From Phycisphaerales bacterium (GTDB taxonomy: Bacteria; Planctomycetota; Phycisphaerae; Sedimentisphaerales; Anaerobacaceae): a stretch of 64,000 nt of DNA. A model generated the notes under the pieces. That model saw nothing but the letters and a program-made list of their open reading frames with translations, was not told where the DNA came from and made no database searches. The position numbers and the translations under genes were made by a program. The stretch is taken from the NCBI GenBank assembly GCA_020352215.1, contig CP070675.1:4626137-4690136 (forward strand), written 5' to 3'. Shown one piece after another: positions 1-64,000 of this stretch (positions within the stretch are counted from its first letter, which is position 1; each line of letters begins with the position of its first letter).

Positions 1-1808
1 AGCTTGCTGGACACCTCTGTTCCCACAGTGAGGAGCTGAATGTCGTACGGCACCTGCCCGGTGTAGTCAATCCATCGGTTCGACGCATGGAGAGTCACTC
101 TTGTGTCGGGATTTATGCGCCAGAGATAGCTGGCTTCAATTCGCGTGCTCACGGAAGGGATCCGCGTTGATTCTTCGCTGCTGTACTCGGCTAACAACCT
201 CAGGCCCTTTTTCACATAGTCTGTGCCGAACGTATTGATCTCGAACTCGTCGGGCACAATATCAGTGTCGGTCGAGCTTAGCTCCTCGGCCCGGCTGCGA
301 TACTCATAGTACATCGACAGGCCGTTATGAAACCGTTCTCTCACTCTTACGCCATGGGTAAAAGCCTGTTCGTCTCTTTGCGGCTCTGTGAAGAAATCAT
401 AGTCTATCGAGAGTGTCTGGTCTCCGTCAGTCGTAATATCTCCGGGAATGATGATTATCTCAGTCATGCCGCTGCTCTGACTGACGGTGTAATCGCTGTA
501 GGTCGTCGAACGGTCGCTACTTCGAACAGCAATTGACGAAGTGTCGACGTTTGCTCTGTCAAGTCGTATGCGCCAGGAGCCGGCGACCTCAAAAGGATGT
601 CGCTCGTCCACCACGCTAACCATAGTGCTGCCGCCTTTTTGTTGAAGATCGAGCAGGTTGGCGGACCAATTGCCAAAGAGCGTGCCCCATCTGTTCTTCT
701 TTCTGTAATCAAGCGTTAAGCCGCCGCCGTTCCGCGTAAGGTCCACTCCCTCACCGAGGTTGGCTTTCGAGGTATAGACGTTGCCTTGTGTAACCAGGCT
801 CTGGAACAATCTGTGTGTAAACCCGGCCTCCCCTCGAGCCTCATCGTTTCTCAATGTCGGTCGTTTGGATTGATTGAACGAGAAGTCGTAATGGGTTTCA
901 AGAGTGTCGGAGTGTTTAAGCCTCATTCGCTCCTGCCATAGGAGCCGTTGAAGATCGAAATCACCCGACTGATCAAGAAAATTGAAGAAGGAATCGAGTC
1001 GAAATTGCTCATCATTACCCAGCACCAGATCGTGCGACAATGCGTACGTGTCTTCCGTTCTATCAAACGAAGTGCCAAGCCTTTTCTGGTTGACATTACT
1101 CCTCTGGTAATCAAAACTCAGGCTTGATGATCTGCTGAAGTCGTGGTCGAGGGAGTATCTGAAGCGTTCATCTTCCCTGCTGAATGGATCTTTATCCCTT
1201 ACACCTTGTCCCTCCTGCTCAGTCCTGCCGCGACTGTACTGAAACCGCATGGGCCATTCCCTTGACCGCCAGCTGACCGTGGCGCCCGCGCCTTGTCTTT
1301 CGGTCTTCAAAGAACTGGTGAACTGTCGAGGAATCAAGTCTTCGGACTTGTCGAGGTAGAAGGACATGGGGTAGGACTTTTTTGAAAGCAATTCGCCCGA
1401 CAAATCGTATTCATCAAGCGTCCCGGTGCCGTCATCGATTTCGCCGTCAAAGTCAAACCTATGTTGTGTAAGGCCGAACCCGAGACCGGCTGCAAAGGCC
1501 AACAGATCAGGATGATATACGTCGCCCTCGGTTTCGAGTCTCAGCCTCTCCTCAAATTCCATTGTGTCATTCTTGCGTCCAATCCCTGCGGTCTCCTGTT
1601 CATCAATGCGTTTCTCAGCAACCAGCTCAATTTCGCCTTGAATTCGCTCATGTCGTATGAGTGGCCGCTGTTCACCAGCGATGTCAACCCTGCAGCCGGC
1701 AAGACAGATCAGACCTACACCGCAAGCAAAAAGGGCCAAGAGGACTTCTCTCGTCGGTACTCGCGCGACTTGCGGGCGCCTTGTCTTACAGTGTTCTACG
1801 TTCAGCAA
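1..1808 (-). CDS. Putative outer-membrane beta-barrel lipoprotein. The C-terminus lies outside the window. There is no ATG; the start is probably the TTG near 1808.
   Basis: The minus-strand frame is uninterrupted from the window edge up to the in-frame TAA at 1875-1877. It is absent from the ORF track because it lacks an ATG and runs off the edge. My translation begins ...KTRRPQVARVPTREVLLALFACGVGLICLAGC (lipobox LAGC). More than 500 aa follow with alternating aromatic/polar strand-like segments (ATVSWRS, MRFQYSR, LSFDYQR, THYDFSFNQ, LSMYYEYRS, IEASYLWRI) and no further Cys. Confidence 0.6.
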   Translation of the reverse strand, partial: MLNVEHCKTRRPQVARVPTREVLLALFACGVGLICLAGCRVDIAGEQRPLIRHERIQGEIELVAEKRIDEQETAGIGRKNDTMEFEERLRLETEGDVYHPDLLAFAAGLGFGLTQHRFDFDGEIDDGTGTLDEYDLSGELLSKKSYPMSFYLDKSEDLIPRQFTSSLKTERQGAGATVSWRSREWPMRFQYSRGRTEQEGQGVRDKDPFSREDERFRYSLDHDFSRSSSLSFDYQRSNVNQKRLGTSFDRTEDTYALSHDLVLGNDEQFRLDSFFNFLDQSGDFDLQRLLWQERMRLKHSDTLETHYDFSFNQSKRPTLRNDEARGEAGFTHRLFQSLVTQGNVYTSKANLGEGVDLTRNGGGLTLDYRKKNRWGTLFGNWSANLLDLQQKGGSTMVSVVDERHPFEVAGSWRIRLDRANVDTSSIAVRSSDRSTTYSDYTVSQSSGMTEIIIIPGDITTDGDQTLSIDYDFFTEPQRDEQAFTHGVRVRERFHNGLSMYYEYRSRAEELSSTDTDIVPDEFEINTFGTDYVKKGLRLLAEYSSEESTRIPSVSTRIEASYLWRINPDTRVTLHASNRWIDYTGQVPYDIQLLTVGTEVSSK

Positions 1809-1874
1809 CGCTCTTTCGTCTCCCTGACTTCTATGGTCGCTCTGTTCCGGCCGGCTCGCCCCGCAGCTCGGCTG

Positions 1875-3197
1875 TTACCCAGGCTTCGACGACTTCGCTC
1901 TGCCGACCAAGGTGTTCTCTATATCCGCCAGATAACGCTCTATCGCCTCGGCCAGCGGTACCGGAGCCATGCCACTTTTCAATACCTTGATAAAACCTTC
2001 CTTCGCCTCATTGAGCCGACCGGCACGATATGACCCAACGCTGCGATAATAGAGTTCTGCAATCCCCTTCTTTGTCTCAGCTCGATCCTGCTGACTGTCC
2101 GCTTCCTTAGGCCTCACGGTTGGCAGCTGCGGTATCTGTTTTGTCACAGCCGCTGCTTGTTTGGTCTTCCCCATGTGCGCTTCGGCTTGGGCTACTAAGT
2201 CGAGTGCTTCCGCAACCTTCCCTTGCTGCTCGTCGGTGAATACACCCCAGTCCTTGACCTGTTCAAGATAGGCTCTGGCTATGTGCAATCTGCCCTGGTC
2301 CACGAGTTCGTTGACTCTACTGAGTATCCCGGAGAGACCTTTGCCTTCGAGCACGCGTGTCCGAGTTGTCTCCAGGAGCCGCTCCAATTGGTTGGGATCA
2401 CCTTCACCAGCTTGTTCCCGCAACTGCTTTGCCACACTGAGCGACTCTTCTGTCGGCTCGCCAATCCCTATTTTACGTCGGGCTATTTCTCCACGCGTCA
2501 GACCTTGGTCAACCTGGCCAACCGCACTCTGTGAATCGAGAGCCTCACCAGCTTCAGATGGCTCCTCCTTCAGAAGATACTTCGCCGTACTGGCATGACC
2601 TGAGTGGCAGCGGTCGCATCTGGAATATAGTTCTGTGTCGTGTTTCTCGATCAATCCAATACTCTCAGACTCGTGGCACTGGTAGCAAATATCAGGTATC
2701 GGCCTTTTCAACAGGAACCTGTTCCTTGTCCTGTGTGGTTCGTGACAGAAGATGCAATCGCCGGTGGCAACAGGGCCGTGCACCCATCCTTCTAAAGCTG
2801 ACAAACCCTCATGGCACTCGTAGCACAGGTCCGGAATCCGCGCAGTCAGTTTTACCTCGCGCGAGAAACTCCGTTGCTCTTGGGTTCCATGACATCGGAT
2901 GCAGTCCTTTCGCGGTTCATGTATGTACCAGACGGCCTCGGGGCGTCTGGTCATATCTCGAGAACTCGTCGTGACAGCTCCGTCTGTAAGTCCCTCTGCC
3001 CCCAGAGGCGGAACGCCGTCAAAGAAGAACGTCAAACTCCTGTGACGATCAACCTCGTCACAGCTCAGCGTTGACACAAAAAGCGAAAAGAGCACCAGAA
3101 ATCCGACCGAACCGGGCCTGACCCGCGATAGCACAACATAGGGAGACTTCGATTCCCGCATAACTACTGGATCCAACAGCGTGAAAGCCGCGTCCAT
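1875..3197 (-). CDS. Membrane-anchored pentahaem c-type cytochrome with a C-terminal helical (TPR-like) module
   Basis: 440-aa ORF with an N-terminal hydrophobic anchor (GFLVLFSLFVSTLSC) and five CxxCH motifs (CIRCH, CYECH, CIFCH, CYQCH, CDRCH). The C-terminal half is Ala/Glu/Leu-rich and helical. The start could instead be the internal Met at 3161. Confidence 0.8.
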   Translation of the reverse strand: MDAAFTLLDPVVMRESKSPYVVLSRVRPGSVGFLVLFSLFVSTLSCDEVDRHRSLTFFFDGVPPLGAEGLTDGAVTTSSRDMTRRPEAVWYIHEPRKDCIRCHGTQEQRSFSREVKLTARIPDLCYECHEGLSALEGWVHGPVATGDCIFCHEPHRTRNRFLLKRPIPDICYQCHESESIGLIEKHDTELYSRCDRCHSGHASTAKYLLKEEPSEAGEALDSQSAVGQVDQGLTRGEIARRKIGIGEPTEESLSVAKQLREQAGEGDPNQLERLLETTRTRVLEGKGLSGILSRVNELVDQGRLHIARAYLEQVKDWGVFTDEQQGKVAEALDLVAQAEAHMGKTKQAAAVTKQIPQLPTVRPKEADSQQDRAETKKGIAELYYRSVGSYRAGRLNEAKEGFIKVLKSGMAPVPLAEAIERYLADIENTLVGRAKSSKPG

Positions 3198-3251
3198 CTG
3201 GCCGGCCTTCAGATTCAGCTCTTTTCTTGTCAGGTCTGGCTTTCCTCAACG

Positions 3252-4721
3252 TCAACGCTCACGACTTTGCCTTTTCGCCAAAGCACTATCTATCTCGGCT
3301 ATGTAGCCCCGAACGGTTTTTGCCATCGGTGCAGGAATCAAGCCGCTCTCGGCGACCTTGAGGAAACCCTCTCTGGCCTCTTGAAGCTTGCCGCCACGGT
3401 AAAGCGCCATACTGCGGTAGTAAAGCTCAGCTACCGCCTTTTGGCGTTCGAGCATCTGATTTTCTGCGCTCTCGCGCCCTGGCCCCTTGGTGGGTTCGAC
3501 CTTCGGCTCAGGTTGCACCGTAGCTGGGGTTGAAGTATCGGCCACCTGTTGTGTCCGCTCGTCTTCAGGTTCGGGCTCCAGAACCAACTTCTTCGCACGC
3601 TCTATCGCCTTCTCCTGGATGGGAAAAGTGCCAAACCCGTAAACGTTAATCTTCTCTCCATACTGGTTCGATACAAGTACCAGGAATTCTATCTTGGCAC
3701 CCTCGGCGAAGTATTGCTCGAATAAATCCACGTTGTCGTAGTCAATGGTGATTGAAGCCGGCATGTTCATGTTCCCGGGTTCAGACCCTGGGAAACCGAA
3801 GAACATCAGGAGTTGTCCCTTCGAGTCATATACTTTCGCAACCTCAGGTGCCGCATCGACGACCCATATTCTGTCTTCTCTGTCAATATCTATCCCCTTG
3901 GGCCTGACAAAATGGTGGATGCTGTCGCCGACCTTGCCGATAGTCTGCTGAAAGACTCCGTTTTTGTCGAATTTCGTTATTCGCCCGAATATCTTGTCAG
4001 TGACATAGATGTTCTCCTGTTCGTCCAGTGCAATGTCACCGATGAGACCAAATTGGCCTTCCTGGTCACCGGCCTTGCCTATGCGCGTGAGCTCCTCACC
4101 AGTGGCGATGTCCAATACGACAACCTGGCTGCTGTTCATGTCGGTTATATAACAGCGCTTCCCGCGAACAGCTACATCTATGGGTTTGAGTTTGAGGTCG
4201 CTGCCCAACACGGCTTTGAGCTCATTGTCCTTGCCAAAGACAAAGACCTTTCCACCGGTCGGGTCAGCTATGAATTTTCTGCCGTCTTCGGTGTGGATAT
4301 TGACGGGGTTCATCATCCGCCGCTCTTTTGTCAAATACCCGAAGGACTTGCGCCGCAGATCAAGCACCTCGACTATCTTCTTTTGGACGTCGCACACGTA
4401 CAGCTTCCCGTCATGGATCGCTACGCCATAGGGTTTGGCGATCCAGTCCTTGTCCAACTGCTCTTCACCGACGATGAACTTCTCAAAACGACTGGTCTTA
4501 CGGGCAACTGTACTGCCCAAGTCCTCTGACTCAGAGAAGGACACCAAGAATTGCAGGCGCGGCCTGTCGGGAGCGGGGGGGTAGAAGACCCTTTCCAACG
4601 ATGACGAGTCAAGCCCCGGTCCTGTTCTGGCAGCCTCTTGGCATCCCGGCAAGACACACGCCGCGCACACCGCAAAAGCCGCCACTAAACCTCTGTGGTA
4701 TAAGAACTTCACATGTCTCAT
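3252..4721 (-). CDS. NHL-repeat beta-propeller lipoprotein with a C-terminal helical module
   Basis: Signal peptide with lipobox (VCAACVLPGC). About six NHL-type blades are visible (PYGVAIHDGKLYVCD, NPVNIHTEDGRKFIADP, KPIDVAVRGKRCYITD, LIGDIALDEQENIYVTD, RPKGIDIDREDRIWVVD, MPASITID). A Pro/Glu linker follows, then a 64-aa tail related to the tail of the 1875-3197 protein. Confidence 0.8.
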   Translation of the reverse strand: MRHVKFLYHRGLVAAFAVCAACVLPGCQEAARTGPGLDSSSLERVFYPPAPDRPRLQFLVSFSESEDLGSTVARKTSRFEKFIVGEEQLDKDWIAKPYGVAIHDGKLYVCDVQKKIVEVLDLRRKSFGYLTKERRMMNPVNIHTEDGRKFIADPTGGKVFVFGKDNELKAVLGSDLKLKPIDVAVRGKRCYITDMNSSQVVVLDIATGEELTRIGKAGDQEGQFGLIGDIALDEQENIYVTDKIFGRITKFDKNGVFQQTIGKVGDSIHHFVRPKGIDIDREDRIWVVDAAPEVAKVYDSKGQLLMFFGFPGSEPGNMNMPASITIDYDNVDLFEQYFAEGAKIEFLVLVSNQYGEKINVYGFGTFPIQEKAIERAKKLVLEPEPEDERTQQVADTSTPATVQPEPKVEPTKGPGRESAENQMLERQKAVAELYYRSMALYRGGKLQEAREGFLKVAESGLIPAPMAKTVRGYIAEIDSALAKRQSRER

Positions 4722-4876
4722 AGTTACATTCTCGTCAAATAAACCCCCCTGTCGTTAGCAAAGAATGCTTGTATGTTACACTTGACTTCTCTGCGCGCAG
4801 CCGCCGCTACTCGCGTTGGCGTGATTTCAATGCGGCCGGCATAGCTGGCGCCTGCGGAAAGAGACATCCGCCGCGC

Positions 4877-4919
4877 AAAAAATCTGGCCCGATATATGGA
4901 CTACGCCATATATCGGACC
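4877..4919 (-). terminator. Intrinsic terminator downstream of the tetrahaem cytochrome gene
   Basis: Perfect 11-bp inverted repeat CCGATATATGG/CCATATATCGG (4889-4899 and 4906-4916) with a 6-nt loop. On the minus strand it is followed by AGA plus T6 (plus-strand A-run 4877-4882). Confidence 0.6.
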
Positions 4920-4987
4920 ACGTTCAATGGTCAAGACCGGTAAAAACCTAATCCTGCGCCCCCAAAAAAGTACCCAAGACACTCTTG

Positions 4988-5605
4988 CTACTTGTCGTGA
5001 CAGGTCAGACACAGAGCGCTTCCACTATTGCTCATGACCAGAAGCGAGGCAAGTCCAGCGTCGTCGTGCACGTCATGGCACGAGGAGCATTCCACCCTGC
5101 CTGCATAAAGCAGGTCAGCTTCAATAGTGCCTCCCAAGCCGGAATTCGCCGTTGCCGGATCGAAAAGACCGCCGTCGGAAGTTGCGAGAGCACTGTCGTA
5201 GGTGAATGAAATTGGGTGCGAATCGGCCAGATCGGTGCCGAAGGGGTTGCTGATGAAGGTTGTGCCTCCGAGGAAGCCCCCGTAGTTGTCCAACGCAACC
5301 GTGCCGTCGTGACAGCTCAAGCACAGCTTAGACGTGCCAGTCGGCTGGCCGATCGTTGCAGTCCCGCCAAATGTCGGGCTCGAGTACAACGTAAAGACCG
5401 AGGTTGTGACCTCGTGATTCCAGAGAGGCGCACCCAAAACGGTCATATCAGCATCGTGAGGCGTGTGACAAGGCTGACATATCTCGCCCGTCCCCCAGGT
5501 CTTACTGCTGAAATCGTGCGACGAGCCGGTTATGGCTGCGATAGTGGCTGTACCGGCCACCATCAGTACGCAAACTCCGAGGACCGTAATTCTCCATGAT
5601 TTCAT
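4988..5605 (-). CDS. Secreted tetrahaem c-type cytochrome
   Basis: Four CxxCH motifs (CQPCH, CLSCH, CSSCH, CLTCH) and a signal peptide (MKSWRITVLGVCVLMVAGTA). I moved the start to the ATG at 5605 because GGAGG lies 8 nt upstream. The TTG start in the ORF track (5620) sits inside that Shine-Dalgarno sequence. Confidence 0.85.
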   Translation of the reverse strand: MKSWRITVLGVCVLMVAGTATIAAITGSSHDFSSKTWGTGEICQPCHTPHDADMTVLGAPLWNHEVTTSVFTLYSSPTFGGTATIGQPTGTSKLCLSCHDGTVALDNYGGFLGGTTFISNPFGTDLADSHPISFTYDSALATSDGGLFDPATANSGLGGTIEADLLYAGRVECSSCHDVHDDAGLASLLVMSNSGSALCLTCHDK

Positions 5606-5686
5606 GTCAAATACCTCCAAAAAACCCTTACCTTCTCATATGTGAGATATGGCACTCCTCCGGTTGAGCCGCCACCGAACTTACCC

Positions 5687-5715
5687 ATATTACCTGGCCA
5701 TACATCCAATGTCAA
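5687..5715 (-). promoter_or_regulatory. Sigma70-type promoter for the tetrahaem cytochrome gene
   Basis: On the minus strand: TTGACA (5715-5710), a 17-nt spacer, then TAATAT (5692-5687). It lies about 80 nt upstream of the ATG at 5605. Confidence 0.5.
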
Positions 5716-5717
5716 TC

Positions 5718-5774
5718 AAAAAAAGTCGCGGACCGGAAAAATTTCCGTTACACGTGTCCCCGCGGAGCGGGGAC
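5718..5774 (-). terminator. Possible intrinsic terminator ending the RR-to-thioredoxin/TPR operon
   Basis: GC-rich hairpin GTCCCCGC-GGA-GCGGGGAC at 5756-5774. An alternative pairing joins CGCGGAC (5727-5733) to GTCC(CC)GCG. On the minus strand the structure runs into T7 (plus-strand A-run 5718-5724). Confidence 0.4.
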
Positions 5775-5988
5775 AAAGATCCAAGCGAGAAGTGTAGCAA
5801 CTGGCGTGCCGCGCCGGGCGCCAGAAAGCCGGCCGGTAGGTAGAGTGTCCGTAATACCATGTCAGAAAAGGACATAGAGAAGTGGCTAAAGAGCGATGGG
5901 ACCACCAAGAAAGTGATGGGCGTGTCAACGATTCCCGTTTGTGAGAATAAGAAGGAGCGTGTATATCAGTAGTGAAAACCGTGTTTGG

Positions 5989-7008
5989 TCAGCCCGCGGG
6001 GAAGGCGAGGGTCAGAGCCGTGTAGTACGCGTTGAGCGCCTTGTCTTTGTCGCCTAAGGCCTGGTAGACTCTGCCCAACTCGAAGAAGGCGCGGCCGGAT
6101 TTGGGATCAAGTTGGGTCGCCTCAAGCAAGTGCTGTCGGGCCGTTTCAAGATCGCCCGTTTGCCGGCGGGCCCAGCCCATGATAAGCCTGACTCTGGCCT
6201 TCTGCCGTCGGGTAGCCCCTTGGACCTTGCGAATGACCTCAAGTGCTTCCTGGCTGCGGCGCATCAGACAGTACAATTCCCCGAGCTGCAAGACCGTTTC
6301 AACAGAGTTCGGATCAAGGTCGCGGGACTTCTCGAGTTCGTGGATGGCCGACTCGAATCGGGCTTTGCCGATGAGGATGTTCGCCATTTGGAGATGCCTC
6401 TTTACGCGGGCTGCAACCGTGTCGTTGGTTACCGTCTCCACGTGGCCTGCATCCTCGGGCGTGGTATCCTGGGCCACGCCCAGCGCCTTGGCCAAATGTG
6501 CGCGTGTCGCCGGGGCAAAGTCATATCCGTATCCAGCCTTGACCCACAGGACCTTATCATCTTTGCCTGAAATGACGACGGTGGGAGTGGCTATTGCGCC
6601 GAGTTTCCCCCACAAAGTGTACTGGGTGTCGAGGACCACTCGCATGGGTAGGGGGGTATCTTTGTCGCCCGGACGAAAATAGGCCATACAGTTTGGGTCG
6701 TCTATGACAGCCAGAGCAAGTAAGTCCTTGGCATCGGTCCGCAGTTCCTTTAGAATAGCTGTGATGTCTGCTGCGGCTCGGGCCGAGCGCTTTTGCTCAT
6801 TCGAGAAGAAGGCGACCATCAGCAGGTGACCTGCCCCATGCCTATAGTCGATGGTGTTGCCCGAGGAATCGACGACTGAAAACTCGGGCATCTTGCTGCC
6901 GATCTTGATCCTTCGTTCGCCACCGCTGGCCGCACGAGCGGGCTGGCATATGGCTAAGATGGCGACTATAGCGACCCAGGTAGTTTTCTTATGCTTCGCT
7001 GTTGTCAC
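5989..7008 (-). CDS. Periplasmic thioredoxin-fold (TlpA/redoxin-like) protein lacking the CxxC active site, fused to TPR repeats
   Basis: Signal peptide (AIVAILAICQPARA). The redoxin-like segment reads LLMVAFFSNEQKRS where WCxxC is expected. The C-terminal third has TPR-like repeats (ALEVIRKV..., AFFELGRVYQALGDKDKALNAYYTAL). Confidence 0.65.
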   Translation of the reverse strand: MTTAKHKKTTWVAIVAILAICQPARAASGGERRIKIGSKMPEFSVVDSSGNTIDYRHGAGHLLMVAFFSNEQKRSARAAADITAILKELRTDAKDLLALAVIDDPNCMAYFRPGDKDTPLPMRVVLDTQYTLWGKLGAIATPTVVISGKDDKVLWVKAGYGYDFAPATRAHLAKALGVAQDTTPEDAGHVETVTNDTVAARVKRHLQMANILIGKARFESAIHELEKSRDLDPNSVETVLQLGELYCLMRRSQEALEVIRKVQGATRRQKARVRLIMGWARRQTGDLETARQHLLEATQLDPKSGRAFFELGRVYQALGDKDKALNAYYTALTLAFPAG

Positions 7009-7047
7009 TGGCTTTCCTTGCCTTTCTACGTGTCGATGCCACGATTC

Positions 7048-8403
7048 TCAGGGCTTTGCGGTCGGCCGTGCAGAATAGTTTACAGCCGTTTCTCTGTCAT
7101 AGTCTTTTGGCAGATGGCAGCCTGGTGAGCAGGTGCCGCCTGTTTCGGTCTTGGAGAAACCTACGGGCAGGGTCCAGGCGCCGTACGGGACACTTTCACG
7201 GATGTGTTTAGGCAGGTTGCTCGCATGGGTGTGATGGCACGCCCGGCAGGTCCGCCCGCGACGCTCTTTGTTCACATGCAAGAAGTGCAGATTCAGATTG
7301 CCGTTTCTAAAGTTGGTGAGATCGTCGGTTCTCGCGGTGCGCACCAGGGTTTTGGGGTGACAGCCGAAGCACAGGTCGTAGTTCTCTTCGGCAAACGGGG
7401 CATAGAATACGGGAGGATATTCCTTGGCCAGAAGTCTGAAGTGTTCGCTGCCGTGGCTGACGTGGCACCCGCTGCAATCCTTTTCTTTGACGGGGCCGTG
7501 AAGGTATTTCTTGTTCTCAATCTCAGCTGTAAAGGCTCCCAGCACCTCGTCTGTACCTATGCCGACCGCCTTATCATGACAGGTCATGCAAAGAGTCGTC
7601 GGGTCGCTCTTCAATATGAATTTCACGGTTGATGCGTGAGGCGTGTGGCACATCAGACAACCATCCTCTGTGCTAACTACATTGTGCTTATGCTTCGAAG
7701 TGTCGGCGATTTTCTTTATGTCCTCGTGACACGGATAGCACATGTCAGGTGCGCTGGTTCTGAGCATTTGCCAGTTATCGGCGCCGTGAGGATCGTGGCA
7801 GCCGGCACAGTCGCCCTTGGCGGGTTCATGAATGAACTCGAACTTCTCTAATTCGCTCTTTGTCACGATATGGCAGGAAATACAGAGCTGTAAAGGCTCC
7901 ATTGTGAGCAGGCTCTCATAGTCGCTGCTGTGGGTACTATGACATACTGAACATTCGCCGACCGCTGTTGGGCCATGAAGGAATTCGGCCTGTTCTACGA
8001 GAGGGTGACAGCTCCGGCAGAGCTCGGCGACGCTTTTCTTCTTGAGAAGAGCTTTCACCTCGCTGCTGTGTGGATCATGGCATTGGACGCAGTCGCCAGT
8101 CTTCAAGGGGTCATGGACGTTCTTCTTTGCGGCCTGTTCCAAATGGCAGTTCTCACAGAGGTCTTTTCCTTCCAGCACTCTCCATGTGTGTTCCTCGGGC
8201 TTCACGGCTTTGTGGCACGACTTGCAGTCGCCCAGGCCAACCGGCGTGTGTACGAATGTTCTCTTGCTGTAATCTGCATGACACTCTTCGGTAACACACG
8301 TCTTCTGCGGTGAGGTTGGCTTCTCCGCCGCCAGTGCACTGGAAGCGACGACGCCAATCAAGAGAACAACGAACATTCTACAAAATCTATCTGACATCTT
8401 CAT
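7048..8403 (-). CDS. Periplasmic multihaem c-type cytochrome (13 CxxCH plus CX4CH and CX3CH variants), cytochrome c3/c7-polymer type
   Basis: Signal peptide (VVLLIGVVASSALAAE). By eye I count CKSCH, CENCH, CVQCH, CRSCH, CSVCH, CISCH, CAGCH, CYPCH, CLMCH, CMTCH, CSGCH, CFGCH and CRACH, plus CVTEECH and CSPGCH. Recurrent HGP/HxP...C..CH..H spacing is typical of c3/c7-like repeats. Confidence 0.9.
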   Translation of the reverse strand: MKMSDRFCRMFVVLLIGVVASSALAAEKPTSPQKTCVTEECHADYSKRTFVHTPVGLGDCKSCHKAVKPEEHTWRVLEGKDLCENCHLEQAAKKNVHDPLKTGDCVQCHDPHSSEVKALLKKKSVAELCRSCHPLVEQAEFLHGPTAVGECSVCHSTHSSDYESLLTMEPLQLCISCHIVTKSELEKFEFIHEPAKGDCAGCHDPHGADNWQMLRTSAPDMCYPCHEDIKKIADTSKHKHNVVSTEDGCLMCHTPHASTVKFILKSDPTTLCMTCHDKAVGIGTDEVLGAFTAEIENKKYLHGPVKEKDCSGCHVSHGSEHFRLLAKEYPPVFYAPFAEENYDLCFGCHPKTLVRTARTDDLTNFRNGNLNLHFLHVNKERRGRTCRACHHTHASNLPKHIRESVPYGAWTLPVGFSKTETGGTCSPGCHLPKDYDRETAVNYSARPTAKP

Positions 8404-8487
8404 ACCATCACGTCCTCTCTACGAATTACTATTCATGGGCCTTGTTGGGCCACGCAAATCTTGTTGTCTTGCCTGACAACACTTACC

Positions 8488-9666
8488 TCAATTGGCGGGC
8501 CCGGGTTCCGAGGCCTCGCGCCTGTACACAATGACGATCATCCCCGACTTAGCCTTGTGATGGGTCGGCTTGTTGAGTTCGAGGACGACCTGTTCTTCTT
8601 TCTCGCTTTCTGCAATCGTTGCGACAAGGGCAGGGTGCATGAGCTCTTCGGAGCCGTTCTTCCAATCGCTCTTCACGATCGCGTTAGTGAAATACTCCTC
8701 GATACTGAAGGAATATGCCGCGTCGGCAAAGGGATAAGGATGCTTGAGCTTGGCTTTTTCGCAAGTTCTGTTGCCCTGCTTCGAATAGAACAACCACGGT
8801 TCAGCTCCATGTCCTCCCATGAGAATGTATTTCCCGGGCGCTCCGTCCAGATCACAATCGGCGAACTCCACGCGAAGTGGAAGTTGTTCGGCGGCATGTG
8901 GGGATGTGGGAAACTTGGACCAGATCCATTGTTCGTAAACTCTACCGTTGTCGCTGAAGCGAACTTCAACTGCAGGATTCACCGGCTCGTTCGACTGATT
9001 GACCACCTCTTTCGTCTTCGTATCGATTGAATAGTGCGGCATGTATCTGAGAATGGCCAGCTTGCGATCGGATCCGGGCAGGGTAATTGTCTTGCCGGTT
9101 CCAACAACATATTCGAGCGGTACGACAGCGTCCTTTTCCCAAACCGACACAATGCCGACCGACTTGCTGCGAGTTAGCTCTTGGGCTATCTGCTGCGTTT
9201 GTTTGGGACGACGGAGCCCCAGAATTCTCACGCCGCCAATTCTTGATGATATCGCTCGCCGGGCACGATCCGATGAACTCAGCCATATGTCCTGACTCAG
9301 ATTCTTACCTTGGGCCTTCAGCTTCGCCACAATACCGCCATTCGGATCCGAGGCGGCGGACATTTCCCACTTCAGATCAGGCAGGTATTTCACAAGCTTG
9401 ATTTTGATCGGCGAGCCCGTAAGTGGCAGGACAGCATCAAGACCAGTCACCTTGTTATCATCGGCGACTTTGAGCGGGAAGCGCATCGACGGTCCCTCCA
9501 TGCCATTCTGGACGACTATCTCCCATGGTCCGGCCAACATAGCCCGCCGCATCGCCGGCGAGTAGCCAGAGACTTGGCCGACCAGTATAGACACAACTGC
9601 GATTATGGGAACAGTAGTGCGGGCCCGTCTCGAAAAAGGCTGGCATCGAATCAGGTCTATCACCAT
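8488..9666 (-). CDS. Hypothetical membrane-anchored periplasmic protein (unknown family)
   Basis: 392-aa ORF with one N-terminal hydrophobic segment (TVPIIAVVSILVGQV). There are no haem motifs and no motif I recognise. Its start overlaps the stop of the upstream cytochrome gene by 7 nt (9660-9666), which suggests translational coupling. Confidence 0.7.
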   Translation of the reverse strand: MVIDLIRCQPFSRRARTTVPIIAVVSILVGQVSGYSPAMRRAMLAGPWEIVVQNGMEGPSMRFPLKVADDNKVTGLDAVLPLTGSPIKIKLVKYLPDLKWEMSAASDPNGGIVAKLKAQGKNLSQDIWLSSSDRARRAISSRIGGVRILGLRRPKQTQQIAQELTRSKSVGIVSVWEKDAVVPLEYVVGTGKTITLPGSDRKLAILRYMPHYSIDTKTKEVVNQSNEPVNPAVEVRFSDNGRVYEQWIWSKFPTSPHAAEQLPLRVEFADCDLDGAPGKYILMGGHGAEPWLFYSKQGNRTCEKAKLKHPYPFADAAYSFSIEEYFTNAIVKSDWKNGSEELMHPALVATIAESEKEEQVVLELNKPTHHKAKSGMIVIVYRREASEPGPAN

Positions 9667-11051
9667 CCACGCTCCATTGCTTCGTTCACTATGCCATTTG
9701 CTTCGAGAAGTATCGACTCGGTGTATTTCAAGTTGTGCACCCCCCAGCTGCCGTCGGCCTCGACCGAATCGACAAGGGTTCTTGCACGCGCAAGCTTCGT
9801 TTTCACTTCTCTAACACTATTATCATCGGCTTCGCCGGCGAGCCGGTCCAGTAGGGCGTCCAATTTGTCTTTGACCTGGCCGTGCAGTTTTTTTATTTTT
9901 CCCTGCCAGAAGGGAATGTATTTTTGCCCCGTGCCAGGCTCGTGGCACTTATCGCAGGCGCGAGGCACGGCTTTGGCGACTTTTCCGAGGCTGTCCAACG
10001 CACCCGGTTTTTTCTCCACCTGCTCGATGTGGCATCCGGTACACTCGACATGGGTGAGAAACATGGGGCTCAGAACTCGCCATGTTGCCTGGCCCTGCAT
10101 GGGATGTTGGGTAGCATATATAATTCGCTGAGCTCGATGCGTGTCACTGTGGCAGTTTTGGCAATCCATCATGGCCAGAACCGATAACACGCCTGTCGCG
10201 CCGTGCGATACTTTGCCGTGACACGCAAAGCACTCAACTTTCTCGGACCCGGTGTGGACGGCGTGCAGTTCCACACTTTCGGCCAGGTGCTCCTTTCTAA
10301 AACTGTGGCAATTCAAACACACGCTCTCGGAGACCTCGCTTTTCTGTTCGAGCTCTTTTTTGTGGCACGAGTCTTCACAGCTCGCTTCGTACGAGACGAA
10401 CTCAGCGTGGTTGATGATCACCGATCCACGCTCTATGGTCTTGTCAGGGACCTCGTGACAACTTTGGCAATCTGTCTGGACGAGTCTTTCGCCGTCTTCA
10501 TCACCTTTGAGAAAGTGGCACGTAAAGCAAACATCGGTATTTACGCTGAAGTGTTCATCCCCTTCGAAGTGACTGTGGCAGGTACCACACGATATTTCGA
10601 TCCCATCGACCGTTTTGGCAATGTGATGTTCATGAGTGAACTTGATGCCTTTGTAGTCGATCTGGTCTGATATAAGTTCTTCGGTGTTGTGGCACTCGGA
10701 TCTCAGACACGAGATATCCAGGACGCGGGCATTTGGCTTTGTGCCGACTCGGCCGACGATGCAATCAACTGCCTGTGCCAGACCGTTGATCTTGCCCTTT
10801 ACATGGCCGACAAACCCGGGTTGGAGATGGCAATCGAGACAATTGACCTCACTATGCGACGATGCCTTCCAGCTATCGTAATGGTCATTCATAATGTGAC
10901 AGGAATTGCAGAAGCCCGGCTGCTCCGACACAGCCACAAAGCCCGAGGCAACGACCATCGCGATTGCGGCAAGAAGCAGAATTTTCACTTTCCAGCTTAA
11001 TTGATTCAGTCTTCTCATCAACTGTGATACGGGTCTAAAGTGCTTTGCCAT
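9660..11051 (-). CDS. Inner-membrane-anchored multihaem cytochrome with a NapC/NirT-type N-terminus (candidate quinol dehydrogenase)
   Basis: N-terminal TM helix (ILLLAAIAMVVASGFVAV), then the NapC/NirT-like start PGFCNSCHIM...SSH...CLDCH. Ten CxxCH motifs (CNSCH, CLDCH, CGTCH, CFTCH, CQSCH, CLNCH, CFACH, CQNCH, CTGCH, CDKCH), plus CLRSECH and CEDSCH variants. Confidence 0.85.
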   Translation of the reverse strand: MAKHFRPVSQLMRRLNQLSWKVKILLLAAIAMVVASGFVAVSEQPGFCNSCHIMNDHYDSWKASSHSEVNCLDCHLQPGFVGHVKGKINGLAQAVDCIVGRVGTKPNARVLDISCLRSECHNTEELISDQIDYKGIKFTHEHHIAKTVDGIEISCGTCHSHFEGDEHFSVNTDVCFTCHFLKGDEDGERLVQTDCQSCHEVPDKTIERGSVIINHAEFVSYEASCEDSCHKKELEQKSEVSESVCLNCHSFRKEHLAESVELHAVHTGSEKVECFACHGKVSHGATGVLSVLAMMDCQNCHSDTHRAQRIIYATQHPMQGQATWRVLSPMFLTHVECTGCHIEQVEKKPGALDSLGKVAKAVPRACDKCHEPGTGQKYIPFWQGKIKKLHGQVKDKLDALLDRLAGEADDNSVREVKTKLARARTLVDSVEADGSWGVHNLKYTESILLEANGIVNEAMERGW

Positions 11052-11113
11052 GAGTCTTTCAGTTCAAAGAATTCAGCCTTACGAGATCATGCGGATTACA
11101 TAATTGAGAGTCG

Positions 11114-12445
11114 CTAAGTACTTATCGGCAGCGTGAAGGCGAGCTTCGTTCCCTTGTTCTGGCTACTCTCAACCCATATTCTCCCGCCATGCCTTTCCAC
11201 TATGTGTTTTGCTATCGATAGTCCCAAACCGGTGCCGTCCTTCTCCACTGCTCGGGCGTTGCTGGCCCTGAAGAACTCGTCGAACACATTGCCGAGTTCA
11301 TCCTCGGGTATGCCGATACCTGTGTCGGAGATTTCGACGAGTGCAGAGCCGTTCTCGTTCTTCGTCCTTACGGCGATTGTGCCGTTCTCCGGCGTATATT
11401 TTACGGCATTAAGCAGCAGATTCGTGATCACTTCTTCAACGGAGACCTGGTTGCCATATATCCGGTCCCTCGACAGTTGGATGTCACTTTCAACGGTAAT
11501 CGACTTATCGCGGGCCTTTGCCTTCACTCCAGTCACCGCGCTGCACACTGTATCTCTCAACGAGAAAACGTCCATTTGCGATTCGCCGTTCAGTCTTAGC
11601 TGCGTCAGCTTCAGCAACGTTTTCACGAAGGCGGTAAGCTTTTTGGTTCTGGTGTGAGCAGTCTTGACGAAATCGGCTTGCTGTTCATCGAGCCGGCCGA
11701 TTGTCCCATTAGCTACGACGCCCAGGCAACTCTGTATCGTCGCGAGATGCCCTTTGATATCGTGTGTTACGCGCAGGACGTACTCATCCTTTATCCGGTC
11801 TTTTTCTCTGAGCAACGTGTTGGCTTGGATGTGAGCTTTCTCGGCTCGCTTGAGCCTCACGGAAATATAGCTTGCCATGTACACTACCAAGTACAAAGTA
11901 CTTGCGAACACGAAGAATACTCCGAGAATGTAAAGACCGGCACGGTAAGAGCAATGACCTACGAACCCCTCCAGACAATGGTGCGGCAGAACATGTGTGT
12001 ATTCGAGCACTACCAACAGACCGAAAAGCAGGACAGCAAACGTGGCCTGCAGATAGCTTTCCCGCACCGACAGTAGAATACTCGCCAAGATCATATGAAA
12101 TATGAAGTAGAAGACCAGCGGGTTCTCGATTCCGCCTGAAAAGTGCAGCAGAACCGTCAAGATCAGCAGGTCAGCACACATTTGGAAGTTAATGGCCCTT
12201 TTCACTGCAATGTACGGGACCTCATCGCGGGCTCCTGTGAAGTGCCTCAGTAATAAGTAAACCGCCAAGTTGTACGCCGTCAACAGTATTGCGATGCCGT
12301 AGAGAGCCCGTTCCTGTATCACGATGCCCAACACGTTGCTGCAGAAGAACGTGCCTGCACCTACGGATATCGCAGCTACCCACCTGAGCCGAATCAGCCA
12401 GAAGGCTCGCTGCACTAACCTGGCATTTTCAGGTCCCGGTTCCAT
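11114..12445 (-). CDS. Sensor histidine kinase with a RegB/PrrB-like polytopic membrane domain
   Basis: Membrane domain with WLIRLRW and LHFSGGIENPLVFYFIF (GGxxNP motif). H-box VTHDIKGHL. HATPase N/G boxes (LLLNAVKYT, DTGIGI, GTGLGLSI). The start is set at MEPGPEN (12445), 1 nt after the RR stop; the track start at 12526 would overlap the RR gene. Confidence 0.85.
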   Translation of the reverse strand: MEPGPENARLVQRAFWLIRLRWVAAISVGAGTFFCSNVLGIVIQERALYGIAILLTAYNLAVYLLLRHFTGARDEVPYIAVKRAINFQMCADLLILTVLLHFSGGIENPLVFYFIFHMILASILLSVRESYLQATFAVLLFGLLVVLEYTHVLPHHCLEGFVGHCSYRAGLYILGVFFVFASTLYLVVYMASYISVRLKRAEKAHIQANTLLREKDRIKDEYVLRVTHDIKGHLATIQSCLGVVANGTIGRLDEQQADFVKTAHTRTKKLTAFVKTLLKLTQLRLNGESQMDVFSLRDTVCSAVTGVKAKARDKSITVESDIQLSRDRIYGNQVSVEEVITNLLLNAVKYTPENGTIAVRTKNENGSALVEISDTGIGIPEDELGNVFDEFFRASNARAVEKDGTGLGLSIAKHIVERHGGRIWVESSQNKGTKLAFTLPIST

Positions 12446-12446
12446 A

Positions 12447-12845
12447 CTAAGCCTTACTCGGCAGTAGTTTCTTGACCTCAGCCAACAAGACGTCTGGTTC
12501 CACGGGCTTGTCCAGGAAGCCGTCAACCGGCAGCCACTTTGGATCCCCGGCCGTCGACTTGAACTCTATGCCCGTTTTGTCTTCGATCGACGTGAGCATT
12601 AGGATGGGTATGTCCTTCAGTTGCGGATCACTCTTTATTTCCCTGGACATTTCAAAGCCGTCGTGCCACGTGCCCATCATAACGTCAAGTATGAGCAAGT
12701 CCGGTCTTTCACTTTTTACTCTCTCCATCCCGGTTGCTCTGTCGGCAGCCGTAACTACCGTATACTGGTTACTCTCCAGAGTGGCCCTAATGGCCTTGGT
12801 GAGATCTACATCATCGTCAACAATAAGAATCTTCATATTCTCCAT
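12447..12845 (-). CDS. Stand-alone receiver-domain response regulator (CheY-like, no output domain)
   Basis: MENMKILIVDDD...DLLILDVMM...K is the receiver signature. The start at 12845 is preceded by GAGAGG. The protein is about 132 aa with no DNA-binding domain. Confidence 0.85.
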   Translation of the reverse strand: MENMKILIVDDDVDLTKAIRATLESNQYTVVTAADRATGMERVKSERPDLLILDVMMGTWHDGFEMSREIKSDPQLKDIPILMLTSIEDKTGIEFKSTAGDPKWLPVDGFLDKPVEPDVLLAEVKKLLPSKA

Positions 12846-13183
12846 AATCCACCTCTCAACGGACGTCCTTGTTAATGGTGCCAGTCGGTCGACTGAGCAC
12901 GGGGCTGGCAAATATCCTTACAACCCATCGACTGGAATCTGCAGGGCAACCGGCCTTTTTGGATTGGCCTCCCGAATGTCAACGAACAACGACGCCTTCA
13001 CCACAAAGAGACACACCTCAGAATCATTCGGCTCTCTGTACCGATCGCCATGTATTCACATTGTCCGCTCTCCCTCGTTGGCGAATCGCTGTCATCGTAC
13101 TTGTGAGTTTGATTGGACATGCAATTGCTCAACAGAGGCAAATCCTGATTCTTATGTCAACGGCCGGTCGTCCGGGGCTATCG

Positions 13184-14275
13184 TCAAAACTCGTCATAGA
13201 AGATGTCCTCATTAGAGATACCTTTTTCTTCGAGGACTCTCGTCACTGCCTCAATCATAAGCGGCGGCCCGCAAAGGAAAGCTTGCCGTCTGACGCCGGC
13301 TTCCAGGCACTTGTCAACCGACAAATGTATGAAGCCCGTTTCCCCATTCCACTCCTCATCCTCAGCAAGTTCATCAGACAGAGCGTACACCACATGGAAA
13401 TTGGGACGCTTTTTGGCGAGTTCCTCAAATTCCTTGAGATAGAAGATATCACGCGTGGTTCGACATCCGAAGAACAGCCAGCAGACGCGGTCCGGCCATC
13501 GGTCGTAAAGCGTATAGATAATATTCCTCATCGGCGCCATCCCGGCACCTCCACCGACGCATACTATCTCGACCGCCGGGTCCTCGTTGAGCCAAAACTC
13601 ACCGTAAGGTCCCGTGAAACTGACAGTATCCCCGGGCTTGATGGTGTGCAGATATGTCGAACCGATGCCGCCGGGAACCAATCTGACACAAAGCTGGACA
13701 ATATTCTCCTCATAGGCGGGAGAGCTAATGGAGTAGGCCCGAAAGACCGGCCCGTCCGGGGAGGGGGCCTGAACCTGGACATACTGGCCGGGTCGCTGCG
13801 AAATCTCTGCAGGGTCGTCGAGACGGAACACTATCTCTTTTATGTCGTACGTCAGATCGACGGAGCTCTCCACTGTGGCGGAGTACATCCTCACATTCAG
13901 CAGGTCCGACGGTATCCTGACGTAGATGTCCTCACGAATCTTGACTTGGCAGGCCAAGCGTACGTTCGAACGAATCTCCTTTCGGGTCAGGTAGGGGGTC
14001 TCGGTGGGCAGGACGGGCCCGCCACCGGATGTGATGGTGATCTTGCAGTGTCCACAGGAGCCTTTGCCCCCGCATGCCGACGGTATAAATAACTCATTGG
14101 CGTATAGACTCGCCAGCAGAGTCTGGCCTCCGTCAAGCTCAAGCGGCTTTTCACCCGCGTTGATGTCGAGCTTACAAATGCCGTAGTTGATCAACAGACG
14201 CTCAGCGACCATCAACATCGCTGCCAGCGCAACAGTGAGGCCGGCGAATGAAATTACCGACAACAAGTAGATCAT
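13184..14275 (-). CDS. nqrF: Na+-translocating NADH:quinone oxidoreductase subunit F
   Basis: N-terminal TM, a plant-type 2Fe-2S motif (CGGKGSCGHCK...LACQV) and an FNR-like FAD/NAD domain (RAYSISS, GGGAGMAP). It is the last gene in the A-B-C-D-E-F order. Confidence 0.85.
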   Translation of the reverse strand: MIYLLSVISFAGLTVALAAMLMVAERLLINYGICKLDINAGEKPLELDGGQTLLASLYANELFIPSACGGKGSCGHCKITITSGGGPVLPTETPYLTRKEIRSNVRLACQVKIREDIYVRIPSDLLNVRMYSATVESSVDLTYDIKEIVFRLDDPAEISQRPGQYVQVQAPSPDGPVFRAYSISSPAYEENIVQLCVRLVPGGIGSTYLHTIKPGDTVSFTGPYGEFWLNEDPAVEIVCVGGGAGMAPMRNIIYTLYDRWPDRVCWLFFGCRTTRDIFYLKEFEELAKKRPNFHVVYALSDELAEDEEWNGETGFIHLSVDKCLEAGVRRQAFLCGPPLMIEAVTRVLEEKGISNEDIFYDEF

Positions 14276-14284
14276 CCGTAGCTC

Positions 14285-14875
14285 CTATTGGATTGACACC
14301 ATTCCCGCAAAGCCCATAAACGCCATCGCAAGGACACCGGTAACGACCATTGATATCGCCACACCCTGAAATGGTTGAGGGACATTACTGTACCGCATTT
14401 TTTGTCTCAAGCCGGCTAACATGACAATTGCCACCGCCCAGCCGATTCCTGCGCCCAGGCCGAAGCCGACTGATTGAATGAAACTGTAGTTGCGAATGAT
14501 CATGAAAAGAGATGCCCCGAGGATGGCGCAATTGACCGTTATCAAAGGCAAGAATATGCCAAGCGCGAAATACAGCCTCGGGCTAAACCGCTCGACAAAC
14601 ATCTCAACCAACTGCACGAAGGCCGCAATCACCGCTATGAAGACGATAAACTGCAAATGTACAAGGCCGAAAGGCACCAGGACGAAATGGTAGATTACGT
14701 AGTTCAGCATCGTCGTCATAGTCATAACGAAAATCACCGCGGTGCCCAAGCCGATGGATGTCCTTATTTGCCCCGAGCAGGCGATGAACGAGCACATGCC
14801 TAAGAAGTTCGTCAGCAAGATATTGTTGGTGAATATCGCAGCGATGAATATCACCCATGCCGATGTCTCGGTCAT
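14285..14875 (-). CDS. nqrE: NQR subunit E
   Basis: Polytopic 196-aa NqrE/RnfA-family protein (FTNNILLTNFLGMCSF). It abuts nqrD. Confidence 0.85.
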   Translation of the reverse strand: MTETSAWVIFIAAIFTNNILLTNFLGMCSFIACSGQIRTSIGLGTAVIFVMTMTTMLNYVIYHFVLVPFGLVHLQFIVFIAVIAAFVQLVEMFVERFSPRLYFALGIFLPLITVNCAILGASLFMIIRNYSFIQSVGFGLGAGIGWAVAIVMLAGLRQKMRYSNVPQPFQGVAISMVVTGVLAMAFMGFAGMVSIQ

Positions 14876-15540
14876 TACTTCTTCTCCTCAGGCTCTGGGC
14901 CTTTGAACGCGTTGAAAATCCCTATCACTATCCCGAGTGCGAAGAAGGCCCCGGGGGCCAGGATCATAAGCTGGTTGGGCGTGTACCAGTCGGTGAAAGG
15001 CACCGGGTGGCCCATTACCTCTCCGGTACCGAGCAGCTCTCTGAAGAAGCCGATTATGGCGAGTATTGCGGCATAGCCGAGACCGTTGGCGACGCCGTCA
15101 ACTATGGAAAGTATGGGCGGGTTCTGAAGTGCAAAGGCCTCGGCCCGACCCATGATGATACAGTTTGTGATTATCAGGCCGACATAGGGACCGAGCTGTT
15201 TTGACATGTCCCAGTAGAAGGCCTTAAGGAACTGGTCGAAAAGTATGACAAAAGTGGCGATAATCGCCACTTCGGCGATCATGCGTATGCGATGAGGCGT
15301 GTGCTTGCGCAGCAGTGAGACCAACAGATTTGAGCCCACGCAGACGAAAATAAGGGCCGCACCCATAACAAGTGAATTCTCCAGCCGGTTTGTGACCGCC
15401 AGAGCAGAGCAAATGCCCAGCACCTGGATGGACAAGGGGTTGTTTGCCCACGCGCCTTCTTTGAGTGTCAAAAGCCCCTTGCCGCCGCACAGCCCCTTTG
15501 GCTCACAGGACACGCAGGCCGGTTGTTGATCACTTGCCAT
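14875..15540 (-). CDS. nqrD: NQR subunit D, with a Cys-containing N-terminal extension
   Basis: NqrD/RnfE-family motif NNPLSIQVLGICSALAVT. About 25 extra N-terminal residues include CVSCEPKGLCGG. Confidence 0.85.
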   Translation of the reverse strand: MASDQQPACVSCEPKGLCGGKGLLTLKEGAWANNPLSIQVLGICSALAVTNRLENSLVMGAALIFVCVGSNLLVSLLRKHTPHRIRMIAEVAIIATFVILFDQFLKAFYWDMSKQLGPYVGLIITNCIIMGRAEAFALQNPPILSIVDGVANGLGYAAILAIIGFFRELLGTGEVMGHPVPFTDWYTPNQLMILAPGAFFALGIVIGIFNAFKGPEPEEKK

Positions 15541-15542
15541 CG

Positions 15543-16175
15543 CTAATTCTTCTCCTTGAGAATATCCCCTATGGCCGAGTTGAGCATTGCCTGGACTTTG
15601 TCACAGGTCATCGTTGCTCCGCTTATGGCATCGACTTTGTTAGGTGCGGTTTCCCCGGCGCTGCTGATGACAATGCCGGGATTGCCGTTTTGATCCACTA
15701 TCGATTTACCCACGAACTGTTCGCGAAACGCCGACGAGACGATCTCTCCGCCGAGACCTGGCGTCTCTTCCTGTTCGTAGAATGTTACGCCCCGAATCGT
15801 TTTCATATCCGGCTCCAATGCCAAAAAGCCCTTGATCGGGCCCCACAGTCCGGGGCCCGCAAAGCGCAAGGCAATCGCTCCCTGATCTGCCGACGGAGAA
15901 TAGACGTAAACGGCTACGTCGCCGCGCTGCTCTTCTCGCACGTTGCTCTTGAATACCTCGCCCAACTGCCGGGCGGAAGTGTCGTCCTGCAACGGAACTT
16001 GGAGCACCCTGAGGATATTCAATACCTCTTCTGCTTCGGCGTTAGCTTGCCTGTACGGTGCCGTCACCGCCGCCGCAGCGGTCAGAAGCAGGGCGCAGAC
16101 GGTGCCAAGAACTGCAGCATAGGCCAGGGCGTAGAGATTACCCTTCACTTCTGAGCCTCCTAATGCGGACTGCAA
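15543..16175 (-). CDS. nqrC: NQR subunit C (FMN-binding)
   Basis: Single N-terminal TM and the covalent-FMN SGAT motif (DAISGATMT). The exact start is uncertain because it overlaps the nqrB end by 38 nt. Confidence 0.8.
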   Translation of the reverse strand: MQSALGGSEVKGNLYALAYAAVLGTVCALLLTAAAAVTAPYRQANAEAEEVLNILRVLQVPLQDDTSARQLGEVFKSNVREEQRGDVAVYVYSPSADQGAIALRFAGPGLWGPIKGFLALEPDMKTIRGVTFYEQEETPGLGGEIVSSAFREQFVGKSIVDQNGNPGIVISSAGETAPNKVDAISGATMTCDKVQAMLNSAIGDILKEKN

Positions 16176-17223
16176 TTACCATTTCATCGAGTATCGGGGC
16201 GAAAATATTGCCCAACAGAATCGCGAAAGTCACCCCCTCTACGTATCCTGTGAAACCGCGTATCAGTACCGTTACGCAGCCGATCATTATCCCGTAGCAC
16301 CACTTGCCTGCATTGCTTATGGGGCTTGAGACGGGGTCGGTGGCCATGAAGAACGCGCCAAAAAGCAGACCTCCGGCACATAAGTGCCAGAGCACCGGTC
16401 CGACTTTCTCCGGGTGAGCGTAGTGAAGCACTCCGCCAAGCAGGGCAAACGAGCCGAGGATGCCGACAACCGTCCGCCAATTTGCCACGCGCGTCAGCAG
16501 CAGGAACACTCCGCCAAGGATGATCGCTATTGCGGACGTCTCGCCCGCACTGCCCGAGACACTTCCGAAAAGCTGATGTGAAAGGGAGGCGAATTCTCCT
16601 TGCTTGGCCAGTGCCAGTGGCGTAGCCGAGCTCAGGGCATCGACACTCGACGCGTCAACATATTGGAGTAACCGACCCGCCAAGTCGCGACTCGGCTCAA
16701 GCCAACTGGCAGACATCGTCTTCGGATACGCAAGAGACAGAAAGCAACGCCCCACAAGGGCAGGGTTGAACAGGTTGCGCCCGGTTCCCCCGAACAATTC
16801 TTTGCCCACGAACACCCCAAACGCCACGCCAAGCCCGACCATCCAAAGCGGCAACGCGGGCGGCAAGATCAGTGGAAACAGCATGCCGGTAACCAGGAAT
16901 CCCTCGTTGATATTCTCCTTGCGCACGATGGCAAAAATAACTTCGACGGCGCCGCCGGCCGCATATGAGACAATTATCATCGCCACCATCCGCAGCCCGA
17001 AGAAGTAGAATGACGCAGCGATGCTTGGCAGAAGCGCTATGATCACCATCGACATGAGGCGTTTGACGTCGAGAGGGTCGCGGACGTGCGGGGCCGTCGT
17101 CGTCGTTGTCGAGGGTGCGAAGAAGAAGTTCTCCATGGCCTCATAAAGAGGCTTGAAAGCCTTGAGCTTGCCTTGCTCAAAAGTCGGGCGAACAGCCTCA
17201 AAAACCTTCAGCAGTACTTTCAC
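16138..17223 (-). CDS. nqrB: NQR subunit B
   Basis: Polytopic NqrB/RnfD-family protein with a flavin-attachment-type motif (VDALSSATPL) and FFMATDPVSSP. It overlaps nqrA by 4 nt. Confidence 0.85.
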   Translation of the reverse strand: MKVLLKVFEAVRPTFEQGKLKAFKPLYEAMENFFFAPSTTTTTAPHVRDPLDVKRLMSMVIIALLPSIAASFYFFGLRMVAMIIVSYAAGGAVEVIFAIVRKENINEGFLVTGMLFPLILPPALPLWMVGLGVAFGVFVGKELFGGTGRNLFNPALVGRCFLSLAYPKTMSASWLEPSRDLAGRLLQYVDASSVDALSSATPLALAKQGEFASLSHQLFGSVSGSAGETSAIAIILGGVFLLLTRVANWRTVVGILGSFALLGGVLHYAHPEKVGPVLWHLCAGGLLFGAFFMATDPVSSPISNAGKWCYGIMIGCVTVLIRGFTGYVEGVTFAILLGNIFAPILDEMVIAVRIRRLRSEG

Positions 17224-18719
17224 GCGTCCTTCTCCTCGACCGATTTGGTGGCTGCTTGCTCTTCGCGTTCCTTTTCCTGGCGTTCCTGTTCCTTGCGCAG
17301 CTCTTGCTTCTCTTGTTCAATGAGGGCCTTGGCGTCGATAAATTGCTGCCTAAGATCTATCTTGGACGGGCAAACAAAGGAGCAGAGCCCACATTCGACA
17401 CAGAGATCCACGCGGGCCATATCGACCTCTTCAATCAAATCCCGGTACAAATACTTGTGGATCAGATGGGGCATAATCCCGGCGGGACATACGTCCTCAC
17501 AGAAACTGCAGGAGATGCAGGGCCGGCCTTCGCCTCGCATCCCCGTGGTGAACCGCTCGTGGAACTTGACCCTCAGCGAACTCAAGAAGCAGCCCGCGTA
17601 ACAGCTCCGGTCCCAGCCCGGCCTGATAAATCCGAGGAATTCTCTATCTTCCAGTTCGGGAAGAACGGTCAGCCCTCTGCACTCAGTGTCCAGCCCCAAA
17701 GCTTCGGCTCCCAGAGGTTCGCCGGTAAGGATGCCTCCGTTGATCAGTCGCGCAGCGGGTTCGAATACGTACCGTTCCTTGATCATTTTAATCGGATATC
17801 CAGGCATAACATTGAGGTGAGCGGGCGAATTGACCCCTATTCCGCCAATTGAGACAATCCTGATAAGGCAGGGTTTCGTAAGGGTCAATGCGCGGTCCGT
17901 TGCGAGGACTCCTTCGGTTCGGACGGCCCATATGGGTCCGTTGCTACGCTTGAGGCCCAGCCTGCGAGCCAGAATGGCAACGTGGTCGTGCGGGTACCTG
18001 AGCGGTATCTCAACGATCTTTACCCACGCATACCCGCGTATGTGGTTTCGAAGCAGATTCACAAACTCAGATTCCACATCGGGCATCACTAAGTATATCG
18101 GCTGGTATTCCAGAAGAGACTGCAGTTGTTCGAGACCCCTCGTGAAATTCAGGAGGCGATTGCGAAGCTGTGCATCTCCTCGGGCCACAAAAGGCTCCAG
18201 ACTCGCAATGGAGACAATTATCGCCTGTGGCGTGCCCAGTGGATCGGGCACCGCGCCGGTGTAGGCATCGTAGAAGAATTCCCACGCCCCCAACGTTACT
18301 AATTTGTACCGCTTTATGCCTCCGGCGCCCATCTCCTGCTCTAGGTGCAACAGTTCCTCTTCGGCCATATCGGCGTGCTCTTGGACCTTGGCCGCGTCCT
18401 CTATTACTATGTGGCCCGGCACCTTCTCTAACCGCACTTTCCCCCCACGCGGTGCGAGCAAGGGCACGCCGAAGTTGTCTGGGTCCCTTGCCAGGATATC
18501 GCCGGCGTTCACATACTCGCCCTCCTTTACGCTCAGTTCACTGAACGCAAAGCGCTTACTGCGCAATGGCAAGTAGAGAACGCTGGGTTCGGGCATGAGC
18601 CTTACCGTGGATTCGGGTCTGCCCTGCAATAATACGTTGTAGCCGCCTTTCAACTTCACTGTACCCTTTCTCTTCTCTGTGGCCTCGAATTCGATCCAAG
18701 AAAGAACGGACACGTCCAC
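17220..18719 (-). CDS. nqrA: NQR subunit A homologue retaining two RnfC-type 4Fe-4S binding motifs
   Basis: NqrA-like N-terminus (KGGYNVLLQGRPE...LLAPRGGKV) and first position in the operon. The C-terminus carries CISCSFCEDVCP and CVECGLCSFVCP (both CxxCxxCxxxCP), then a charged tail. I did not see a GGAGFP-type FMN/NADH site. Confidence 0.8.
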   Translation of the reverse strand: MDVSVLSWIEFEATEKRKGTVKLKGGYNVLLQGRPESTVRLMPEPSVLYLPLRSKRFAFSELSVKEGEYVNAGDILARDPDNFGVPLLAPRGGKVRLEKVPGHIVIEDAAKVQEHADMAEEELLHLEQEMGAGGIKRYKLVTLGAWEFFYDAYTGAVPDPLGTPQAIIVSIASLEPFVARGDAQLRNRLLNFTRGLEQLQSLLEYQPIYLVMPDVESEFVNLLRNHIRGYAWVKIVEIPLRYPHDHVAILARRLGLKRSNGPIWAVRTEGVLATDRALTLTKPCLIRIVSIGGIGVNSPAHLNVMPGYPIKMIKERYVFEPAARLINGGILTGEPLGAEALGLDTECRGLTVLPELEDREFLGFIRPGWDRSCYAGCFLSSLRVKFHERFTTGMRGEGRPCISCSFCEDVCPAGIMPHLIHKYLYRDLIEEVDMARVDLCVECGLCSFVCPSKIDLRQQFIDAKALIEQEKQELRKEQERQEKEREEQAATKSVEEKDA

Positions 18720-19305
18720 TCAATGATGTGGCTTATATAAGCACAAGTCATACGAGCCTGCAATAGATTCTAATGCGTCATTCTGCGGTGCGCGGCAACT
18801 TTGTGCATGTCGTCTTTGGCGCGGTCTGAATCACTTTTCGGAGCAATCAACGGCGCCTGTATAGACTATGCTACCGTATCCGAGTATTTTCTTCAATCTG
18901 CAGCCCGATCGTTACGCGAGCACAAGCGACAAGAAAGGCCGCATTTCTCAATTATGAGAACCTCGCGTCGGAACATTCGAACTGCCAGGTGCTTCGCAAG
19001 TTTGCACAGCAGCAGTGGATGTGACGGTGTCAGATCGCCATTCTTCCGCGCCTATAGGCGCGCTGATCTTCTCGACTGCGTTCCATCCTCTGCGGGCGAG
19101 TGTGTCGCAACGCCGTCTGTGCAACACGGATAGGTCTTGACTTGCTTTTCGAATCCATCTATCGCGGTTGTAATAGCGAGCACATTGAAAAGGACTGGCG
19201 CGGTGTGCGACTTGAACTGTCTCTTGCGCGTGGTGCTTCGCCTACGAGTTGAAACGCGGTGATTCGGCTGTGGCAAGCTGGTGGACAAAGGGCGTGCCTT
19301 TTCGC

Positions 19306-19335
19306 TTGACTGAAGTGCGCCGAGTGCAGTATACT
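19306..19335 (+). promoter_or_regulatory. Sigma70-type promoter upstream of the cobA-hemD leader
   Basis: TTGACT (19306-19311), an 18-nt spacer, then TATACT (19330-19335). Confidence 0.55.
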
Positions 19336-19341
19336 CGCGTC

Positions 19342-19418
19342 CTGGGAAACGGCACTGATGTTGGGCAAACGCCGGTCAGGCCCAAGTCTGTGGCGGCCTG
19401 TTAGTGCGAAGTACTCGG
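19342..19418 (+). promoter_or_regulatory. Candidate structured 5' leader (riboswitch- or attenuator-like) of cobA-hemD
   Basis: It lies between the promoter and a terminator. Helix GCACT (19352-56) pairs with AGTGC (19403-07). Hairpin TTGGGC (19361-66) pairs with GCCCAA (19380-85). The hairpin loop contains CGCC (19370-73), complementary to downstream GGCG (19392-95), which allows a possible H-type pseudoknot. Confidence 0.4.
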
Positions 19419-19459
19419 CTGTGATTCTCATTTGTGAGAATCTCAGATTTTTTTCTTTT
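19419..19459 (+). terminator. Intrinsic terminator (attenuator) 35 nt upstream of the cobA-hemD start codon
   Basis: Stem CTGTGATTCTCA / TGAGAATCTCAG (11 bp with one T.T mismatch), loop TTTG, then A-TTTTTTT-C-TTTT (19447-19459). Confidence 0.6.
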
Positions 19460-19492
19460 CGCTTTAAAAAGAGGCTTGGTGGGGGCACTAAG

Positions 19493-20872
19493 ATGTCAAA
19501 GGGGAAAGTCTATCTTGTTGGGGCCGGCCCAGGTGATGCAGAGCTGATCACGCGGAAAGGATATCAACTGATATCGCAGGCCGACGTTATTCTCCACGAC
19601 CACCTGATACCGACGGAGCTGCTCAGGGTCGCCAGAGCAGACGCTGAGGTCATATCGGTAGGCAAGTATGCGGGGCGGCACACGATGCCACAATCAGAGA
19701 TCAATGCGCTGCTGGTGGAAAAGGCCCGGGGCAACGGGACCGTGGTTCGGCTCAAGGGCGGTGACCCCTATCTGTTTGGGCGGGGAGGCGAGGAGGCCGA
19801 AGCCTGTGTGGAGGCGGCAATAGACTTCGAAGTTGTTCCCGGCATCACCAGCGCCCTGGCGGCTCCCTGCTACGGTGGCGTACCGCCCACGCATAGAGGT
19901 TACGCGTCAAGCGTTGCCTTAGCCACGGGACATCGCAGAGATGAGAAGAAAGTCGAGCCCCCCAGAGCAGACACCCTTGTCTTTCTGATGTCGGTGGCAA
20001 ACATCGAAGAGATAATCAAGACACTTCGGGAGTCGGGATGGCCCAGCGAGACTAGAATTGCAGCAGTCGAGAATGGCACGCGCTACGACCAACGGGTTGT
20101 CGAGGGGACTTTGGAGAGCTTTGTGGAAGTAGCGCAGCGCGCACGTTTGCGAACTCCGGCGGTATTCGTTGTTGGCCAGGTCGTGGCACTTAAGGAGAAG
20201 TTGGATTGGTTTGGCAAGAGGCCGAAGATACTTCTGCCCGGCATGCACCCTGAGAAATATGGCCATCTCGGGACTGTTGTTCACAGGCCTTTGATCCGGT
20301 GCGTGTCACTTGAGGATCACACTAAAGCTGATGCGATACTCAGCAGACTGTCCCCCTATGATTGGCTCGTGTTTACCAGCACGAATGGCGTGAGTTTCTT
20401 CTTTGAAAGGCTGCATGCTATCGGGCTCGATGCGCGAGCCCTCGGGTCGGTGAAGGTCGCGGCCATCGGTAAGACGACCGCCGAACAACTCAAGGGTTAC
20501 GGCGTGCTGGCAGATATGCTGCCGGAATTGGAATCGAGCGTTGGTCTGCTCAGAGAGTTTCGGAAGATAGATGTTGAAGGCAGGAAGATTCTGCTTGTGA
20601 GACCCAAGGCCGGCGCGAGCGGGCTGTCGGATGGCCTTGCCGAGGCCGGCGCTACGGTTGACGCGGTGGTTGTGTATCGAAATATAGAAGTCGAGCCAGA
20701 CGAAGTTGACTTTGACTATATCGACCAGATCCTATTCACAAGTGGGTCAACTGTTCGGGCTTTCTTGAGCCGGTACGGTTCCGTGCCGGCCGGTGTCAAG
20801 GTGTATTGTCTGGGTCAGCCTACATTGGACGAGGCGAGCAAGCATGGTATTAAAGCAGAGCTTCTGCCGTGA
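19493..20872 (+). CDS. cobA-hemD: Fused uroporphyrinogen-III C-methyltransferase / uroporphyrinogen-III synthase
   Basis: SUMT N-terminus (KVYLVGAGPGDAELIT, RLKGGDPYLFGRGGEE, VVPGITS). The C-terminal half is HemD-like (WLVFTSTNGV, ILFTSGSTV). The start is set at MSKGK (19493), downstream of the terminator. Confidence 0.85.
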   Translation: MSKGKVYLVGAGPGDAELITRKGYQLISQADVILHDHLIPTELLRVARADAEVISVGKYAGRHTMPQSEINALLVEKARGNGTVVRLKGGDPYLFGRGGEEAEACVEAAIDFEVVPGITSALAAPCYGGVPPTHRGYASSVALATGHRRDEKKVEPPRADTLVFLMSVANIEEIIKTLRESGWPSETRIAAVENGTRYDQRVVEGTLESFVEVAQRARLRTPAVFVVGQVVALKEKLDWFGKRPKILLPGMHPEKYGHLGTVVHRPLIRCVSLEDHTKADAILSRLSPYDWLVFTSTNGVSFFFERLHAIGLDARALGSVKVAAIGKTTAEQLKGYGVLADMLPELESSVGLLREFRKIDVEGRKILLVRPKAGASGLSDGLAEAGATVDAVVVYRNIEVEPDEVDFDYIDQILFTSGSTVRAFLSRYGSVPAGVKVYCLGQPTLDEASKHGIKAELLP

Positions 20873-20893
20873 GATGAGAGAGTATGACGGGGC

Positions 20894-21514
20894 ATGAGAA
20901 TGGACAAGAATGGGACAGATTTTGATGCGGTCTATGATGAGTTCTACACGAGGATAAGTCGCTATCTGAAGCAACTTGTCGGGGAGCGCGAGGCCGAAGA
21001 CCTGACCCAAGAAGTCTTCATCAAGGTCAACAAGGGCTTGAGTGATTTCAAAGGGCAGTCCAAACTCTCGACCTGGATATACCGGGTTGCAACTAATACC
21101 GCTCTGGACAGAATGCGAAGTTCATCTTTTCAGCGCGATAGGCAGAGAATACGGCTGGAGAACCCAGGTGATGCATCCGAAGGGAAGGGCGAAGATGTCT
21201 GTGTAGATGAGAAGGGTCTCTCGGCGGAGCGAGAAGCCATCCGAAAAGAAATGACCGAGTGCATTCGCAGCTTTGTTGGCCGGCTACCGGAGAATTACCG
21301 AACCGTTCTGGCACTCAGCGAATTGAAGGACCTGAAGAACCACGAGATTGCCGAGATACTTGGAGTCAGCCTCGACACCGTCAAGATCCGATTGCATCGT
21401 GCGAGGGTGAGGCTGAAGGAGGAGTTTGAGGGGGGCTGCAGTTTTTACCACGATGAGGATGGACAGCTTGCCTGTGACCGAAAAGGGAGAAATCCGGATA
21501 AGAAACAAGAGTAA
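20894..21514 (+). CDS. ECF-type RNA polymerase sigma-70 factor
   Basis: Region 2 (AEDLTQEVFIKV, WIYRVATN) and region 4 HTH (HEIAEILGVSLDTVKIRLHRAR). A short Cys-containing C-terminal extension follows. Confidence 0.8.
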   Translation: MRMDKNGTDFDAVYDEFYTRISRYLKQLVGEREAEDLTQEVFIKVNKGLSDFKGQSKLSTWIYRVATNTALDRMRSSSFQRDRQRIRLENPGDASEGKGEDVCVDEKGLSAEREAIRKEMTECIRSFVGRLPENYRTVLALSELKDLKNHEIAEILGVSLDTVKIRLHRARVRLKEEFEGGCSFYHDEDGQLACDRKGRNPDKKQE

Positions 21515-21604
21515 GTGTGCTGTTTCTTGGCGGCTCCCGTCAACCTGTGTCGAGGCTGAATAGTGGAATCAGAGAATCGACCGCGGGCTTAGTGATGCGC
21601 CACC

Positions 21605-22150
21605 GTGCCTGATCAAAGCGAACAGATAGTAGTACGACGGGCCGTAAAGAATGACGCCGAGCCTCTGGCTGAAATCGGGAAACTAACCTTTACACTCTCG
21701 TACAAGAGCATCATTCCACAGGATGAACTCAAGAGCTACACAAGCCGAGCCTTCGGTGTCGATCGGTTGCGATCAGAATTGGCGGATCCGAAGATTACCT
21801 ACCTGTTGGCTACTGTCCAAGGTAGCCTTTGCGGATACGCCAGGCTTGAGCCGACTCAACCGCCCCCGGAAATTGATGGACCTCGTCCGATCGAATTGAC
21901 GCGTCTCTATGCGATGCCTCGCTGGGTCGGCAGGGGGGTAGGCACAAAACTGATGAACGCCATCTTGGGAACTGCGGTCAGGGGTGATTACGAGTCATGT
22001 TGGTTGCGTGTGTGGCAGGGCAATGATCGTGCGATCACGTTCTACCTTGGCTGGGGTTTCCACACGGTCGGCAGCGAACAATATTTCGTAGGTCGAACTT
22101 CCAGGATGGTTCTTTTGATGATGGGTTCGCTGAGCGAATTGGGGCGGTGA
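21605..22150 (+). CDS. GNAT-family N-acetyltransferase
   Basis: 181 aa. The acetyl-CoA-binding segment is LYAMPRWVGRGVGTKLM, with ...ITFYLGWGF following. GTG start as given in the ORF track. Confidence 0.7.
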   Translation: MPDQSEQIVVRRAVKNDAEPLAEIGKLTFTLSYKSIIPQDELKSYTSRAFGVDRLRSELADPKITYLLATVQGSLCGYARLEPTQPPPEIDGPRPIELTRLYAMPRWVGRGVGTKLMNAILGTAVRGDYESCWLRVWQGNDRAITFYLGWGFHTVGSEQYFVGRTSRMVLLMMGSLSELGR

Positions 22151-22151
22151 G

Positions 22152-22577
22152 ATGTTTGTCGGACATTATGGCATTGCGTTCCTATTGAGAAAGAGATTCA
22201 GACAGATCCCGTTGTGGCTATCCTTTGTTTTAGTTCAGCTCGCTGACATTCTTGCGTTTGCATCTGTGCTATTAGGTATTGAACGGATGGCCTACAAAGA
22301 GTGTCCCAATCCTTTCCTCAGGACAGCTATTGAATATGTTCCTTATTCGCACTCCTTAATTTGGTAACGCGATTCTCACATCGGCCGTTCTCCTGATCTT
22401 CTGGAAGCTCCAGGATAGAACGTGGGGCATTGCACTTTCAGGTGGAGTGCTGTCGCATACTCCGCGATGTTCTTTGCCCCCGAAGCAGAAGCGACACGGG
22501 CTCAGGCAAGTGTCGTGAGCCTTTGTCTTTACGCCGCATTCAATGGCTTGGCTTACTGGGGTGACAGGAAGAAATGA
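22152..22577 (+). pseudogene. Decayed membrane-bound metal-dependent hydrolase (YdjM/YbcI-like) gene
   Basis: The 71-aa ORF MFVGHYGIAF...PYSHSLIW stops at 22368. The family-like sequence continues in the +1 frame (NAILTSAVLLIFWKL...GGVLSH). It then continues in a third frame (YSAMFFAPEAEA...LAYWGDRKK*). That implies at least two frameshifts and a probable internal deletion. Confidence 0.5.
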
Positions 22578-22649
22578 ACACACAAAATGCGTGTTGGGAA
22601 TTATCGCGTGCAATACATACTCGGCAACCTGCACTCTCCCAAAGCGGCA

Positions 22650-23150
22650 TTACTGATATGTCGTGCTTTGTCTTGTCGCTCCCCGTTTCGGTTTCTTCTT
22701 TGCGCTCTTAAGAGACTCGGACAAGCCGTAGAACCGATGGTCCGGATGATTCCAGGCAGCCGCGGCTACGCTCGTATCGGCAAGTAATCGGTTGACCTCA
22801 TCTGTGGCTCTGACCCATTCGGCGTAAATGCGGCAGTTTTCCGTCGTTCCTCCACAGTCACAGTGCTTCAAGAAACACTCTGAAAATAACGGCCCGCCTT
22901 CCATCGCTTCGAAAAGCTCAAGCAAGCTGATCTCTTCCGGCCGCCTGGCGAAGACGTATCCCCGATCGCTGCCTCTTACAGCTCTGACGAAACCCGCTCC
23001 CACGAGCCGTTGAAATATTTTGGCGAGATACCCTGGCGGAATTCCCTCTCCTTTGGCCATCGTCTCCGTTGTGACTGGCAACTGTGTAATGTGCCTGACC
23101 ATGAACATCAGAGCGTGAAGCCCATACGCCGTAGCCTTGCTGATCCTCAT
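22650..23150 (-). CDS. Rrf2-family transcriptional regulator (probable Fe-S type)
   Basis: MRISKATAYGLHALMFM... is the winged-helix N-terminus. A Cys cluster (CFLKHCDCGGTTENC) is present. The start is set at the internal Met at 23150. Confidence 0.8.
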   Translation of the reverse strand: MRISKATAYGLHALMFMVRHITQLPVTTETMAKGEGIPPGYLAKIFQRLVGAGFVRAVRGSDRGYVFARRPEEISLLELFEAMEGGPLFSECFLKHCDCGGTTENCRIYAEWVRATDEVNRLLADTSVAAAAWNHPDHRFYGLSESLKSAKKKPKRGATRQSTTYQ

Positions 23151-23334
23151 TGCCTTACTCCTCTCACGCGTGCATGATATGCCCATGACATATTGCTGCC
23201 AATTGGCCCGTATTGTTCATTTCCGGCCGGTCGCGGCACCTTGTTTGGCCCTTCCATAACTGCCTACTGCGACCAATCTCCGCGGCCTTCAGGATAGATT
23301 TCTCAGATTCTGCAGGGCCTCAAGATTCACACAG

Positions 23335-24720
23335 TCATGCCGATTGCCTTTGCCCTTTCCTCCTGTGCTCGCAGGGGTCGATTTCGAGCTCGTCAATCTT
23401 CCTGTACAAACTCGATAAGCCCACCTTCAGAGCCTTTGCAGCCTCGGCTTTGTTCCAATCATACTTGTTCAAGACTTGGCGTATGTGTTCTTTCTCATAC
23501 GCTTTGACGGCGTCGTAGAGCACATCGTTGCCTTGACTGACTGCTGTGGCCCCGGACCCTACGAATCCAATGTCCGAGACCCTTATGATATCATCCTCAG
23601 CAAATATCACCGCTCGCTCAATCACGTTCTGCATTTCCCTTACGTTACCCTTCCACTCATAACTCATGAGCATACGCATGGTCTCGTCGCTGACCCCAGT
23701 GCACTGCTTGCTCATCTCGGCATTGTACTTCTTTATGAAATGATTCACCAGCAACGGGATATCTTCTTTTCTGTCACGCAGGGGTGGCAGGTGAATACCC
23801 ACAACGTTCATCCTGTAGTATAGATCTTCTCTGAACCGCTCCTCCCGTATCTCGTCAAGCAGATCCCGGTTGGTGGCGGCAACGAACCTCAGATCAGTAG
23901 CTATAGGCTCGGTGGAGCCCACGGGCAGTATTTGTTTGTCTTCAACCGCCCGCAAGAGCTTTGCTTGACAACTGATGGGCATCTGGCCAATCTCGTCGAG
24001 AAATAGAGTCCCGCCACCCGCAGTCTCGAAAAGCCCTTTCTTGTCCTCATGGGCAGATGTGAAGCTTCCTTTCTTGTGACCAAACAGTTCACTTTCCAGC
24101 AGATTCTCGGGTATTGCCCCGCAGTTGACCGCAACGAAACGCTTGCCATTCCTCGAACCCAATGAATGTATTGCCCGCGCGACCAGTTCCTTGCCGGTAC
24201 CGCTTTCTCCCGTGATCAGGATGTTGCTCTTGGTTCGAGCCACCTTCCGGATCATCTCAAAGACTTGCTGCATCGACTGCGTACGGCCTACGATCTGCTC
24301 AATGCTAAACTGGCTGCCCAACTCGCGTTTGAGCTCCTGATTCTCCTCCTCCAAGTCCAGATACCGCAGTTGCTGTCGCAGTTTTGCCAACATTTCATCA
24401 AATATGACGGGCTTCATCACGTAGTCGCAGGCGCCCAGTCTGATCGCCTCGACTGCCATCTCCACCGTGCCGTACGCTGTTATCATTATCACACGTGTCT
24501 CGGGGCGAACCTTCATTATCTCTCGCAAGACCTTTATCCCGTCGGCACCCGGCATTTGGATATCCAATATCGCTATGGCGTAAGGCCGCTTCATGACGGC
24601 ATCTATGGCATCGGTGCCGTTAGACACGTCTGTGACTGCAATCCCCTCTTCACGAAGGACCTTGGCAAAAGTTTCTCTGAAAGTTGCTTCATCATCTGCT
24701 AATAGTATTTCATTGATCAT
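23335..24720 (-). CDS. Sigma54-dependent response regulator (NtrC family)
   Basis: Receiver domain (ILLADDE...LDIQMPG). AAA+ sigma54-interaction domain (GESGTGKE, ESELFGH, the KKGSFTSA loop). C-terminal Fis-type HTH (AAKALKVGLSSLYRKI). Confidence 0.9.
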   Translation of the reverse strand: MINEILLADDEATFRETFAKVLREEGIAVTDVSNGTDAIDAVMKRPYAIAILDIQMPGADGIKVLREIMKVRPETRVIMITAYGTVEMAVEAIRLGACDYVMKPVIFDEMLAKLRQQLRYLDLEEENQELKRELGSQFSIEQIVGRTQSMQQVFEMIRKVARTKSNILITGESGTGKELVARAIHSLGSRNGKRFVAVNCGAIPENLLESELFGHKKGSFTSAHEDKKGLFETAGGGTLFLDEIGQMPISCQAKLLRAVEDKQILPVGSTEPIATDLRFVAATNRDLLDEIREERFREDLYYRMNVVGIHLPPLRDRKEDIPLLVNHFIKKYNAEMSKQCTGVSDETMRMLMSYEWKGNVREMQNVIERAVIFAEDDIIRVSDIGFVGSGATAVSQGNDVLYDAVKAYEKEHIRQVLNKYDWNKAEAAKALKVGLSSLYRKIDELEIDPCEHRRKGQRQSA

Positions 24721-24778
24721 GGCTTACTTCATCTTTCACTGTCATATTCTTTCAAATTCCTACCGGCAAGCGTCTACG

Positions 24779-26626
24779 TCAAGTCTGCGGCTCCTCGCGC
24801 GTCTGGGCACTACTGATGGGATCCCTCTGGTTGTCGCCACCGCTGATCAATCCTTCTCTGGGTCTTATCGGGAGGCGGATTGCAACCGTCGTGCCGTTGT
24901 CCGGCTCGGAGTCCATAGCGATGGTCCCGTCCATCTCGGTGACAAGGTTATAGCTTATGAAAAGGCCAAGGCCCGTGCCCTTGCCAATCTCCTTGGTCGT
25001 AAAAAAGGATTCGAACGCCCGCTTACATACCTCCGGACTCATCCCGACCCCCGTATCGCTGACTCGAATTTCGATCGTTCCGTTGTCCGACTGTCTCGTT
25101 ATCTCGAGAACGTGCTCCTGTTGCGACCGCTTTGCATCCATAGCGTCCAGCGCATTTATGATGATGTTCAAGAGCACTTGCTCCAGAAGCTGCGGATTCA
25201 ACCATACCATGGGCAGGTCGGGACACGTGATGTTCTTAACAGTAACTGAGCGTACGCGCTTGTCGAACTTGACGAGTGACAACGTGTTATCGATCAGCTC
25301 ATTAAGGTCAACCCACTTATGCTCCGCTGTTGCGGGCCGAGAAAGGCTCAGCATGCGCTTGAGGATGTTAGAGATACGGTTGACCTGATATCTTATGGCA
25401 AGCAGCTGTTCCTTTTCTTCGTGCGCTTTTGCTGTTCGGCCCAAATACTGTACGACTGAGGAGAGACTTGCGAGAGGATTACCTATCTCGTGAGCAATGC
25501 CCGTGGCCATTTGTCCTATCGCGACCATTTTCTCGCGCTGGGCCATTTCTACCCGTGACATCTTCAACATCTCATTGATTGCTGTAACCTCATCTGTGCG
25601 CTCCAACAATTCGCGCTCCAGCTTCTTGTGTTCGGTCAGGTCCTGGCCCACAACCACGTATCCCAGTTCTTGTCCGTCGATACTTGTGACGGCGGAACTC
25701 TTCGCCTCAATATGCCGTTCTTCCGGCCCCGTCGTGGTGAATTCGATTACCTGCCCCGTATCCTTTGTTCCATTGCCGCCGAGTAGGAGACGCTGTATGC
25801 GCTCGGCCAAGACCTTTGGAAAACCGTTCAACGAATCGCCGGCCCTGACGGTCCCGCCATCCTTCTTCCAAAGCTTTGCGGCGGGGTTACAAATTGCCAC
25901 CTCACCCTTGCGTGTGACGAATATCAGGCCCTCGGACATCGCGCTGATGACTGCCTCGAGCAGGTCATTGTTTCTCGCTGCTTCCAGTTCCTTAGCCGCC
26001 ATCCGCGCTATAATCATGCTCGTTAAGTACCGGGCGAACACGACCATGCAAACGAATGCTACAAAAGCCCCCAGCAGGTATACCGGATTCCTCGACAGGC
26101 CGCTGGCAGCAGCGAGCTGCAGGGGATAGTAACCGAGTCCCCCCCCTCCGTTAAGTTCATTGATAGCCAGTAGGCCGAATAGCAGTATGGCCGTCAGGCC
26201 AACGGCAAATGAAAGACTTCGAGGCAGTATGATCGTTGCTATTATTATGGGAAAGATGTAGAACAAGAAGAACGGGTTGACCACCCCACCAGAGAAGTGA
26301 AGCACGGCGGTGAGAATGACCAAATCAACTTCAGCCTGGACCACACCCAGCGCCATATCCTTGGGTCCGGTATCGGCTGGTTTCTTGGTCGCCACCAAGA
26401 AATATACGACGTTGCAGAGCAAGAGCACTGCCGCGCAGATCCAGATCGGGACCGCGCTCGTCAGCACAGGAAAAACGTAGCTGCCCAGCACACCGGCGCC
26501 AACGACGGCGCCAACCGCGGCCCACCTGAGCCGTATTAGCCAGAGAAGATGCTCGAAAAGAGCCTCCCGGGCGTACCGGCTTGGCCGGTCGCGAGCCTCG
26601 GCAGTCATGTTAGTGTCTTTAGCCAT
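24779..26626 (-). CDS. Sensor histidine kinase: RegB-like membrane domain, PAS, HisKA, HATPase
   Basis: WLIRLRW and LHFSGGVVNPFFLFYIF in the membrane domain, then a PAS-like segment. H-box AHEIGNPL. G boxes DTGVGM and GTGLGL. The start is set at MAKDTNM (26626), preceded by AGGAAA; the track start at 26764 would overlap the upstream gene by 70 nt. Confidence 0.85.
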   Translation of the reverse strand: MAKDTNMTAEARDRPSRYAREALFEHLLWLIRLRWAAVGAVVGAGVLGSYVFPVLTSAVPIWICAAVLLLCNVVYFLVATKKPADTGPKDMALGVVQAEVDLVILTAVLHFSGGVVNPFFLFYIFPIIIATIILPRSLSFAVGLTAILLFGLLAINELNGGGGLGYYPLQLAAASGLSRNPVYLLGAFVAFVCMVVFARYLTSMIIARMAAKELEAARNNDLLEAVISAMSEGLIFVTRKGEVAICNPAAKLWKKDGGTVRAGDSLNGFPKVLAERIQRLLLGGNGTKDTGQVIEFTTTGPEERHIEAKSSAVTSIDGQELGYVVVGQDLTEHKKLERELLERTDEVTAINEMLKMSRVEMAQREKMVAIGQMATGIAHEIGNPLASLSSVVQYLGRTAKAHEEKEQLLAIRYQVNRISNILKRMLSLSRPATAEHKWVDLNELIDNTLSLVKFDKRVRSVTVKNITCPDLPMVWLNPQLLEQVLLNIIINALDAMDAKRSQQEHVLEITRQSDNGTIEIRVSDTGVGMSPEVCKRAFESFFTTKEIGKGTGLGLFISYNLVTEMDGTIAMDSEPDNGTTVAIRLPIRPREGLISGGDNQRDPISSAQTREEPQT

Positions 26627-26693
26627 ACCAGGTTTCCTAACACTCCAGGCAGTCAGGTGACGTCTGGACCCGACGTTCGGATCTGTTCTGTTG

Positions 26694-27947
26694 CTAATAG
26701 TTGGCCATCTCGAAAGCCTCTCCCGCGCGAACCAATTCTGCCTGTTTCTCTTCGTCCAAGCCAATCTCGTGGTCGGTCAGATAACATCCCGGGTCTGGAG
26801 CCCAGGGGTCGCCAAAGCGCAAGTCCGCGCGCACCCGTAAGCTGCCGCCACACGCATCGAAAAACTTGCAGAGTCTACACCGGCCCTTGACGTAGGCGCG
26901 TCGGTCGCGCAAGCCCTTAAGCAACGGCTCGTCGGTGTCGCTCCAAATCTCACTGAAGGGTCTATCGTGCACATCCCCCAAATCGTAATGTCCCCAGAAC
27001 TGATTGGGATGCACCTTGCCGTGGAAATCGATACACCCTATGCCAACTCCGCTACTGTACATGCCCCCGCCGTTCCAGGTCAGCAATTGCCACACTTTGG
27101 CCGCCCGGTCAGGGTCCTCCTTGAGCAGTTTCAAGTACAGGTAAACACCATCAACATGGTTGTCGACCGTCAATATGTCCGTCTTCCTGCCAATCTCTTT
27201 AAGCCGCTTCGTCTTGGCCAATATCGTCTCGATCGCACCTCGGCTCTGAGCGTGCGTGAGGTCCTCATCTGCGATGGCCCCTCCTCGCCCGCTTGGTACG
27301 AGGTGGTAAAAGCAGGCCCGCTCGATGCCCTCGGACTCGAAGAATCCAAACAAGTTCTCCAGGTCCTGGACGTTCCGGCCCGTTAGCGTTAGTCTGAGGC
27401 CGACACGTACGCCTGTGTTCTGACAGCTTTTTATCCCGCGCACGGCTTTATCAAATGCCCCGGATACGCCCCTGAACTTGTCGTTGACTGGACCGATTCC
27501 ATCAAGGCTGATGCCCACGTATGATACGCCCAGCCGTTTTATTTCCTTGGCAACGTCGGCTGTTATGAGTGTGCCATTGGTAGAGATAACCGCCCGCAGC
27601 CCCAGATCCACCGCATGTGCGATCAGTTCGAACAAGTCGGGTCGGATTAGCGGCTCACCTCCCGAGAACAACACGGAGGGCACACTGAACCCGGCAAGAT
27701 CGTCCAAGACTGCCTTTGCCTGTTCTGTTGACAACTCATGAGAGGCCTTGCCGGCGCCGCTGTCGTTATAGCAGTGTACACACTTGAGGTTGCAGGCCCG
27801 CGTGATGTTCCAAACGACAATTGGACGCCTGTCCGATGCCTTTTTCGGAACGATCTCGCCGGCTCGCTCGCCGGAACCTTTCTTGCCGTAGCGCAGCCAG
27901 TCGCCCGGTGTAACCTCATCACAGTACAGTTTACTGATATTTATCAT
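26694..27947 (-). CDS. Radical-SAM/SPASM protein of the NirJ/AhbC-AhbD (alternative haem biosynthesis) type
   Basis: CxxxCxxC motif (CNLKCVHCY), a GGEPL motif and a C-terminal Cys cluster (CRLCKFFDACGG). It is adjacent to hemA. I cannot tell AhbC from AhbD by eye. Confidence 0.65.
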   Translation of the reverse strand: MINISKLYCDEVTPGDWLRYGKKGSGERAGEIVPKKASDRRPIVVWNITRACNLKCVHCYNDSGAGKASHELSTEQAKAVLDDLAGFSVPSVLFSGGEPLIRPDLFELIAHAVDLGLRAVISTNGTLITADVAKEIKRLGVSYVGISLDGIGPVNDKFRGVSGAFDKAVRGIKSCQNTGVRVGLRLTLTGRNVQDLENLFGFFESEGIERACFYHLVPSGRGGAIADEDLTHAQSRGAIETILAKTKRLKEIGRKTDILTVDNHVDGVYLYLKLLKEDPDRAAKVWQLLTWNGGGMYSSGVGIGCIDFHGKVHPNQFWGHYDLGDVHDRPFSEIWSDTDEPLLKGLRDRRAYVKGRCRLCKFFDACGGSLRVRADLRFGDPWAPDPGCYLTDHEIGLDEEKQAELVRAGEAFEMANY

Positions 27948-27950
27948 GGT

Positions 27951-29090
27951 CTATCCTGCTTGACCGCCCGGCCGAGCGGTGTCAATCGCCTCAGCCGGCG
28001 GAACATATGCGCAGAAGGGCTCTTCAGCCATGTAGTTGCCCGTTGCGCCGTATGCTCGGCCACGACATCCACCGCACACCAGTCTGTATCCACAGACGCC
28101 ACATTTACCTTCGAGACGGCTGCTATCACGCATCCTCGCGAGGTCTTCGCTGTTGTGCCATATCTCCGTCAGACTGCTCTCGAGTATGCTGCCGCACTTT
28201 ATGGGCAGATAACCGCAGGGAAACACGTCTCCCTGATGGCTGACGAACAGCACTCCAAGGCCCGCAAGACATCCGCGCGAGGCAGAACCGTGCGCGGCCC
28301 TGCCCGGGACGGTGGCGCCGGTCTCTGCCGCAGACCTACGGGTTCTATGCAGGCCCTGCTCTCTGATAACACGTTCGTAGTGAGGGCCACACGTGACCTT
28401 TATCTGCAGTTCGCCCAGCCCATCCAACCGACAGATCTCAAGCATTTTCTGCTCGTATTGCTCGGGGGAGAGCATGTCCGTCTCGGCCAGTATTTGCCCG
28501 CAGCCGACGGGAACCAGCATGAATATGTGCACGGCGGCTGCGCCAAGCGACTTGGCGAGTTCGTAAATAGCATCCAGATGTTCGACATTGTGCTTGGTCA
28601 AAGTTGTGTTTATTTGGAAAGGCACGTTCTTGTCACGGAGATGCCGGATCCCCGTTATCGCCTTCTCAAAACAGTCTTCTTCCTGGCGCAACTGGTTGTG
28701 AATCTGTGCCGTCGCACCGTCAAGGCTCACGGCGACCCTTACGATTCCGGCATCTCGAATACGTTCGGCAATCGGGGCATCGATCATGGTTCCGTTGGTC
28801 GCCAGTGCAGGTGCGATTCCGGCCGCCCTTGCCCGGCCAACCAGATCGAACAGATCGTCCCGGCAGAGCGGTTCGCCACCGGAAAATACGAGCACCGGCA
28901 TCATCGGCTGCTCACTGCCCAACTCGGCCAATTGCTCTATCAGGTTCTCAGCCTGATCTGTCGACAAATCTCTGAAGGCAAGCTCATCCGAATCTAAACG
29001 GCGACAATGGGCGCAGGCCAGGTTGCACTTTATCGTGCTCTCCCAGAACAGAAGCCTGAGAATGCGCCTTGGTTGTGAAGAGTCTTTCAC
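27951..29090 (-). CDS. Radical-SAM/SPASM protein of the NirJ/AhbC-AhbD type
   Basis: CNLACAHCR radical-SAM motif, GGEPL, and a SPASM-like CGVCGYRLVCGGCRGRA. Confidence 0.65.
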   Translation of the reverse strand: MKDSSQPRRILRLLFWESTIKCNLACAHCRRLDSDELAFRDLSTDQAENLIEQLAELGSEQPMMPVLVFSGGEPLCRDDLFDLVGRARAAGIAPALATNGTMIDAPIAERIRDAGIVRVAVSLDGATAQIHNQLRQEEDCFEKAITGIRHLRDKNVPFQINTTLTKHNVEHLDAIYELAKSLGAAAVHIFMLVPVGCGQILAETDMLSPEQYEQKMLEICRLDGLGELQIKVTCGPHYERVIREQGLHRTRRSAAETGATVPGRAAHGSASRGCLAGLGVLFVSHQGDVFPCGYLPIKCGSILESSLTEIWHNSEDLARMRDSSRLEGKCGVCGYRLVCGGCRGRAYGATGNYMAEEPFCAYVPPAEAIDTARPGGQAG

Positions 29091-29092
29091 AA

Positions 29093-30400
29093 CTACGTCT
29101 CCGTTTCATTCTCTGACCCGAATGATACCTTGTTGGCTTGCTGTACTATGCTATCGACCAACTTTGCGGCTTCACTCGGGCCATGATCTTCAGCAACAGT
29201 GTTGACATTCTTTATCACGCAATGGACGAGTTTGTTGACGATGCGGTTGACCATGGACTCGGCCACCTCCTTACATGAAGCCTCCTGCCTGACCCCGGCG
29301 AAGAACCGCTGCAACTCATCCTGTCCTATCTGTCTGAATCGCTCCCTCATCTCGCCAATCAGGGGACCTATGTCTCTGGCACTGAACCAGTCCATGAAAT
29401 CCGAGACGCTCTCGGCGACAATTCCCATGCCTTTGGCAATATCATCTTCGCGAGCCTTGAGATTCTGTTCGGCTGCCTCGGAAAGTTCGTCGATGCTGTA
29501 GAGGTAAATGTCCTCGATTTGATTTACGGAGGGTTCGAAATTTCGAGGCACCGCCACATCAATGATCAAAAGTGCACCTTTACCCCGCCGGTCAACGCTC
29601 TTTTTGAAATTGCCTTCCGTGAACAGATAATCTTGCACTGCCGCCGAGGCAATAGCGATATCGGCACCGTTCAACTGTTCGGTAAGCTGCTCCCACGGCC
29701 GGGCGGTAATGCCGTGTCGTTTTGCCATGCCCTTGGCCCGCTCATACGACCTGTTGACGACCGTAATGTCTTTGCACTTGACCTGGAGAAGGTGCTGTAC
29801 GAGCAGTTCTCCCATCTCGCCGGCGCCTATCACGACGACTTTCGCCGATGAGATGTGAGCAAAAAGCTGCCTGGCTAACTCTACAGCCACACCCGCCACG
29901 CTGACCCTCCCGGTCGATATCGAGGTGGTTGTGTGTACTCTCTTGCTCGTGGAAAAGGCCGCATGGAACAGGCGGTTTAAGACCTTGCCGGTGCTCTTCG
30001 CCACGCACGCGAGCCGATAGCTCTCTTTGACCTGGCCGATTATTTGTGCCTCGCCCACAACCATACTGTCCAGGCTCGACGCGACCGTCAGCAGGTGTCT
30101 GACCGAGTCTTCGTCCTGGTGAACGTACAGAAACTCCTGAAACTGTTTCAGTGGAACATCATGGTATTCGGCAAGGAACTTAGCTACATCTTCTGCGGCA
30201 ACACCCCCTGCTCGCGCGCTGACCCAATACACTTCAACGCGGTTACACGTCGACAGCAGTACGAACTCCGCCTGGCCAAACCTGCTCTTGAGCCTTCTCA
30301 GCGCTCTGACCATCTCGTCAGCGTCAAACGCCAACCGCTCGCGTATCTCCACAGGAGCACTCTTGTGGTTTAGTCCTAAGACCTTAATTCTCATCTTCAC
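29093..30400 (-). CDS. hemA: Glutamyl-tRNA reductase
   Basis: MKMRIKVLGLNHKSAPVEIRERL, the catalytic-Cys motif LLSTCNRVEVY, and NADPH-binding VIGAGEMG. Confidence 0.9.
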   Translation of the reverse strand: MKMRIKVLGLNHKSAPVEIRERLAFDADEMVRALRRLKSRFGQAEFVLLSTCNRVEVYWVSARAGGVAAEDVAKFLAEYHDVPLKQFQEFLYVHQDEDSVRHLLTVASSLDSMVVGEAQIIGQVKESYRLACVAKSTGKVLNRLFHAAFSTSKRVHTTTSISTGRVSVAGVAVELARQLFAHISSAKVVVIGAGEMGELLVQHLLQVKCKDITVVNRSYERAKGMAKRHGITARPWEQLTEQLNGADIAIASAAVQDYLFTEGNFKKSVDRRGKGALLIIDVAVPRNFEPSVNQIEDIYLYSIDELSEAAEQNLKAREDDIAKGMGIVAESVSDFMDWFSARDIGPLIGEMRERFRQIGQDELQRFFAGVRQEASCKEVAESMVNRIVNKLVHCVIKNVNTVAEDHGPSEAAKLVDSIVQQANKVSFGSENETET

Positions 30401-31281
30401 ACGTATCTTGTATTGGCTGCAGTCGGCGGACTATGCGACGAAAAATCGTGGCGCGTTGCACCTAAGATCGCCACACCGAGAATGGCAAACAGAAGCAGTA
30501 CAAATACAACAACTGTGATATACGCCCTTGCCCTGCTCTTCAGCAGAGATAGGTGGTTTAGCACCAGCATCATCCCCAACAAGGCCCACGCTACGGTAAT
30601 GCAGAGGACCTTTGGATCAGCGAGCCACTCAAGCACGCCCGTGCCCAGCAGTGCGACAAGTCCTATCCCGCTTATCAACCCTATAGTAATCAGCATGAAC
30701 CCCACGCGTATGCCAAACAGCGTCATTTGCTCAAGCTTCTGCATGTTGGGCACTCTGCCGAGAACCTGCAAAACCTGCTTCTTCTTCAGCCTACGGCTGC
30801 CGACCAGGTACAGAAGAGCGCTTGCCGTAGCCAACATGACAGAGGCACCCCCAAGAATCATTGCCACACCGTGAGCAATTGCCCACGGCTTCCTTGCCAC
30901 AGGGTGCGGCTCGGAAGTAGGACCGGCAACGACCCCGGCCAGCAGCACGACCACCAGGGTCACCCACACCATGACCGACCCGAACCATACCTGTGGGGTG
31001 ACAATACTCAGACATATGTACACGAGCCCGAACACTATAGTCAGCACGATCATGGATTCGAATAACCCCGTGAGAGGTAGAGCTTTGAGTGCAGCGGCCC
31101 TGAACACGAGCAGAACCGCCTCCAGAGTAACCGCCAGCGAAACGAGCGGCAAAAGGAACCGTTTGTATTTCTCACCACCGGCCATCAATTGACGGACGCC
31201 TGCCATGGCGGCAACGACATACAGCGCCAACACTATGGCGAATATGGTCTTTTCCGGCAGTGCCAGTTCCGACATCTCCAT
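30397..31281 (-). CDS. HemX/CcsA-family polytopic membrane protein (cytochrome c assembly family)
   Basis: About 8 predicted TM helices. It overlaps hemA by 4 nt, as hemX does in hemAX operons. No WWD haem-handling motif was seen, so it looks HemX-like rather than CcsA proper. Confidence 0.6.
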   Translation of the reverse strand: MEMSELALPEKTIFAIVLALYVVAAMAGVRQLMAGGEKYKRFLLPLVSLAVTLEAVLLVFRAAALKALPLTGLFESMIVLTIVFGLVYICLSIVTPQVWFGSVMVWVTLVVVLLAGVVAGPTSEPHPVARKPWAIAHGVAMILGGASVMLATASALLYLVGSRRLKKKQVLQVLGRVPNMQKLEQMTLFGIRVGFMLITIGLISGIGLVALLGTGVLEWLADPKVLCITVAWALLGMMLVLNHLSLLKSRARAYITVVVFVLLLFAILGVAILGATRHDFSSHSPPTAANTRYV

Positions 31282-31666
31282 GCTCCTTCTGTTGCTCTGG
31301 GGTCCTGACCCATCGCCCCCACGTCGAGTTTGAGTGGGATCTGCTTCGGTTCTCGTCCAGTCATGAGCGTTCGCTTGCCTGCCCGGTAAGGCTCACACTC
31401 TCGGCCAATAGGGCACCACTTTTGGCAATCTACTGGGCACACCGACTCATGTTCAATTCGCCTCTGTTCCCGGCTATGAGAACAATAGCCAGCAATTATC
31501 GGTATTTTACCAAATTCGGGAATCTACTGCAAGCATCTTCTATCCGGCCGCCTGCCCGGAAGCTCCGCGACTGATCCGATGGATCTTGCACCACGGGCTT
31601 GAATCTGCCGGGCAAATCGTGTAAAAGTCGTGAAAAACCTCGAAAAAGGCACTATTAGGGGCCAGA

Positions 31667-32602
31667 ATGAGAACACTCAAGATCGCAAGCCGTGCCAGTA
31701 AGCTCGCCCTGGCACAGTCCAACTTTGTCGCCGGCATGCTGGAAAAGCTCGGAGCGGGGGTGCGAATTTCGATCCTGAAGGTGTCCACAAAGGGGGATCG
31801 CGACAAATCAGACTTCCTCTACAAGGCCGACGCTGTCGGCTTGTTCACCTCGGAAGTGGAAAATGCCGTTATTGATGGTAGAGCAGACCTGGCTGTACAC
31901 AGCTTGAAGGATCTGCCGACCGCCTTGACTGATGGTCTGACTGTCGCGGCAATACCGAAGCGAGAGTCCGTCGAGGACGCGTTAGTGGCCTCGGGTGCGC
32001 ATGCGTCTATTTCTGACCTGCCACCGGGCGCAACTGTCGGCACTTCAAGCGTCCGCCGTATTGCCCAGTTGCGCCGACTAAGACCGGATCTGCAGTGTGT
32101 ACCTTTGCGAGGAAACGTCGAAACCAGACTCTCGAAGGTTGCATCCGGAGAGGTGGATGCTGCCGTTCTCGCCTGCGCCGGCCTGAGCAGGCTGGATCTC
32201 GCCGACAGGATATCTGCCGTGCTATCACCGCTGGAGTTCCTGCCCGCTCCGGCCCAGGGCGCTTTAGCGGTGCAGGTGCGGACGGATGATACGGAATCGG
32301 TCGAATTTGTGGCACAACTGGATCACAGAGAATCCCGGATTCGCGCCGAGGCGGAGCGCCGTATCCTGGCGTCTATGCACGGCGGGTGCAGCATACCGCT
32401 GGGTGTCTACTCGTCGATTAACCAGGACATCATTGCCCTTGACGCGGTGGTCTGTGACCTTGCGGGCGCGAGGTATATCAGGCTTTCGAAAAGCAGTCAT
32501 ATCGATAATGTGACAACCTGCGCCGAGGAACTTGCCCGAGAGCTGTTAGCCGCCGGAGCGCAAGATATTCTCGACCAAATCAGAAAAGACCGGGCTGGGT
32601 AA
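31667..32602 (+). CDS. hemC: Hydroxymethylbilane synthase (porphobilinogen deaminase)
   Basis: LKIASRASKLALAQSN, LAVHSLKDLP, and the cofactor-Cys segment MHGGCSIPLG. Confidence 0.9.
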   Translation: MRTLKIASRASKLALAQSNFVAGMLEKLGAGVRISILKVSTKGDRDKSDFLYKADAVGLFTSEVENAVIDGRADLAVHSLKDLPTALTDGLTVAAIPKRESVEDALVASGAHASISDLPPGATVGTSSVRRIAQLRRLRPDLQCVPLRGNVETRLSKVASGEVDAAVLACAGLSRLDLADRISAVLSPLEFLPAPAQGALAVQVRTDDTESVEFVAQLDHRESRIRAEAERRILASMHGGCSIPLGVYSSINQDIIALDAVVCDLAGARYIRLSKSSHIDNVTTCAEELARELLAAGAQDILDQIRKDRAG

Positions 32603-32740
32603 GCCGGACAAAGGGATCACTTGTGCCGCTACGGTATCAGGGTGGCCGGAAGACGGCAAGAAGCAGACACAGAACGCGATCACCCTCGCTGATGCGCGTA
32701 TGGGACCAACTGAATTGCGGTTTGAGTACCTGCCCTGATC

Positions 32741-34630
32741 TTACAGGGTAAGGACATATTCGGCCAAGTCGGCAATTTCTTTCTCGCTGAGGTCCGAGGT
32801 CTTGCCGTGCCGGTCGTCCTTGTTGAACTCCGTCAAGAGCTCTCTGATTGTCGCGGCTCTTCCATCGTGCAGATATGGGGCCGTTCGCCATACCTCCACA
32901 AGCGTGGGTGTGTCAAACTCCCTATGGACGTCTTCGCCTGTGCCCGTGCCGACGTCGTATTTGCCCATGTTGGTGTAGAGCGTCCCCCCATGACACCGCA
33001 CGCAACCTGCTCTGCTATAGAGCTTCTCGCCGTTCTTAGCCGCTGTGCTCAACTTGCCGCTGACAAGGTACGGACTGGCTATGGGCTCCAGAGACTTTAG
33101 GTACTCATCCATGGCCCTTGCGTGTTGCACCCAAGGAGATGAGAACTGGATATAGCGAATGCCGCTTCGGACCGCCGTCTCGGCGTTTGCGCGGACGCCT
33201 GTAATCATCGCGGGCGGGGTCTTATGTGACAGGAGCAAACTCTTTGTGTTCTTCGGATTGAGCATGCCATCGTTTAGCAGGTCCCAGTTCAGTGCACATG
33301 CGCGTCCGCCGCCTGAGTGACAACTTGCACAGCTGTGCCACTTCTGGAAGGAATGCGAGGCATCGTGGAAGAACATCTCACCCATGCGAGCCTTTGTCAA
33401 AGCCTTCTCTTCACCCAGCGGCACAGATTTGGCTCTGTGCCGAATGTCAGAGTTAATGTCAACTAAGCCAATACTGTCTGTGAAGTACTCTGCCGCGTAC
33501 ACCTTTGTACCGATGACTGTGAGGCCGCGAGGGCCGTTACCGGCCAGTCCCACTCTGCGACGGAGGCCCGTGAGAAATGTAAGATCATTCGGCACATCAT
33601 CTGCAGAATATGATGCGTCGTGGTGCTTGGTGCCGACTGTTGAACAGATCTCAGACCTGAAGGTTCTTGCCGTCCGGGCCGGCAACAACCGGCGATGGAG
33701 CCCTGCGCGATCAATAACGCTCAGCTCATGCGTGCCCGCATGGGTAATCAGGATATTCTTGCCGTCGGCTGTGCAGACAATACCGTACGGGTTGGCGGCG
33801 CCGAGATCAACGTCATCGAGTAGTACCGTATTGACAAACTTCCGGCCCGGCACATCGATGATGGTCATGGCATTGGTATTTACCCAGCCTTGTTCGAGAT
33901 ATGCCGTCGGAAACTGATAACGAGCAAGGATATGCGTGACATAAGCGTTCTTGCCGTCCGGCGAGATGGTTATGCCACGAAGGTTCGTGCTGCCATTGGG
34001 AAGCTCGATATTCTTGATGACCTTCCTGGCAGCCGTGTCGATTACCGAGACAACCGCAGCGGCATAATCGCCGTTGGCGGCGCCGGCGGGCAGATGATTC
34101 GCCACGAACAGGAATCTGGCGTCCGAGGTGAGTGCGGCAGCTACGGGCTCACGCGTCACGGCAATCTTGGCGGTTTGGGTCTTTGACCCAAGCTCGACGA
34201 CACCGATGCTATTGTCGAACTGATTGCAGACATAGAGTGTTTCGCCGTCCGGGCTGGCGACGACCGCGACAGGGGTATGGCCCACGGCGATGCTGTCGGA
34301 AACATTGCCGCGACGGATGTCAATGACCTGCACTCTACCCGCGGGCACCGCAGACGTCACGTACAGCTTGCTGTGGTCGGCGGATATCGCAAGACCGGTG
34401 GGGTTGTCCGCGACGGGTATCGTCCCGGTAACCTCCCCGGGGGCGATATCAAAGACCGCGACCTGATCTGCAGTGGCCTCAGCGACGTAAAGTACTCTCT
34501 CATCGCCATCGGCAACGACAGAGACCGGAGATAAATAGTTGCCCGTCTTCGCGAGGCACTCGCCGCCCAAAAGAACGGTTGCCGTCAGCACACACACCAG
34601 CATCGAACATTTTCCAGGGTCTTCTTTCAT
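32741..34630 (-). CDS. Secreted YncE/YVTN-type beta-propeller fused to a di-haem cytochrome c peroxidase (CCP/MauG-like) domain
   Basis: Repeated blades (LYVAEATADQVAVFD, LYVTSA..GRVQVID, LYVCNQFDNSIGVVE, AYVTH...). The C-terminal region has FFHDAS...CASCH and CVRCH haem motifs. Confidence 0.75.
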   Translation of the reverse strand: MKEDPGKCSMLVCVLTATVLLGGECLAKTGNYLSPVSVVADGDERVLYVAEATADQVAVFDIAPGEVTGTIPVADNPTGLAISADHSKLYVTSAVPAGRVQVIDIRRGNVSDSIAVGHTPVAVVASPDGETLYVCNQFDNSIGVVELGSKTQTAKIAVTREPVAAALTSDARFLFVANHLPAGAANGDYAAAVVSVIDTAARKVIKNIELPNGSTNLRGITISPDGKNAYVTHILARYQFPTAYLEQGWVNTNAMTIIDVPGRKFVNTVLLDDVDLGAANPYGIVCTADGKNILITHAGTHELSVIDRAGLHRRLLPARTARTFRSEICSTVGTKHHDASYSADDVPNDLTFLTGLRRRVGLAGNGPRGLTVIGTKVYAAEYFTDSIGLVDINSDIRHRAKSVPLGEEKALTKARMGEMFFHDASHSFQKWHSCASCHSGGGRACALNWDLLNDGMLNPKNTKSLLLSHKTPPAMITGVRANAETAVRSGIRYIQFSSPWVQHARAMDEYLKSLEPIASPYLVSGKLSTAAKNGEKLYSRAGCVRCHGGTLYTNMGKYDVGTGTGEDVHREFDTPTLVEVWRTAPYLHDGRAATIRELLTEFNKDDRHGKTSDLSEKEIADLAEYVLTL

Positions 34631-34836
34631 CGGGCTCTCTCTCGTCTTGCACTTGACAAAAGAGTGAAAAAAGGGTACGAATCAGGTCAATATTGCAAAG
34701 AACTCATAGGTTCAGTTGCGCATCATGGGGGCGTGTTACAGTCAGACGTCGCAAAAAAATCGTACTTGGGGGTTATTGGGGGCAGTGGGCGTGGCTTGCC
34801 GTCCACCCCGAGTGACTTCAGTTGACCAGAACGTGT

Positions 34837-34866
34837 TTGATTTCACAGCCCCATATATGTTAAAAT
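34837..34866 (+). promoter_or_regulatory. Sigma70-type promoter for the giant surface-protein gene
   Basis: TTGATT (34837-34842), a 17-18-nt spacer, then TAAAAT (34861-34866). It lies about 95 nt upstream of the ATG. Confidence 0.45.
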
Positions 34867-34962
34867 AGAGAAAACTGGCCTGTCCGATGCTGTTTTTCAC
34901 GGGTTTTCGGCCGCAACAATATCGCTGCAAATGGTGGTCCAAAGTCTAACCCCGGAGTATGT

Positions 34963-37900
34963 ATGGAGATACGTGGATTTGTGAGAACGCTGTTGCTCGT
35001 GCTGATGTCTCTGATGCCTTTGGGGACCTGCGTCGGCGCCGAGTCCTGCCCGATTGGCGATCTAAATGGGGACTGTATAGTCAATTTCGGTGATCTCTGG
35101 ACCTTGGCCGACCAATGGTTGGACCCTTCGGGCGGTCCGGCCGACTTGGACGGCGTCAACGGAGTCAATGAAGCTGATTTTGCCCTGTTAGCTGGAAACT
35201 GGCGACAAGCCGGAGCCCTGCCTTTTATCAGCGAGTTCATGGCGACTAATGACGACACTTTACCGGATGAAGAAGGCAAGTTCAGCGATTGGATCGAGAT
35301 ATTCAACCCGACGGGTACGGTTATCGATCTTGGCGGTTGGCATCTCACCGATGATTCCAACGACCTGACCAAATGGGCGTTCCCGGCCGGGGTGGAGCTC
35401 AAGCCTGGCGCGTTCCTTGTTGTCTTTGCATCCGGCGAGAATCGCCGCGATCCAAACGGTACGTTACACACCAATTTCCAGCTAAGCGCCGCCGGCGAGT
35501 ACCTGGCACTGGTAGCCGCCAACGGTGTCACGATCGCCCACGAGTACGCGCCTCGGTATCCGGAACAGCTGGTTGACGTCTCTTACGGCCTGACGCAGTA
35601 CTCCTCCAAACTCGTTCCCGCAGGCGCGACGGTCTCATACCGCGTACCGGTCGCGGCCGATGCAGGCATGGATTGGACCGATCCTGGTTTCGACGATTCG
35701 GGCTGGGACACGGCGGAAACCGGGCTCGGCTTCGGATTCGGCGGCGTGGCGAGGACCGCCTATAACGACTGTGTCTACAGTGACGGCCAGTACATCGCCG
35801 AGAATGTCACGACCTACGGCATCGGCAGTGGGTTCGGCGGTCTCACTTCCGGGCTGCTGGTGGACCAGGCCACAGGGGACGATATGGGTATCGTCGCAAC
35901 CTTCAACCAGAACGGCGGCGTGAATTGGCAGCCCGATCCCGGCAATGGTGGGAGAGACAGTGCGGCAGGAACGGACGCATACAACACGTTCGGCGGCATT
36001 GCGGATATGACCGGCGTAGTATACTACGGCGGCACCGGCTGGTGGGTCGATCTGACGTTCACGGGGCTCAATCCCGCAACCGAATACACCTTCGCCACAT
36101 CCGCCACGCGCTGCAACTACGACAATCGGCTGACCATCTACACCCTCAGAGGCGCCGACGCCTATGCCAACGCCAGCACGGCCGGTGTGGATGTCCTGGC
36201 TGAAAACAAGGTGCGGTTCAACACGGGTGACAACTGCAGTGAAGGTTACGTGACTCGCTGGACCGGTATCAGAGCCTCCGACGGCAGCTTCACGGTCCGG
36301 GCCGAGGCCGATCCGAGTAGCGCCGAAGGTTACAAGGCATACTCATTCGATGTGTTCATGCTTGAGGGTGGTTACACTGCCTCTGACATCGAAGCACAGA
36401 TGCACGGCGTCAACGCCTCGCTGTGGGCCCGTGCCGAGTTCAACCTGGAAGAGGGCCAGACCGATATCATCGAACGCTTGACACTGAAGATGAAGTACGA
36501 GGATGGGTTTGTCGCATATCTGAACGGGCACGAGGTTGTCCGTCGCAATGCGCCCGCTTCTGTGCAGTGGGATTCGACTGCCACGCGCGACCGGGCGATG
36601 GAGGATGCCACCGTCTTCGAAGAGATTGACCTGATGGCCTTCAAAGGCTTGCTGCAAGCCGGCGGCAATGTGCTGGCAATCCATGGTCTTAACGATGCCG
36701 CTGCCGACCCCAACTTTCTGATTCTGCCCGAGCTGCTCGCAGCCAGCAATGTGGGCGTTGCTCAATACTGTACCACAGCGACACCGGGTACATTCAACGT
36801 TCCCGGCGCCAGAGGCGTTGTCGGAAAGGTCTGGTTCAGCCACGACCGCGGCTTCTACGACATACCTTTCCAGCTGACACTCTCGAGTGAGACCGACGGT
36901 GCCGAGATCCGCTACACCACCGACGGCTCACGGCCGACGATAACCCACGGCACAGTTTACACCGCCCCGATCACGGTCTACGGGACCTCAACCATCCGCG
37001 CCGTTGCGGTTAAGCCGGGCTATCTTGATTCCAGGGTCGACACGCACACGTACATCTTTGTTAGTGACGTGGTGCGGCAGTCGCCCAGCGGCCAAGCACC
37101 CGGTCCTGGTTGGCCCACGAGCAGCGTCAACGGACAGGTTCTCGATTATGGTATGGATCCCGACGTGACCAATAACGCGACGTACAGGTATATAGTTGAC
37201 GACGCACTGAAATCTATCCCAACCATTTCCATCGTAACGGACCTTGCTAACTTGTTTGATTCGTCAAGGGGCATCTATGTCAACGCCGGGGGCAGCGGCC
37301 GAAATTGGGAACGGCCCGCCTCTGCAGAGTTGATCAATCCCGATGGCAGCGAAGGCTTCCAGATTAATGCCGGCCTGCGAATCCGCGGTGGCTACAGCCG
37401 AGGCAGTTGGAACCCCAAGCATGCCTTCCGCCTCTTCTTCCGCGCCGAATATGGCCAGGCCAAGCTCAGATACCCGCTGTTCGAGGATGAGGGCGCCGAT
37501 GAGTTTGACTGCGTCGACCTGAGAACCAGCCAAAACTACTCCTGGGCCCACGGCGGTGGCGGTGGTAGGCACAACACGATGGTTCGTGAGGTCTTTTCGC
37601 GCGACGTCCAGGGTGAAATGGGTCATCCTTATACACGAAGCCGGTATTATCACCTGTACCTCAACGGCCACTATTGGGGCCTTTTCCAGACACAGGAACG
37701 CTCGGAAGCCTCGTTTGCCGAGTCATATCTCGGCGGCGACAAAGAGGACTTTGACGTGGTTAAGACTCCCGGCATGAACCCAACCGACGGCAATCGCGAC
37801 GCCCTTGACCGACTCTACTACGAAACGATTGCCGGCTTTGACAACACTGAGAGGTACTACCGAGCCCAGGGTCTGAACATGGACGGTACGCGTAATCCAG

Positions 37901-40900
37901 ACTACGAAAGGCTGCTGGACGTAGACAACGTTATCGACTTTATGATAATCGAATACTACACGGGCGACCGCGATGGCCCTGCCTCTCGATACACCGGCGT
38001 ACCTAACAACACATACGGCATCTATAATCGGGTCAACCCGGACGGCTGGAAATGGTTCCACCACGACAACGAGCACAGCCTCGGAGCCGGCTCGGCCGAG
38101 CTGAATATGGTAACCCCGTTCTCGACTGCTGGCGCACAGAGGCAGGCCTTCAACCCGCATTGGCTGCACGAACAGCTCATGTTCTCCAATCCCGACTATC
38201 GCGTGAGATTCGCCGACCGCGTGTACGCCGCCTTCTTCAACGACGGGGTTTTGACCGTAGGTGGTGCCCGGGCCCATATTCAGAATCGTGCCAACCAAAT
38301 CAACATGGCTATTATTGCCGAATCGGCCCGCTGGGGCGACGCCAGCACCCATCCTCCTCGCACCAAAGACGGTGACTGGATCCCGGAAATCGACCGCCTT
38401 CTCTACGACACGACGGACCACAGGCATTTGACAACGCGAGTGGCCACCGTTCTTGGCCAATTTCGAAGCGTGGGCTGGTATCCGGATGTGCAGCCGCCTG
38501 TGTTCAGTAAGTATGGCGGGCTCGTTCCCGACGGATTCAGTCTGCACCTTGGAGCGCCGGACGGCACTATCTACTACACGGTAGACGGTAGCGACCCTCG
38601 CCTGTCGATTGCGGCGTCGTCACCCGGTGCCACTGTGACGCTCATACGTGAGAACGCCGCCAAGCGTGTCTTCGTCCCCACCGGCGAGGTGGCATCCAGC
38701 AAAGGCACTATCCTTGCCGAGTACTGGTTTGGAATCGGTGGAACGGCCGTCTCCGATTTGACATCAAGCGCCGATTTTCCATTCTACCCCGACCAGACCG
38801 ACCACCTGACCAGCTTTGAAATGCCGACAGACTGGGCCGAGAACTATGGAACTCGCATAAGCGGTTATTTGCACCCGCCGAGAAGCGGCAGCTACACGTT
38901 CTGGGTCGCCAGCGATGACGGCGGCGAGCTGTGGTTGAGTACGGATGACAACCCCGCGAGGAAGGTTTTGATTGCCAATGTCCCAGGCTGGACCAGCTCG
39001 CGCCAGTGGGACAAGTACCCGCAGCAGCGGTCGGCCTCGATATCACTCAGTGCCGGGCGCAAGTACTACGTTGAGGCGCTGCAGAAAGAGCAGGGCGGTG
39101 GGGACAACCTCGCCGTAGCCTGGCAGGGCCCCGGGATTTCCCGGAATGTCATCCCCGGCCAATACCTTTCGCCGGCCGGTGTCGGCTGGATTACGCCCGA
39201 CTTCGATGACTTAAGCTGGCGCATCGGGGCCGGTGGGGTAGGCTATGAACGAGAACCGGGCGCCGCCGTGAACTACGCCGATCTAATTGACCTCGACGTA
39301 CAAGCCGACCTCTATGCTAAGAATAGCACCTGTTACGTCCGCATACCATTTATCGTCGCCAACACGGACCTCAGCGACATGACACTTGATGTAAGGTACG
39401 ACGATGGCTTCATCGCTTACCTCAACGGCGCTGAGATTCTTCGTCTCAACTTCGACGCCGATGCCTCACCGAAGTGGAATTCGGCGGCCGGCAGCAGTCG
39501 CTCTGATACGTCGGCCGTCAACTTCCAGAGCTTTGACGTGTCCGATCATTCCGGTCTTTTGCGCAAGGGCAGCAACGTGCTGGCTATCCACGGTTTGAAT
39601 CGCTCGGCCAGCGATCCCGACTTCCTCATCTCAGTCAAGTTGACCGCCAACGAGGTCGGCCAGGGGGACATCTCACCCAGGGCCGTCCAATATGCCCAGC
39701 CCATTACCCTGACCGAGGCTACCCGCGTCAAAGCACGCGTCTGGGACGGCGAGTGGAGCCCCCTGAGCGATGTGACTTTTGCAGTCGGTCCGGTGGCAGA
39801 AAACCTGCGAGTCACCGAGGTCATGTACCATCCACAGGAAACGGGTGATCCTGACGATCCGAACGCCGAATTCGTCGAACTCGAAAACGTCGGCGCCGAA
39901 ACTCTGAACTTGAATCTGGTGCGTTTCACCAACGGGATCGATTTCACATTCCCAAGTATCGAGCTTGCGCCGGGCGGATATGTGGTAATCGTCAAGGACA
40001 GAAGCGTCTTCGAAGCAAGATACGGCACAGGTGTCTACGTGGCCGGTGAATACTCCGGTCGATTGGACAACGGCGGGGAGCGAATCACTCTCGAAGACGC
40101 CATCGGCCAGACTATTCTGGACTTCAGATACAGGGACGGCTGGCACCCGATTACCGATGGCGATGGCTTTTCTCTGACTATTGTGGATCCTGCCCACCCC
40201 GATCCGAATAGCTGGCAAGACAAGGATTCCTGGCGTCCGAGCGCGCTGATAGGAGGCTCGCCGGATGAAGGCGACGAAGGCCTCGTCCCCGAACCGGGCT
40301 CTGTGGTCATCAACGAGGTACTGGCACACTCCCACGCCGGCGCCCCGGATTGGATCGAGTTGCACAACACGACCGGCAATGGCGTCAACATCGGTGGCTG
40401 GTTCCTCAGCGATAGTGACGCCGACGATGCCAGCCGAATGAAATACAAGATCGCCGACGGGATAGTGATAGGCCCATACGGATATGTAGTCTTCTACGAG
40501 GACGTACATTTCGGCAATCCCAGCGATCCGTGCAGTCTTGTCCCCTTCGCCTTGAGCGAGAATGGCGAGCAGGTGTGTCTGTCTTCGGCTCAGGGTGATA
40601 TTCTGACCGGCTATCGCGAAGTGGAGGATTTCGGCGCCTCGCCGACCGGCGTATCCTTCGGGCGCTACTTCAAGAAAAGCACCGGCAACTACAACTTCGT
40701 TGCCATGAGTCAGATCACTCCAGGCTCTACCAACGCCTATCCGAACGTCGGCCCCATCGTGATCAGCGAGATCATGTACAATCCCGAGTCCGGGAATCAG
40801 AACGAGGAATACATAGAGCTGTGCAACATCAGCGATTCTGCCGTGGCCCTCTACGACTACGTCACGGGCGTGCCCTGGCAGCTCACCGACGGGATCGAAT

Positions 40901-41295
40901 TTACCTTCCCGGACGATCCGGCCGCAGTCATACCCGCCAGTGGCTATCTATTGCTGGTCAAGGATCCCGCAGCCTTTGCACTCAAATACAGTGGTGCACC
41001 CTCCGGCGTCGAGATTCTCGGTCCCTATGACGGCCGGCTGGACAACGGCGGCGAGAGAGTCGAGCTATCGATGCCCGGTGACGTGGATACGCTCGGCACG
41101 CGTTACTACATCCGCGTTGACAGGGTCAACTACAGCGACGGTTCTCATCCGGAGAACTGCCCCGGCGGAGTGGACCTGTGGCCCGTTGCTGCCGATGGCG
41201 GCGGCGCATCGCTGAGTCGGCTGTCTCTGCCGCTCTACGGCAACGACCCCAACAACTGGACCCCAGCCGATCCCCCAACCCCCGGCCGACCGTAG
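34963..41295 (+). CDS. Giant secreted multidomain protein: dockerin-like repeats, four lamin-tail domains, ConA/LamG-like modules, CotH kinase-like domain, PA14 domain
   Basis: 2110 aa with a signal peptide. Dockerin-type pair: DLNGDCIVNFGDL / DLDGVNGVNEADF. Lamin-tail (LTD) signatures begin near 35225 (ISEFMATND...WIEIFNP), 39805 (VTEVMYHP...FVELEN), 40300 (INEVLAH..WIELHN) and 40755 (ISEIMYNP..YIELCN). CotH-like core spans about 37200-38350 (RIRGGYSRGSWNPKHAFRLFF). PA14-like segment spans about 38700-39130 (YWFGIGG...GYLHPPRSGSYTFWVASDDGGELW). Confidence 0.85.
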   Translation: MEIRGFVRTLLLVLMSLMPLGTCVGAESCPIGDLNGDCIVNFGDLWTLADQWLDPSGGPADLDGVNGVNEADFALLAGNWRQAGALPFISEFMATNDDTLPDEEGKFSDWIEIFNPTGTVIDLGGWHLTDDSNDLTKWAFPAGVELKPGAFLVVFASGENRRDPNGTLHTNFQLSAAGEYLALVAANGVTIAHEYAPRYPEQLVDVSYGLTQYSSKLVPAGATVSYRVPVAADAGMDWTDPGFDDSGWDTAETGLGFGFGGVARTAYNDCVYSDGQYIAENVTTYGIGSGFGGLTSGLLVDQATGDDMGIVATFNQNGGVNWQPDPGNGGRDSAAGTDAYNTFGGIADMTGVVYYGGTGWWVDLTFTGLNPATEYTFATSATRCNYDNRLTIYTLRGADAYANASTAGVDVLAENKVRFNTGDNCSEGYVTRWTGIRASDGSFTVRAEADPSSAEGYKAYSFDVFMLEGGYTASDIEAQMHGVNASLWARAEFNLEEGQTDIIERLTLKMKYEDGFVAYLNGHEVVRRNAPASVQWDSTATRDRAMEDATVFEEIDLMAFKGLLQAGGNVLAIHGLNDAAADPNFLILPELLAASNVGVAQYCTTATPGTFNVPGARGVVGKVWFSHDRGFYDIPFQLTLSSETDGAEIRYTTDGSRPTITHGTVYTAPITVYGTSTIRAVAVKPGYLDSRVDTHTYIFVSDVVRQSPSGQAPGPGWPTSSVNGQVLDYGMDPDVTNNATYRYIVDDALKSIPTISIVTDLANLFDSSRGIYVNAGGSGRNWERPASAELINPDGSEGFQINAGLRIRGGYSRGSWNPKHAFRLFFRAEYGQAKLRYPLFEDEGADEFDCVDLRTSQNYSWAHGGGGGRHNTMVREVFSRDVQGEMGHPYTRSRYYHLYLNGHYWGLFQTQERSEASFAESYLGGDKEDFDVVKTPGMNPTDGNRDALDRLYYETIAGFDNTERYYRAQGLNMDGTRNPDYERLLDVDNVIDFMIIEYYTGDRDGPASRYTGVPNNTYGIYNRVNPDGWKWFHHDNEHSLGAGSAELNMVTPFSTAGAQRQAFNPHWLHEQLMFSNPDYRVRFADRVYAAFFNDGVLTVGGARAHIQNRANQINMAIIAESARWGDASTHPPRTKDGDWIPEIDRLLYDTTDHRHLTTRVATVLGQFRSVGWYPDVQPPVFSKYGGLVPDGFSLHLGAPDGTIYYTVDGSDPRLSIAASSPGATVTLIRENAAKRVFVPTGEVASSKGTILAEYWFGIGGTAVSDLTSSADFPFYPDQTDHLTSFEMPTDWAENYGTRISGYLHPPRSGSYTFWVASDDGGELWLSTDDNPARKVLIANVPGWTSSRQWDKYPQQRSASISLSAGRKYYVEALQKEQGGGDNLAVAWQGPGISRNVIPGQYLSPAGVGWITPDFDDLSWRIGAGGVGYEREPGAAVNYADLIDLDVQADLYAKNSTCYVRIPFIVANTDLSDMTLDVRYDDGFIAYLNGAEILRLNFDADASPKWNSAAGSSRSDTSAVNFQSFDVSDHSGLLRKGSNVLAIHGLNRSASDPDFLISVKLTANEVGQGDISPRAVQYAQPITLTEATRVKARVWDGEWSPLSDVTFAVGPVAENLRVTEVMYHPQETGDPDDPNAEFVELENVGAETLNLNLVRFTNGIDFTFPSIELAPGGYVVIVKDRSVFEARYGTGVYVAGEYSGRLDNGGERITLEDAIGQTILDFRYRDGWHPITDGDGFSLTIVDPAHPDPNSWQDKDSWRPSALIGGSPDEGDEGLVPEPGSVVINEVLAHSHAGAPDWIELHNTTGNGVNIGGWFLSDSDADDASRMKYKIADGIVIGPYGYVVFYEDVHFGNPSDPCSLVPFALSENGEQVCLSSAQGDILTGYREVEDFGASPTGVSFGRYFKKSTGNYNFVAMSQITPGSTNAYPNVGPIVISEIMYNPESGNQNEEYIELCNISDSAVALYDYVTGVPWQLTDGIEFTFPDDPAAVIPASGYLLLVKDPAAFALKYSGAPSGVEILGPYDGRLDNGGERVELSMPGDVDTLGTRYYIRVDRVNYSDGSHPENCPGGVDLWPVAADGGGASLSRLSLPLYGNDPNNWTPADPPTPGRP

Positions 41296-41378
41296 ATTCT
41301 GGCGTATCATCGCGGTTCTTGTCGAGAATTTCCCGAACGATGGACCCCACCGCGGCGGCCCAAAGGACCGGTTTTTCC

Positions 41379-41406
41379 TTGACTTGCGACAACCTTCCTC
41401 TACAAT
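41379..41406 (+). promoter_or_regulatory. Sigma70-type promoter for the HAF/PEP-CTERM gene pair
   Basis: TTGACT (41379-41384), a 16-nt spacer, then TACAAT (41401-41406). GGAGG lies 6 nt before the ATG at 41438. Confidence 0.5.
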
Positions 41407-41437
41407 GGACTGTGTGTGGCTATTTCGGAGGTATGGG

Positions 41438-42559
41438 ATGATGAAACGGCACATCCTACTCTTAGCGGCTGTGGTGACATTTCTTTGCCCAGCCGGTGCT
41501 CGCGCTGGCATAGTCTACGAGGTCATCGACTTAGGCACACTCGGAGGCGATTGGAGTTGCGCCTCCTCGATCAACGATGCAGGCCAGATCGTGGGATTCG
41601 CGGAGTATAGGGAAGGAGATTACCGATGGCATGCCACTCTGTTTGATCCGACCGGGGGCGGCAACAATATCGACCTGGGCACACTCGGGCTCGAAGAAAG
41701 TCTGGCCACCTCCGTCAACAACTCCGGCCAGATCGTGGGATTCGCGCTGAGCATTGTTGGTTTGCGAGCCGCTTTGTTTGACTCTACCGGGGCTGGCAAC
41801 AACATCGCACTTGGAGGCGCTGCCGCTTGGTCCATCAACGACGCTGGCCAGATAGTAGGATCGGCGAACAGCGGCGTGGGCGATATGCGTGCCACCATGT
41901 TTGACCCGACAGGGGCCGCCAACAATATTGACTTAGGGACACTGGGAGGTGACCGGAGTGAGGCCTACTCAATCAACGACGCCGGCTGGATCGTGGGATC
42001 GGCGGCAAACGCCCACGGAGGTTGCCCTGCCACTTTATTCGACGCCACCGGGGCCGGCGACAACGTCGACCTCGGCACACTCGGAGGGGATGGCGGCGAG
42101 GCCTGGTGCATCAACGACGCCGGCAAGATCGTAGGGGTAGCACTGGATAATTCTGACAAGTGGCGAGCCACTTCATTTGACGCGACGGGTCGAGGCAATA
42201 ACATCGATTTGGGCACGCTCGGAGGCGATCAAAGTGGGGCCTGGTCCATCAACAACGCAGGCCAGATTGTGGGATGGGCAGAGTACACTCCGGGCGACTG
42301 GCGTTGCCATGCCACTCTATTTGACCCCGCCGGGGCAGGCGATAACATTGACCTCAATAGCCTCATAGACCCTGATAGCGGCTGGACCCTGATCGAGGCG
42401 CGCGACATAAACAACTCCGGCTGGATTGTGGGACAGGGCATCAATCCGCAGGGCGAAGAGCACGCGTTTCTTCTGGTCCCTGAGCCGGCCACGTTTGCCC
42501 TGCTCGGCCTGGGAATCCTGTTGCTCAGGAGACGCTCTTTTGGAGGAAAGGAACGATGA
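41438..42559 (+). CDS. HAF-family extracellular repeat protein with a PEP-CTERM sorting signal
   Basis: Signal peptide, then about 9 repeats of the type INDAGQIVG...ATLFDPTGAGNNIDLGTLGG. It ends HAFLLVPEPATFALLGLGILLLRRR (PEP-CTERM). Confidence 0.85.
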   Translation: MMKRHILLLAAVVTFLCPAGARAGIVYEVIDLGTLGGDWSCASSINDAGQIVGFAEYREGDYRWHATLFDPTGGGNNIDLGTLGLEESLATSVNNSGQIVGFALSIVGLRAALFDSTGAGNNIALGGAAAWSINDAGQIVGSANSGVGDMRATMFDPTGAANNIDLGTLGGDRSEAYSINDAGWIVGSAANAHGGCPATLFDATGAGDNVDLGTLGGDGGEAWCINDAGKIVGVALDNSDKWRATSFDATGRGNNIDLGTLGGDQSGAWSINNAGQIVGWAEYTPGDWRCHATLFDPAGAGDNIDLNSLIDPDSGWTLIEARDINNSGWIVGQGINPQGEEHAFLLVPEPATFALLGLGILLLRRRSFGGKER

Positions 42560-43623
42560 AAAGGCAAGCCTTACTCGCAGCGGCTGTAGTGACATTTCTC
42601 TGCCCGGCCGGCGCTCGCGCTGGCATCGTTTACGAGGTCATCGACTTAGGCACACTCGGAGGCCCTGGAAGTGCGGCCTTGTCCATCAATGATGCCGGCC
42701 AGATCGTAGGAGAGGCGGGAAGCCATGCCACTTTGTTTGACTCCACCGGGGCAGGCAACAATATCGACTTAGGCACGCTGGGGGGCGATAACAGTTCAGC
42801 CTACTCTATCAACGAGACCGGCCAGATTGTAGGGGAGGCGAAGAACGGCCAAGGCGCTTGGTGTGCCACTCTATTTGACCCCACAGGGGCAGGTAACAAC
42901 ATCGACCTTGGCGCACTCGTAGGCGGTGATAGTTTCGCCCGCTCCATCAACGATGCCGGCCAGATCGTAGGGCTGGCGGATGGGCGTGCCACTTTGTTTG
43001 ACCCCACAGGGGCCGGCAATAATCTCAACCTTGGCACACTCGGAGACGGTGGGAGCGGAGCCGCGTCCATCAATGAGACCGGCCAGATCGTCGGAAAGGC
43101 GGGCGGGCGTGCCACCCTGTTTGACCCTACGGGAGGCGGCAACAATATCGACCTTGGCACGCTTGGGGGCGATTTGAGCGACGCCTCCTCGATCAACAAT
43201 GCCGGCCAGATAGTAGGCTGGGCACGCAACAGCAAAGGCTACAGCCGCGCCACTCTATTTGACCCCACCGGGGCCGGCAATAATCTCGACCTGGGCCCGC
43301 TCGGAGGCGCTGAGAGCGAAGCCCTTTGCATCAACGACCTTGGCCAGATTACAGGAGGAGCGGAAAATAGCCAGGGCGATTGGCGTGCCACTTTGTTTGA
43401 TCCCACTGGGGCCGGCAATAACATCGACCTCAATACTCTCATAGACCCTGCCAGCGGCTGGACCTTGGTGAGCGCATACGACATAAATGCTTCCGGCTGG
43501 ATAGTAGGGAAGGGAAGCAATCCGCAAGGCGAAAAGCACGCATTCCTTCTGATCCCTGAGCCGGCCACGGTTGCCCTGCTTGGCCTGGGCGCATTGCTGA
43601 GAAAACGCAGGATACGCCGATAG
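42556..43623 (+). CDS. HAF-family extracellular repeat protein with a PEP-CTERM sorting signal (tandem paralogue)
   Basis: Same architecture as its neighbour. It overlaps the upstream paralogue by ATGA and ends HAFLLIPEPATVALLGLGALLRKRR. Confidence 0.85.
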   Translation: MKRQALLAAAVVTFLCPAGARAGIVYEVIDLGTLGGPGSAALSINDAGQIVGEAGSHATLFDSTGAGNNIDLGTLGGDNSSAYSINETGQIVGEAKNGQGAWCATLFDPTGAGNNIDLGALVGGDSFARSINDAGQIVGLADGRATLFDPTGAGNNLNLGTLGDGGSGAASINETGQIVGKAGGRATLFDPTGGGNNIDLGTLGGDLSDASSINNAGQIVGWARNSKGYSRATLFDPTGAGNNLDLGPLGGAESEALCINDLGQITGGAENSQGDWRATLFDPTGAGNNIDLNTLIDPASGWTLVSAYDINASGWIVGKGSNPQGEKHAFLLIPEPATVALLGLGALLRKRRIRR

Positions 43624-43680
43624 CGATCCCACATCGAGAAACCGCGGCTAGGCGGCCGCAGCGCCCCCAGCGGATCTCCT

Positions 43681-43815
43681 GCCCTTTTGCTCTTCTTGCG
43701 CAGATCCGCTCCCGGTTCAATCCCAAAGATGGCGGCAACGCCCTCAGCTGATTATCCGCCCGTTTTCTGCTTTTCTTTGGAAAACTCGCTCTCGGTTCAA
43801 TCCGAAAGATGGTAG
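43681..43815. repeat. Two-copy tandem direct repeat with an ~80-bp period
   Basis: CGCTCCCGGTTCAATCCCAAAGATGG (43707-43732) versus CGCTCTCGGTTCAATCCGAAAGATGG (43787-43812), 24/26 identical. The T/C-rich stretches just upstream of each copy are also related. Confidence 0.7.
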
Positions 43816-43820
43816 AATAC

Positions 43821-43850
43821 TATTCAAGTATTTGTACAATTACTTGAATA
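43821..43850. promoter_or_regulatory. Palindromic operator candidate upstream of the arsR-family gene
   Basis: Perfect 10-bp arms TATTCAAGTA / TACTTGAATA separated by 10 nt, ending 22 nt before the ATG at 43873. Confidence 0.55.
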
Positions 43851-43872
43851 GTCTCATATTTGAGAAGGTATT

Positions 43873-44166
43873 ATGTCTGACGGGAAGAAGGCGGCGAGAC
43901 TGGCCGAACTGTTTAAGTTGCTGTCCGTTGACGCGCGGGTTCGCATCGTTCAGCTCCTAAAAGGGGGAGCACTTTGCGTGACCGAGTTAACATCCAAACT
44001 CGGCATAACTGTGGCGGCAACGTCGCATCACCTGCGGCTTCTTCGCGGTGCCGGCATTGTCAAGGGCGTCAAACACGGCCTTTTCGTGTATTATGATCTG
44101 AATAAGAAGAAGATGGCGGAGCTGGACAAGGCTGCCGCCGAACTGCTCAAACTGGGCGTCAAATAA
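43873..44166 (+). CDS. ArsR/SmtB-family winged-helix transcriptional regulator
   Basis: 97 aa. ELFKLLSVDARVRIVQLL...CVTELTSKLGITVAATSHHLRLLRGAGIV is the canonical ArsR HTH. Confidence 0.85.
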   Translation: MSDGKKAARLAELFKLLSVDARVRIVQLLKGGALCVTELTSKLGITVAATSHHLRLLRGAGIVKGVKHGLFVYYDLNKKKMAELDKAAAELLKLGVK

Positions 44167-44183
44167 GGGCAATCAGCAGCCAC

Positions 44184-44213
44184 TACTCAGGTATTTGCGT
44201 AAATACTCAAATA
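44184..44213. promoter_or_regulatory. Second, related operator-like site just downstream of the arsR-family gene
   Basis: cTCAgGTATTTGcgtaaaTACTcaAATAG here versus tTCAaGTATTTGtacaatTACTtgAATAG at the upstream site. About 20 of 29 positions are shared, including the half-site cores. Confidence 0.4.
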
Positions 44214-44560
44214 GCTATTTCTGACTCTTCTGCGTTCCTCTGAGTCTATGCTGGCATTGCAGAGGCGTTCCCGGCAAGGGAACACGCGGTCGCAGCCATG
44301 ATTGGCGTCCCACCGAGGGCTCAACTATGAGTTAGGGCTACCGGTCGTCTAACCGGGCAAATCTGTCCAAATCCGCAATATTCCTGAGATTTTGTTTGAC
44401 GGGGCCTGATCCGTATGGTAAATAGATAACAGAATATGAACACTAAAAGGATAGGAGTTAGCAGGCGTAAGCCGGAAGACAGCCCACAGATCGCGTACGC
44501 AGGAGACATGAGCGGGCATGCGAGGGCTGATCCGGGCAGAGTCGGAGCCCAATTTCTGGG

Positions 44561-44885
44561 GGCTTGTTTGAAAAAACAAAGCCAATTTTCCGGATGTCTA
44601 AGTGAGCTTAAACCTTTTTCTGACAAATGATTAGGGGAATCAGCGGCCCGTGGCCGGGTCCAAGAACAAAGCCAAAACAAAGCCAATCGCTGGCTATTTG
44701 GCCGGACAACCTCAATGGCAAGCTCTCAGTCGAGACTTGGCGCTTTTGAGAGAGCACGATTTGAAAAAACAAAGCCAATTTGAGTTTGTCCAAACGAACG
44801 TAAGCTCTTTTACAGGAAAAGATTATGAGGATTGACCGGCCTTGCGGCCCGGGAAAAACAAAGCCAAACAAACCCAATCGGAGCT
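44561..44885. repeat. Array of ACAAAGCCAA motifs in an A-B-A-B arrangement with a period of about 192 bp
   Basis: TTTGAAAAAACAAAGCCAATTT is identical at 44567-44588 and 44760-44781. Doubled motifs occur at 44664-44689 (GAACAAAGCCAAAACAAAGCCAATCG) and 44855-44880 (AAACAAAGCCAAACAAACCCAATCGG). The sequence between the motifs has diverged. Confidence 0.7.
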
Positions 44886-45004
44886 GATCTTAGAAGACGG
44901 TAGCCCGCGCAGAAGCGGGAGAAAGGGGGTGGCGGTGAGGCACTGCGGCTCTCGGGCGAGGCAGGCGGCGGGGCAGTACCCCTGCTACGCGCGGCAGCGG
45001 TGAG

Positions 45005-46105
45005 CTACGCGTAGTACCAGCCTTCTTCGAGCCAGGCATATTCCTGGCCGGGGATATCGCGGTGCGCAAGTTTATCGAGCCGTTTCCGCCGGCCAGGGGA
45101 GAGCTTAGTCCACGAGGCGCTGAGGTTCTCGCGGACATGCTCGATCGTGTGCAGGCCGCACGTGCAAATGTCCACGTGCTCATTCTGGAGCACGAAGGCG
45201 ATCATATCGCGAGGTACGCCGGCATCGGCACCTTTCAGGTCGAGATCCGTCAAGAGGTGCCCGCGTGCGAAAGGCTTGATCGTGATCACGCCGAGGCCCT
45301 TTTTCTTGGCCGCCGGGAGCAGTTGTTCGGCAGCGCGATGCCGCACGTTGTAGGGTATCGAGCAGACGTCGAAGTAGTCGCCGAACTTATCGAATGCGTC
45401 CAGGAACAATTCGGGCGTGAAGTGGCAGCCGAATCCGGTGAAGCGAATCTTGCCTTGCTGCTTGAGTTTGTCGAGCGCCTCAATCGAATAGGACATATCC
45501 CAGTAGCCGGACTGCGGCGTGTCGTTGGCGGTGTTGCAGAGCAGGCAGAAATCGACGCAGTCCGTTTGCCACAATTTGAGCCGGTCCTCCGTCCACTTGT
45601 AGATCTCCTGCCTGTCGGCCTTGATACCCTTCATCTTGTGGGAGACGCGGATAGAAACAAGGACTCGATCGCGCGCGTCAAGCCGCTTGAGCGCCTCGCC
45701 GGGTACGCTGGATTCTGCCAGCGGCGTGCAGGAATCGAAGAAATTGACCCCCATCTCGATCCCCGCGGCGATCATCTCGGTGGCCTCGTCGATGGTAGGC
45801 TTGCGCCGGCCACCCTTGCCGTCGGGGACCTGCTCGTACGACCAGCTATGACCGCCGAACCCTATTTCGGAGACCCGCAGGCCCGTCTTGCCGAGCACGC
45901 GATACTTGACCTTGTGATGAGGTGTCGCCTCCGTCGAGCGTGCATCGCTCAAGAGTGGCTTTCCTGCACCAGCCGCCACAGCGCTGAGGCCGAGTTGTCT
46001 CAGCAGCTGCCTCCGTGTCCGGCCGGTCTTAGTCTCTCGTTTCGAATTGCGCTCGGCCATGCCATGTGTCCTCCCAGCTTTCAAGACCGGCGCCCGACTG
46101 TCCAC
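45005..46105 (-). CDS. Aldo/keto reductase with a Tat-like signal
   Basis: RRQLLRQLGLSAVAAGAG twin-arginine region, then YRVLGKTGLRVSEIGFGGHSW, the AKR N-terminal signature. An alternative start lies at 46060. Confidence 0.75.
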   Translation of the reverse strand: MDSRAPVLKAGRTHGMAERNSKRETKTGRTRRQLLRQLGLSAVAAGAGKPLLSDARSTEATPHHKVKYRVLGKTGLRVSEIGFGGHSWSYEQVPDGKGGRRKPTIDEATEMIAAGIEMGVNFFDSCTPLAESSVPGEALKRLDARDRVLVSIRVSHKMKGIKADRQEIYKWTEDRLKLWQTDCVDFCLLCNTANDTPQSGYWDMSYSIEALDKLKQQGKIRFTGFGCHFTPELFLDAFDKFGDYFDVCSIPYNVRHRAAEQLLPAAKKKGLGVITIKPFARGHLLTDLDLKGADAGVPRDMIAFVLQNEHVDICTCGLHTIEHVRENLSASWTKLSPGRRKRLDKLAHRDIPGQEYAWLEEGWYYA

Positions 46106-46156
46106 GCCGTACGCCTTCTCCAGAATGCTACCTTCTCTCTACACGGGCCGCAAGTC

Positions 46157-47578
46157 CTAATTCGATCGGCGTACGTAGAGTACGATATCCTGCTCGAACT
46201 GCGGCGACCGAAAGAGGCACCGATCCTTGGCCTCAATGCGCTGCTCCGTCGCAAGAAAGTCGCCGCATTTGGGATCATACCAGCGGGCGCTGAGAGGGCC
46301 CTGCGTCGGTCGCAAGGTAACGGTCACAGGACCGTCGCCGAGCACGTAGCAAATGTACTCGGCGCCGGGGCGGGCGAGTGTGAAGACGTGAGGCTCGCCC
46401 TTTCCCTCAACAGCCGCCAGCTCGTCGTGCGGCGCCATTGTCCAAAACTCGATCTCGTTCTCAGTAAGAAAGTCGACCAAGTGCCGGCCGGCACACAGTA
46501 TCTCGGTAGGGGGGCAGCGCGACGGCTGACCCTCATTGAGCGTCCGTCCGGTGCCTCGCCAGAATGTGAAATCGAAGAAGTTGGAGTGACCACCGGCCGT
46601 GAAGTCACCCCACATCATCTTGCGCGGCAAATTCACGTCGTCGGTGCTGCGGTTGGCGAACAGGAAGTACTCATTATGGCAGATTGGTTTGCCGACGCGC
46701 AAGCGCAACAAGGCCATATGATGATTGCGAACATCAGCGTCAGTGGCGTACAGGCCCCCGCCGCCGCGGTGCTTGACGACAATATCGTTGGCGCCGGTCC
46801 GCGGGTCAAAAGACGTGGTCTGCTCGCCGGCAGATGCGAGACGACTGGGATGTGTCGGGTGACGCTGTATGTAATCGACAAAGTGAGCTACCCACCGTTT
46901 TCCGCCGGTCTCGTTCGCGATTTCGTATATGACGTTGCCGAACCGGCTCGTTTCAGAGAGCACCTTGTCAACATACCCATGCTGGATAGCCAGCAGGCGG
47001 GGGTGATTGAGGACTTCATCGGAGGTCACCTCGTTGTACCTGAGTCCGAGCTGGTTTATGTTATTGCGGTCGGCGTAGAGACTTTCACGAAATCTACTTG
47101 CGCGAAAGCCCTCGAACAAGGTCAGCTCCACGTAGATGCCGCGCTTGGCTGCTTCTCGCAGGAATGGCTTGATGCGCTGGTTAAAGTACGACTGCTCGAA
47201 CTTGGTGAGGTCGAACTTGGGTTTGCCGTCCACAGCGACGCCGGGTCCCGTCCGAGCGAACGGCCAAGCGGGATTGGAGAACTGCGCCGGGTAGTTGACC
47301 GGCGCCAACAGCGCATCCCAGCTTAGCACATCTTGCCGCACATAATTGAGATGGTGCTCAGAGAGGTCGTCAAGATATTTTCGCCAAGAGAAACCCTTAT
47401 CGTTCTCCCATATTGTGAACATGGCTCGGTCGGACACACCGACAAGCGCCACATGTCGCGACCCATCGCGGAAGTAGTAGGAGTGCTCAGGACAGATTTG
47501 CAGGCGGCCTGCCTGTGCCGATCCAACGACTCCCATCAGCCAAAGCGGCAACAGATAGCTGACTTTCACCGAGTCCAC
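46157..47578 (-). CDS. Secreted TIM-barrel glycoside hydrolase (GH5/GH140-like) with a C-terminal beta-sandwich
   Basis: Signal peptide. IYEIANE (acid/base-type NE) and CHNEYF segments. The C-terminal ...ARWYDPKCGDF resembles the beta-sandwich tails of DUF4038-type enzymes. The family assignment is tentative. Confidence 0.5.
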   Translation of the reverse strand: MDSVKVSYLLPLWLMGVVGSAQAGRLQICPEHSYYFRDGSRHVALVGVSDRAMFTIWENDKGFSWRKYLDDLSEHHLNYVRQDVLSWDALLAPVNYPAQFSNPAWPFARTGPGVAVDGKPKFDLTKFEQSYFNQRIKPFLREAAKRGIYVELTLFEGFRASRFRESLYADRNNINQLGLRYNEVTSDEVLNHPRLLAIQHGYVDKVLSETSRFGNVIYEIANETGGKRWVAHFVDYIQRHPTHPSRLASAGEQTTSFDPRTGANDIVVKHRGGGGLYATDADVRNHHMALLRLRVGKPICHNEYFLFANRSTDDVNLPRKMMWGDFTAGGHSNFFDFTFWRGTGRTLNEGQPSRCPPTEILCAGRHLVDFLTENEIEFWTMAPHDELAAVEGKGEPHVFTLARPGAEYICYVLGDGPVTVTLRPTQGPLSARWYDPKCGDFLATEQRIEAKDRCLFRSPQFEQDIVLYVRRSN

Positions 47579-47632
47579 GGGTCTGTGACTTCCCTACAGT
47601 TGGTGGTGTCAGAAAACGGGCCGACGAAGTGG

Positions 47633-48955
47633 TCAATTCTGAATCCGGTATACCTTCGACATCGTCCGAATGATCAGACTGCCGCGGCCGGCCGCCGGTG
47701 TCGCCATGCACATCTCGTCAAGCTCGTTGCGCCCCAGCACCTTGAATTCAGGGCCGGCTTGTACGACGAAGGTCTCACCGTCCTCGCTCAGACAGAATAT
47801 CTTACCGTTGTTAGCCCAAGGCGAAACCGTAAATGCGCTCGCTCCCTCGGCGAGGCGCTGCCTGCCGTAGACTTCGTCGCCCGTTCTGGCATCATAACAG
47901 CTGAGCAAACCCCTGTCGTACAGGACATAGACGTAGCCACCGTACGCAACAGGCGAGGGATTGTAGGGCCCACCCTTTCTCTGGCACCACGCCACATATT
48001 CGTTACTGTTCTGGTCGTCCTCGAGAGAAATGTCACCCGCAGCGCCGGGTCGAACGGCAAACAGGGGCCGCTTGCGGTCGCCAACGTACCCGGAACTGAC
48101 AAACAGCAGGCCGTGCTCTGCACACGGAGTCGGAATCGCAATGGACGACATGCCGCCAAGCTCCCACAGCAGCTGGCCATCGAGGTCGTACGACCTGACT
48201 TTAACCGTTCCCGGGGTGACCAGCTCAGTCCGTTGCTTGTTCTCCCAGATGTATGGAGTAGCCCAATTGCTCTTCTCGTCGCGCTCGACGCGCCATATCT
48301 GCTCGCCGGTCTTCTTATCCAGTGCAACCAGAAACGATTGCTGGTCGTTGTCGTTCACGATAAAGAGCCGATCCTCGTGCAACACCGGCGACGCAGCGGT
48401 GCCCCAGTTATAGCGAATCTTGAAGCTTGGCCACTTCTCGGACCACAACTGCTCTCCCTTCAGGTCGTAGCAAAACAGCCCGACGTTGCCGAAATAGGCA
48501 TATACCCGCTCGCCGTCGGTGACCGGCGTCTCCGAGGCGTAGGTATTCTTGATATGCAAAGGATGCTGCGGCACCGCCTTGTGGGCGAGTCTTTCCCAGA
48601 GGATCTTGCCGGTGTCAAAGTCGACGCAGTAGACCATCCACCGATGAAGCTTGTCGGAAGGCTTACTCCGGTTGCCTCCGAAGTAAAGGCCCTTCTTGGG
48701 CATTTCAGTGTCACCTTCGCTGGCGGCGGAGGTAAGAAATATCCGGTCACCCCAGACTATGGGTGAGGACCAGGCACGGCCCGGTATCTCAACAGCCCAC
48801 ACGACGTTTTCAGTGGTGCTCCAGGTGTCGGGCAGGATATCGTCCTTGACAACGCCTGCGGACGGGCCGCGGAACTGGGGCCAGTTGGCCTCCGCAAATG
48901 TGCTCGGAGTCAGAAGGGAAATTGCGGCCACCAAAACAGGGAAAGCCTGGCGCAT
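47633..48955 (-). CDS. PQQ-like beta-propeller repeat protein (secreted)
   Basis: Signal peptide, then NWPQFRGPSAGVV...W and repeated W/G-containing blades typical of PQQ-like or BamB-like propellers. Confidence 0.7.
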   Translation of the reverse strand: MRQAFPVLVAAISLLTPSTFAEANWPQFRGPSAGVVKDDILPDTWSTTENVVWAVEIPGRAWSSPIVWGDRIFLTSAASEGDTEMPKKGLYFGGNRSKPSDKLHRWMVYCVDFDTGKILWERLAHKAVPQHPLHIKNTYASETPVTDGERVYAYFGNVGLFCYDLKGEQLWSEKWPSFKIRYNWGTAASPVLHEDRLFIVNDNDQQSFLVALDKKTGEQIWRVERDEKSNWATPYIWENKQRTELVTPGTVKVRSYDLDGQLLWELGGMSSIAIPTPCAEHGLLFVSSGYVGDRKRPLFAVRPGAAGDISLEDDQNSNEYVAWCQRKGGPYNPSPVAYGGYVYVLYDRGLLSCYDARTGDEVYGRQRLAEGASAFTVSPWANNGKIFCLSEDGETFVVQAGPEFKVLGRNELDEMCMATPAAGRGSLIIRTMSKVYRIQN

Positions 48956-49082
48956 AAGGCAGATCCTTTCAGTGATCTGGATTGCTCAGAAAACATCGGC
49001 CCAGCTACCCCGCCAGGCTCTTCAGCCGGAATGTTACTCGGCAGAGCCGCCCGACGCCAGCCCTTTCTCCGGGCTTCGGTCC

Positions 49083-52000
49083 TTAACCGGCCTTGCCCTG
49101 CAGGTAATCGATCAGTGGCTGGCTGACAAGCGGCACCACGTCGCCGATCATGTGGGGCATGAGGTTGTCCATGACCTTCGGCATGAGTTCCGGCATCTGC
49201 TCGGCCATGTAGTCGGGCATCGGAATCCGTTCTTTGACGCGTTCGAGCATTACCGGCAGCAGCTTCGGCATCATGAGAGGCAGGAGTCTCGGAAAGAGGA
49301 TGGGAAACATGGGCTTCATCAGAGTCAGAGCACCGGGAATTTTGCCCATAAGTCGCATCATCGGGCCCATGCCCAGCGGCATGGCGTCCACCATCTCCTT
49401 CCACATTGTAGACATCAGGTCGGCGAAGCCTTGCGGCGTCATAAGAGCGATCATGGCTTCGAACACGGCCCATTGCCTTCTGACTTCTGGATTGGGATCC
49501 GGGAATTCATGGCCGAGCGCCGACGATGCGAAGCGGGCCAGGTCGACCACCTCCAGCGGCATATCCTTCTTGTCTGCGGTGACACGCAGCTGGAACTCGC
49601 AGCACGGGCACAGAGCCAATACCTTTTCGGCGCCGGCTTCAACCGCCTCATCCAGCCGATCCTTGCCGATATCGGCGGCCACGGACGGCTCCTTGATTAA
49701 GGTCAGGACCGACCCGCAGCAATGGCCTTCCTGGCGATTGTGTTCCATCTCTACGAACTTGGTGTTGGGAACAGCCTTTATGAGGTCCCGTGGCTCTTCG
49801 TATACGCCGGAGACCCTGCCTATGTGACACGAATCGTGCCAGGTGACGGTGGTAGGCTTGCCGCCGTTCTTTGGGAATTTGAACTCTCCGGCTCTGATCT
49901 TCTCAGCAAGGATCTCACTGTAATGCTTGGCCGTGATGCCGTATTCTATGCCGAGCTTCTTAGCCCAGGTCGGATAGGCGTGACGCCACATCATGTCGCA
50001 CGCGGGGCACGAGCATATGACGGTGTCGGCGCCGGACTGCTTGACGGCCTCGATGTTCTTCTTCATTGTCTCAACGAACAGATCCCACTTGCCTGCGACG
50101 AGCATGGGTGTCGCGCAGCAGTTCTCCTTCTCGCCCACGTAGGTGAAGTCGACACCTGCTTCATCCAGAAGGCGGACGCTGGCCATAGCGATATCCTGTT
50201 CGACATAGCTGGCGGTGCAGCCGGCGAAGTAGACGTTTTTGGCCTTCCGACCCGGGCCGTGTTTCTCGAGAAGGTCTTGCGGAAACCATTCAGACCGATT
50301 CTTGCGGTAACCGGCCCAAATGTTGCCCTCGGCCGACAGGGCGGCGGCCATCATCTCGAAGGGCGGAAAGGTCATCTTCTTCTTGTCGTTGATGAGCTGC
50401 CCGCGCAGCTTCATCCAGCTTGGCTCGATGGGCAGGGCTGCCGAACAGCGCAGGTTGCACAGCTCGCACGTCGTGCAGACCAGGATCGTATCAACCATCT
50501 GTTGGTCCCAGTTGGCCCGGCCCTCCATGTAGTGGCGCAGCCAGTACCACTTGCCTCGGGGGCTCTGGCTCTCCCATCCCCGGCCGTAGAATTGGTCGCA
50601 TTCATCGATGCAGTAGCCGCACTGCGAGCAGGAGTACGCATACCAGGCCACATCGGCGGGGATATCACGAATCGGCTCATCAGGTCTTTCGCCAACCTTC
50701 GTAAGCACCTGATTGCCGAGCGGCCGGATAAGCGGCTCAAAAGCGCCGGAGAGGGTCATCATTGTACCCAGCAAGCCGTTGTTCAGTACCTTGCCGGGAT
50801 TGAGCAGGCCCTTGGGGTCGACTTCTTCCTTGAAGGCCTTGAGCTTGTTCAGGCGCTCTTTGCCTAAAACCGCTCCAGCCTTCTTGGCGAAGTACATTCC
50901 GGTGGAGTAGGGCCGACCACCGTGCTTCTCCGCGATCTTCACAATGGACAAAACCAGGCCAAAGACAAAGTTGTAAGACAGCTTTCTCTGATCGGCGGGA
51001 ATGAATCCGAGAATCACTACCTCGGGTTTGCCGTCGGCCCCTTTCTTGATGAGAACTCCCTCTTTCACCACGGGCTGGTCCACCTTGCGTTCGATCTCAG
51101 TGAGCACATTGCCGAGACTGTTCAGCGGTGCGATGACCTCAGACGGAACAAGAGAAGGCCCCAGCCGCTTGACTACCATGAGCTTGAAGCGATGCTCCCA
51201 TTCATGATGGGCAATGCGGTCGCTTAGGATCTCGGCCTGACACGGTTTGATGAGCCCCGCCATGGCCTTGCGAACGGTCTCGCCGTCATCCTTGCGGAAC
51301 GCCATCGTAATGATGTAGGCTGCTGGGAGAATCACACGCTCTTCTACGGGATGGCCGTAGTGCTCCATTAGAGGCGCTCTGTTCTTCATCTCGGCCATTC
51401 GTGGATTGATGAACATGAAGGCCCAGATGGGCAGATCCGCCTCGACAATGGACTCCATCAGGCTCTGCAGCTGGTGCGCATCAGGGCAGGCAACGGCCAT
51501 CACCTCGGTCTCTTCGAGGGCCATCACCTTCAGAGTAACCTCAGTGATGAGGCCTGTGATGCCCTCAGCCTCTGAGATCAGAGCCAGATCGTCACCGGAG
51601 AATTCTCTGATCTCGCCCGTGGGCAGGACCACGCGGGCGGCAACCACGTTCTCGGCGAAGTAACCGAATTCGTAACTGCCGATGCCTGCACCGCCCTGGG
51701 CCAGCCATCCGCCGGCGCTGGATGAGGGGTAACTCGTGGGGTACAGCCGTAATGTCAGCCCCTCTTTCTGTAGTTCCCTGTCTAACTGCTCCCACGTGAT
51801 CCCTGCTTGGACCGTGGCGGTCAGGTTGTCTTTGTTGACGGCGACCAACTTCCTCATGCGATAGAAATCAATCACCAGCCCTTTCTTGAGCGGAATGACA
51901 CCTCCGTAACCCGATGATGCCTTGCCCCTGGGGGTAATGAAGATGTTCTCCTGGTACGCCCAGCGAACGATCTCTGCCAGCTCTTCCTCACTTTCGGGCT

Positions 52001-52193
52001 GTACAATCGCGTCGGGCAGGGTCTTGCCGACCAAAGGCTTGACCAAGCTGGGCATTGCGGCAATGTCATGCCCGTATAGTATTCGCTCGGTCTTGTCGAA
52101 TCGCACACGATCCGCAAACTGTTCAAGATATTCCTTCTGACTGTTTGTCAAACGGCTCATAAAGGCCTCCAACCAACTGTGTTCATCTTCCAA
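49083..52193 (-). CDS. Fused FAD-binding oxidase (GlcD-like) / 4Fe-4S dicluster / double CCG-domain (GlcF/HdrD-like) oxidoreductase with a Met-rich C-terminal extension
   Basis: FAD_binding_4-type N-terminus (PRGKASSGYGGVIP). CSQCGYCIDEC and CTTCELCNLRC clusters. Cys-rich CCG-like segments (CCATPM, CSCPACDMMW, CPCCEFQ). The last ~132 aa contain 22 Met by my count. Confidence 0.8.
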   Translation of the reverse strand: MEDEHSWLEAFMSRLTNSQKEYLEQFADRVRFDKTERILYGHDIAAMPSLVKPLVGKTLPDAIVQPESEEELAEIVRWAYQENIFITPRGKASSGYGGVIPLKKGLVIDFYRMRKLVAVNKDNLTATVQAGITWEQLDRELQKEGLTLRLYPTSYPSSSAGGWLAQGGAGIGSYEFGYFAENVVAARVVLPTGEIREFSGDDLALISEAEGITGLITEVTLKVMALEETEVMAVACPDAHQLQSLMESIVEADLPIWAFMFINPRMAEMKNRAPLMEHYGHPVEERVILPAAYIITMAFRKDDGETVRKAMAGLIKPCQAEILSDRIAHHEWEHRFKLMVVKRLGPSLVPSEVIAPLNSLGNVLTEIERKVDQPVVKEGVLIKKGADGKPEVVILGFIPADQRKLSYNFVFGLVLSIVKIAEKHGGRPYSTGMYFAKKAGAVLGKERLNKLKAFKEEVDPKGLLNPGKVLNNGLLGTMMTLSGAFEPLIRPLGNQVLTKVGERPDEPIRDIPADVAWYAYSCSQCGYCIDECDQFYGRGWESQSPRGKWYWLRHYMEGRANWDQQMVDTILVCTTCELCNLRCSAALPIEPSWMKLRGQLINDKKKMTFPPFEMMAAALSAEGNIWAGYRKNRSEWFPQDLLEKHGPGRKAKNVYFAGCTASYVEQDIAMASVRLLDEAGVDFTYVGEKENCCATPMLVAGKWDLFVETMKKNIEAVKQSGADTVICSCPACDMMWRHAYPTWAKKLGIEYGITAKHYSEILAEKIRAGEFKFPKNGGKPTTVTWHDSCHIGRVSGVYEEPRDLIKAVPNTKFVEMEHNRQEGHCCGSVLTLIKEPSVAADIGKDRLDEAVEAGAEKVLALCPCCEFQLRVTADKKDMPLEVVDLARFASSALGHEFPDPNPEVRRQWAVFEAMIALMTPQGFADLMSTMWKEMVDAMPLGMGPMMRLMGKIPGALTLMKPMFPILFPRLLPLMMPKLLPVMLERVKERIPMPDYMAEQMPELMPKVMDNLMPHMIGDVVPLVSQPLIDYLQGKAG

Positions 52194-52237
52194 TATCTCG
52201 CATTCACTGCCACACTATTACGACTGCACTGCCACAA

Positions 52238-52648
52238 TCATAGCGCCTCTTCCAACAGACTCAAAGCACTCCGAATCTGACCGATCTGGCGTTTTGTCAG
52301 CTTGGCAGAGATGCGGTTCTCACAAGCCTCCATGCGGCCCAGGATTCTCTTTTTCTTCCTCGTACCCTTAGCAGTAAGACCGATCAGAACCGTGCGGCGA
52401 TCATCCGCCTTGACTTGTGTTTTCACATAGCCTTCGGTAACGAGCTTGTTAAGAACACGGCTCCCGCGCGAGGGGGAAAGACCCATGCGATCGGCGAAAT
52501 CGAAGCCCAAGATCTTCTGGCCGGGTTCTAGTACGATAAGCCCGTTGAATTCCGCCTGAGACAGGCCCAACTCATCCTGAATCTGCTCTTCGTTGCTCTG
52601 GCATTTGCGCTTGATCGATAGGATCAACTCGAAAAGACGCCTACTCAT
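52238..52648 (-). CDS. MarR-family transcriptional regulator
   Basis: 136-aa winged-helix pattern (LSQAEFNGLIVL...GLSPSRGSRVLNKLVTEGYV...DRRTVLIGLT.KG). Confidence 0.8.
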   Translation of the reverse strand: MSRRLFELILSIKRKCQSNEEQIQDELGLSQAEFNGLIVLEPGQKILGFDFADRMGLSPSRGSRVLNKLVTEGYVKTQVKADDRRTVLIGLTAKGTRKKKRILGRMEACENRISAKLTKRQIGQIRSALSLLEEAL

Positions 52649-52712
52649 AAATCCACCTATTTGCTGTACGCACTAAATGTGATTAGCACTATTTGTCCTA
52701 TGCAATACATGC

Positions 52713-52724
52713 TTATTGCAATAA
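52713..52724. promoter_or_regulatory. Palindromic operator candidate upstream of marR
   Basis: Perfect 12-bp palindrome TTATTGCAATAA, 65 bp upstream of the marR start. An extra TGCAATA half-site lies at 52701-52707. Confidence 0.4.
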
Positions 52725-53200
52725 TTGATGACAGCAACAATACACCCGCGAGCAGGGCGTGTCAACAAGAAAAAGGAAAAAAATTCATCAGCTTGATCTG
52801 CAGGGCGTCAACTCGGTCGCCTTCTGCCACCGGTCGGGTCGCCCACAGAACCCGTTCTCGCGGCGAAGATAGGTTCAACACGGGCTCATTGAGCCGTGCA
52901 CAATCAGTATCGAGGGGCTGTGGGCGGGCTGTCGCCGCCCGAGGGGAGGCGGTTTCTTGCGGGTGAACAGGGCCTTGGACGCTGACTTGATTCGGCTGGG
53001 GTGGATGTAGGCCGCGTAAGAACGCAAACAATCGATATCTGTAGGCGGCATTCTCAGAATGCCGAGGGGCCAAGGTAAGAATGCTGAAGCTGGAGTCTTG
53101 TCTCACTGCCGGAAGTCTGTTATACACCAACAGATCTGGCGCCGACACGCACGATCGGCTACGCATCGAACAGAGTACTGGTGTTCGTGAAGGGGTGCAC

Positions 53201-53677
53201 ATGATTAGGGTGGCTATCCTGACCGTCAGCGACAGTTGCTCGCGAGGCGAACGCGACGACTTAAGCGGCAGGATCATAGAAGAGATACTCCCTGAAGACC
53301 GGTTTCAGGTGTGCGCGAGGCGAATCGTGCCGGATGACCAAGACGCCATTGCACGAGAACTTGTGGACTTCGCGGACGTAGCCGGCGTTGACGTGGTCCT
53401 CACTACAGGCGGAACGGGACTCGGCCCCCGTGACGTTACGCCGGAAGCCACCGGTGCTGTGTGCGATAGAATTGTCCCTGGCATAAGTGAAACGATGAGG
53501 GCTCAAGGCCTTGCGAAGACTCCCTATGCTATATTGTCGCGGGGCACTGCAGGAATTCGGAACAACACGCTGGTGATCAATTTGCCGGGCAGTCCAAAGG
53601 GTGTCCGCGAGTGTTTAGAAATAGTCTTGAAGGTTGTGCCTCACGCCGTGGATATGATGCGTGGCGGCGGTCATTAG
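53201..53677 (+). CDS. mogA: Molybdopterin adenylyltransferase (MogA/MoaB family)
   Basis: MIRVAILTVSDSCSRG..., LTTGGTGLGPRDVTPEA, and INLPGSPKG. The start is set at the internal Met (53201). Confidence 0.8.
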   Translation: MIRVAILTVSDSCSRGERDDLSGRIIEEILPEDRFQVCARRIVPDDQDAIARELVDFADVAGVDVVLTTGGTGLGPRDVTPEATGAVCDRIVPGISETMRAQGLAKTPYAILSRGTAGIRNNTLVINLPGSPKGVRECLEIVLKVVPHAVDMMRGGGH

Positions 53678-53693
53678 CTGAAGGAGTCATTGA

Positions 53694-54230
53694 ATGATCT
53701 TGTTGAAGCTTTTCATCGCATTTCTGAAAATTGGTTTGTTTGCATTTGGTGGTGCATATTCCTTTGTGCCTATGATTGAGAGGGAGGTTGTGCAAAACAA
53801 CCAGTGGCTTGCCAAGGAGGAGTTTCTGGAGATTCTCGGGATTGTGAAGGTGTTCCCCGGTGCGATATCGATTAAGTTCGCCACCTATACCGGCTATAAA
53901 GTCGCCGGTGTTCCCGGCGCAATAGTGGCCAACTTTGCGAACATACTGGCGCCCGTCCTGTTCATAATGGCCGCCTCGCTTGTCTATTCAAAGTACAAGG
54001 ACGTTCCGTTCGTCAGGGGTAGTCTGGAGATGATTCAATATGCCGTTTTTGCGATGATAATCGCCGTCGGCATACAGTTGGTTGACAAAGTGGGGGTCTT
54101 TGAGTTGAAAAATCTATTCGTTGTTTTGGTGGCGTTTGCATTGTTCGCTCTGACGAAGATACATCCTGCTTTTATCATCGTGGGGGCAGCCGTATATGGC
54201 GGACTGATCAACTCGATAACCTCGACCTGA
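53694..54230 (+). CDS. Chromate-transporter (ChrA) family half-size membrane protein
   Basis: FLKIGLFAFGGAYSFVPMIEREVV is the ChrA-family signature. 178 aa, and no partner half-gene lies adjacent. Confidence 0.7.
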   Translation: MILLKLFIAFLKIGLFAFGGAYSFVPMIEREVVQNNQWLAKEEFLEILGIVKVFPGAISIKFATYTGYKVAGVPGAIVANFANILAPVLFIMAASLVYSKYKDVPFVRGSLEMIQYAVFAMIIAVGIQLVDKVGVFELKNLFVVLVAFALFALTKIHPAFIIVGAAVYGGLINSITST

Positions 54231-54374
54231 GGGGCCGACTTCCTGGCCAAGAGGGCACTTTTCGTGAAAAGAACTGTTGTCAATCCGAGACTTCTCCTGT
54301 AATCTGATCCGGAAAGGCCAGCAGCGTGCTGGCTGAATTTGGCCTCAGAAATCTGGACTCGGCGGAGGCTGTTT

Positions 54375-54845
54375 ATGGATACCGCAATTAAGCTTATCGT
54401 CAATGGAAAAGAAGAAACCGTCGTCACGGATCCGGCCCGATCCCTTCTTGACGTTCTGAGGGAGGATCTCGGTCTCACCGGCGCCAAGTACGGCTGTGGT
54501 GAAGGCCTGTGTGGTGCCTGCACGGTCTTGATGGACGGCAAACGCGTCCTGTCCTGTGCCACACCTGTGGCCAAGGCGGACAAGAAAGAGATCACCACGA
54601 TCGAAGGACTGGCTGCGGGCGATTCTTTGCACCCTGTCCAGAAGGCATTCCTCGAAGAAGGCGCTATTCAGTGCGGGTACTGCACGCCGGGCATGATTCT
54701 GAGTACAGTGGCGCTGCTCAGGGAGAAACCACACCCGACAGACGAGCAAATCATCGAGTGGATGAACGGCAACATTTGTCGGTGTAACGGATATCCGAAG
54801 ATTATGAATGCGATTCGCCGGGCAGCCGGCAGTGATCGGAGGTAA
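54375..54845 (+). CDS. (2Fe-2S)-binding small subunit of a molybdo-hydroxylase (CoxS/IorA-like)
   Basis: CGEGLCGACTV and CGYCTPG...CRCNGY motifs. The start is set at MDTAIKLIVNG. Confidence 0.85.
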   Translation: MDTAIKLIVNGKEETVVTDPARSLLDVLREDLGLTGAKYGCGEGLCGACTVLMDGKRVLSCATPVAKADKKEITTIEGLAAGDSLHPVQKAFLEEGAIQCGYCTPGMILSTVALLREKPHPTDEQIIEWMNGNICRCNGYPKIMNAIRRAAGSDRR

Positions 54846-54852
54846 GCATCTT

Positions 54853-57012
54853 ATGGCCACGGATCTGTCAGTAGACCAAAGGTGTGGTTCCAAAAGTTGT
54901 GAGTCCAGTGATGAATTGGGCCACGAACTGGACCTGAACCGCCGTCAGTTTGTACAGCTCTTGGGCGCGGGGCTGCTCATCACGGTGAGCGGAGGCGTTG
55001 GCCTGGCTCAGCGGCGCTCGTCGAGCAGGGGGGCAAGGACCGTCGCGGCGCGAGTCCATATTGGTGAGGATGGCCGAATCACCGTCATGACGGGCAAGGT
55101 CGAGGAAGGCCAGGGTGCCCGGGCACAGCTAACGCAAGCAGCCGCCGAAGAGCTGCGCGTTACCGCCGACGAAGTCCACCTGATAATGGCCGATACAAGC
55201 CTCGTCCCTGACGACGGCATAACTGCCGGTAGCCGGACGACCCCTTCGACTGTTCCCGCGGTCCGGCGAGGTGCTGCAGCTGCTCGCGAACTGCTGACAC
55301 GCCTTGCAGCCGAGCAGTGGCAGCTAAAGACAAGTGCCTTGGATGTGGACGACGGCACTATCACTCACAAGGCGACAAAACGGACCATGACGTACGCGCA
55401 GCTTGCCGGTAAGACCGATGTTGCCGGGGCCTTCGAGCAGAGCGTACCGTCTGATGTCACTGTCACGCCGGTTAGCGAATGGGAGGTGCTTGGCAGTTCA
55501 GTTCCCAGACCTAACAGCCGGGACATAGTCACCGCGGAACACCGTTTCCCTTCGGATATCAGGCGTCCCAATATGCTCTACGGGAAGGTCCTGCGTCCCC
55601 CCTCCTACGGTGCGACGCTCACATCGATAGACCTTTCCGCGGCCGAGGCCATGAAGGACGTAGTCGTTGTCCGAGAGGATCAATTCGTGGGGTGCGCCGC
55701 GCCGACGTCGTTTCGCGCCACCCAGGCCTTGAAAGCAATTGCCAAAACGGCATCCTGGCAAACCGTTTCCCATCCATCCAGCAAAGAAATCTTCTCGCAT
55801 CTCAAGAAGAATGCTCGCACCGGCGGAAGATCGCGTCCCAGAACAAGGGGCTCTGTTGATAAAGGCTTCGCCGATGCAAGCAAGGTGCTCAGCGAAACCT
55901 ACCGGGTGGCCTACATTCAGCACACTCCGATGGAGCCCCGGGCGGCAACGGCGGAGTGGAAGGACGGCAAGCTGACAGTCTGGACGGGCATCGACTGGCC
56001 CCAGCGAGCGCAACGCGACTTGGCCCGGACCTTCCAGATTCCGGCCGAACAGATACGTGCGATAGTGCCCGATATGGGTAGCGGATTCGGGGGCAAACAT
56101 AGCGGCGAAGCGGCGGAAGAGGCTGCGCGGTTGGCCAAGGCCGCCGGGCGTCCGGTCGCCGTGCACTGGACAAGAGCTGAGGAGTTTACGTGGGCCTACT
56201 TCCGACCGGCAGCGGTGATCGAGTGCAAGGGGGGGTTGGATGCGAACGGTTCGCTGACTGCTTGGGAGTTCACCAACATCAACGCCGGCGGGGCGGCAAT
56301 CGATACGCCGTACAACATACCCAATACCAAAATTCTGTCCGCGAGTTCGGATTCTCCTCTGCGCCAGGGCCCGTATCGCTGCCTCGCTGCAACGGCCAAC
56401 AACTTTGCGCGCGAGTCCTTTATGGATGAGCTTGCCGCAGCAGCAGGGACTGATCCTCTTGCCTTCAGGCTTGCTCATCTCCAAAACGAGCGCATACGTA
56501 CCGTTCTGCAGACAGTTGCTGAGCACTTTGACTGGGCTGCACGCCGAAAGAAGGTCACCGACGAAGTAGGTGTCGGCCTGGCATGCGGGACGGAGAAGAA
56601 TTCCTGCGTGGCCGCGTGTGTAGAAGTCGCTATCGATCGCAAACGAGGCGAGATAAAGGTGCTTGAGGTCTGCGAGGCGTTTGAGTGCGGCCCCATCCAG
56701 AATCCCGCCAACCTGCTTTCTCAGGTGCATGGCTGCATCATTATGGGCCTGGGCGGCGCATTGCGTGAAGAGATGCGATTCGAAGACGGCAAGATTCTGA
56801 ATGCAAGCTTCTCGGGGTATTTGGTGCCGCGGTTCAAGGATGTTCCCAAAATCGATGTCCACTTAGTCAACAAGACTGACATACCGTCGGCCGGAGGCGG
56901 TGAGACGCCCATTATCGCCATCGCCCCTGCCATCGGTAATGCTGTCTTCGCCGCTACTGGTATCCGCATCCGGTCCATGCCGATGCGCGGCATCCCGCCA
57001 AGACGAGTCTAA
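54853..57012 (+). CDS. Molybdopterin-binding large subunit of a xanthine dehydrogenase/aldehyde oxidase-family enzyme (IorB-like, Tat-exported)
   Basis: Tat motif NRRQFVQLLGAGLL. GSGFGGKH Moco-binding-type motif. The length and its position after the 2Fe-2S subunit fit. GGAGG precedes the ATG at 54853. Confidence 0.8.
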   Translation: MATDLSVDQRCGSKSCESSDELGHELDLNRRQFVQLLGAGLLITVSGGVGLAQRRSSSRGARTVAARVHIGEDGRITVMTGKVEEGQGARAQLTQAAAEELRVTADEVHLIMADTSLVPDDGITAGSRTTPSTVPAVRRGAAAARELLTRLAAEQWQLKTSALDVDDGTITHKATKRTMTYAQLAGKTDVAGAFEQSVPSDVTVTPVSEWEVLGSSVPRPNSRDIVTAEHRFPSDIRRPNMLYGKVLRPPSYGATLTSIDLSAAEAMKDVVVVREDQFVGCAAPTSFRATQALKAIAKTASWQTVSHPSSKEIFSHLKKNARTGGRSRPRTRGSVDKGFADASKVLSETYRVAYIQHTPMEPRAATAEWKDGKLTVWTGIDWPQRAQRDLARTFQIPAEQIRAIVPDMGSGFGGKHSGEAAEEAARLAKAAGRPVAVHWTRAEEFTWAYFRPAAVIECKGGLDANGSLTAWEFTNINAGGAAIDTPYNIPNTKILSASSDSPLRQGPYRCLAATANNFARESFMDELAAAAGTDPLAFRLAHLQNERIRTVLQTVAEHFDWAARRKKVTDEVGVGLACGTEKNSCVAACVEVAIDRKRGEIKVLEVCEAFECGPIQNPANLLSQVHGCIIMGLGGALREEMRFEDGKILNASFSGYLVPRFKDVPKIDVHLVNKTDIPSAGGGETPIIAIAPAIGNAVFAATGIRIRSMPMRGIPPRRV

Positions 57013-57030
57013 AGACTATGAACATTCCTC

Positions 57031-58131
57031 ATGGAAAGCCAAGTCGATAGAACTCATCAGCCTATAGACACCCACCGCAAGATCGTGGAGTTCGTTGAGC
57101 AAGGCTGTCCGTTTGTGGTGGCACTGGTCCTCAGGGCCGAAGGCTCTACGCCTCGTGGGGCCGGGACCAAGGCCGTCATTGGTAGCGACGGCAAAATCTG
57201 GGGCACCGTCGGCGGGGGAGCCGTCGAGGCAGAAAGCCAACGCCGTGCGCTTGAAGCCTTGGAATTGAAACAGCCTATCGTTTTCGATTTCCATTTGGAG
57301 GGCACCGATCGCAAGGCTGACGTCCCCATTTGCGGAGGGGTCATGCGCATGCTTGTCGACCCAACCGCCGCCCGGAATAAGACGGCGTATACTCAAGTCG
57401 CTGATGCAATTCGGCAGCGTCAGCGAGGAGTTCTTTTGACGACGATACGTGCCGCGGCGCCTGCGGAGGTGGAACTGCAGTGGTTTCCAGAAGGGGGGAT
57501 TCCATCACAGATCGACTTTCCCGATGCCGAGAGCATCAGCCGCTGTCTGGACCGCGAGACGGCGCAGCTCTTCTCAAACGGTGTTACACAGTCGGCCACC
57601 TCTGTAGATGTTCTGGTCGAGCCGGTGATTCCCAAGCCGCGTCTGCTGATTGTCGGAGCAGGTCACATTGGTCAAGCGCTTGCCGTGCAGGCCGTTCTCG
57701 TCGGGTTTGATGTCACGGTAGTTGACGACCGGGCCGAGTTCACAGATCCAGCCCTTTTCCCGGAAGCAGTGACAACCTTGTGTGGGGACATTCCAAAGGA
57801 AGTGGCCGACTTTCCCATTGCAGAAGACACCTATGTCGTGGTGGTCACCCGAGGCCACAAACACGATGCGGGCGCCCTTCGGGCGTGTATCAACAAGCCG
57901 GCCGCATACATTGGCATGATTGGCAGTAAGCGCAAGGTTGCTTTGATGAAGAAGGATTTCATAGAGACTGGGATCGCCACAGAGGAGCAGTTCGGCCGCG
58001 TTTTCGCCCCTATCGGCTTGGACATCGGCGCGCTCACCGTGCCGGAGATCGCGACGAGCATCGTCGCCCAGCTTGTCGACGTCAGACGCAAGGGTCGTGA
58101 CCATGCACTCCGAGAGGGTAGAATCCGATGA
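57031..58131 (+). CDS. XdhC/CoxI-family molybdo-enzyme maturation protein
   Basis: N-terminal XdhC_CoxI-like segment (FVVALVLRAEGSTPRGAG) and Rossmann-like LLIVGAGHIGQAL. Confidence 0.8.
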   Translation: MESQVDRTHQPIDTHRKIVEFVEQGCPFVVALVLRAEGSTPRGAGTKAVIGSDGKIWGTVGGGAVEAESQRRALEALELKQPIVFDFHLEGTDRKADVPICGGVMRMLVDPTAARNKTAYTQVADAIRQRQRGVLLTTIRAAAPAEVELQWFPEGGIPSQIDFPDAESISRCLDRETAQLFSNGVTQSATSVDVLVEPVIPKPRLLIVGAGHIGQALAVQAVLVGFDVTVVDDRAEFTDPALFPEAVTTLCGDIPKEVADFPIAEDTYVVVVTRGHKHDAGALRACINKPAAYIGMIGSKRKVALMKKDFIETGIATEEQFGRVFAPIGLDIGALTVPEIATSIVAQLVDVRRKGRDHALREGRIR

Positions 58132-58706
58132 TCTGTGCTATTGTGCTTGCCGCAGGGCAATCCCGCCGAATGGGTGCTCATAAACTGCTTTTACCACTGC
58201 GTGGGACGACGGTCATAGGGCACATCGTCGCTCAGCTCCTGCGCAGCACCGTCGACAAGATCTTCGTGGTTGTTGGCCACAAGGGGGAAAAGGTGGCCGA
58301 GCAGATGCCCGAAGGTGCCGTATCAATTGTGACTAATCCGAACTACCAAGCGGGGATGTTGTCATCGGTACGTTGCGGCATAGAGCACTTGCCCCAGGAT
58401 TGCGATGCGGTATTAGTGGTCCTGGGCGATCAACCGTCCATTACCTCTGAACTTGTCGACGAGATGGTCAAGTCCTTCGCCGGAACCGAGGAGGGTGTTG
58501 TCGTGCCGGTCTACCAGGGCAAGCGAGGGCATCCGATCTTGTTCGCGGAACGCTACTGCAGCGAGGTATCGACCTGCTTTGACGACGTCGGACTCAAAGG
58601 GCTCTTGCATGCCCATCCAGACGAGGTATTTGAGCTGGAGGTCGCGTCCCCCGGCGTGCTGTCAGATATGGACCACCCCGAAGACTACAAACGAGAGCTT
58701 GCATGA
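58128..58706 (+). CDS. mocA: MobA-like nucleotidyltransferase (molybdenum cofactor cytidylyltransferase type)
   Basis: ICAIVLAAGQSRRMG..KLLLPL is the NTP-transferase signature. It overlaps the xdhC-family gene by 4 nt. Confidence 0.7.
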   Translation: MICAIVLAAGQSRRMGAHKLLLPLRGTTVIGHIVAQLLRSTVDKIFVVVGHKGEKVAEQMPEGAVSIVTNPNYQAGMLSSVRCGIEHLPQDCDAVLVVLGDQPSITSELVDEMVKSFAGTEEGVVVPVYQGKRGHPILFAERYCSEVSTCFDDVGLKGLLHAHPDEVFELEVASPGVLSDMDHPEDYKRELA

Positions 58707-58878
58707 GCAGAACAGACGTCGGACGATACTTTCCATTCTTGCATACCCCGCTACTGTTGGTTATCGTAGCTGCAGACAAAGACAAGCTGTGTTGAAGACG
58801 AGAGTGTCATGTTCAACTAACTTCACATACTCGGGACTGCAAGCTCGCCGTGCTTGGGCGCGAGGAAAGGGGAACGTC

Positions 58879-61029
58879 ATGAAAAAGTGGGTATTCTGTA
58901 TTTTGTTCGGCGCGGTTACCTGTTTGACCTCATGCGCTGTACGACAAGACTATATGATTGCCGACTTTGAGGGTAAGGACTATGGCGACTGGATTGTCAC
59001 CGGCGAGGCATTCGGTCCGGGTCCGGCCCGCGGCACGCTTCCCGATCAGATGGACGTTAGCGGCTTCGAGGGCCTGGGGCTCGTGAACAGCTACTACAAG
59101 GGTGACGACACTACCGGCACATTGACGTCGCCGCCTTTTGAGATCGAGCGCAAGTACATCAATTTTCTGATCGGCGGCGGCAAATATCCTGGTCAAACTT
59201 GCATTAACCTGCTCATCGACGGCAAGGTTGTCCGCACAGCGACCGGTCCCAACGACCGTCCGGGGGGATCTGAAGAGCTCAATTGGCATGCCTGGGATGT
59301 TGCCGAATTCCTCTCCAGTATGGCGCAGATACAAATTGTCGATAAAGGCACGGGGGGTTGGGGACATATAAACATCGATCACGTCTACCAGAGCAACAAA
59401 AAAGCCGCTGTGGTCGCGGGCAAGACCCGCAGTTTTCGTTTGAAGAAGAAGTACCTGAACTTCCCGGTCAAGAACGGAGCCAAGAAGCGGCTGATAAGCC
59501 TTATTATGGACGAAGAAGTTGTCCGCGAATTTGAGATAGAATTGGCTCCGGCGGAGCCTGACTTCTGGGTATTCCTGGACGTGAACCGGTTCAAGAACAA
59601 AAGGGTGACTCTGCGGATAGATAGGTATGACCCGACTCGGAGCAAGGGATTTGATTCGGTTTATCAGGCCAACACGTTCCCGGGCGAGGAGAATCTGTAC
59701 AAGGAGAAGCTGCGTCCGCAGTTCCACTTTTCGTCGCGCCGCGGCTGGAACAACGACTCGAACGGCATGGTGTATTACGATGGCGAGTACCATCTGTTCT
59801 ATCAGCACAATCCGTACGGATGGGCCTGGGGGAATATGACATGGGGACATGCGATCAGTACGGATATGATCCACTGGCGGGAACTGGGCGATGCGATTCA
59901 CCCTGACAGATTGGGGACGATATTCTCCGGTTCAGCCGTGGTCGATGAACGCAACACGGCAGGTTTTCAGACCGGCGACGAGAAGGTGATAGTGTGCATT
60001 TATACCTCGGCCGGCGGCACGAACCCCATGTCGCAAGGTCAGCCCTTTACCCAGTCGATCGCGTACAGCAACGACCGAGGCAGGACGCTGACAGTCTATG
60101 AAAACAATCCCGTCCTCGGGCACGTTAGCGGCGGCAATCGCGATCCGAAGGTTATCTGGCACGGGCCCACGAATCAGTGGGTCATGGTTCTGTACCTTGA
60201 CGATCACATCATGGGATTCTACACGTCCAAGGATTTAAAATCGTGGGACTTTCAGAGCAAGCTAAAGTGCTTCCACGAGTGCCCCGAGCTCTTTGAGCTG
60301 CCCGTTGACGGGGACCGGAACAACAAGAAGTGGGTCTTGTATGGCGCCAGCGGGCACTATCTGATCGGCACTTTTGACGGAAGGGAATTCAAGAAGCAGT
60401 CCGAGGAAATCCAGTTCCATCACGGCAATTGTTTCTATGCCTCTCAGACGTTCAGCAATATCCCGAAAGAGGACGGCCGGAGGATTCAGATCGCCTGGGG
60501 TCGGGTCCCAATGCCGGACATGCCGTTCAATCAGATGATGCTGTTTCCGGTGGTGCTCAGGCTCGAGACAACCGAAGAAGGCATCCGCATGTTCGCCGAA
60601 CCCATACGCGAAGTCGAGAAACTCCACGACAAAAGGCACCAGGTGAAAGCAGAGATTCTGGAGCCTGGCACCAATCCACTCGCGGATGTGACTGGCGAGC
60701 TGTTTCATATTCGCGCAAAGTTTGAACTGCAGGGCGCCGAAGAATTTGGCTTCACCATTCGCGGCGTACCCGTAGTGTACGATGTCGAGAAAGAGCGGTT
60801 GTCCTGTCAAGAGAACTCTGCTTCCCTCAGACCGGACTCGGGCAAAATCTACTTGGAGCTGCTTGTGGACCGGACGTCGATAGAGATATTCGGCAACCAT
60901 GGCAGGCTCTATATGCCGGTTCGGGCCATTCTGCCCGAAGACGACAAGTCGCTGGCCGTGTCCTGCAAGGGCGGCAGCATTGGCATAGAGACCCTGGACG
61001 TCTACGAATTGCGATCGGCGTGGAAATAG
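58879..61029 (+). CDS. Glycoside hydrolase family 32 (levanase/invertase-like) lipoprotein with an N-terminal accessory domain
   Basis: MKKWVFCILFGAVTCLTSC lipoprotein signal. GH32 motifs WNNDSNG (nucleophile block), NRDPKV (RDP) and FHECPELF (EC). The start is reassigned from the track start (58453), which overlaps mocA. AGGAAAGGGG precedes the ATG at 58879. Confidence 0.85.
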   Translation: MKKWVFCILFGAVTCLTSCAVRQDYMIADFEGKDYGDWIVTGEAFGPGPARGTLPDQMDVSGFEGLGLVNSYYKGDDTTGTLTSPPFEIERKYINFLIGGGKYPGQTCINLLIDGKVVRTATGPNDRPGGSEELNWHAWDVAEFLSSMAQIQIVDKGTGGWGHINIDHVYQSNKKAAVVAGKTRSFRLKKKYLNFPVKNGAKKRLISLIMDEEVVREFEIELAPAEPDFWVFLDVNRFKNKRVTLRIDRYDPTRSKGFDSVYQANTFPGEENLYKEKLRPQFHFSSRRGWNNDSNGMVYYDGEYHLFYQHNPYGWAWGNMTWGHAISTDMIHWRELGDAIHPDRLGTIFSGSAVVDERNTAGFQTGDEKVIVCIYTSAGGTNPMSQGQPFTQSIAYSNDRGRTLTVYENNPVLGHVSGGNRDPKVIWHGPTNQWVMVLYLDDHIMGFYTSKDLKSWDFQSKLKCFHECPELFELPVDGDRNNKKWVLYGASGHYLIGTFDGREFKKQSEEIQFHHGNCFYASQTFSNIPKEDGRRIQIAWGRVPMPDMPFNQMMLFPVVLRLETTEEGIRMFAEPIREVEKLHDKRHQVKAEILEPGTNPLADVTGELFHIRAKFELQGAEEFGFTIRGVPVVYDVEKERLSCQENSASLRPDSGKIYLELLVDRTSIEIFGNHGRLYMPVRAILPEDDKSLAVSCKGGSIGIETLDVYELRSAWK

Positions 61030-61105
61030 TCGAGGCAAAGGGCGCCCGGGTGTATGCAACCGTTTTGTGTGAAAGGGAAGGACGCAGGAACACTGGGAGG
61101 CGACC

Positions 61106-62371
61106 TTGAGGCACCTATTCGATCAGTACAGCCAACCTGAAAACCGACTGACGCATGCACTGGTGTCATGTCTCTCGCAAGATAAACGGCTCCTGAGGGA
61201 CTTCATAAGACGGAATTGTTAAGATGCGCCGCCCAGTTGCGAAAGGCTGCATGTGGCGGAGCAGTCACTTCCTGGTCAGCCCGAAGTGGACGAAGAGCAG
61301 GCGACAAAACGGGGCTTACCGGATGCATGGATTTTCACTGACAGTGGGTGGGCACTCATTATCGAGAGCAAGGTTGCTTCGGATCCCACAATTCGCCAAC
61401 TCAATCGTCACATTGCTACGGCCAAGAGGCGTGGGTTTGCTGCCCCTAACCTGTTGCTAATTGTCGTTGATGTAGGTAAAACACACGTGACCCGAAGCGG
61501 GCGAACGCAGAAGAAGTCGTGGTCGGATTTGTATAGGTGGGCCGTAGGGCGTTCAGCAAGGTCAGAATGGGCAAAGCACTTTGCCACGTACTTAGAAATC
61601 GCGGAGGCCAAAATGATACGAGAAGACTATCTGCGGGAAGGCAAGTTGACCGCTTTTACCGGGATACCGTTTGACAGCGAACACCCCTATACATATCTCG
61701 AAGCCAAGCGGCTTCTCAAGCTAATCATAGAAGAGTTGAAAGGTGATAAGGGCTTCATTGGAAAGGTCGGGGTAGACAAGACTTCGCCTGGGAGACCAGC
61801 GATCACCGGGCGAGAATCTACAGGTGTATGGGATTTCCTCCGTATGGCCAGGGTGGGAGGCCCCCACACCTTCACAAGGTACCCCCACCTTACCGTTGCA
61901 GTCGGAGTGGATCACATGGAAGCCGACGTGACGCTTCCCAATGGTGTGCCTGAGAAGACTCGGACTCGCGTCCTGGGGGAAGATCTTGAGGTCTTTGAAC
62001 AGCGGATGGCACAAGTCTTGAGTAATATGAGGGGAGTTATCAGATCTGACGATTCTGTCAGGCCCGTCGTCAAGGTACTACAGCGTCACTATGCGACTCA
62101 GCGGAGTCTGCTAACTCGGGACGCACTAATCTACTGTGACTTAAGGACGGCTTTCAGAAGTAAGAGAAAGTCGGCGCACAAGTACCAACCTGAATGGCTG
62201 CGGACTATTTACAATGTGATGATGCATAAACGGTCCAATCTGCAGTTCCAAGTTGGTGTGGAAATTCCATACATCCATTCTACGGTGATCAAGACTCCTA
62301 GAGCCACCAAGCTGATTGCAGATGCATTCTTGGCCCTGCGACCTCTGCTGGGCAGATGCTCAAGTCGGTGA
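61106..62371 (+). pseudogene. PD-(D/E)xK nuclease-like gene interrupted by an in-frame TAA at 61220-61222
   Basis: The upstream fragment (possible TTG at 61106) reads LRHLFDQYSQPENRLTHALVSCLSQDKRLLRDFIRRNC*. In the same frame it continues DAPPSCERLHVAEQ...GLPDAWIFTDSGWALIIESKV. Together E...D...ExK reads as one nuclease core. The downstream part alone (GTG 61253-62371) is the 372-aa track ORF. Confidence 0.5.
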
Positions 62372-62531
62372 GCGACGCACGCTTCTCTTGGTGCCCGTTG
62401 TGTGCCTTGTTGCCCTCAGACATATCGACCAGCGAACCCGGCGAATTTGGCGTGCCCACGCTGGTGAATTAAGGAACGAATGTGCAGTATAGGACTTTGC
62501 TCCAGAGGCTATACTCTGGTAGAGTGTTGTT

Positions 62532-64000
62532 ATGCGAACCGACACTTCTTTCCGAATGGTAGCCCACGTAGTAGTCGTGGTTGCTTTGACGAGTAGCGGG
62601 CTTGCGGGCCGGGGGGGTACGGATACTGGCGAGGTCTCAGTTACCGTGCACGAGCCTGAGAGCCGGACTCCGCTGCCATGTCGCGTCTGGGTGACTGTGG
62701 GCGGGCAGCGCGTCTTCAATCCTGTTGGCGAGTCCTGCATCCCGTACGCGAAAGACCGGAGTTTTTCGTGCGACGGCCGGTTCACGATCAATGTGCCGGC
62801 GGGTGAAGCCGTGATTCACGTCGAGCGGGGCAAGGAGTACCTGCCGGTCGAGAAGCAGATTATCGTCAGCCAAGGTCAAAAGATCGAGGTGGACATCGCC
62901 CTCAAACGCTGGGTCAATATGGCCGAGGAGGGCTGGTACTCGGGCGATCTGCATTGCCACTTCGGGGTCGGCGATCTGGCGGTGTTGAAGCAGTTGGCGC
63001 TGGCGGATGATGTAAACTTCGAGCCTGTCTCGACTCTTTGGAACCACCAGCGAAGCAGCCTATCGGATAAGGTTTGGCCCGACTGGCCTACGGGGCCCAG
63101 CGTATACGCTGACAAAACGCACTTAGTTACACTGCGGAACGAGGAGATCGAGCGGATAGGTGGCGGGCCATTCGAGTCCATCGGGGCTTTGCTGATGTTC
63201 GGACTCAGCAGGCCCGTGGAAATGCCTCTGCGAAACGGCAGACATCCCTGTGATGCAGTATTGGGTCAATTTGCCAAGAGCAACTCGCCCGAGTGCGTAA
63301 TCGATACGGACAAGCCGATATGGGGCCAGAACGTAGTTGGCGTGGCGTTGGGCTTGTTCGATTGCGTCCAGGTATGTCACAACCACTACCATCGTGAGGC
63401 CACCATCCCGGTCGGCTGGGGAATGGCCGCTCCCGACATCGAAGATAGAAATGAGGACTGGGACGCCGATGAGCTATTCTGGCGGACGAACCTGACCTAC
63501 TATCGCTTTTTGAATTGCGGCTTCAAGCTCGCCGCGACGGGGGGCTCTGCTATGGGGGTCATGCCCGTGCCTCTCGGCTACAATAGGACATACGCCAAGT
63601 TGAACGGCCCCCTCACCGAAGCCAACTATCTCGCGGCTATCCGCGCCGGCCGCACCTTCGCAACCAGCGGGCCCATCCTTATCTTGACAGCAAACGGCTT
63701 CGACTGCGGGTCCGAGATCCAATGCTCAGCCGACACGGGCAAACCGATCGTCGTCAAAGCGAGACTCCGAAGCAGCCAGCCAATCGATTCACTCGAAGTT
63801 ATCCACAATGGCAACGTGATCGAGAAGGTCGATTTGAGAAGCCTCCGCGTTACGCGTGCTTGGGAGAAGTCAATCACGTTGAAGCTCAACCCGGAGCGCA
63901 GCGGCTGGGTGGCTGCCCGAGCCATCTTTACTGCTCCTGATGGGCATCTGCGCCAGGCCCACACCAGCCCGGTATATATCACGGTAGATGCCAAGCCGAC
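62532..64000 (+). CDS. CehA/McbA-like (PHP-type) metallohydrolase-family protein; 3' end outside the window
   Basis: Own translation from the ATG at 62532. A hydrophobic signal (VAHVVVVVALTSSGLAG) is followed by a beta-sandwich-like N-domain, then GWYSGDLHCHF and HNHYH metal-ligand-like motifs. The frame stays open to the window edge. It is absent from the ORF track because it has no stop. Confidence 0.6.
   Translation, partial: MRTDTSFRMVAHVVVVVALTSSGLAGRGGTDTGEVSVTVHEPESRTPLPCRVWVTVGGQRVFNPVGESCIPYAKDRSFSCDGRFTINVPAGEAVIHVERGKEYLPVEKQIIVSQGQKIEVDIALKRWVNMAEEGWYSGDLHCHFGVGDLAVLKQLALADDVNFEPVSTLWNHQRSSLSDKVWPDWPTGPSVYADKTHLVTLRNEEIERIGGGPFESIGALLMFGLSRPVEMPLRNGRHPCDAVLGQFAKSNSPECVIDTDKPIWGQNVVGVALGLFDCVQVCHNHYHREATIPVGWGMAAPDIEDRNEDWDADELFWRTNLTYYRFLNCGFKLAATGGSAMGVMPVPLGYNRTYAKLNGPLTEANYLAAIRAGRTFATSGPILILTANGFDCGSEIQCSADTGKPIVVKARLRSSQPIDSLEVIHNGNVIEKVDLRSLRVTRAWEKSITLKLNPERSGWVAARAIFTAPDGHLRQAHTSPVYITVDAKP

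Follow-up and report, generated by a model that had tools for sequence, protein, structure and literature searches.

A Planctomycetota gene cluster centred on an OmcE homologue, a putative filament-forming route for respiratory electrons

Introduction

Ten co-oriented genes, lying in a 64-kb window (i.e., the whole stretch of 64,000 nucleotides analysed here), raise the question of how a planctomycete might carry respiratory electrons across its envelope, and of whether the parts involved amount to a new kind of conduit. A first-pass annotation of the sequence had recognized the logic of a porin-cytochrome system running from the inner membrane to the outside, had described the accessory parts as unlike those of described systems, and had judged the genomic background to be PVC/Planctomycetota-like; the source is indeed a Phycisphaerales MAG. 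Here we propose, with a probability of about 70%, that the locus is the Planctomycetota version of an omcE-type system of extracellular cytochrome filaments (nanowires), in which an inner-membrane entry point is encoded within the same transcriptional neighbourhood. As such, it is a lineage-specific form of a known system and not an unknown kind of conduit.

Results

Organization of the locus

An ORF check of the window recovered all ten ORFs on the minus strand, at the coordinates of the first-pass annotation (Table 1). The short gaps or overlaps reported there hold for most junctions: approximately 1 nt lies between the response regulator (RR) and histidine kinase (HK) genes and 62 nt between the latter and the NapC-like gene, whose stop is overlapped by the start of the 392-aa ORF (7 nt), with gaps of 84 nt from the 392-aa to the 13-haem gene, 39 nt from there to the Trx/TPR gene, 54 nt from the NHL to the 5-haem gene and 66 nt from the 5-haem to the barrel gene. 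The tetrahaem gene is the exception, set apart by 383 nt from the Trx/TPR gene and by 266 nt from the NHL gene. A haem-biosynthesis and cytochrome-assembly island adjoins the cluster.

The product descriptions also carried over, i.e., a receiver-only CheY-like regulator, a RegB-like kinase, a NapC/NirT-type cytochrome with ten CxxCH, one CX3CH and one CX4CH motif, a CxxC-less thioredoxin-fold/TPR protein, an NHL-propeller lipoprotein, a 5-haem cytochrome and a lipobox-bearing product, all lying downstream of a co-directional nqrABCDEF operon. For the periplasmic cytochrome the count of 13 CxxCH motifs was right, with the additional CX4CH (CVTEECH) and CX3CH (CSPGCH) motifs having been passed over.

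Table 1. Features of the cluster and of its upstream neighbour, in window coordinates
Feature	Position	Strand	Characteristics
Lipoprotein barrel, N-terminal 602 of ~675 aa	1..1808	-	Lipobox LAGC; window edge cuts gene
5-haem MtrA-like cytochrome (MHC5)	1875..3197	-	5 CxxCH, hydrophobic N-terminus
NHL/DUF5128 beta-propeller lipoprotein	3252..4721	-	PF17170, PF01436; lineage-specific C-terminal tail
Intrinsic-terminator-like hairpin	4885..4920	-	15 bp + T-run, after OmcE-like gene
OmcE-family tetrahaem cytochrome, 205 aa	4988..5605	-	Full-length match to solved OmcEs
Sigma-70-like promoter match	5687..5715	-	TTGACA-17-TAATAT, 10/12 matches, upstream of OmcE-like gene
Secreted thioredoxin-like + TPR protein	5989..7008	-	TPR families; SNEQ at CxxC place
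Periplasmic 13-haem cytochrome (MHC13), MtrA/DmsE-like	7048..8403	-	13 CxxCH + CX4CH + CX3CH
392-aa protein	8488..9666	-	N-terminal TM helix + all-beta periplasmic body
Membrane-anchored 12-haem NapC/NirT/NrfH-type cytochrome	9660..11051	-	One N-terminal TM helix, residues 24-42
RegB/PrrB-like membrane histidine kinase	11114..12526	-	HATPase_c E 6e-30, likely start ATG 12445
Receiver-only CheY-like response regulator	12447..12911	-	PF00072 E 5e-20, likely start ATG 12845
nqrABCDEF-like NADH:quinone oxidoreductase operon	13184..18719	-	Directly upstream of cluster, co-directional

The tetrahaem cytochrome belongs to the OmcE family

The tetrahaem protein aligns over its full length, at 34-37% identity, with PDB 9yuq_N (E 1.8e-22) and 7tfs_A (E 3e-20), and matches G. 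sulfurreducens OmcE at E 3.7e-23. PDB entries 7TFS and 9YUQ are OmcE cytochromes that were solved as extracellular filaments. Its four CxxCH motifs and four further haem-ligating histidines are invariant when compared with both solved OmcEs, this being the criterion of conserved OmcE haem coordination. From these sequence relationships we assign the protein to the OmcE family and propose that it serves as the subunit of an extracellular filament. The OmcE identity was missed in the first-pass annotation, and a filament as the extracellular part was left unconsidered.

An unlikely alternative, in essence the model of the first-pass annotation, is that the barrel, MHC5 and MHC13 form an Mtr/Pcc-like complex that works without a filament, the OmcE-like protein being a monomeric carrier at the surface or in the periplasm. 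The family comprises more than 7,700 proteins, not all of which need polymerize. However, the eight invariant histidines (8/8) include that of an N-terminal HD(F/L)SS motif, which fits the need to complete a haem of the neighbouring subunit, and both of the experimentally examined OmcEs form filaments. Furthermore, the subunit has a median conservation of 57%, compared with 22-35% for its partner proteins, as expected of a self-assembling polymer.

The signals flanking the gene argue in the same direction, in that a promoter and an attenuator together make up the conserved pattern of a major structural subunit. Of the promoter and terminator originally ascribed to this gene, the hairpin with its T-run is present, and a promoter of its own is plausible rather than demonstrated, because the match, although the sole one in the region, compares with 0.9 expected in shuffled sequence. 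Terminator-like sites follow 53 of 88 OmcE-like genes, but only 5 of 71 NHL genes and 5 of 58 5-haem genes; the hairpin is thus a probable attenuator that sets the excess of the subunit.

A predicted giant barrel and its neighbours at the outer membrane

The source protein (P0121) is 100% identical to the product encoded at 1-1808 and supplies 73 more residues, ending in ...RLKRLF with a C-terminal Phe. An AF2 model of a full-length, 63%-identical orthologue, in which the LAGC lipobox is kept, was nearly all beta, with approximately 30 strands (pLDDT 90.3). Foldseek searches with this model returned large outer-membrane barrels only, the top TM-score being that of MtrB (6r2q_B, 0.47). The product thus models as a giant outer-membrane beta-barrel lipoprotein of approximately 30 strands, and its profile found matches in 70 related loci.

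MHC5 has MtrA (6r2q_A) as its best PDB match by sequence (E 1e-12), and its gene lies directly before the barrel gene in 61 loci, as mtrA abuts mtrB; we propose that it is a barrel-inserted wire. It shares a C-terminal tail (E 1e-20) with the NHL protein, a predicted lipoprotein with a signal peptide, the sequence ...VLPGC and an NHL/DUF5128 propeller domain, whose gene comes after that of OmcE in 79 of 80 loci. For MHC13 also, MtrA (6r2q_A, from the Mtr complex entry) is the best solved-structure match by sequence (E 6e-12). The top TM-score to MtrB, the two MtrA matches and the abutting MHC5 and barrel genes bear out the porin-cytochrome logic first proposed; they are equally the points that speak for an Mtr/Pcc-like complex without a filament.

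The cluster corresponds to the omcE core cluster

In the minimal omcE cluster published for Desulfuromonadia (bioRxiv 10.1101/2025.10.22.684050), OmcE and a large barrel are accompanied by two propeller lipoproteins and two multihaem cytochromes. The G. sulfurreducens locus reads MHC370, MHC330, NHL361, OmcE and a 752-aa protein with no Pfam match. Direct sequence homologues of Geobacter proteins were found for the NHL protein (E 2.5e-31 to the propeller), for MHC5 (E 2e-28 and 2e-21 to the two cytochromes) and for MHC13 (E 2.6e-77 to the 9-haem cytochrome). The barrel, in contrast, shares only position and fold class with the 752-aa protein, to which no sequence homology was detectable (hmmsearch E 0.006 against ten sequences; hhalign probability approximately 1%). 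The view that the accessory parts differ from those of described systems could therefore not be upheld, since NHL protein, two cytochromes, barrel and OmcE make up the omcE core cluster. Because the tetrahaem protein is of the OmcE family and its neighbours match this core cluster, the extracellular part is, as judged from sequence, most likely a polymeric cytochrome filament.

Most of 79 genome loci, drawn from many phyla (Bacteroidota, Calditrichota, Ignavibacteria/Chlorobiota, Gemmatimonadota, Planctomycetota, Desulfobacterota and Proteobacteria), show the order OmcE-NHL-MHC5-barrel(-MHC13), and one locus, L086, shows full colinearity with the window from the 392-aa gene through MHC13, OmcE, NHL and MHC5 to the barrel. 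The usual NHL2 module, i.e., a second propeller lipoprotein with an 11-haem cytochrome, is absent within the window, which holds one propeller only; we predict that it lies beyond the window edge.

Periplasmic cytochrome and its proposed partners

MHC13 matched Paired_CXXCH (E 3e-64) and the DmsE family (E 4e-39), was found in 50 of 80 related loci, and is proposed to be a periplasm-spanning wire. The 392-aa protein had no match in Pfam, NCBIfam or PDB sequence searches; its family forms 307 representative clusters, in which every named member is from Planctomycetota. Its AF2 model is confident (pLDDT 92.9, pTM 0.85), and a fold search with it returned nothing significant (top CcsBA 7s9y, E 0.028). 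Given that in loci L085, L086 and L087 a homologous gene comes immediately before that of an MHC13 or OmcE homologue, we propose that the 392-aa protein serves MHC13 as a scaffold or partner. The Trx/TPR protein gave sub-cut-off matches to TPR_CcmH_CycH (E 4e-5) and AhpC/TSA (E 3.4e-5), and its gene is also found downstream of an MHC13 homologue in loci L037, L069 and L085; a role as a maturation or holding factor for MHC13 is proposed. Planctomycetota relatives retain the 392-aa protein beside the 13-haem cytochrome, together with an inner-membrane quinol-oxidizing cytochrome.

The inner-membrane side and the direction of electron flow

The N-terminus of the NapC-like cytochrome matches TIGR03153 (NrfH; E 1.3e-16, profile positions 6-134 of 138) and PDB NrfH 2j7a_C (E 2.7e-6). 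Its first haem motif, CNSCHIM, is of the CxxCHxM form, as in NrfH; the two unusual motifs are CEDSCH and CLRSECH. From this homology it is proposed to be a quinol dehydrogenase. Relatives in the Planctomycetota carry NNT-type and/or cytochrome-b-fused multihaem proteins. The NrfH match, and that of the C-terminal 80 residues to part of MccA, a sulfite reductase (E 1.5e-6), would also suit a periplasmic module, of Nrf, Otr, Mcc or Hao type, that reduces a soluble substrate and has its catalytic subunit encoded elsewhere. We consider this highly improbable: NrfA, Hao, MccA and Otr family matches were absent for all ten proteins, the MccA match is confined to that terminal stretch, and the partners conserved over 79 loci (barrel, propeller lipoprotein and OmcE homologue) are foreign to such reductases. 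The first-pass annotation had made its conduit depend on the barrel, on gene order and on the cytochromes not being a soluble-substrate reductase module; because the product models as a barrel, the order is kept in relatives and a catalytic reductase subunit is absent, none of the three speaks against it.

The six upstream ORFs gave NqrA to NqrF as best NCBIfam matches, in order (NqrD above and NqrB, C, E and F just below their own cut-offs). This operon also adjoins the homologous cluster of one relative, on a JGI contig of 80.5 kb, and is proposed to be the site of electron input and energy coupling. Residues 43-458 of the kinase, including the membrane part, align with NF033792 (ActS/PrrB/RegB; E 8e-29, below the model cut-off), amounting to a full-length match; there is in addition a PilS-like 6TM match, with approximately six hydrophobic segments. 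Its GGIENPL motif resembles GGxxNPF, the RegB quinone-site motif. A domain search found no output domain in the CheY-like regulator. We infer that the pair probably couples either expression or activity to quinone-pool redox state.

Electrons might instead flow inwards to quinone, donated outside the cell by Fe(II) minerals, sulfides, a syntrophic partner or a cathode, with Nqr running in reverse to make NADH, a reading that we regard as distinctly improbable. Characterized NrfH/NapC-type cytochromes are quinol oxidases, and carbon-fixation or Cyc2-type genes are absent from the window. Multihaem wires are, on the other hand, reversible in principle, the conserved nqr adjacency would suit reverse electron flow too, and related NHL-plus-cytochrome clusters of Desulfovibrio ferrophilus have been associated with taking up electrons from solids (PMC5815863). 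However, Phycisphaerae in a lake-MAG survey carried EET genes classed mostly as reductive types, with oxidative markers in only 3 of 139 OTUs (bioRxiv 10.1101/2022.03.26.485925).

Discussion

We infer both filament formation and outward electron flow at this locus, and envisage the following path. NADH would be oxidized by the Nqr-like complex, whose genes are identified and whose coupling to the path is suggested by the conserved linkage, with reduction of the quinone pool. The 12-haem cytochrome, by domain homology, would oxidize quinol and pass electrons to the 13(+2)-haem cytochrome, which the TM-anchored 392-aa beta-protein probably holds or positions and the Trx/TPR protein probably helps to mature, as the conserved gene pairing suggests. 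The outer membrane would be crossed via MHC5, inserted in or docked to the lipoprotein barrel, with the NHL propeller lipoprotein as structural partner; barrel fold and gene adjacency are consistent with such a complex. The barrel might accommodate MHC5, serve in export or anchoring of the filament, or both. A polymer of the OmcE-like protein would then lead the electrons out, as family membership and ligand conservation suggest, and its own promoter and attenuating terminator would lead to the subunit being made in excess.

What cytochrome filaments do in Geobacter physiology is itself disputed. What is truly non-canonical at the present locus is the nqr linkage, the barrel family and three proteins: the 392-aa product, the Trx/TPR protein lacking CxxC and the NrfH-like cytochrome with 12 haems. 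Taken together, the sequence comparisons suggest that this planctomycete may possess, in one locus, a full kit for moving respiratory electrons out of the cell, centred on an OmcE homologue.

The tetrahaem cytochrome is a member of the OmcE family

All ten minus-strand ORFs of the first 12.9 kb were found exactly where the first-pass annotation had placed them. The short gaps and overlaps that it described hold generally, but gaps of 383 and 266 nt lie either side of the tetrahaem gene. Its haem-motif counts were reproduced, with one CX4CH and one CX3CH motif to be added to the 13-haem cytochrome (MHC13), and the analysis confirmed the single transmembrane anchor of the NapC-like cytochrome, the signal peptides and, in the last product, the LAGC lipobox. 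Domain searches agreed with the family calls: the CheY-like response regulator is receiver-only, the RegB-like protein is a membrane kinase whose alignment to the RegB/PrrB model extends from end to end, with a score below the cut-off of that model, and the NapC/NirT-type cytochrome has an NrfH/NapC-type N-terminus. The NHL protein was identified as an NHL/DUF5128 propeller, and the remaining accessory protein (Trx/TPR) as TPR repeats following a weak thioredoxin-like fold without CxxC.

A PDB sequence search with the 205-aa tetrahaem protein (OmcE-like) matched two entries only, both over the full length. These were 9YUQ (9yuq_N, E 1.8e-22), a bundled nanowire formed by the OmcE of Desulfuromonas soudanensis and aligned to query residues 11-210 of the 210-aa ORF, and 7TFS, the Geobacter sulfurreducens OmcE filament (7tfs_A, E 3e-20, query residues 14-210). 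An alignment of 13 sequences, i.e., the window protein, homologues from other phyla and both solved OmcEs, showed all four CxxCH motifs to be invariant (C43/C46/H47, C95/C98/H99, C173/C176/H177 and C199/C202/H203), together with four further histidines (H30, H50, H130 and H180). Four CxxCH motifs plus four further haem-ligating histidines is the criterion used previously for conserved OmcE homologues (Petersen et al., 2025; bioRxiv 10.1101/2025.10.22.684050). Given the full-length matches and the invariance of these residues, the tetrahaem protein is an OmcE family member by every sequence criterion. We propose that it would polymerise into an extracellular filament with inter-subunit His-haem coordination.

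The OmcE-like protein was by far the most conserved component of the cluster, with a median identity of 57% to the window protein across related loci L002-L080. The corresponding values for its partners were 35% (MHC13), 34.5% (NHL), 31% (the 5-haem cytochrome, MHC5) and 22% (barrel). This conservation across phyla is contrary to what has been reported for Geobacter, in which extracellular cytochromes evolve fastest. A 15-bp hairpin followed by a T-run lies 3' of the OmcE-like gene in the window, and among related loci a terminator-like site was present within 250 nt after 53 of 88 OmcE-like genes, as compared with 5/71 NHL genes and 5/58 5-haem genes. Such a distribution would be expected if a major structural subunit is produced in excess over its machinery.

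A second OmcE-like gene (P0004), 70% identical, is located elsewhere on the same 6.2-Mb contig of the Phycisphaerales MAG, outside the window. Planctomycetota relatives also encode 5-haem OmcE-like proteins of 209-255 aa close to the cluster (L086, 5812-6579; L087, 8904-9533). A 5-haem OmcE-like variant with a solvent-exposed haem has been proposed as a possible new nanowire family (bioRxiv 10.1101/2025.10.22.684050).

The cluster core corresponds to the omcE cluster of Desulfuromonadia

The minimal omcE cluster comprises two multihaem cytochromes, two beta-propeller lipoproteins, OmcE and a large beta-barrel protein (bioRxiv 10.1101/2025.10.22.684050). As a reference we used the G. sulfurreducens omcE locus (GSU0615-0619 region), which reads ResB, CcsB, a 9-haem cytochrome, an 8-haem cytochrome, an NHL/DUF5128 protein, OmcE, a 752-aa protein without Pfam domains, and glycosyltransferases. 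Window proteins were compared with those of this locus by phmmer, and the matches are listed together with the positions of selected features.

Features of the window and, where found, their counterparts in the G. sulfurreducens omcE locus
Feature	Position	Strand	Geobacter counterpart	phmmer E
Barrel lipoprotein (clipped at window edge)	1-1808	minus		
Barrel gene, region of the misplaced annotated start	1560-1808	minus		
MHC5, 5-haem cytochrome	1875-3197	minus	MHC370 and MHC330	2e-28 and 2e-21
MHC5, C-terminal module	1875-2080	minus		
NHL lipoprotein	3252-4721	minus	NHL protein	2.5e-31
NHL lipoprotein, C-terminal module	3252-3450	minus		
OmcE-like tetrahaem protein	4988-5605	minus	OmcE	3.7e-23
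MHC13, 13-haem cytochrome	7048-8403	minus	9-haem cytochrome (MHC370)	2.6e-77
Kinase	11114-12526	minus		
NqrA-like protein, 499 aa	17220-18719	minus		
Haem-supply island	19358-32602			
Propeller/dihaem protein, 629 aa	32741-34630	minus		

The core of the locus is thus a known kind of system, described between 2022 and 2025, and the accessory parts, which had been annotated as non-canonical, are mostly canonical parts of it: three of the four in the Geobacter cluster are homologous in sequence to those of the window. Shared with the omcE clusters of G. sulfurreducens and D. soudanensis WTL are a tetrahaem subunit with the same pattern of haem motifs and His ligands, an NHL/DUF5128 propeller lipoprotein with two MtrA-like multihaem cytochromes, an adjoining large outer-membrane protein with a C-terminal Phe, and haem-handling genes close by. 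The window propeller has a signal peptide and Cys and adjoins the OmcE-like gene; it is present in one copy, as against two in the published minimal cluster, and in relatives a second copy lies 3' of the barrel. By the MtrA/DmsE model TIGR03508 (cut-off 192.2 bits), MHC13 scored 134.7 bits and MHC5 58.6 bits, and both matched PDB 6r2q_A over partial stretches only (E 6e-12 and 1e-12, respectively). These two cytochromes therefore appear related to the MtrA/DmsE family, below the curated threshold for membership.

In the window the outer-membrane parts begin with the OmcE-like gene, and MHC13 lies upstream, whereas the Geobacter order is MHC-MHC-NHL-OmcE-barrel. The window cluster has no glycosylation genes, unlike the Geobacter locus, and carries in addition the NrfH-like 12-haem cytochrome, a 392-aa protein, the Trx-like/TPR protein, a two-component system and a linkage to nqr. 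Planctomycetota is absent from the five phyla given for omcE-type clusters (bioRxiv 10.1101/2025.10.22.684050). New here are the phylum, the family of the lipoprotein barrel, the inner-membrane module integrated into the locus and the nqr linkage, the 392-aa family, and a C-terminal module common to the NHL lipoprotein and MHC5.

This last element is a helical module of ~60 residues, 50% identical between the two proteins (E 1e-20), with the consensus AELYYRS..YR.G.L.EA.EGF.KV..SG..P.P.A and a Pro/Glu/Gln-rich linker ahead of it. Homologues from other phyla are shorter and seemingly lack it. It has the look of a TPR-like hairpin and might serve both proteins for docking.

The lipoprotein barrel is modelled as a large outer-membrane barrel

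The public annotation of the barrel gene (P0121, JSU70_17820, 591 aa) starts too late, at an internal Met, so that the signal peptide and the lipobox are missing from it, along with ~45 residues of the mature protein that orthologues conserve. Translation probably starts at a TTG at 1808, with GGGAG ~13 nt upstream; from there the protein is ~675 aa long, has a lipobox that is kept in a 63%-identical orthologue, and ends in Phe. The truncated product had no sequence match in Pfam, NCBIfam or the PDB. An AlphaFold2 model of the full-length 63%-identical orthologue, built on a 93-sequence alignment, gave a mean pLDDT of 90.3 and a pTM of 0.72, and past the signal peptide consisted almost throughout of ~29-30 long antiparallel strands, with a small insert. 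Searched against the PDB with Foldseek, it matched large outer-membrane barrels only, i.e., TonB-dependent receptors, LptD, chaperone-usher ushers and MtrB. MtrB (6r2q_B) had the top TM-score (0.47/0.48, at ~8-10% identity), with TonB-dependent receptors and LptD scoring similarly, so that the likeness to MtrB is at the level of fold class. The product therefore models as a membrane barrel, contrary to the first of the outcomes that the first-pass annotation had named as refuting its reading.

The window barrel is a lipoprotein and appears to belong to another sequence family than the Geobacter 752-aa protein. The latter was never recruited in four rounds of profile searching over all fetched loci; hmmsearch --max with the barrel profile gave E 0.006 on a ten-sequence database, where a single Geobacter sequence limits sensitivity, and hhalign returned a probability of ~1% with one Geobacter sequence as target. 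On these comparisons the two proteins are not detectably homologous. For the barrel of omcE loci a role in "secretion or anchor" has been suggested (bioRxiv 10.1101/2025.10.22.684050). In the window it may house MHC5, export or anchor the filament, or do both.

Gene order is conserved across phyla and nqr linkage in a relative

A scan of the genome collection with the OmcE-like protein as query returned 79 loci, from Bacteroidota, Calditrichota, Ignavibacteria/Chlorobiota, Gemmatimonadota, Planctomycetota, Desulfobacterota, Gamma- and Betaproteobacteria, KSB1 and others. Cultivable organisms with this cluster type include Lutibacter profundi and Caldithrix abyssi. When the ten window proteins were mapped on all ORFs of 80 loci (L001 to L080), the order OmcE, NHL, 5-haem, barrel, 13-haem type recurred in most of them. 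NHL was present in 79/80, the 5-haem cytochrome in 61/80 and the 13-haem type in 50/80, and profile searching found the barrel in 70. OmcE, the NHL propeller, the 5-haem cytochrome and the barrel thus form the obligatory parts, and the inner-membrane module, the 392-aa protein and the Trx/TPR protein the swappable ones.

Most loci of L003-L080 contain a second module, made up of an NHL protein of ~350-370 aa and an 11-haem cytochrome of ~550-570 aa whose N-terminal part is OmcE-like. This module was not found in the window. It directly follows the barrel in L086 (17968-20804) and in an 80.5-kb metagenome contig with a homologous cluster of the Planctomycetota type (JGI contig), and in the source genome it is therefore probably located just past the window start. 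It could be a filament base, a cap or a second conduit.

Conservation of gene order in relatives, which the first-pass annotation had made a test of its reading, was observed in most loci, and the Planctomycetota relatives share the extra parts of the window. L086 shows the gene order of the window, starting with the 392-aa homologue and ending with the barrel. L085 encodes a 13-haem cytochrome, Trx/TPR, a cytochrome-b-fused 19-haem protein, an NNT-type cytochrome, a TPR/4-haem protein, a 392-aa homologue, OmcE and NHL, and L087 a 392-aa homologue, a multihaem cytochrome and OmcE, ahead of NNT-type and cytochrome-b-type proteins. In the JGI contig an nqr operon and an NNT-type cytochrome stand back-to-back with the cluster. 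Gene order is thus conserved, and so, in the JGI contig, is the nqr linkage.

Inner-membrane module and nqr genes

The 12-haem cytochrome has an N-terminal transmembrane helix (residues 24-42) and aligned to TIGR03153 over profile positions 6-134 of 138 (E 1.3e-16; 60.9 bits vs a cut-off of 134.2), while scoring 37.8 against PF03264 (cut-off 24.1). It is thus a member of the NrfH/NapC/NirT group at the domain level and no NrfH equivalog. With NrfH, CymA and ImcH it has in common the single N-terminal helix, a tetrahaem module of the NrfH kind that opens with a CxxCHxM motif, and a proposed role as exit from the quinone pool. It differs in having 12 haem motifs in 463 aa, against four in NrfH and CymA and seven in ImcH, and in being translationally coupled to a protein of no known fold. 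The kinase carries GGIENPL near residue 130, in its membrane part. This resembles GGxxNPF, the quinone-binding motif of RegB, and the likeness fits quinone-pool sensing.

The coupled gene, which overlaps the stop of the NapC-like gene, encodes the 392-aa protein. Its family comprises 307 representative clusters, in which every named member is from Planctomycetota. The protein had no match in Pfam, NCBIfam or PDB sequences, and none was found in Pfam for 70 family members. Its model has an N-terminal helix followed by an all-beta body (pLDDT 92.9, pTM 0.85), for which Foldseek found no significant relative in the PDB; the top match was the haem-handling CcsBA (E 0.028, TM 0.14), too weak to use. 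An impression of likeness to the ResB periplasmic domain found no support. In relatives, homologues immediately precede the 13-haem or OmcE homologue, and a single-protein metagenome scan returned one locus with cytochrome and NHL neighbours and no NapC. This linkage to cytochrome and OmcE genes suggests that the 392-aa protein is anchored in the inner membrane and partners the periplasmic cytochrome.

Genes resembling nqrABCDEF lie immediately upstream and in the same orientation, as the first-pass annotation had it. The best family matches of the six ORFs are Nqr subunits in operon order; the score of D is above its cut-off, those of B, C, E and F are slightly below theirs, and that of A is far below. 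In the NqrA-like protein, C-terminal residues ~395-497 match RnfC/RsxC. Judged by sequence, this may not be a canonical Na+-NQR but a complex intermediate between Rnf and Nqr. The nqr operon of the JGI contig has no separate nqrE between nqrD and nqrF; after nqrF, a called gene of 616 aa matches both Rnf-Nqr (PF02508) and paired-CXXCH cytochromes, and is possibly a fusion of an Nqr membrane subunit with a multihaem cytochrome or a gene-calling artefact.

Adjoining nqr in the window is a haem-supply island with a uroporphyrinogen methyltransferase/HemD fusion, hemA, hemC, two radical-SAM proteins (one with SPASM) and a cytochrome-c-assembly-family protein; genes for an ECF sigma factor and for a sigma-54 two-component pair are scattered among them. 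In Geobacter, too, the omcE cluster adjoins haem-handling genes, resB and ccsB. Beyond the island, a 629-aa protein combines a YncE/SGL/lactonase-like propeller with dihaem peroxidase/MauG-like and cbb3-type cytochrome c domains.

Comparison with other extracellular electron transfer systems

The locus resembles MtrCAB and the Pcc systems (OmaB-OmbB-OmcB, Ext) in placing the gene of a periplasmic MtrA-like multihaem cytochrome beside a very large barrel gene; the barrel model superposes best on MtrB (TM 0.47), and a haem wire through a porin is the overall logic of both. None of the ten proteins is a surface decahaem lipoprotein of the MtrC/OmcA or OmcB type (TIGR03507 matched the tetrahaem protein only, at E 0.003), and the only further multihaem ORF in the window is a dihaem protein at 32.7 kb. 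The outer partner is instead an OmcE-family tetrahaem protein. The barrel, a lipoprotein with ~30 predicted strands, differs from MtrB, which has 26, and the propeller lipoprotein is an obligatory partner, unlike in MtrCAB/Pcc. In our view a porin-cytochrome conduit operating without a filament, which the likenesses to MtrCAB would suit, is unlikely. The physiological importance of cytochrome filaments is contested even in Geobacter. For the OmcS nanowire and its companion osc cluster, a porin-based mounting model has been proposed (bioRxiv 10.1101/2025.10.22.684050). OmcS is hexahaem and shares no sequence similarity with OmcE.

A reductase module for a soluble substrate, the alternative named in the first-pass annotation, is disfavoured and was set aside because no catalytic subunit family appeared among the domain matches.

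Taking the family assignments, the barrel fold and the synteny together, the most economical reading of the locus is an outward electron path of five steps. An Nqr-like complex would reduce quinone, and the NrfH-like 12-haem cytochrome would oxidise the quinol. The 13(+2)-haem MtrA/DmsE-like cytochrome would span the periplasm, the MtrA-like MHC5, the giant barrel and the propeller lipoprotein would traverse the outer membrane, and an OmcE-type filament would conduct electrons off the cell. The assignments, fold and synteny are results of the analysis; all contacts between the parts, polymerisation and the direction of flow are inferred, as is what the Trx/TPR protein, the 392-aa protein and the two-component system would do.

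Flow in the opposite direction has a precedent in Desulfovibrio ferrophilus IS5, in which multihaem cytochromes are co-expressed with NHL-repeat beta-propeller proteins (DFE_0448-0451/DFE_0461-0465) and electron uptake is proposed (PMC5815863). These clusters are the "DFE" markers of FeGenie, and "DFE variants" have been reported in Phycisphaerae MAGs (bioRxiv 10.1101/2022.03.26.485925). The likeness is one of description, and neither an OmcE-type subunit nor a giant barrel has been described for the D. ferrophilus clusters (PMC5815863). A lake survey, however, classed the extracellular electron transfer genes of Phycisphaerae as mostly reductive (bioRxiv 10.1101/2022.03.26.485925), and we regard inward flow as quite improbable.

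The outward path may be taken one step further. We give a probability of about one in four to the joint reading that the locus and nqr constitute a self-contained respiratory chain, hard-wired from NADH to a mineral and without a diffusible carrier in the periplasm. In this chain the Nqr-like sodium pump would be the sole energy-coupling site, and the 12-haem and 13-15-haem cytochromes would form a continuous periplasmic wire, both held by the 392-aa protein. The ~30-strand lipoprotein barrel, whose family is unrelated in sequence to that of Geobacter, would house MHC5 and also provide the pore at which the OmcE-type filament is assembled and anchored.

Significance

To our knowledge, nearly all work on nanowires so far has been done on Geobacter. 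The export, anchoring and charging of cytochrome nanowires is an acknowledged open problem (PMC12307469; bioRxiv 10.1101/2025.10.22.684050). The locus offers a compact, apparently complete OmcE-type system, with nqr and NrfH-like input, a periplasmic wire, a barrel/cytochrome/propeller set and a filament subunit with its probable attenuator, in a phylum that is not listed for omcE-type clusters in the literature searched. Recurrence of the core in 79 loci from many phyla provides a comparative handle on which parts are obligatory and which can be swapped. If the hard-wired chain is correct, no nanowire machinery in nature would be commoner than this widespread cluster type (Bacteroidota, Calditrichota, Ignavibacteria, Planctomycetota and others), and its accessory proteins would explain how filaments are secreted and how they make electrical contact with the cell. 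For the anaerobic Phycisphaerales of sediments, the locus suggests that they may respire solid acceptors.
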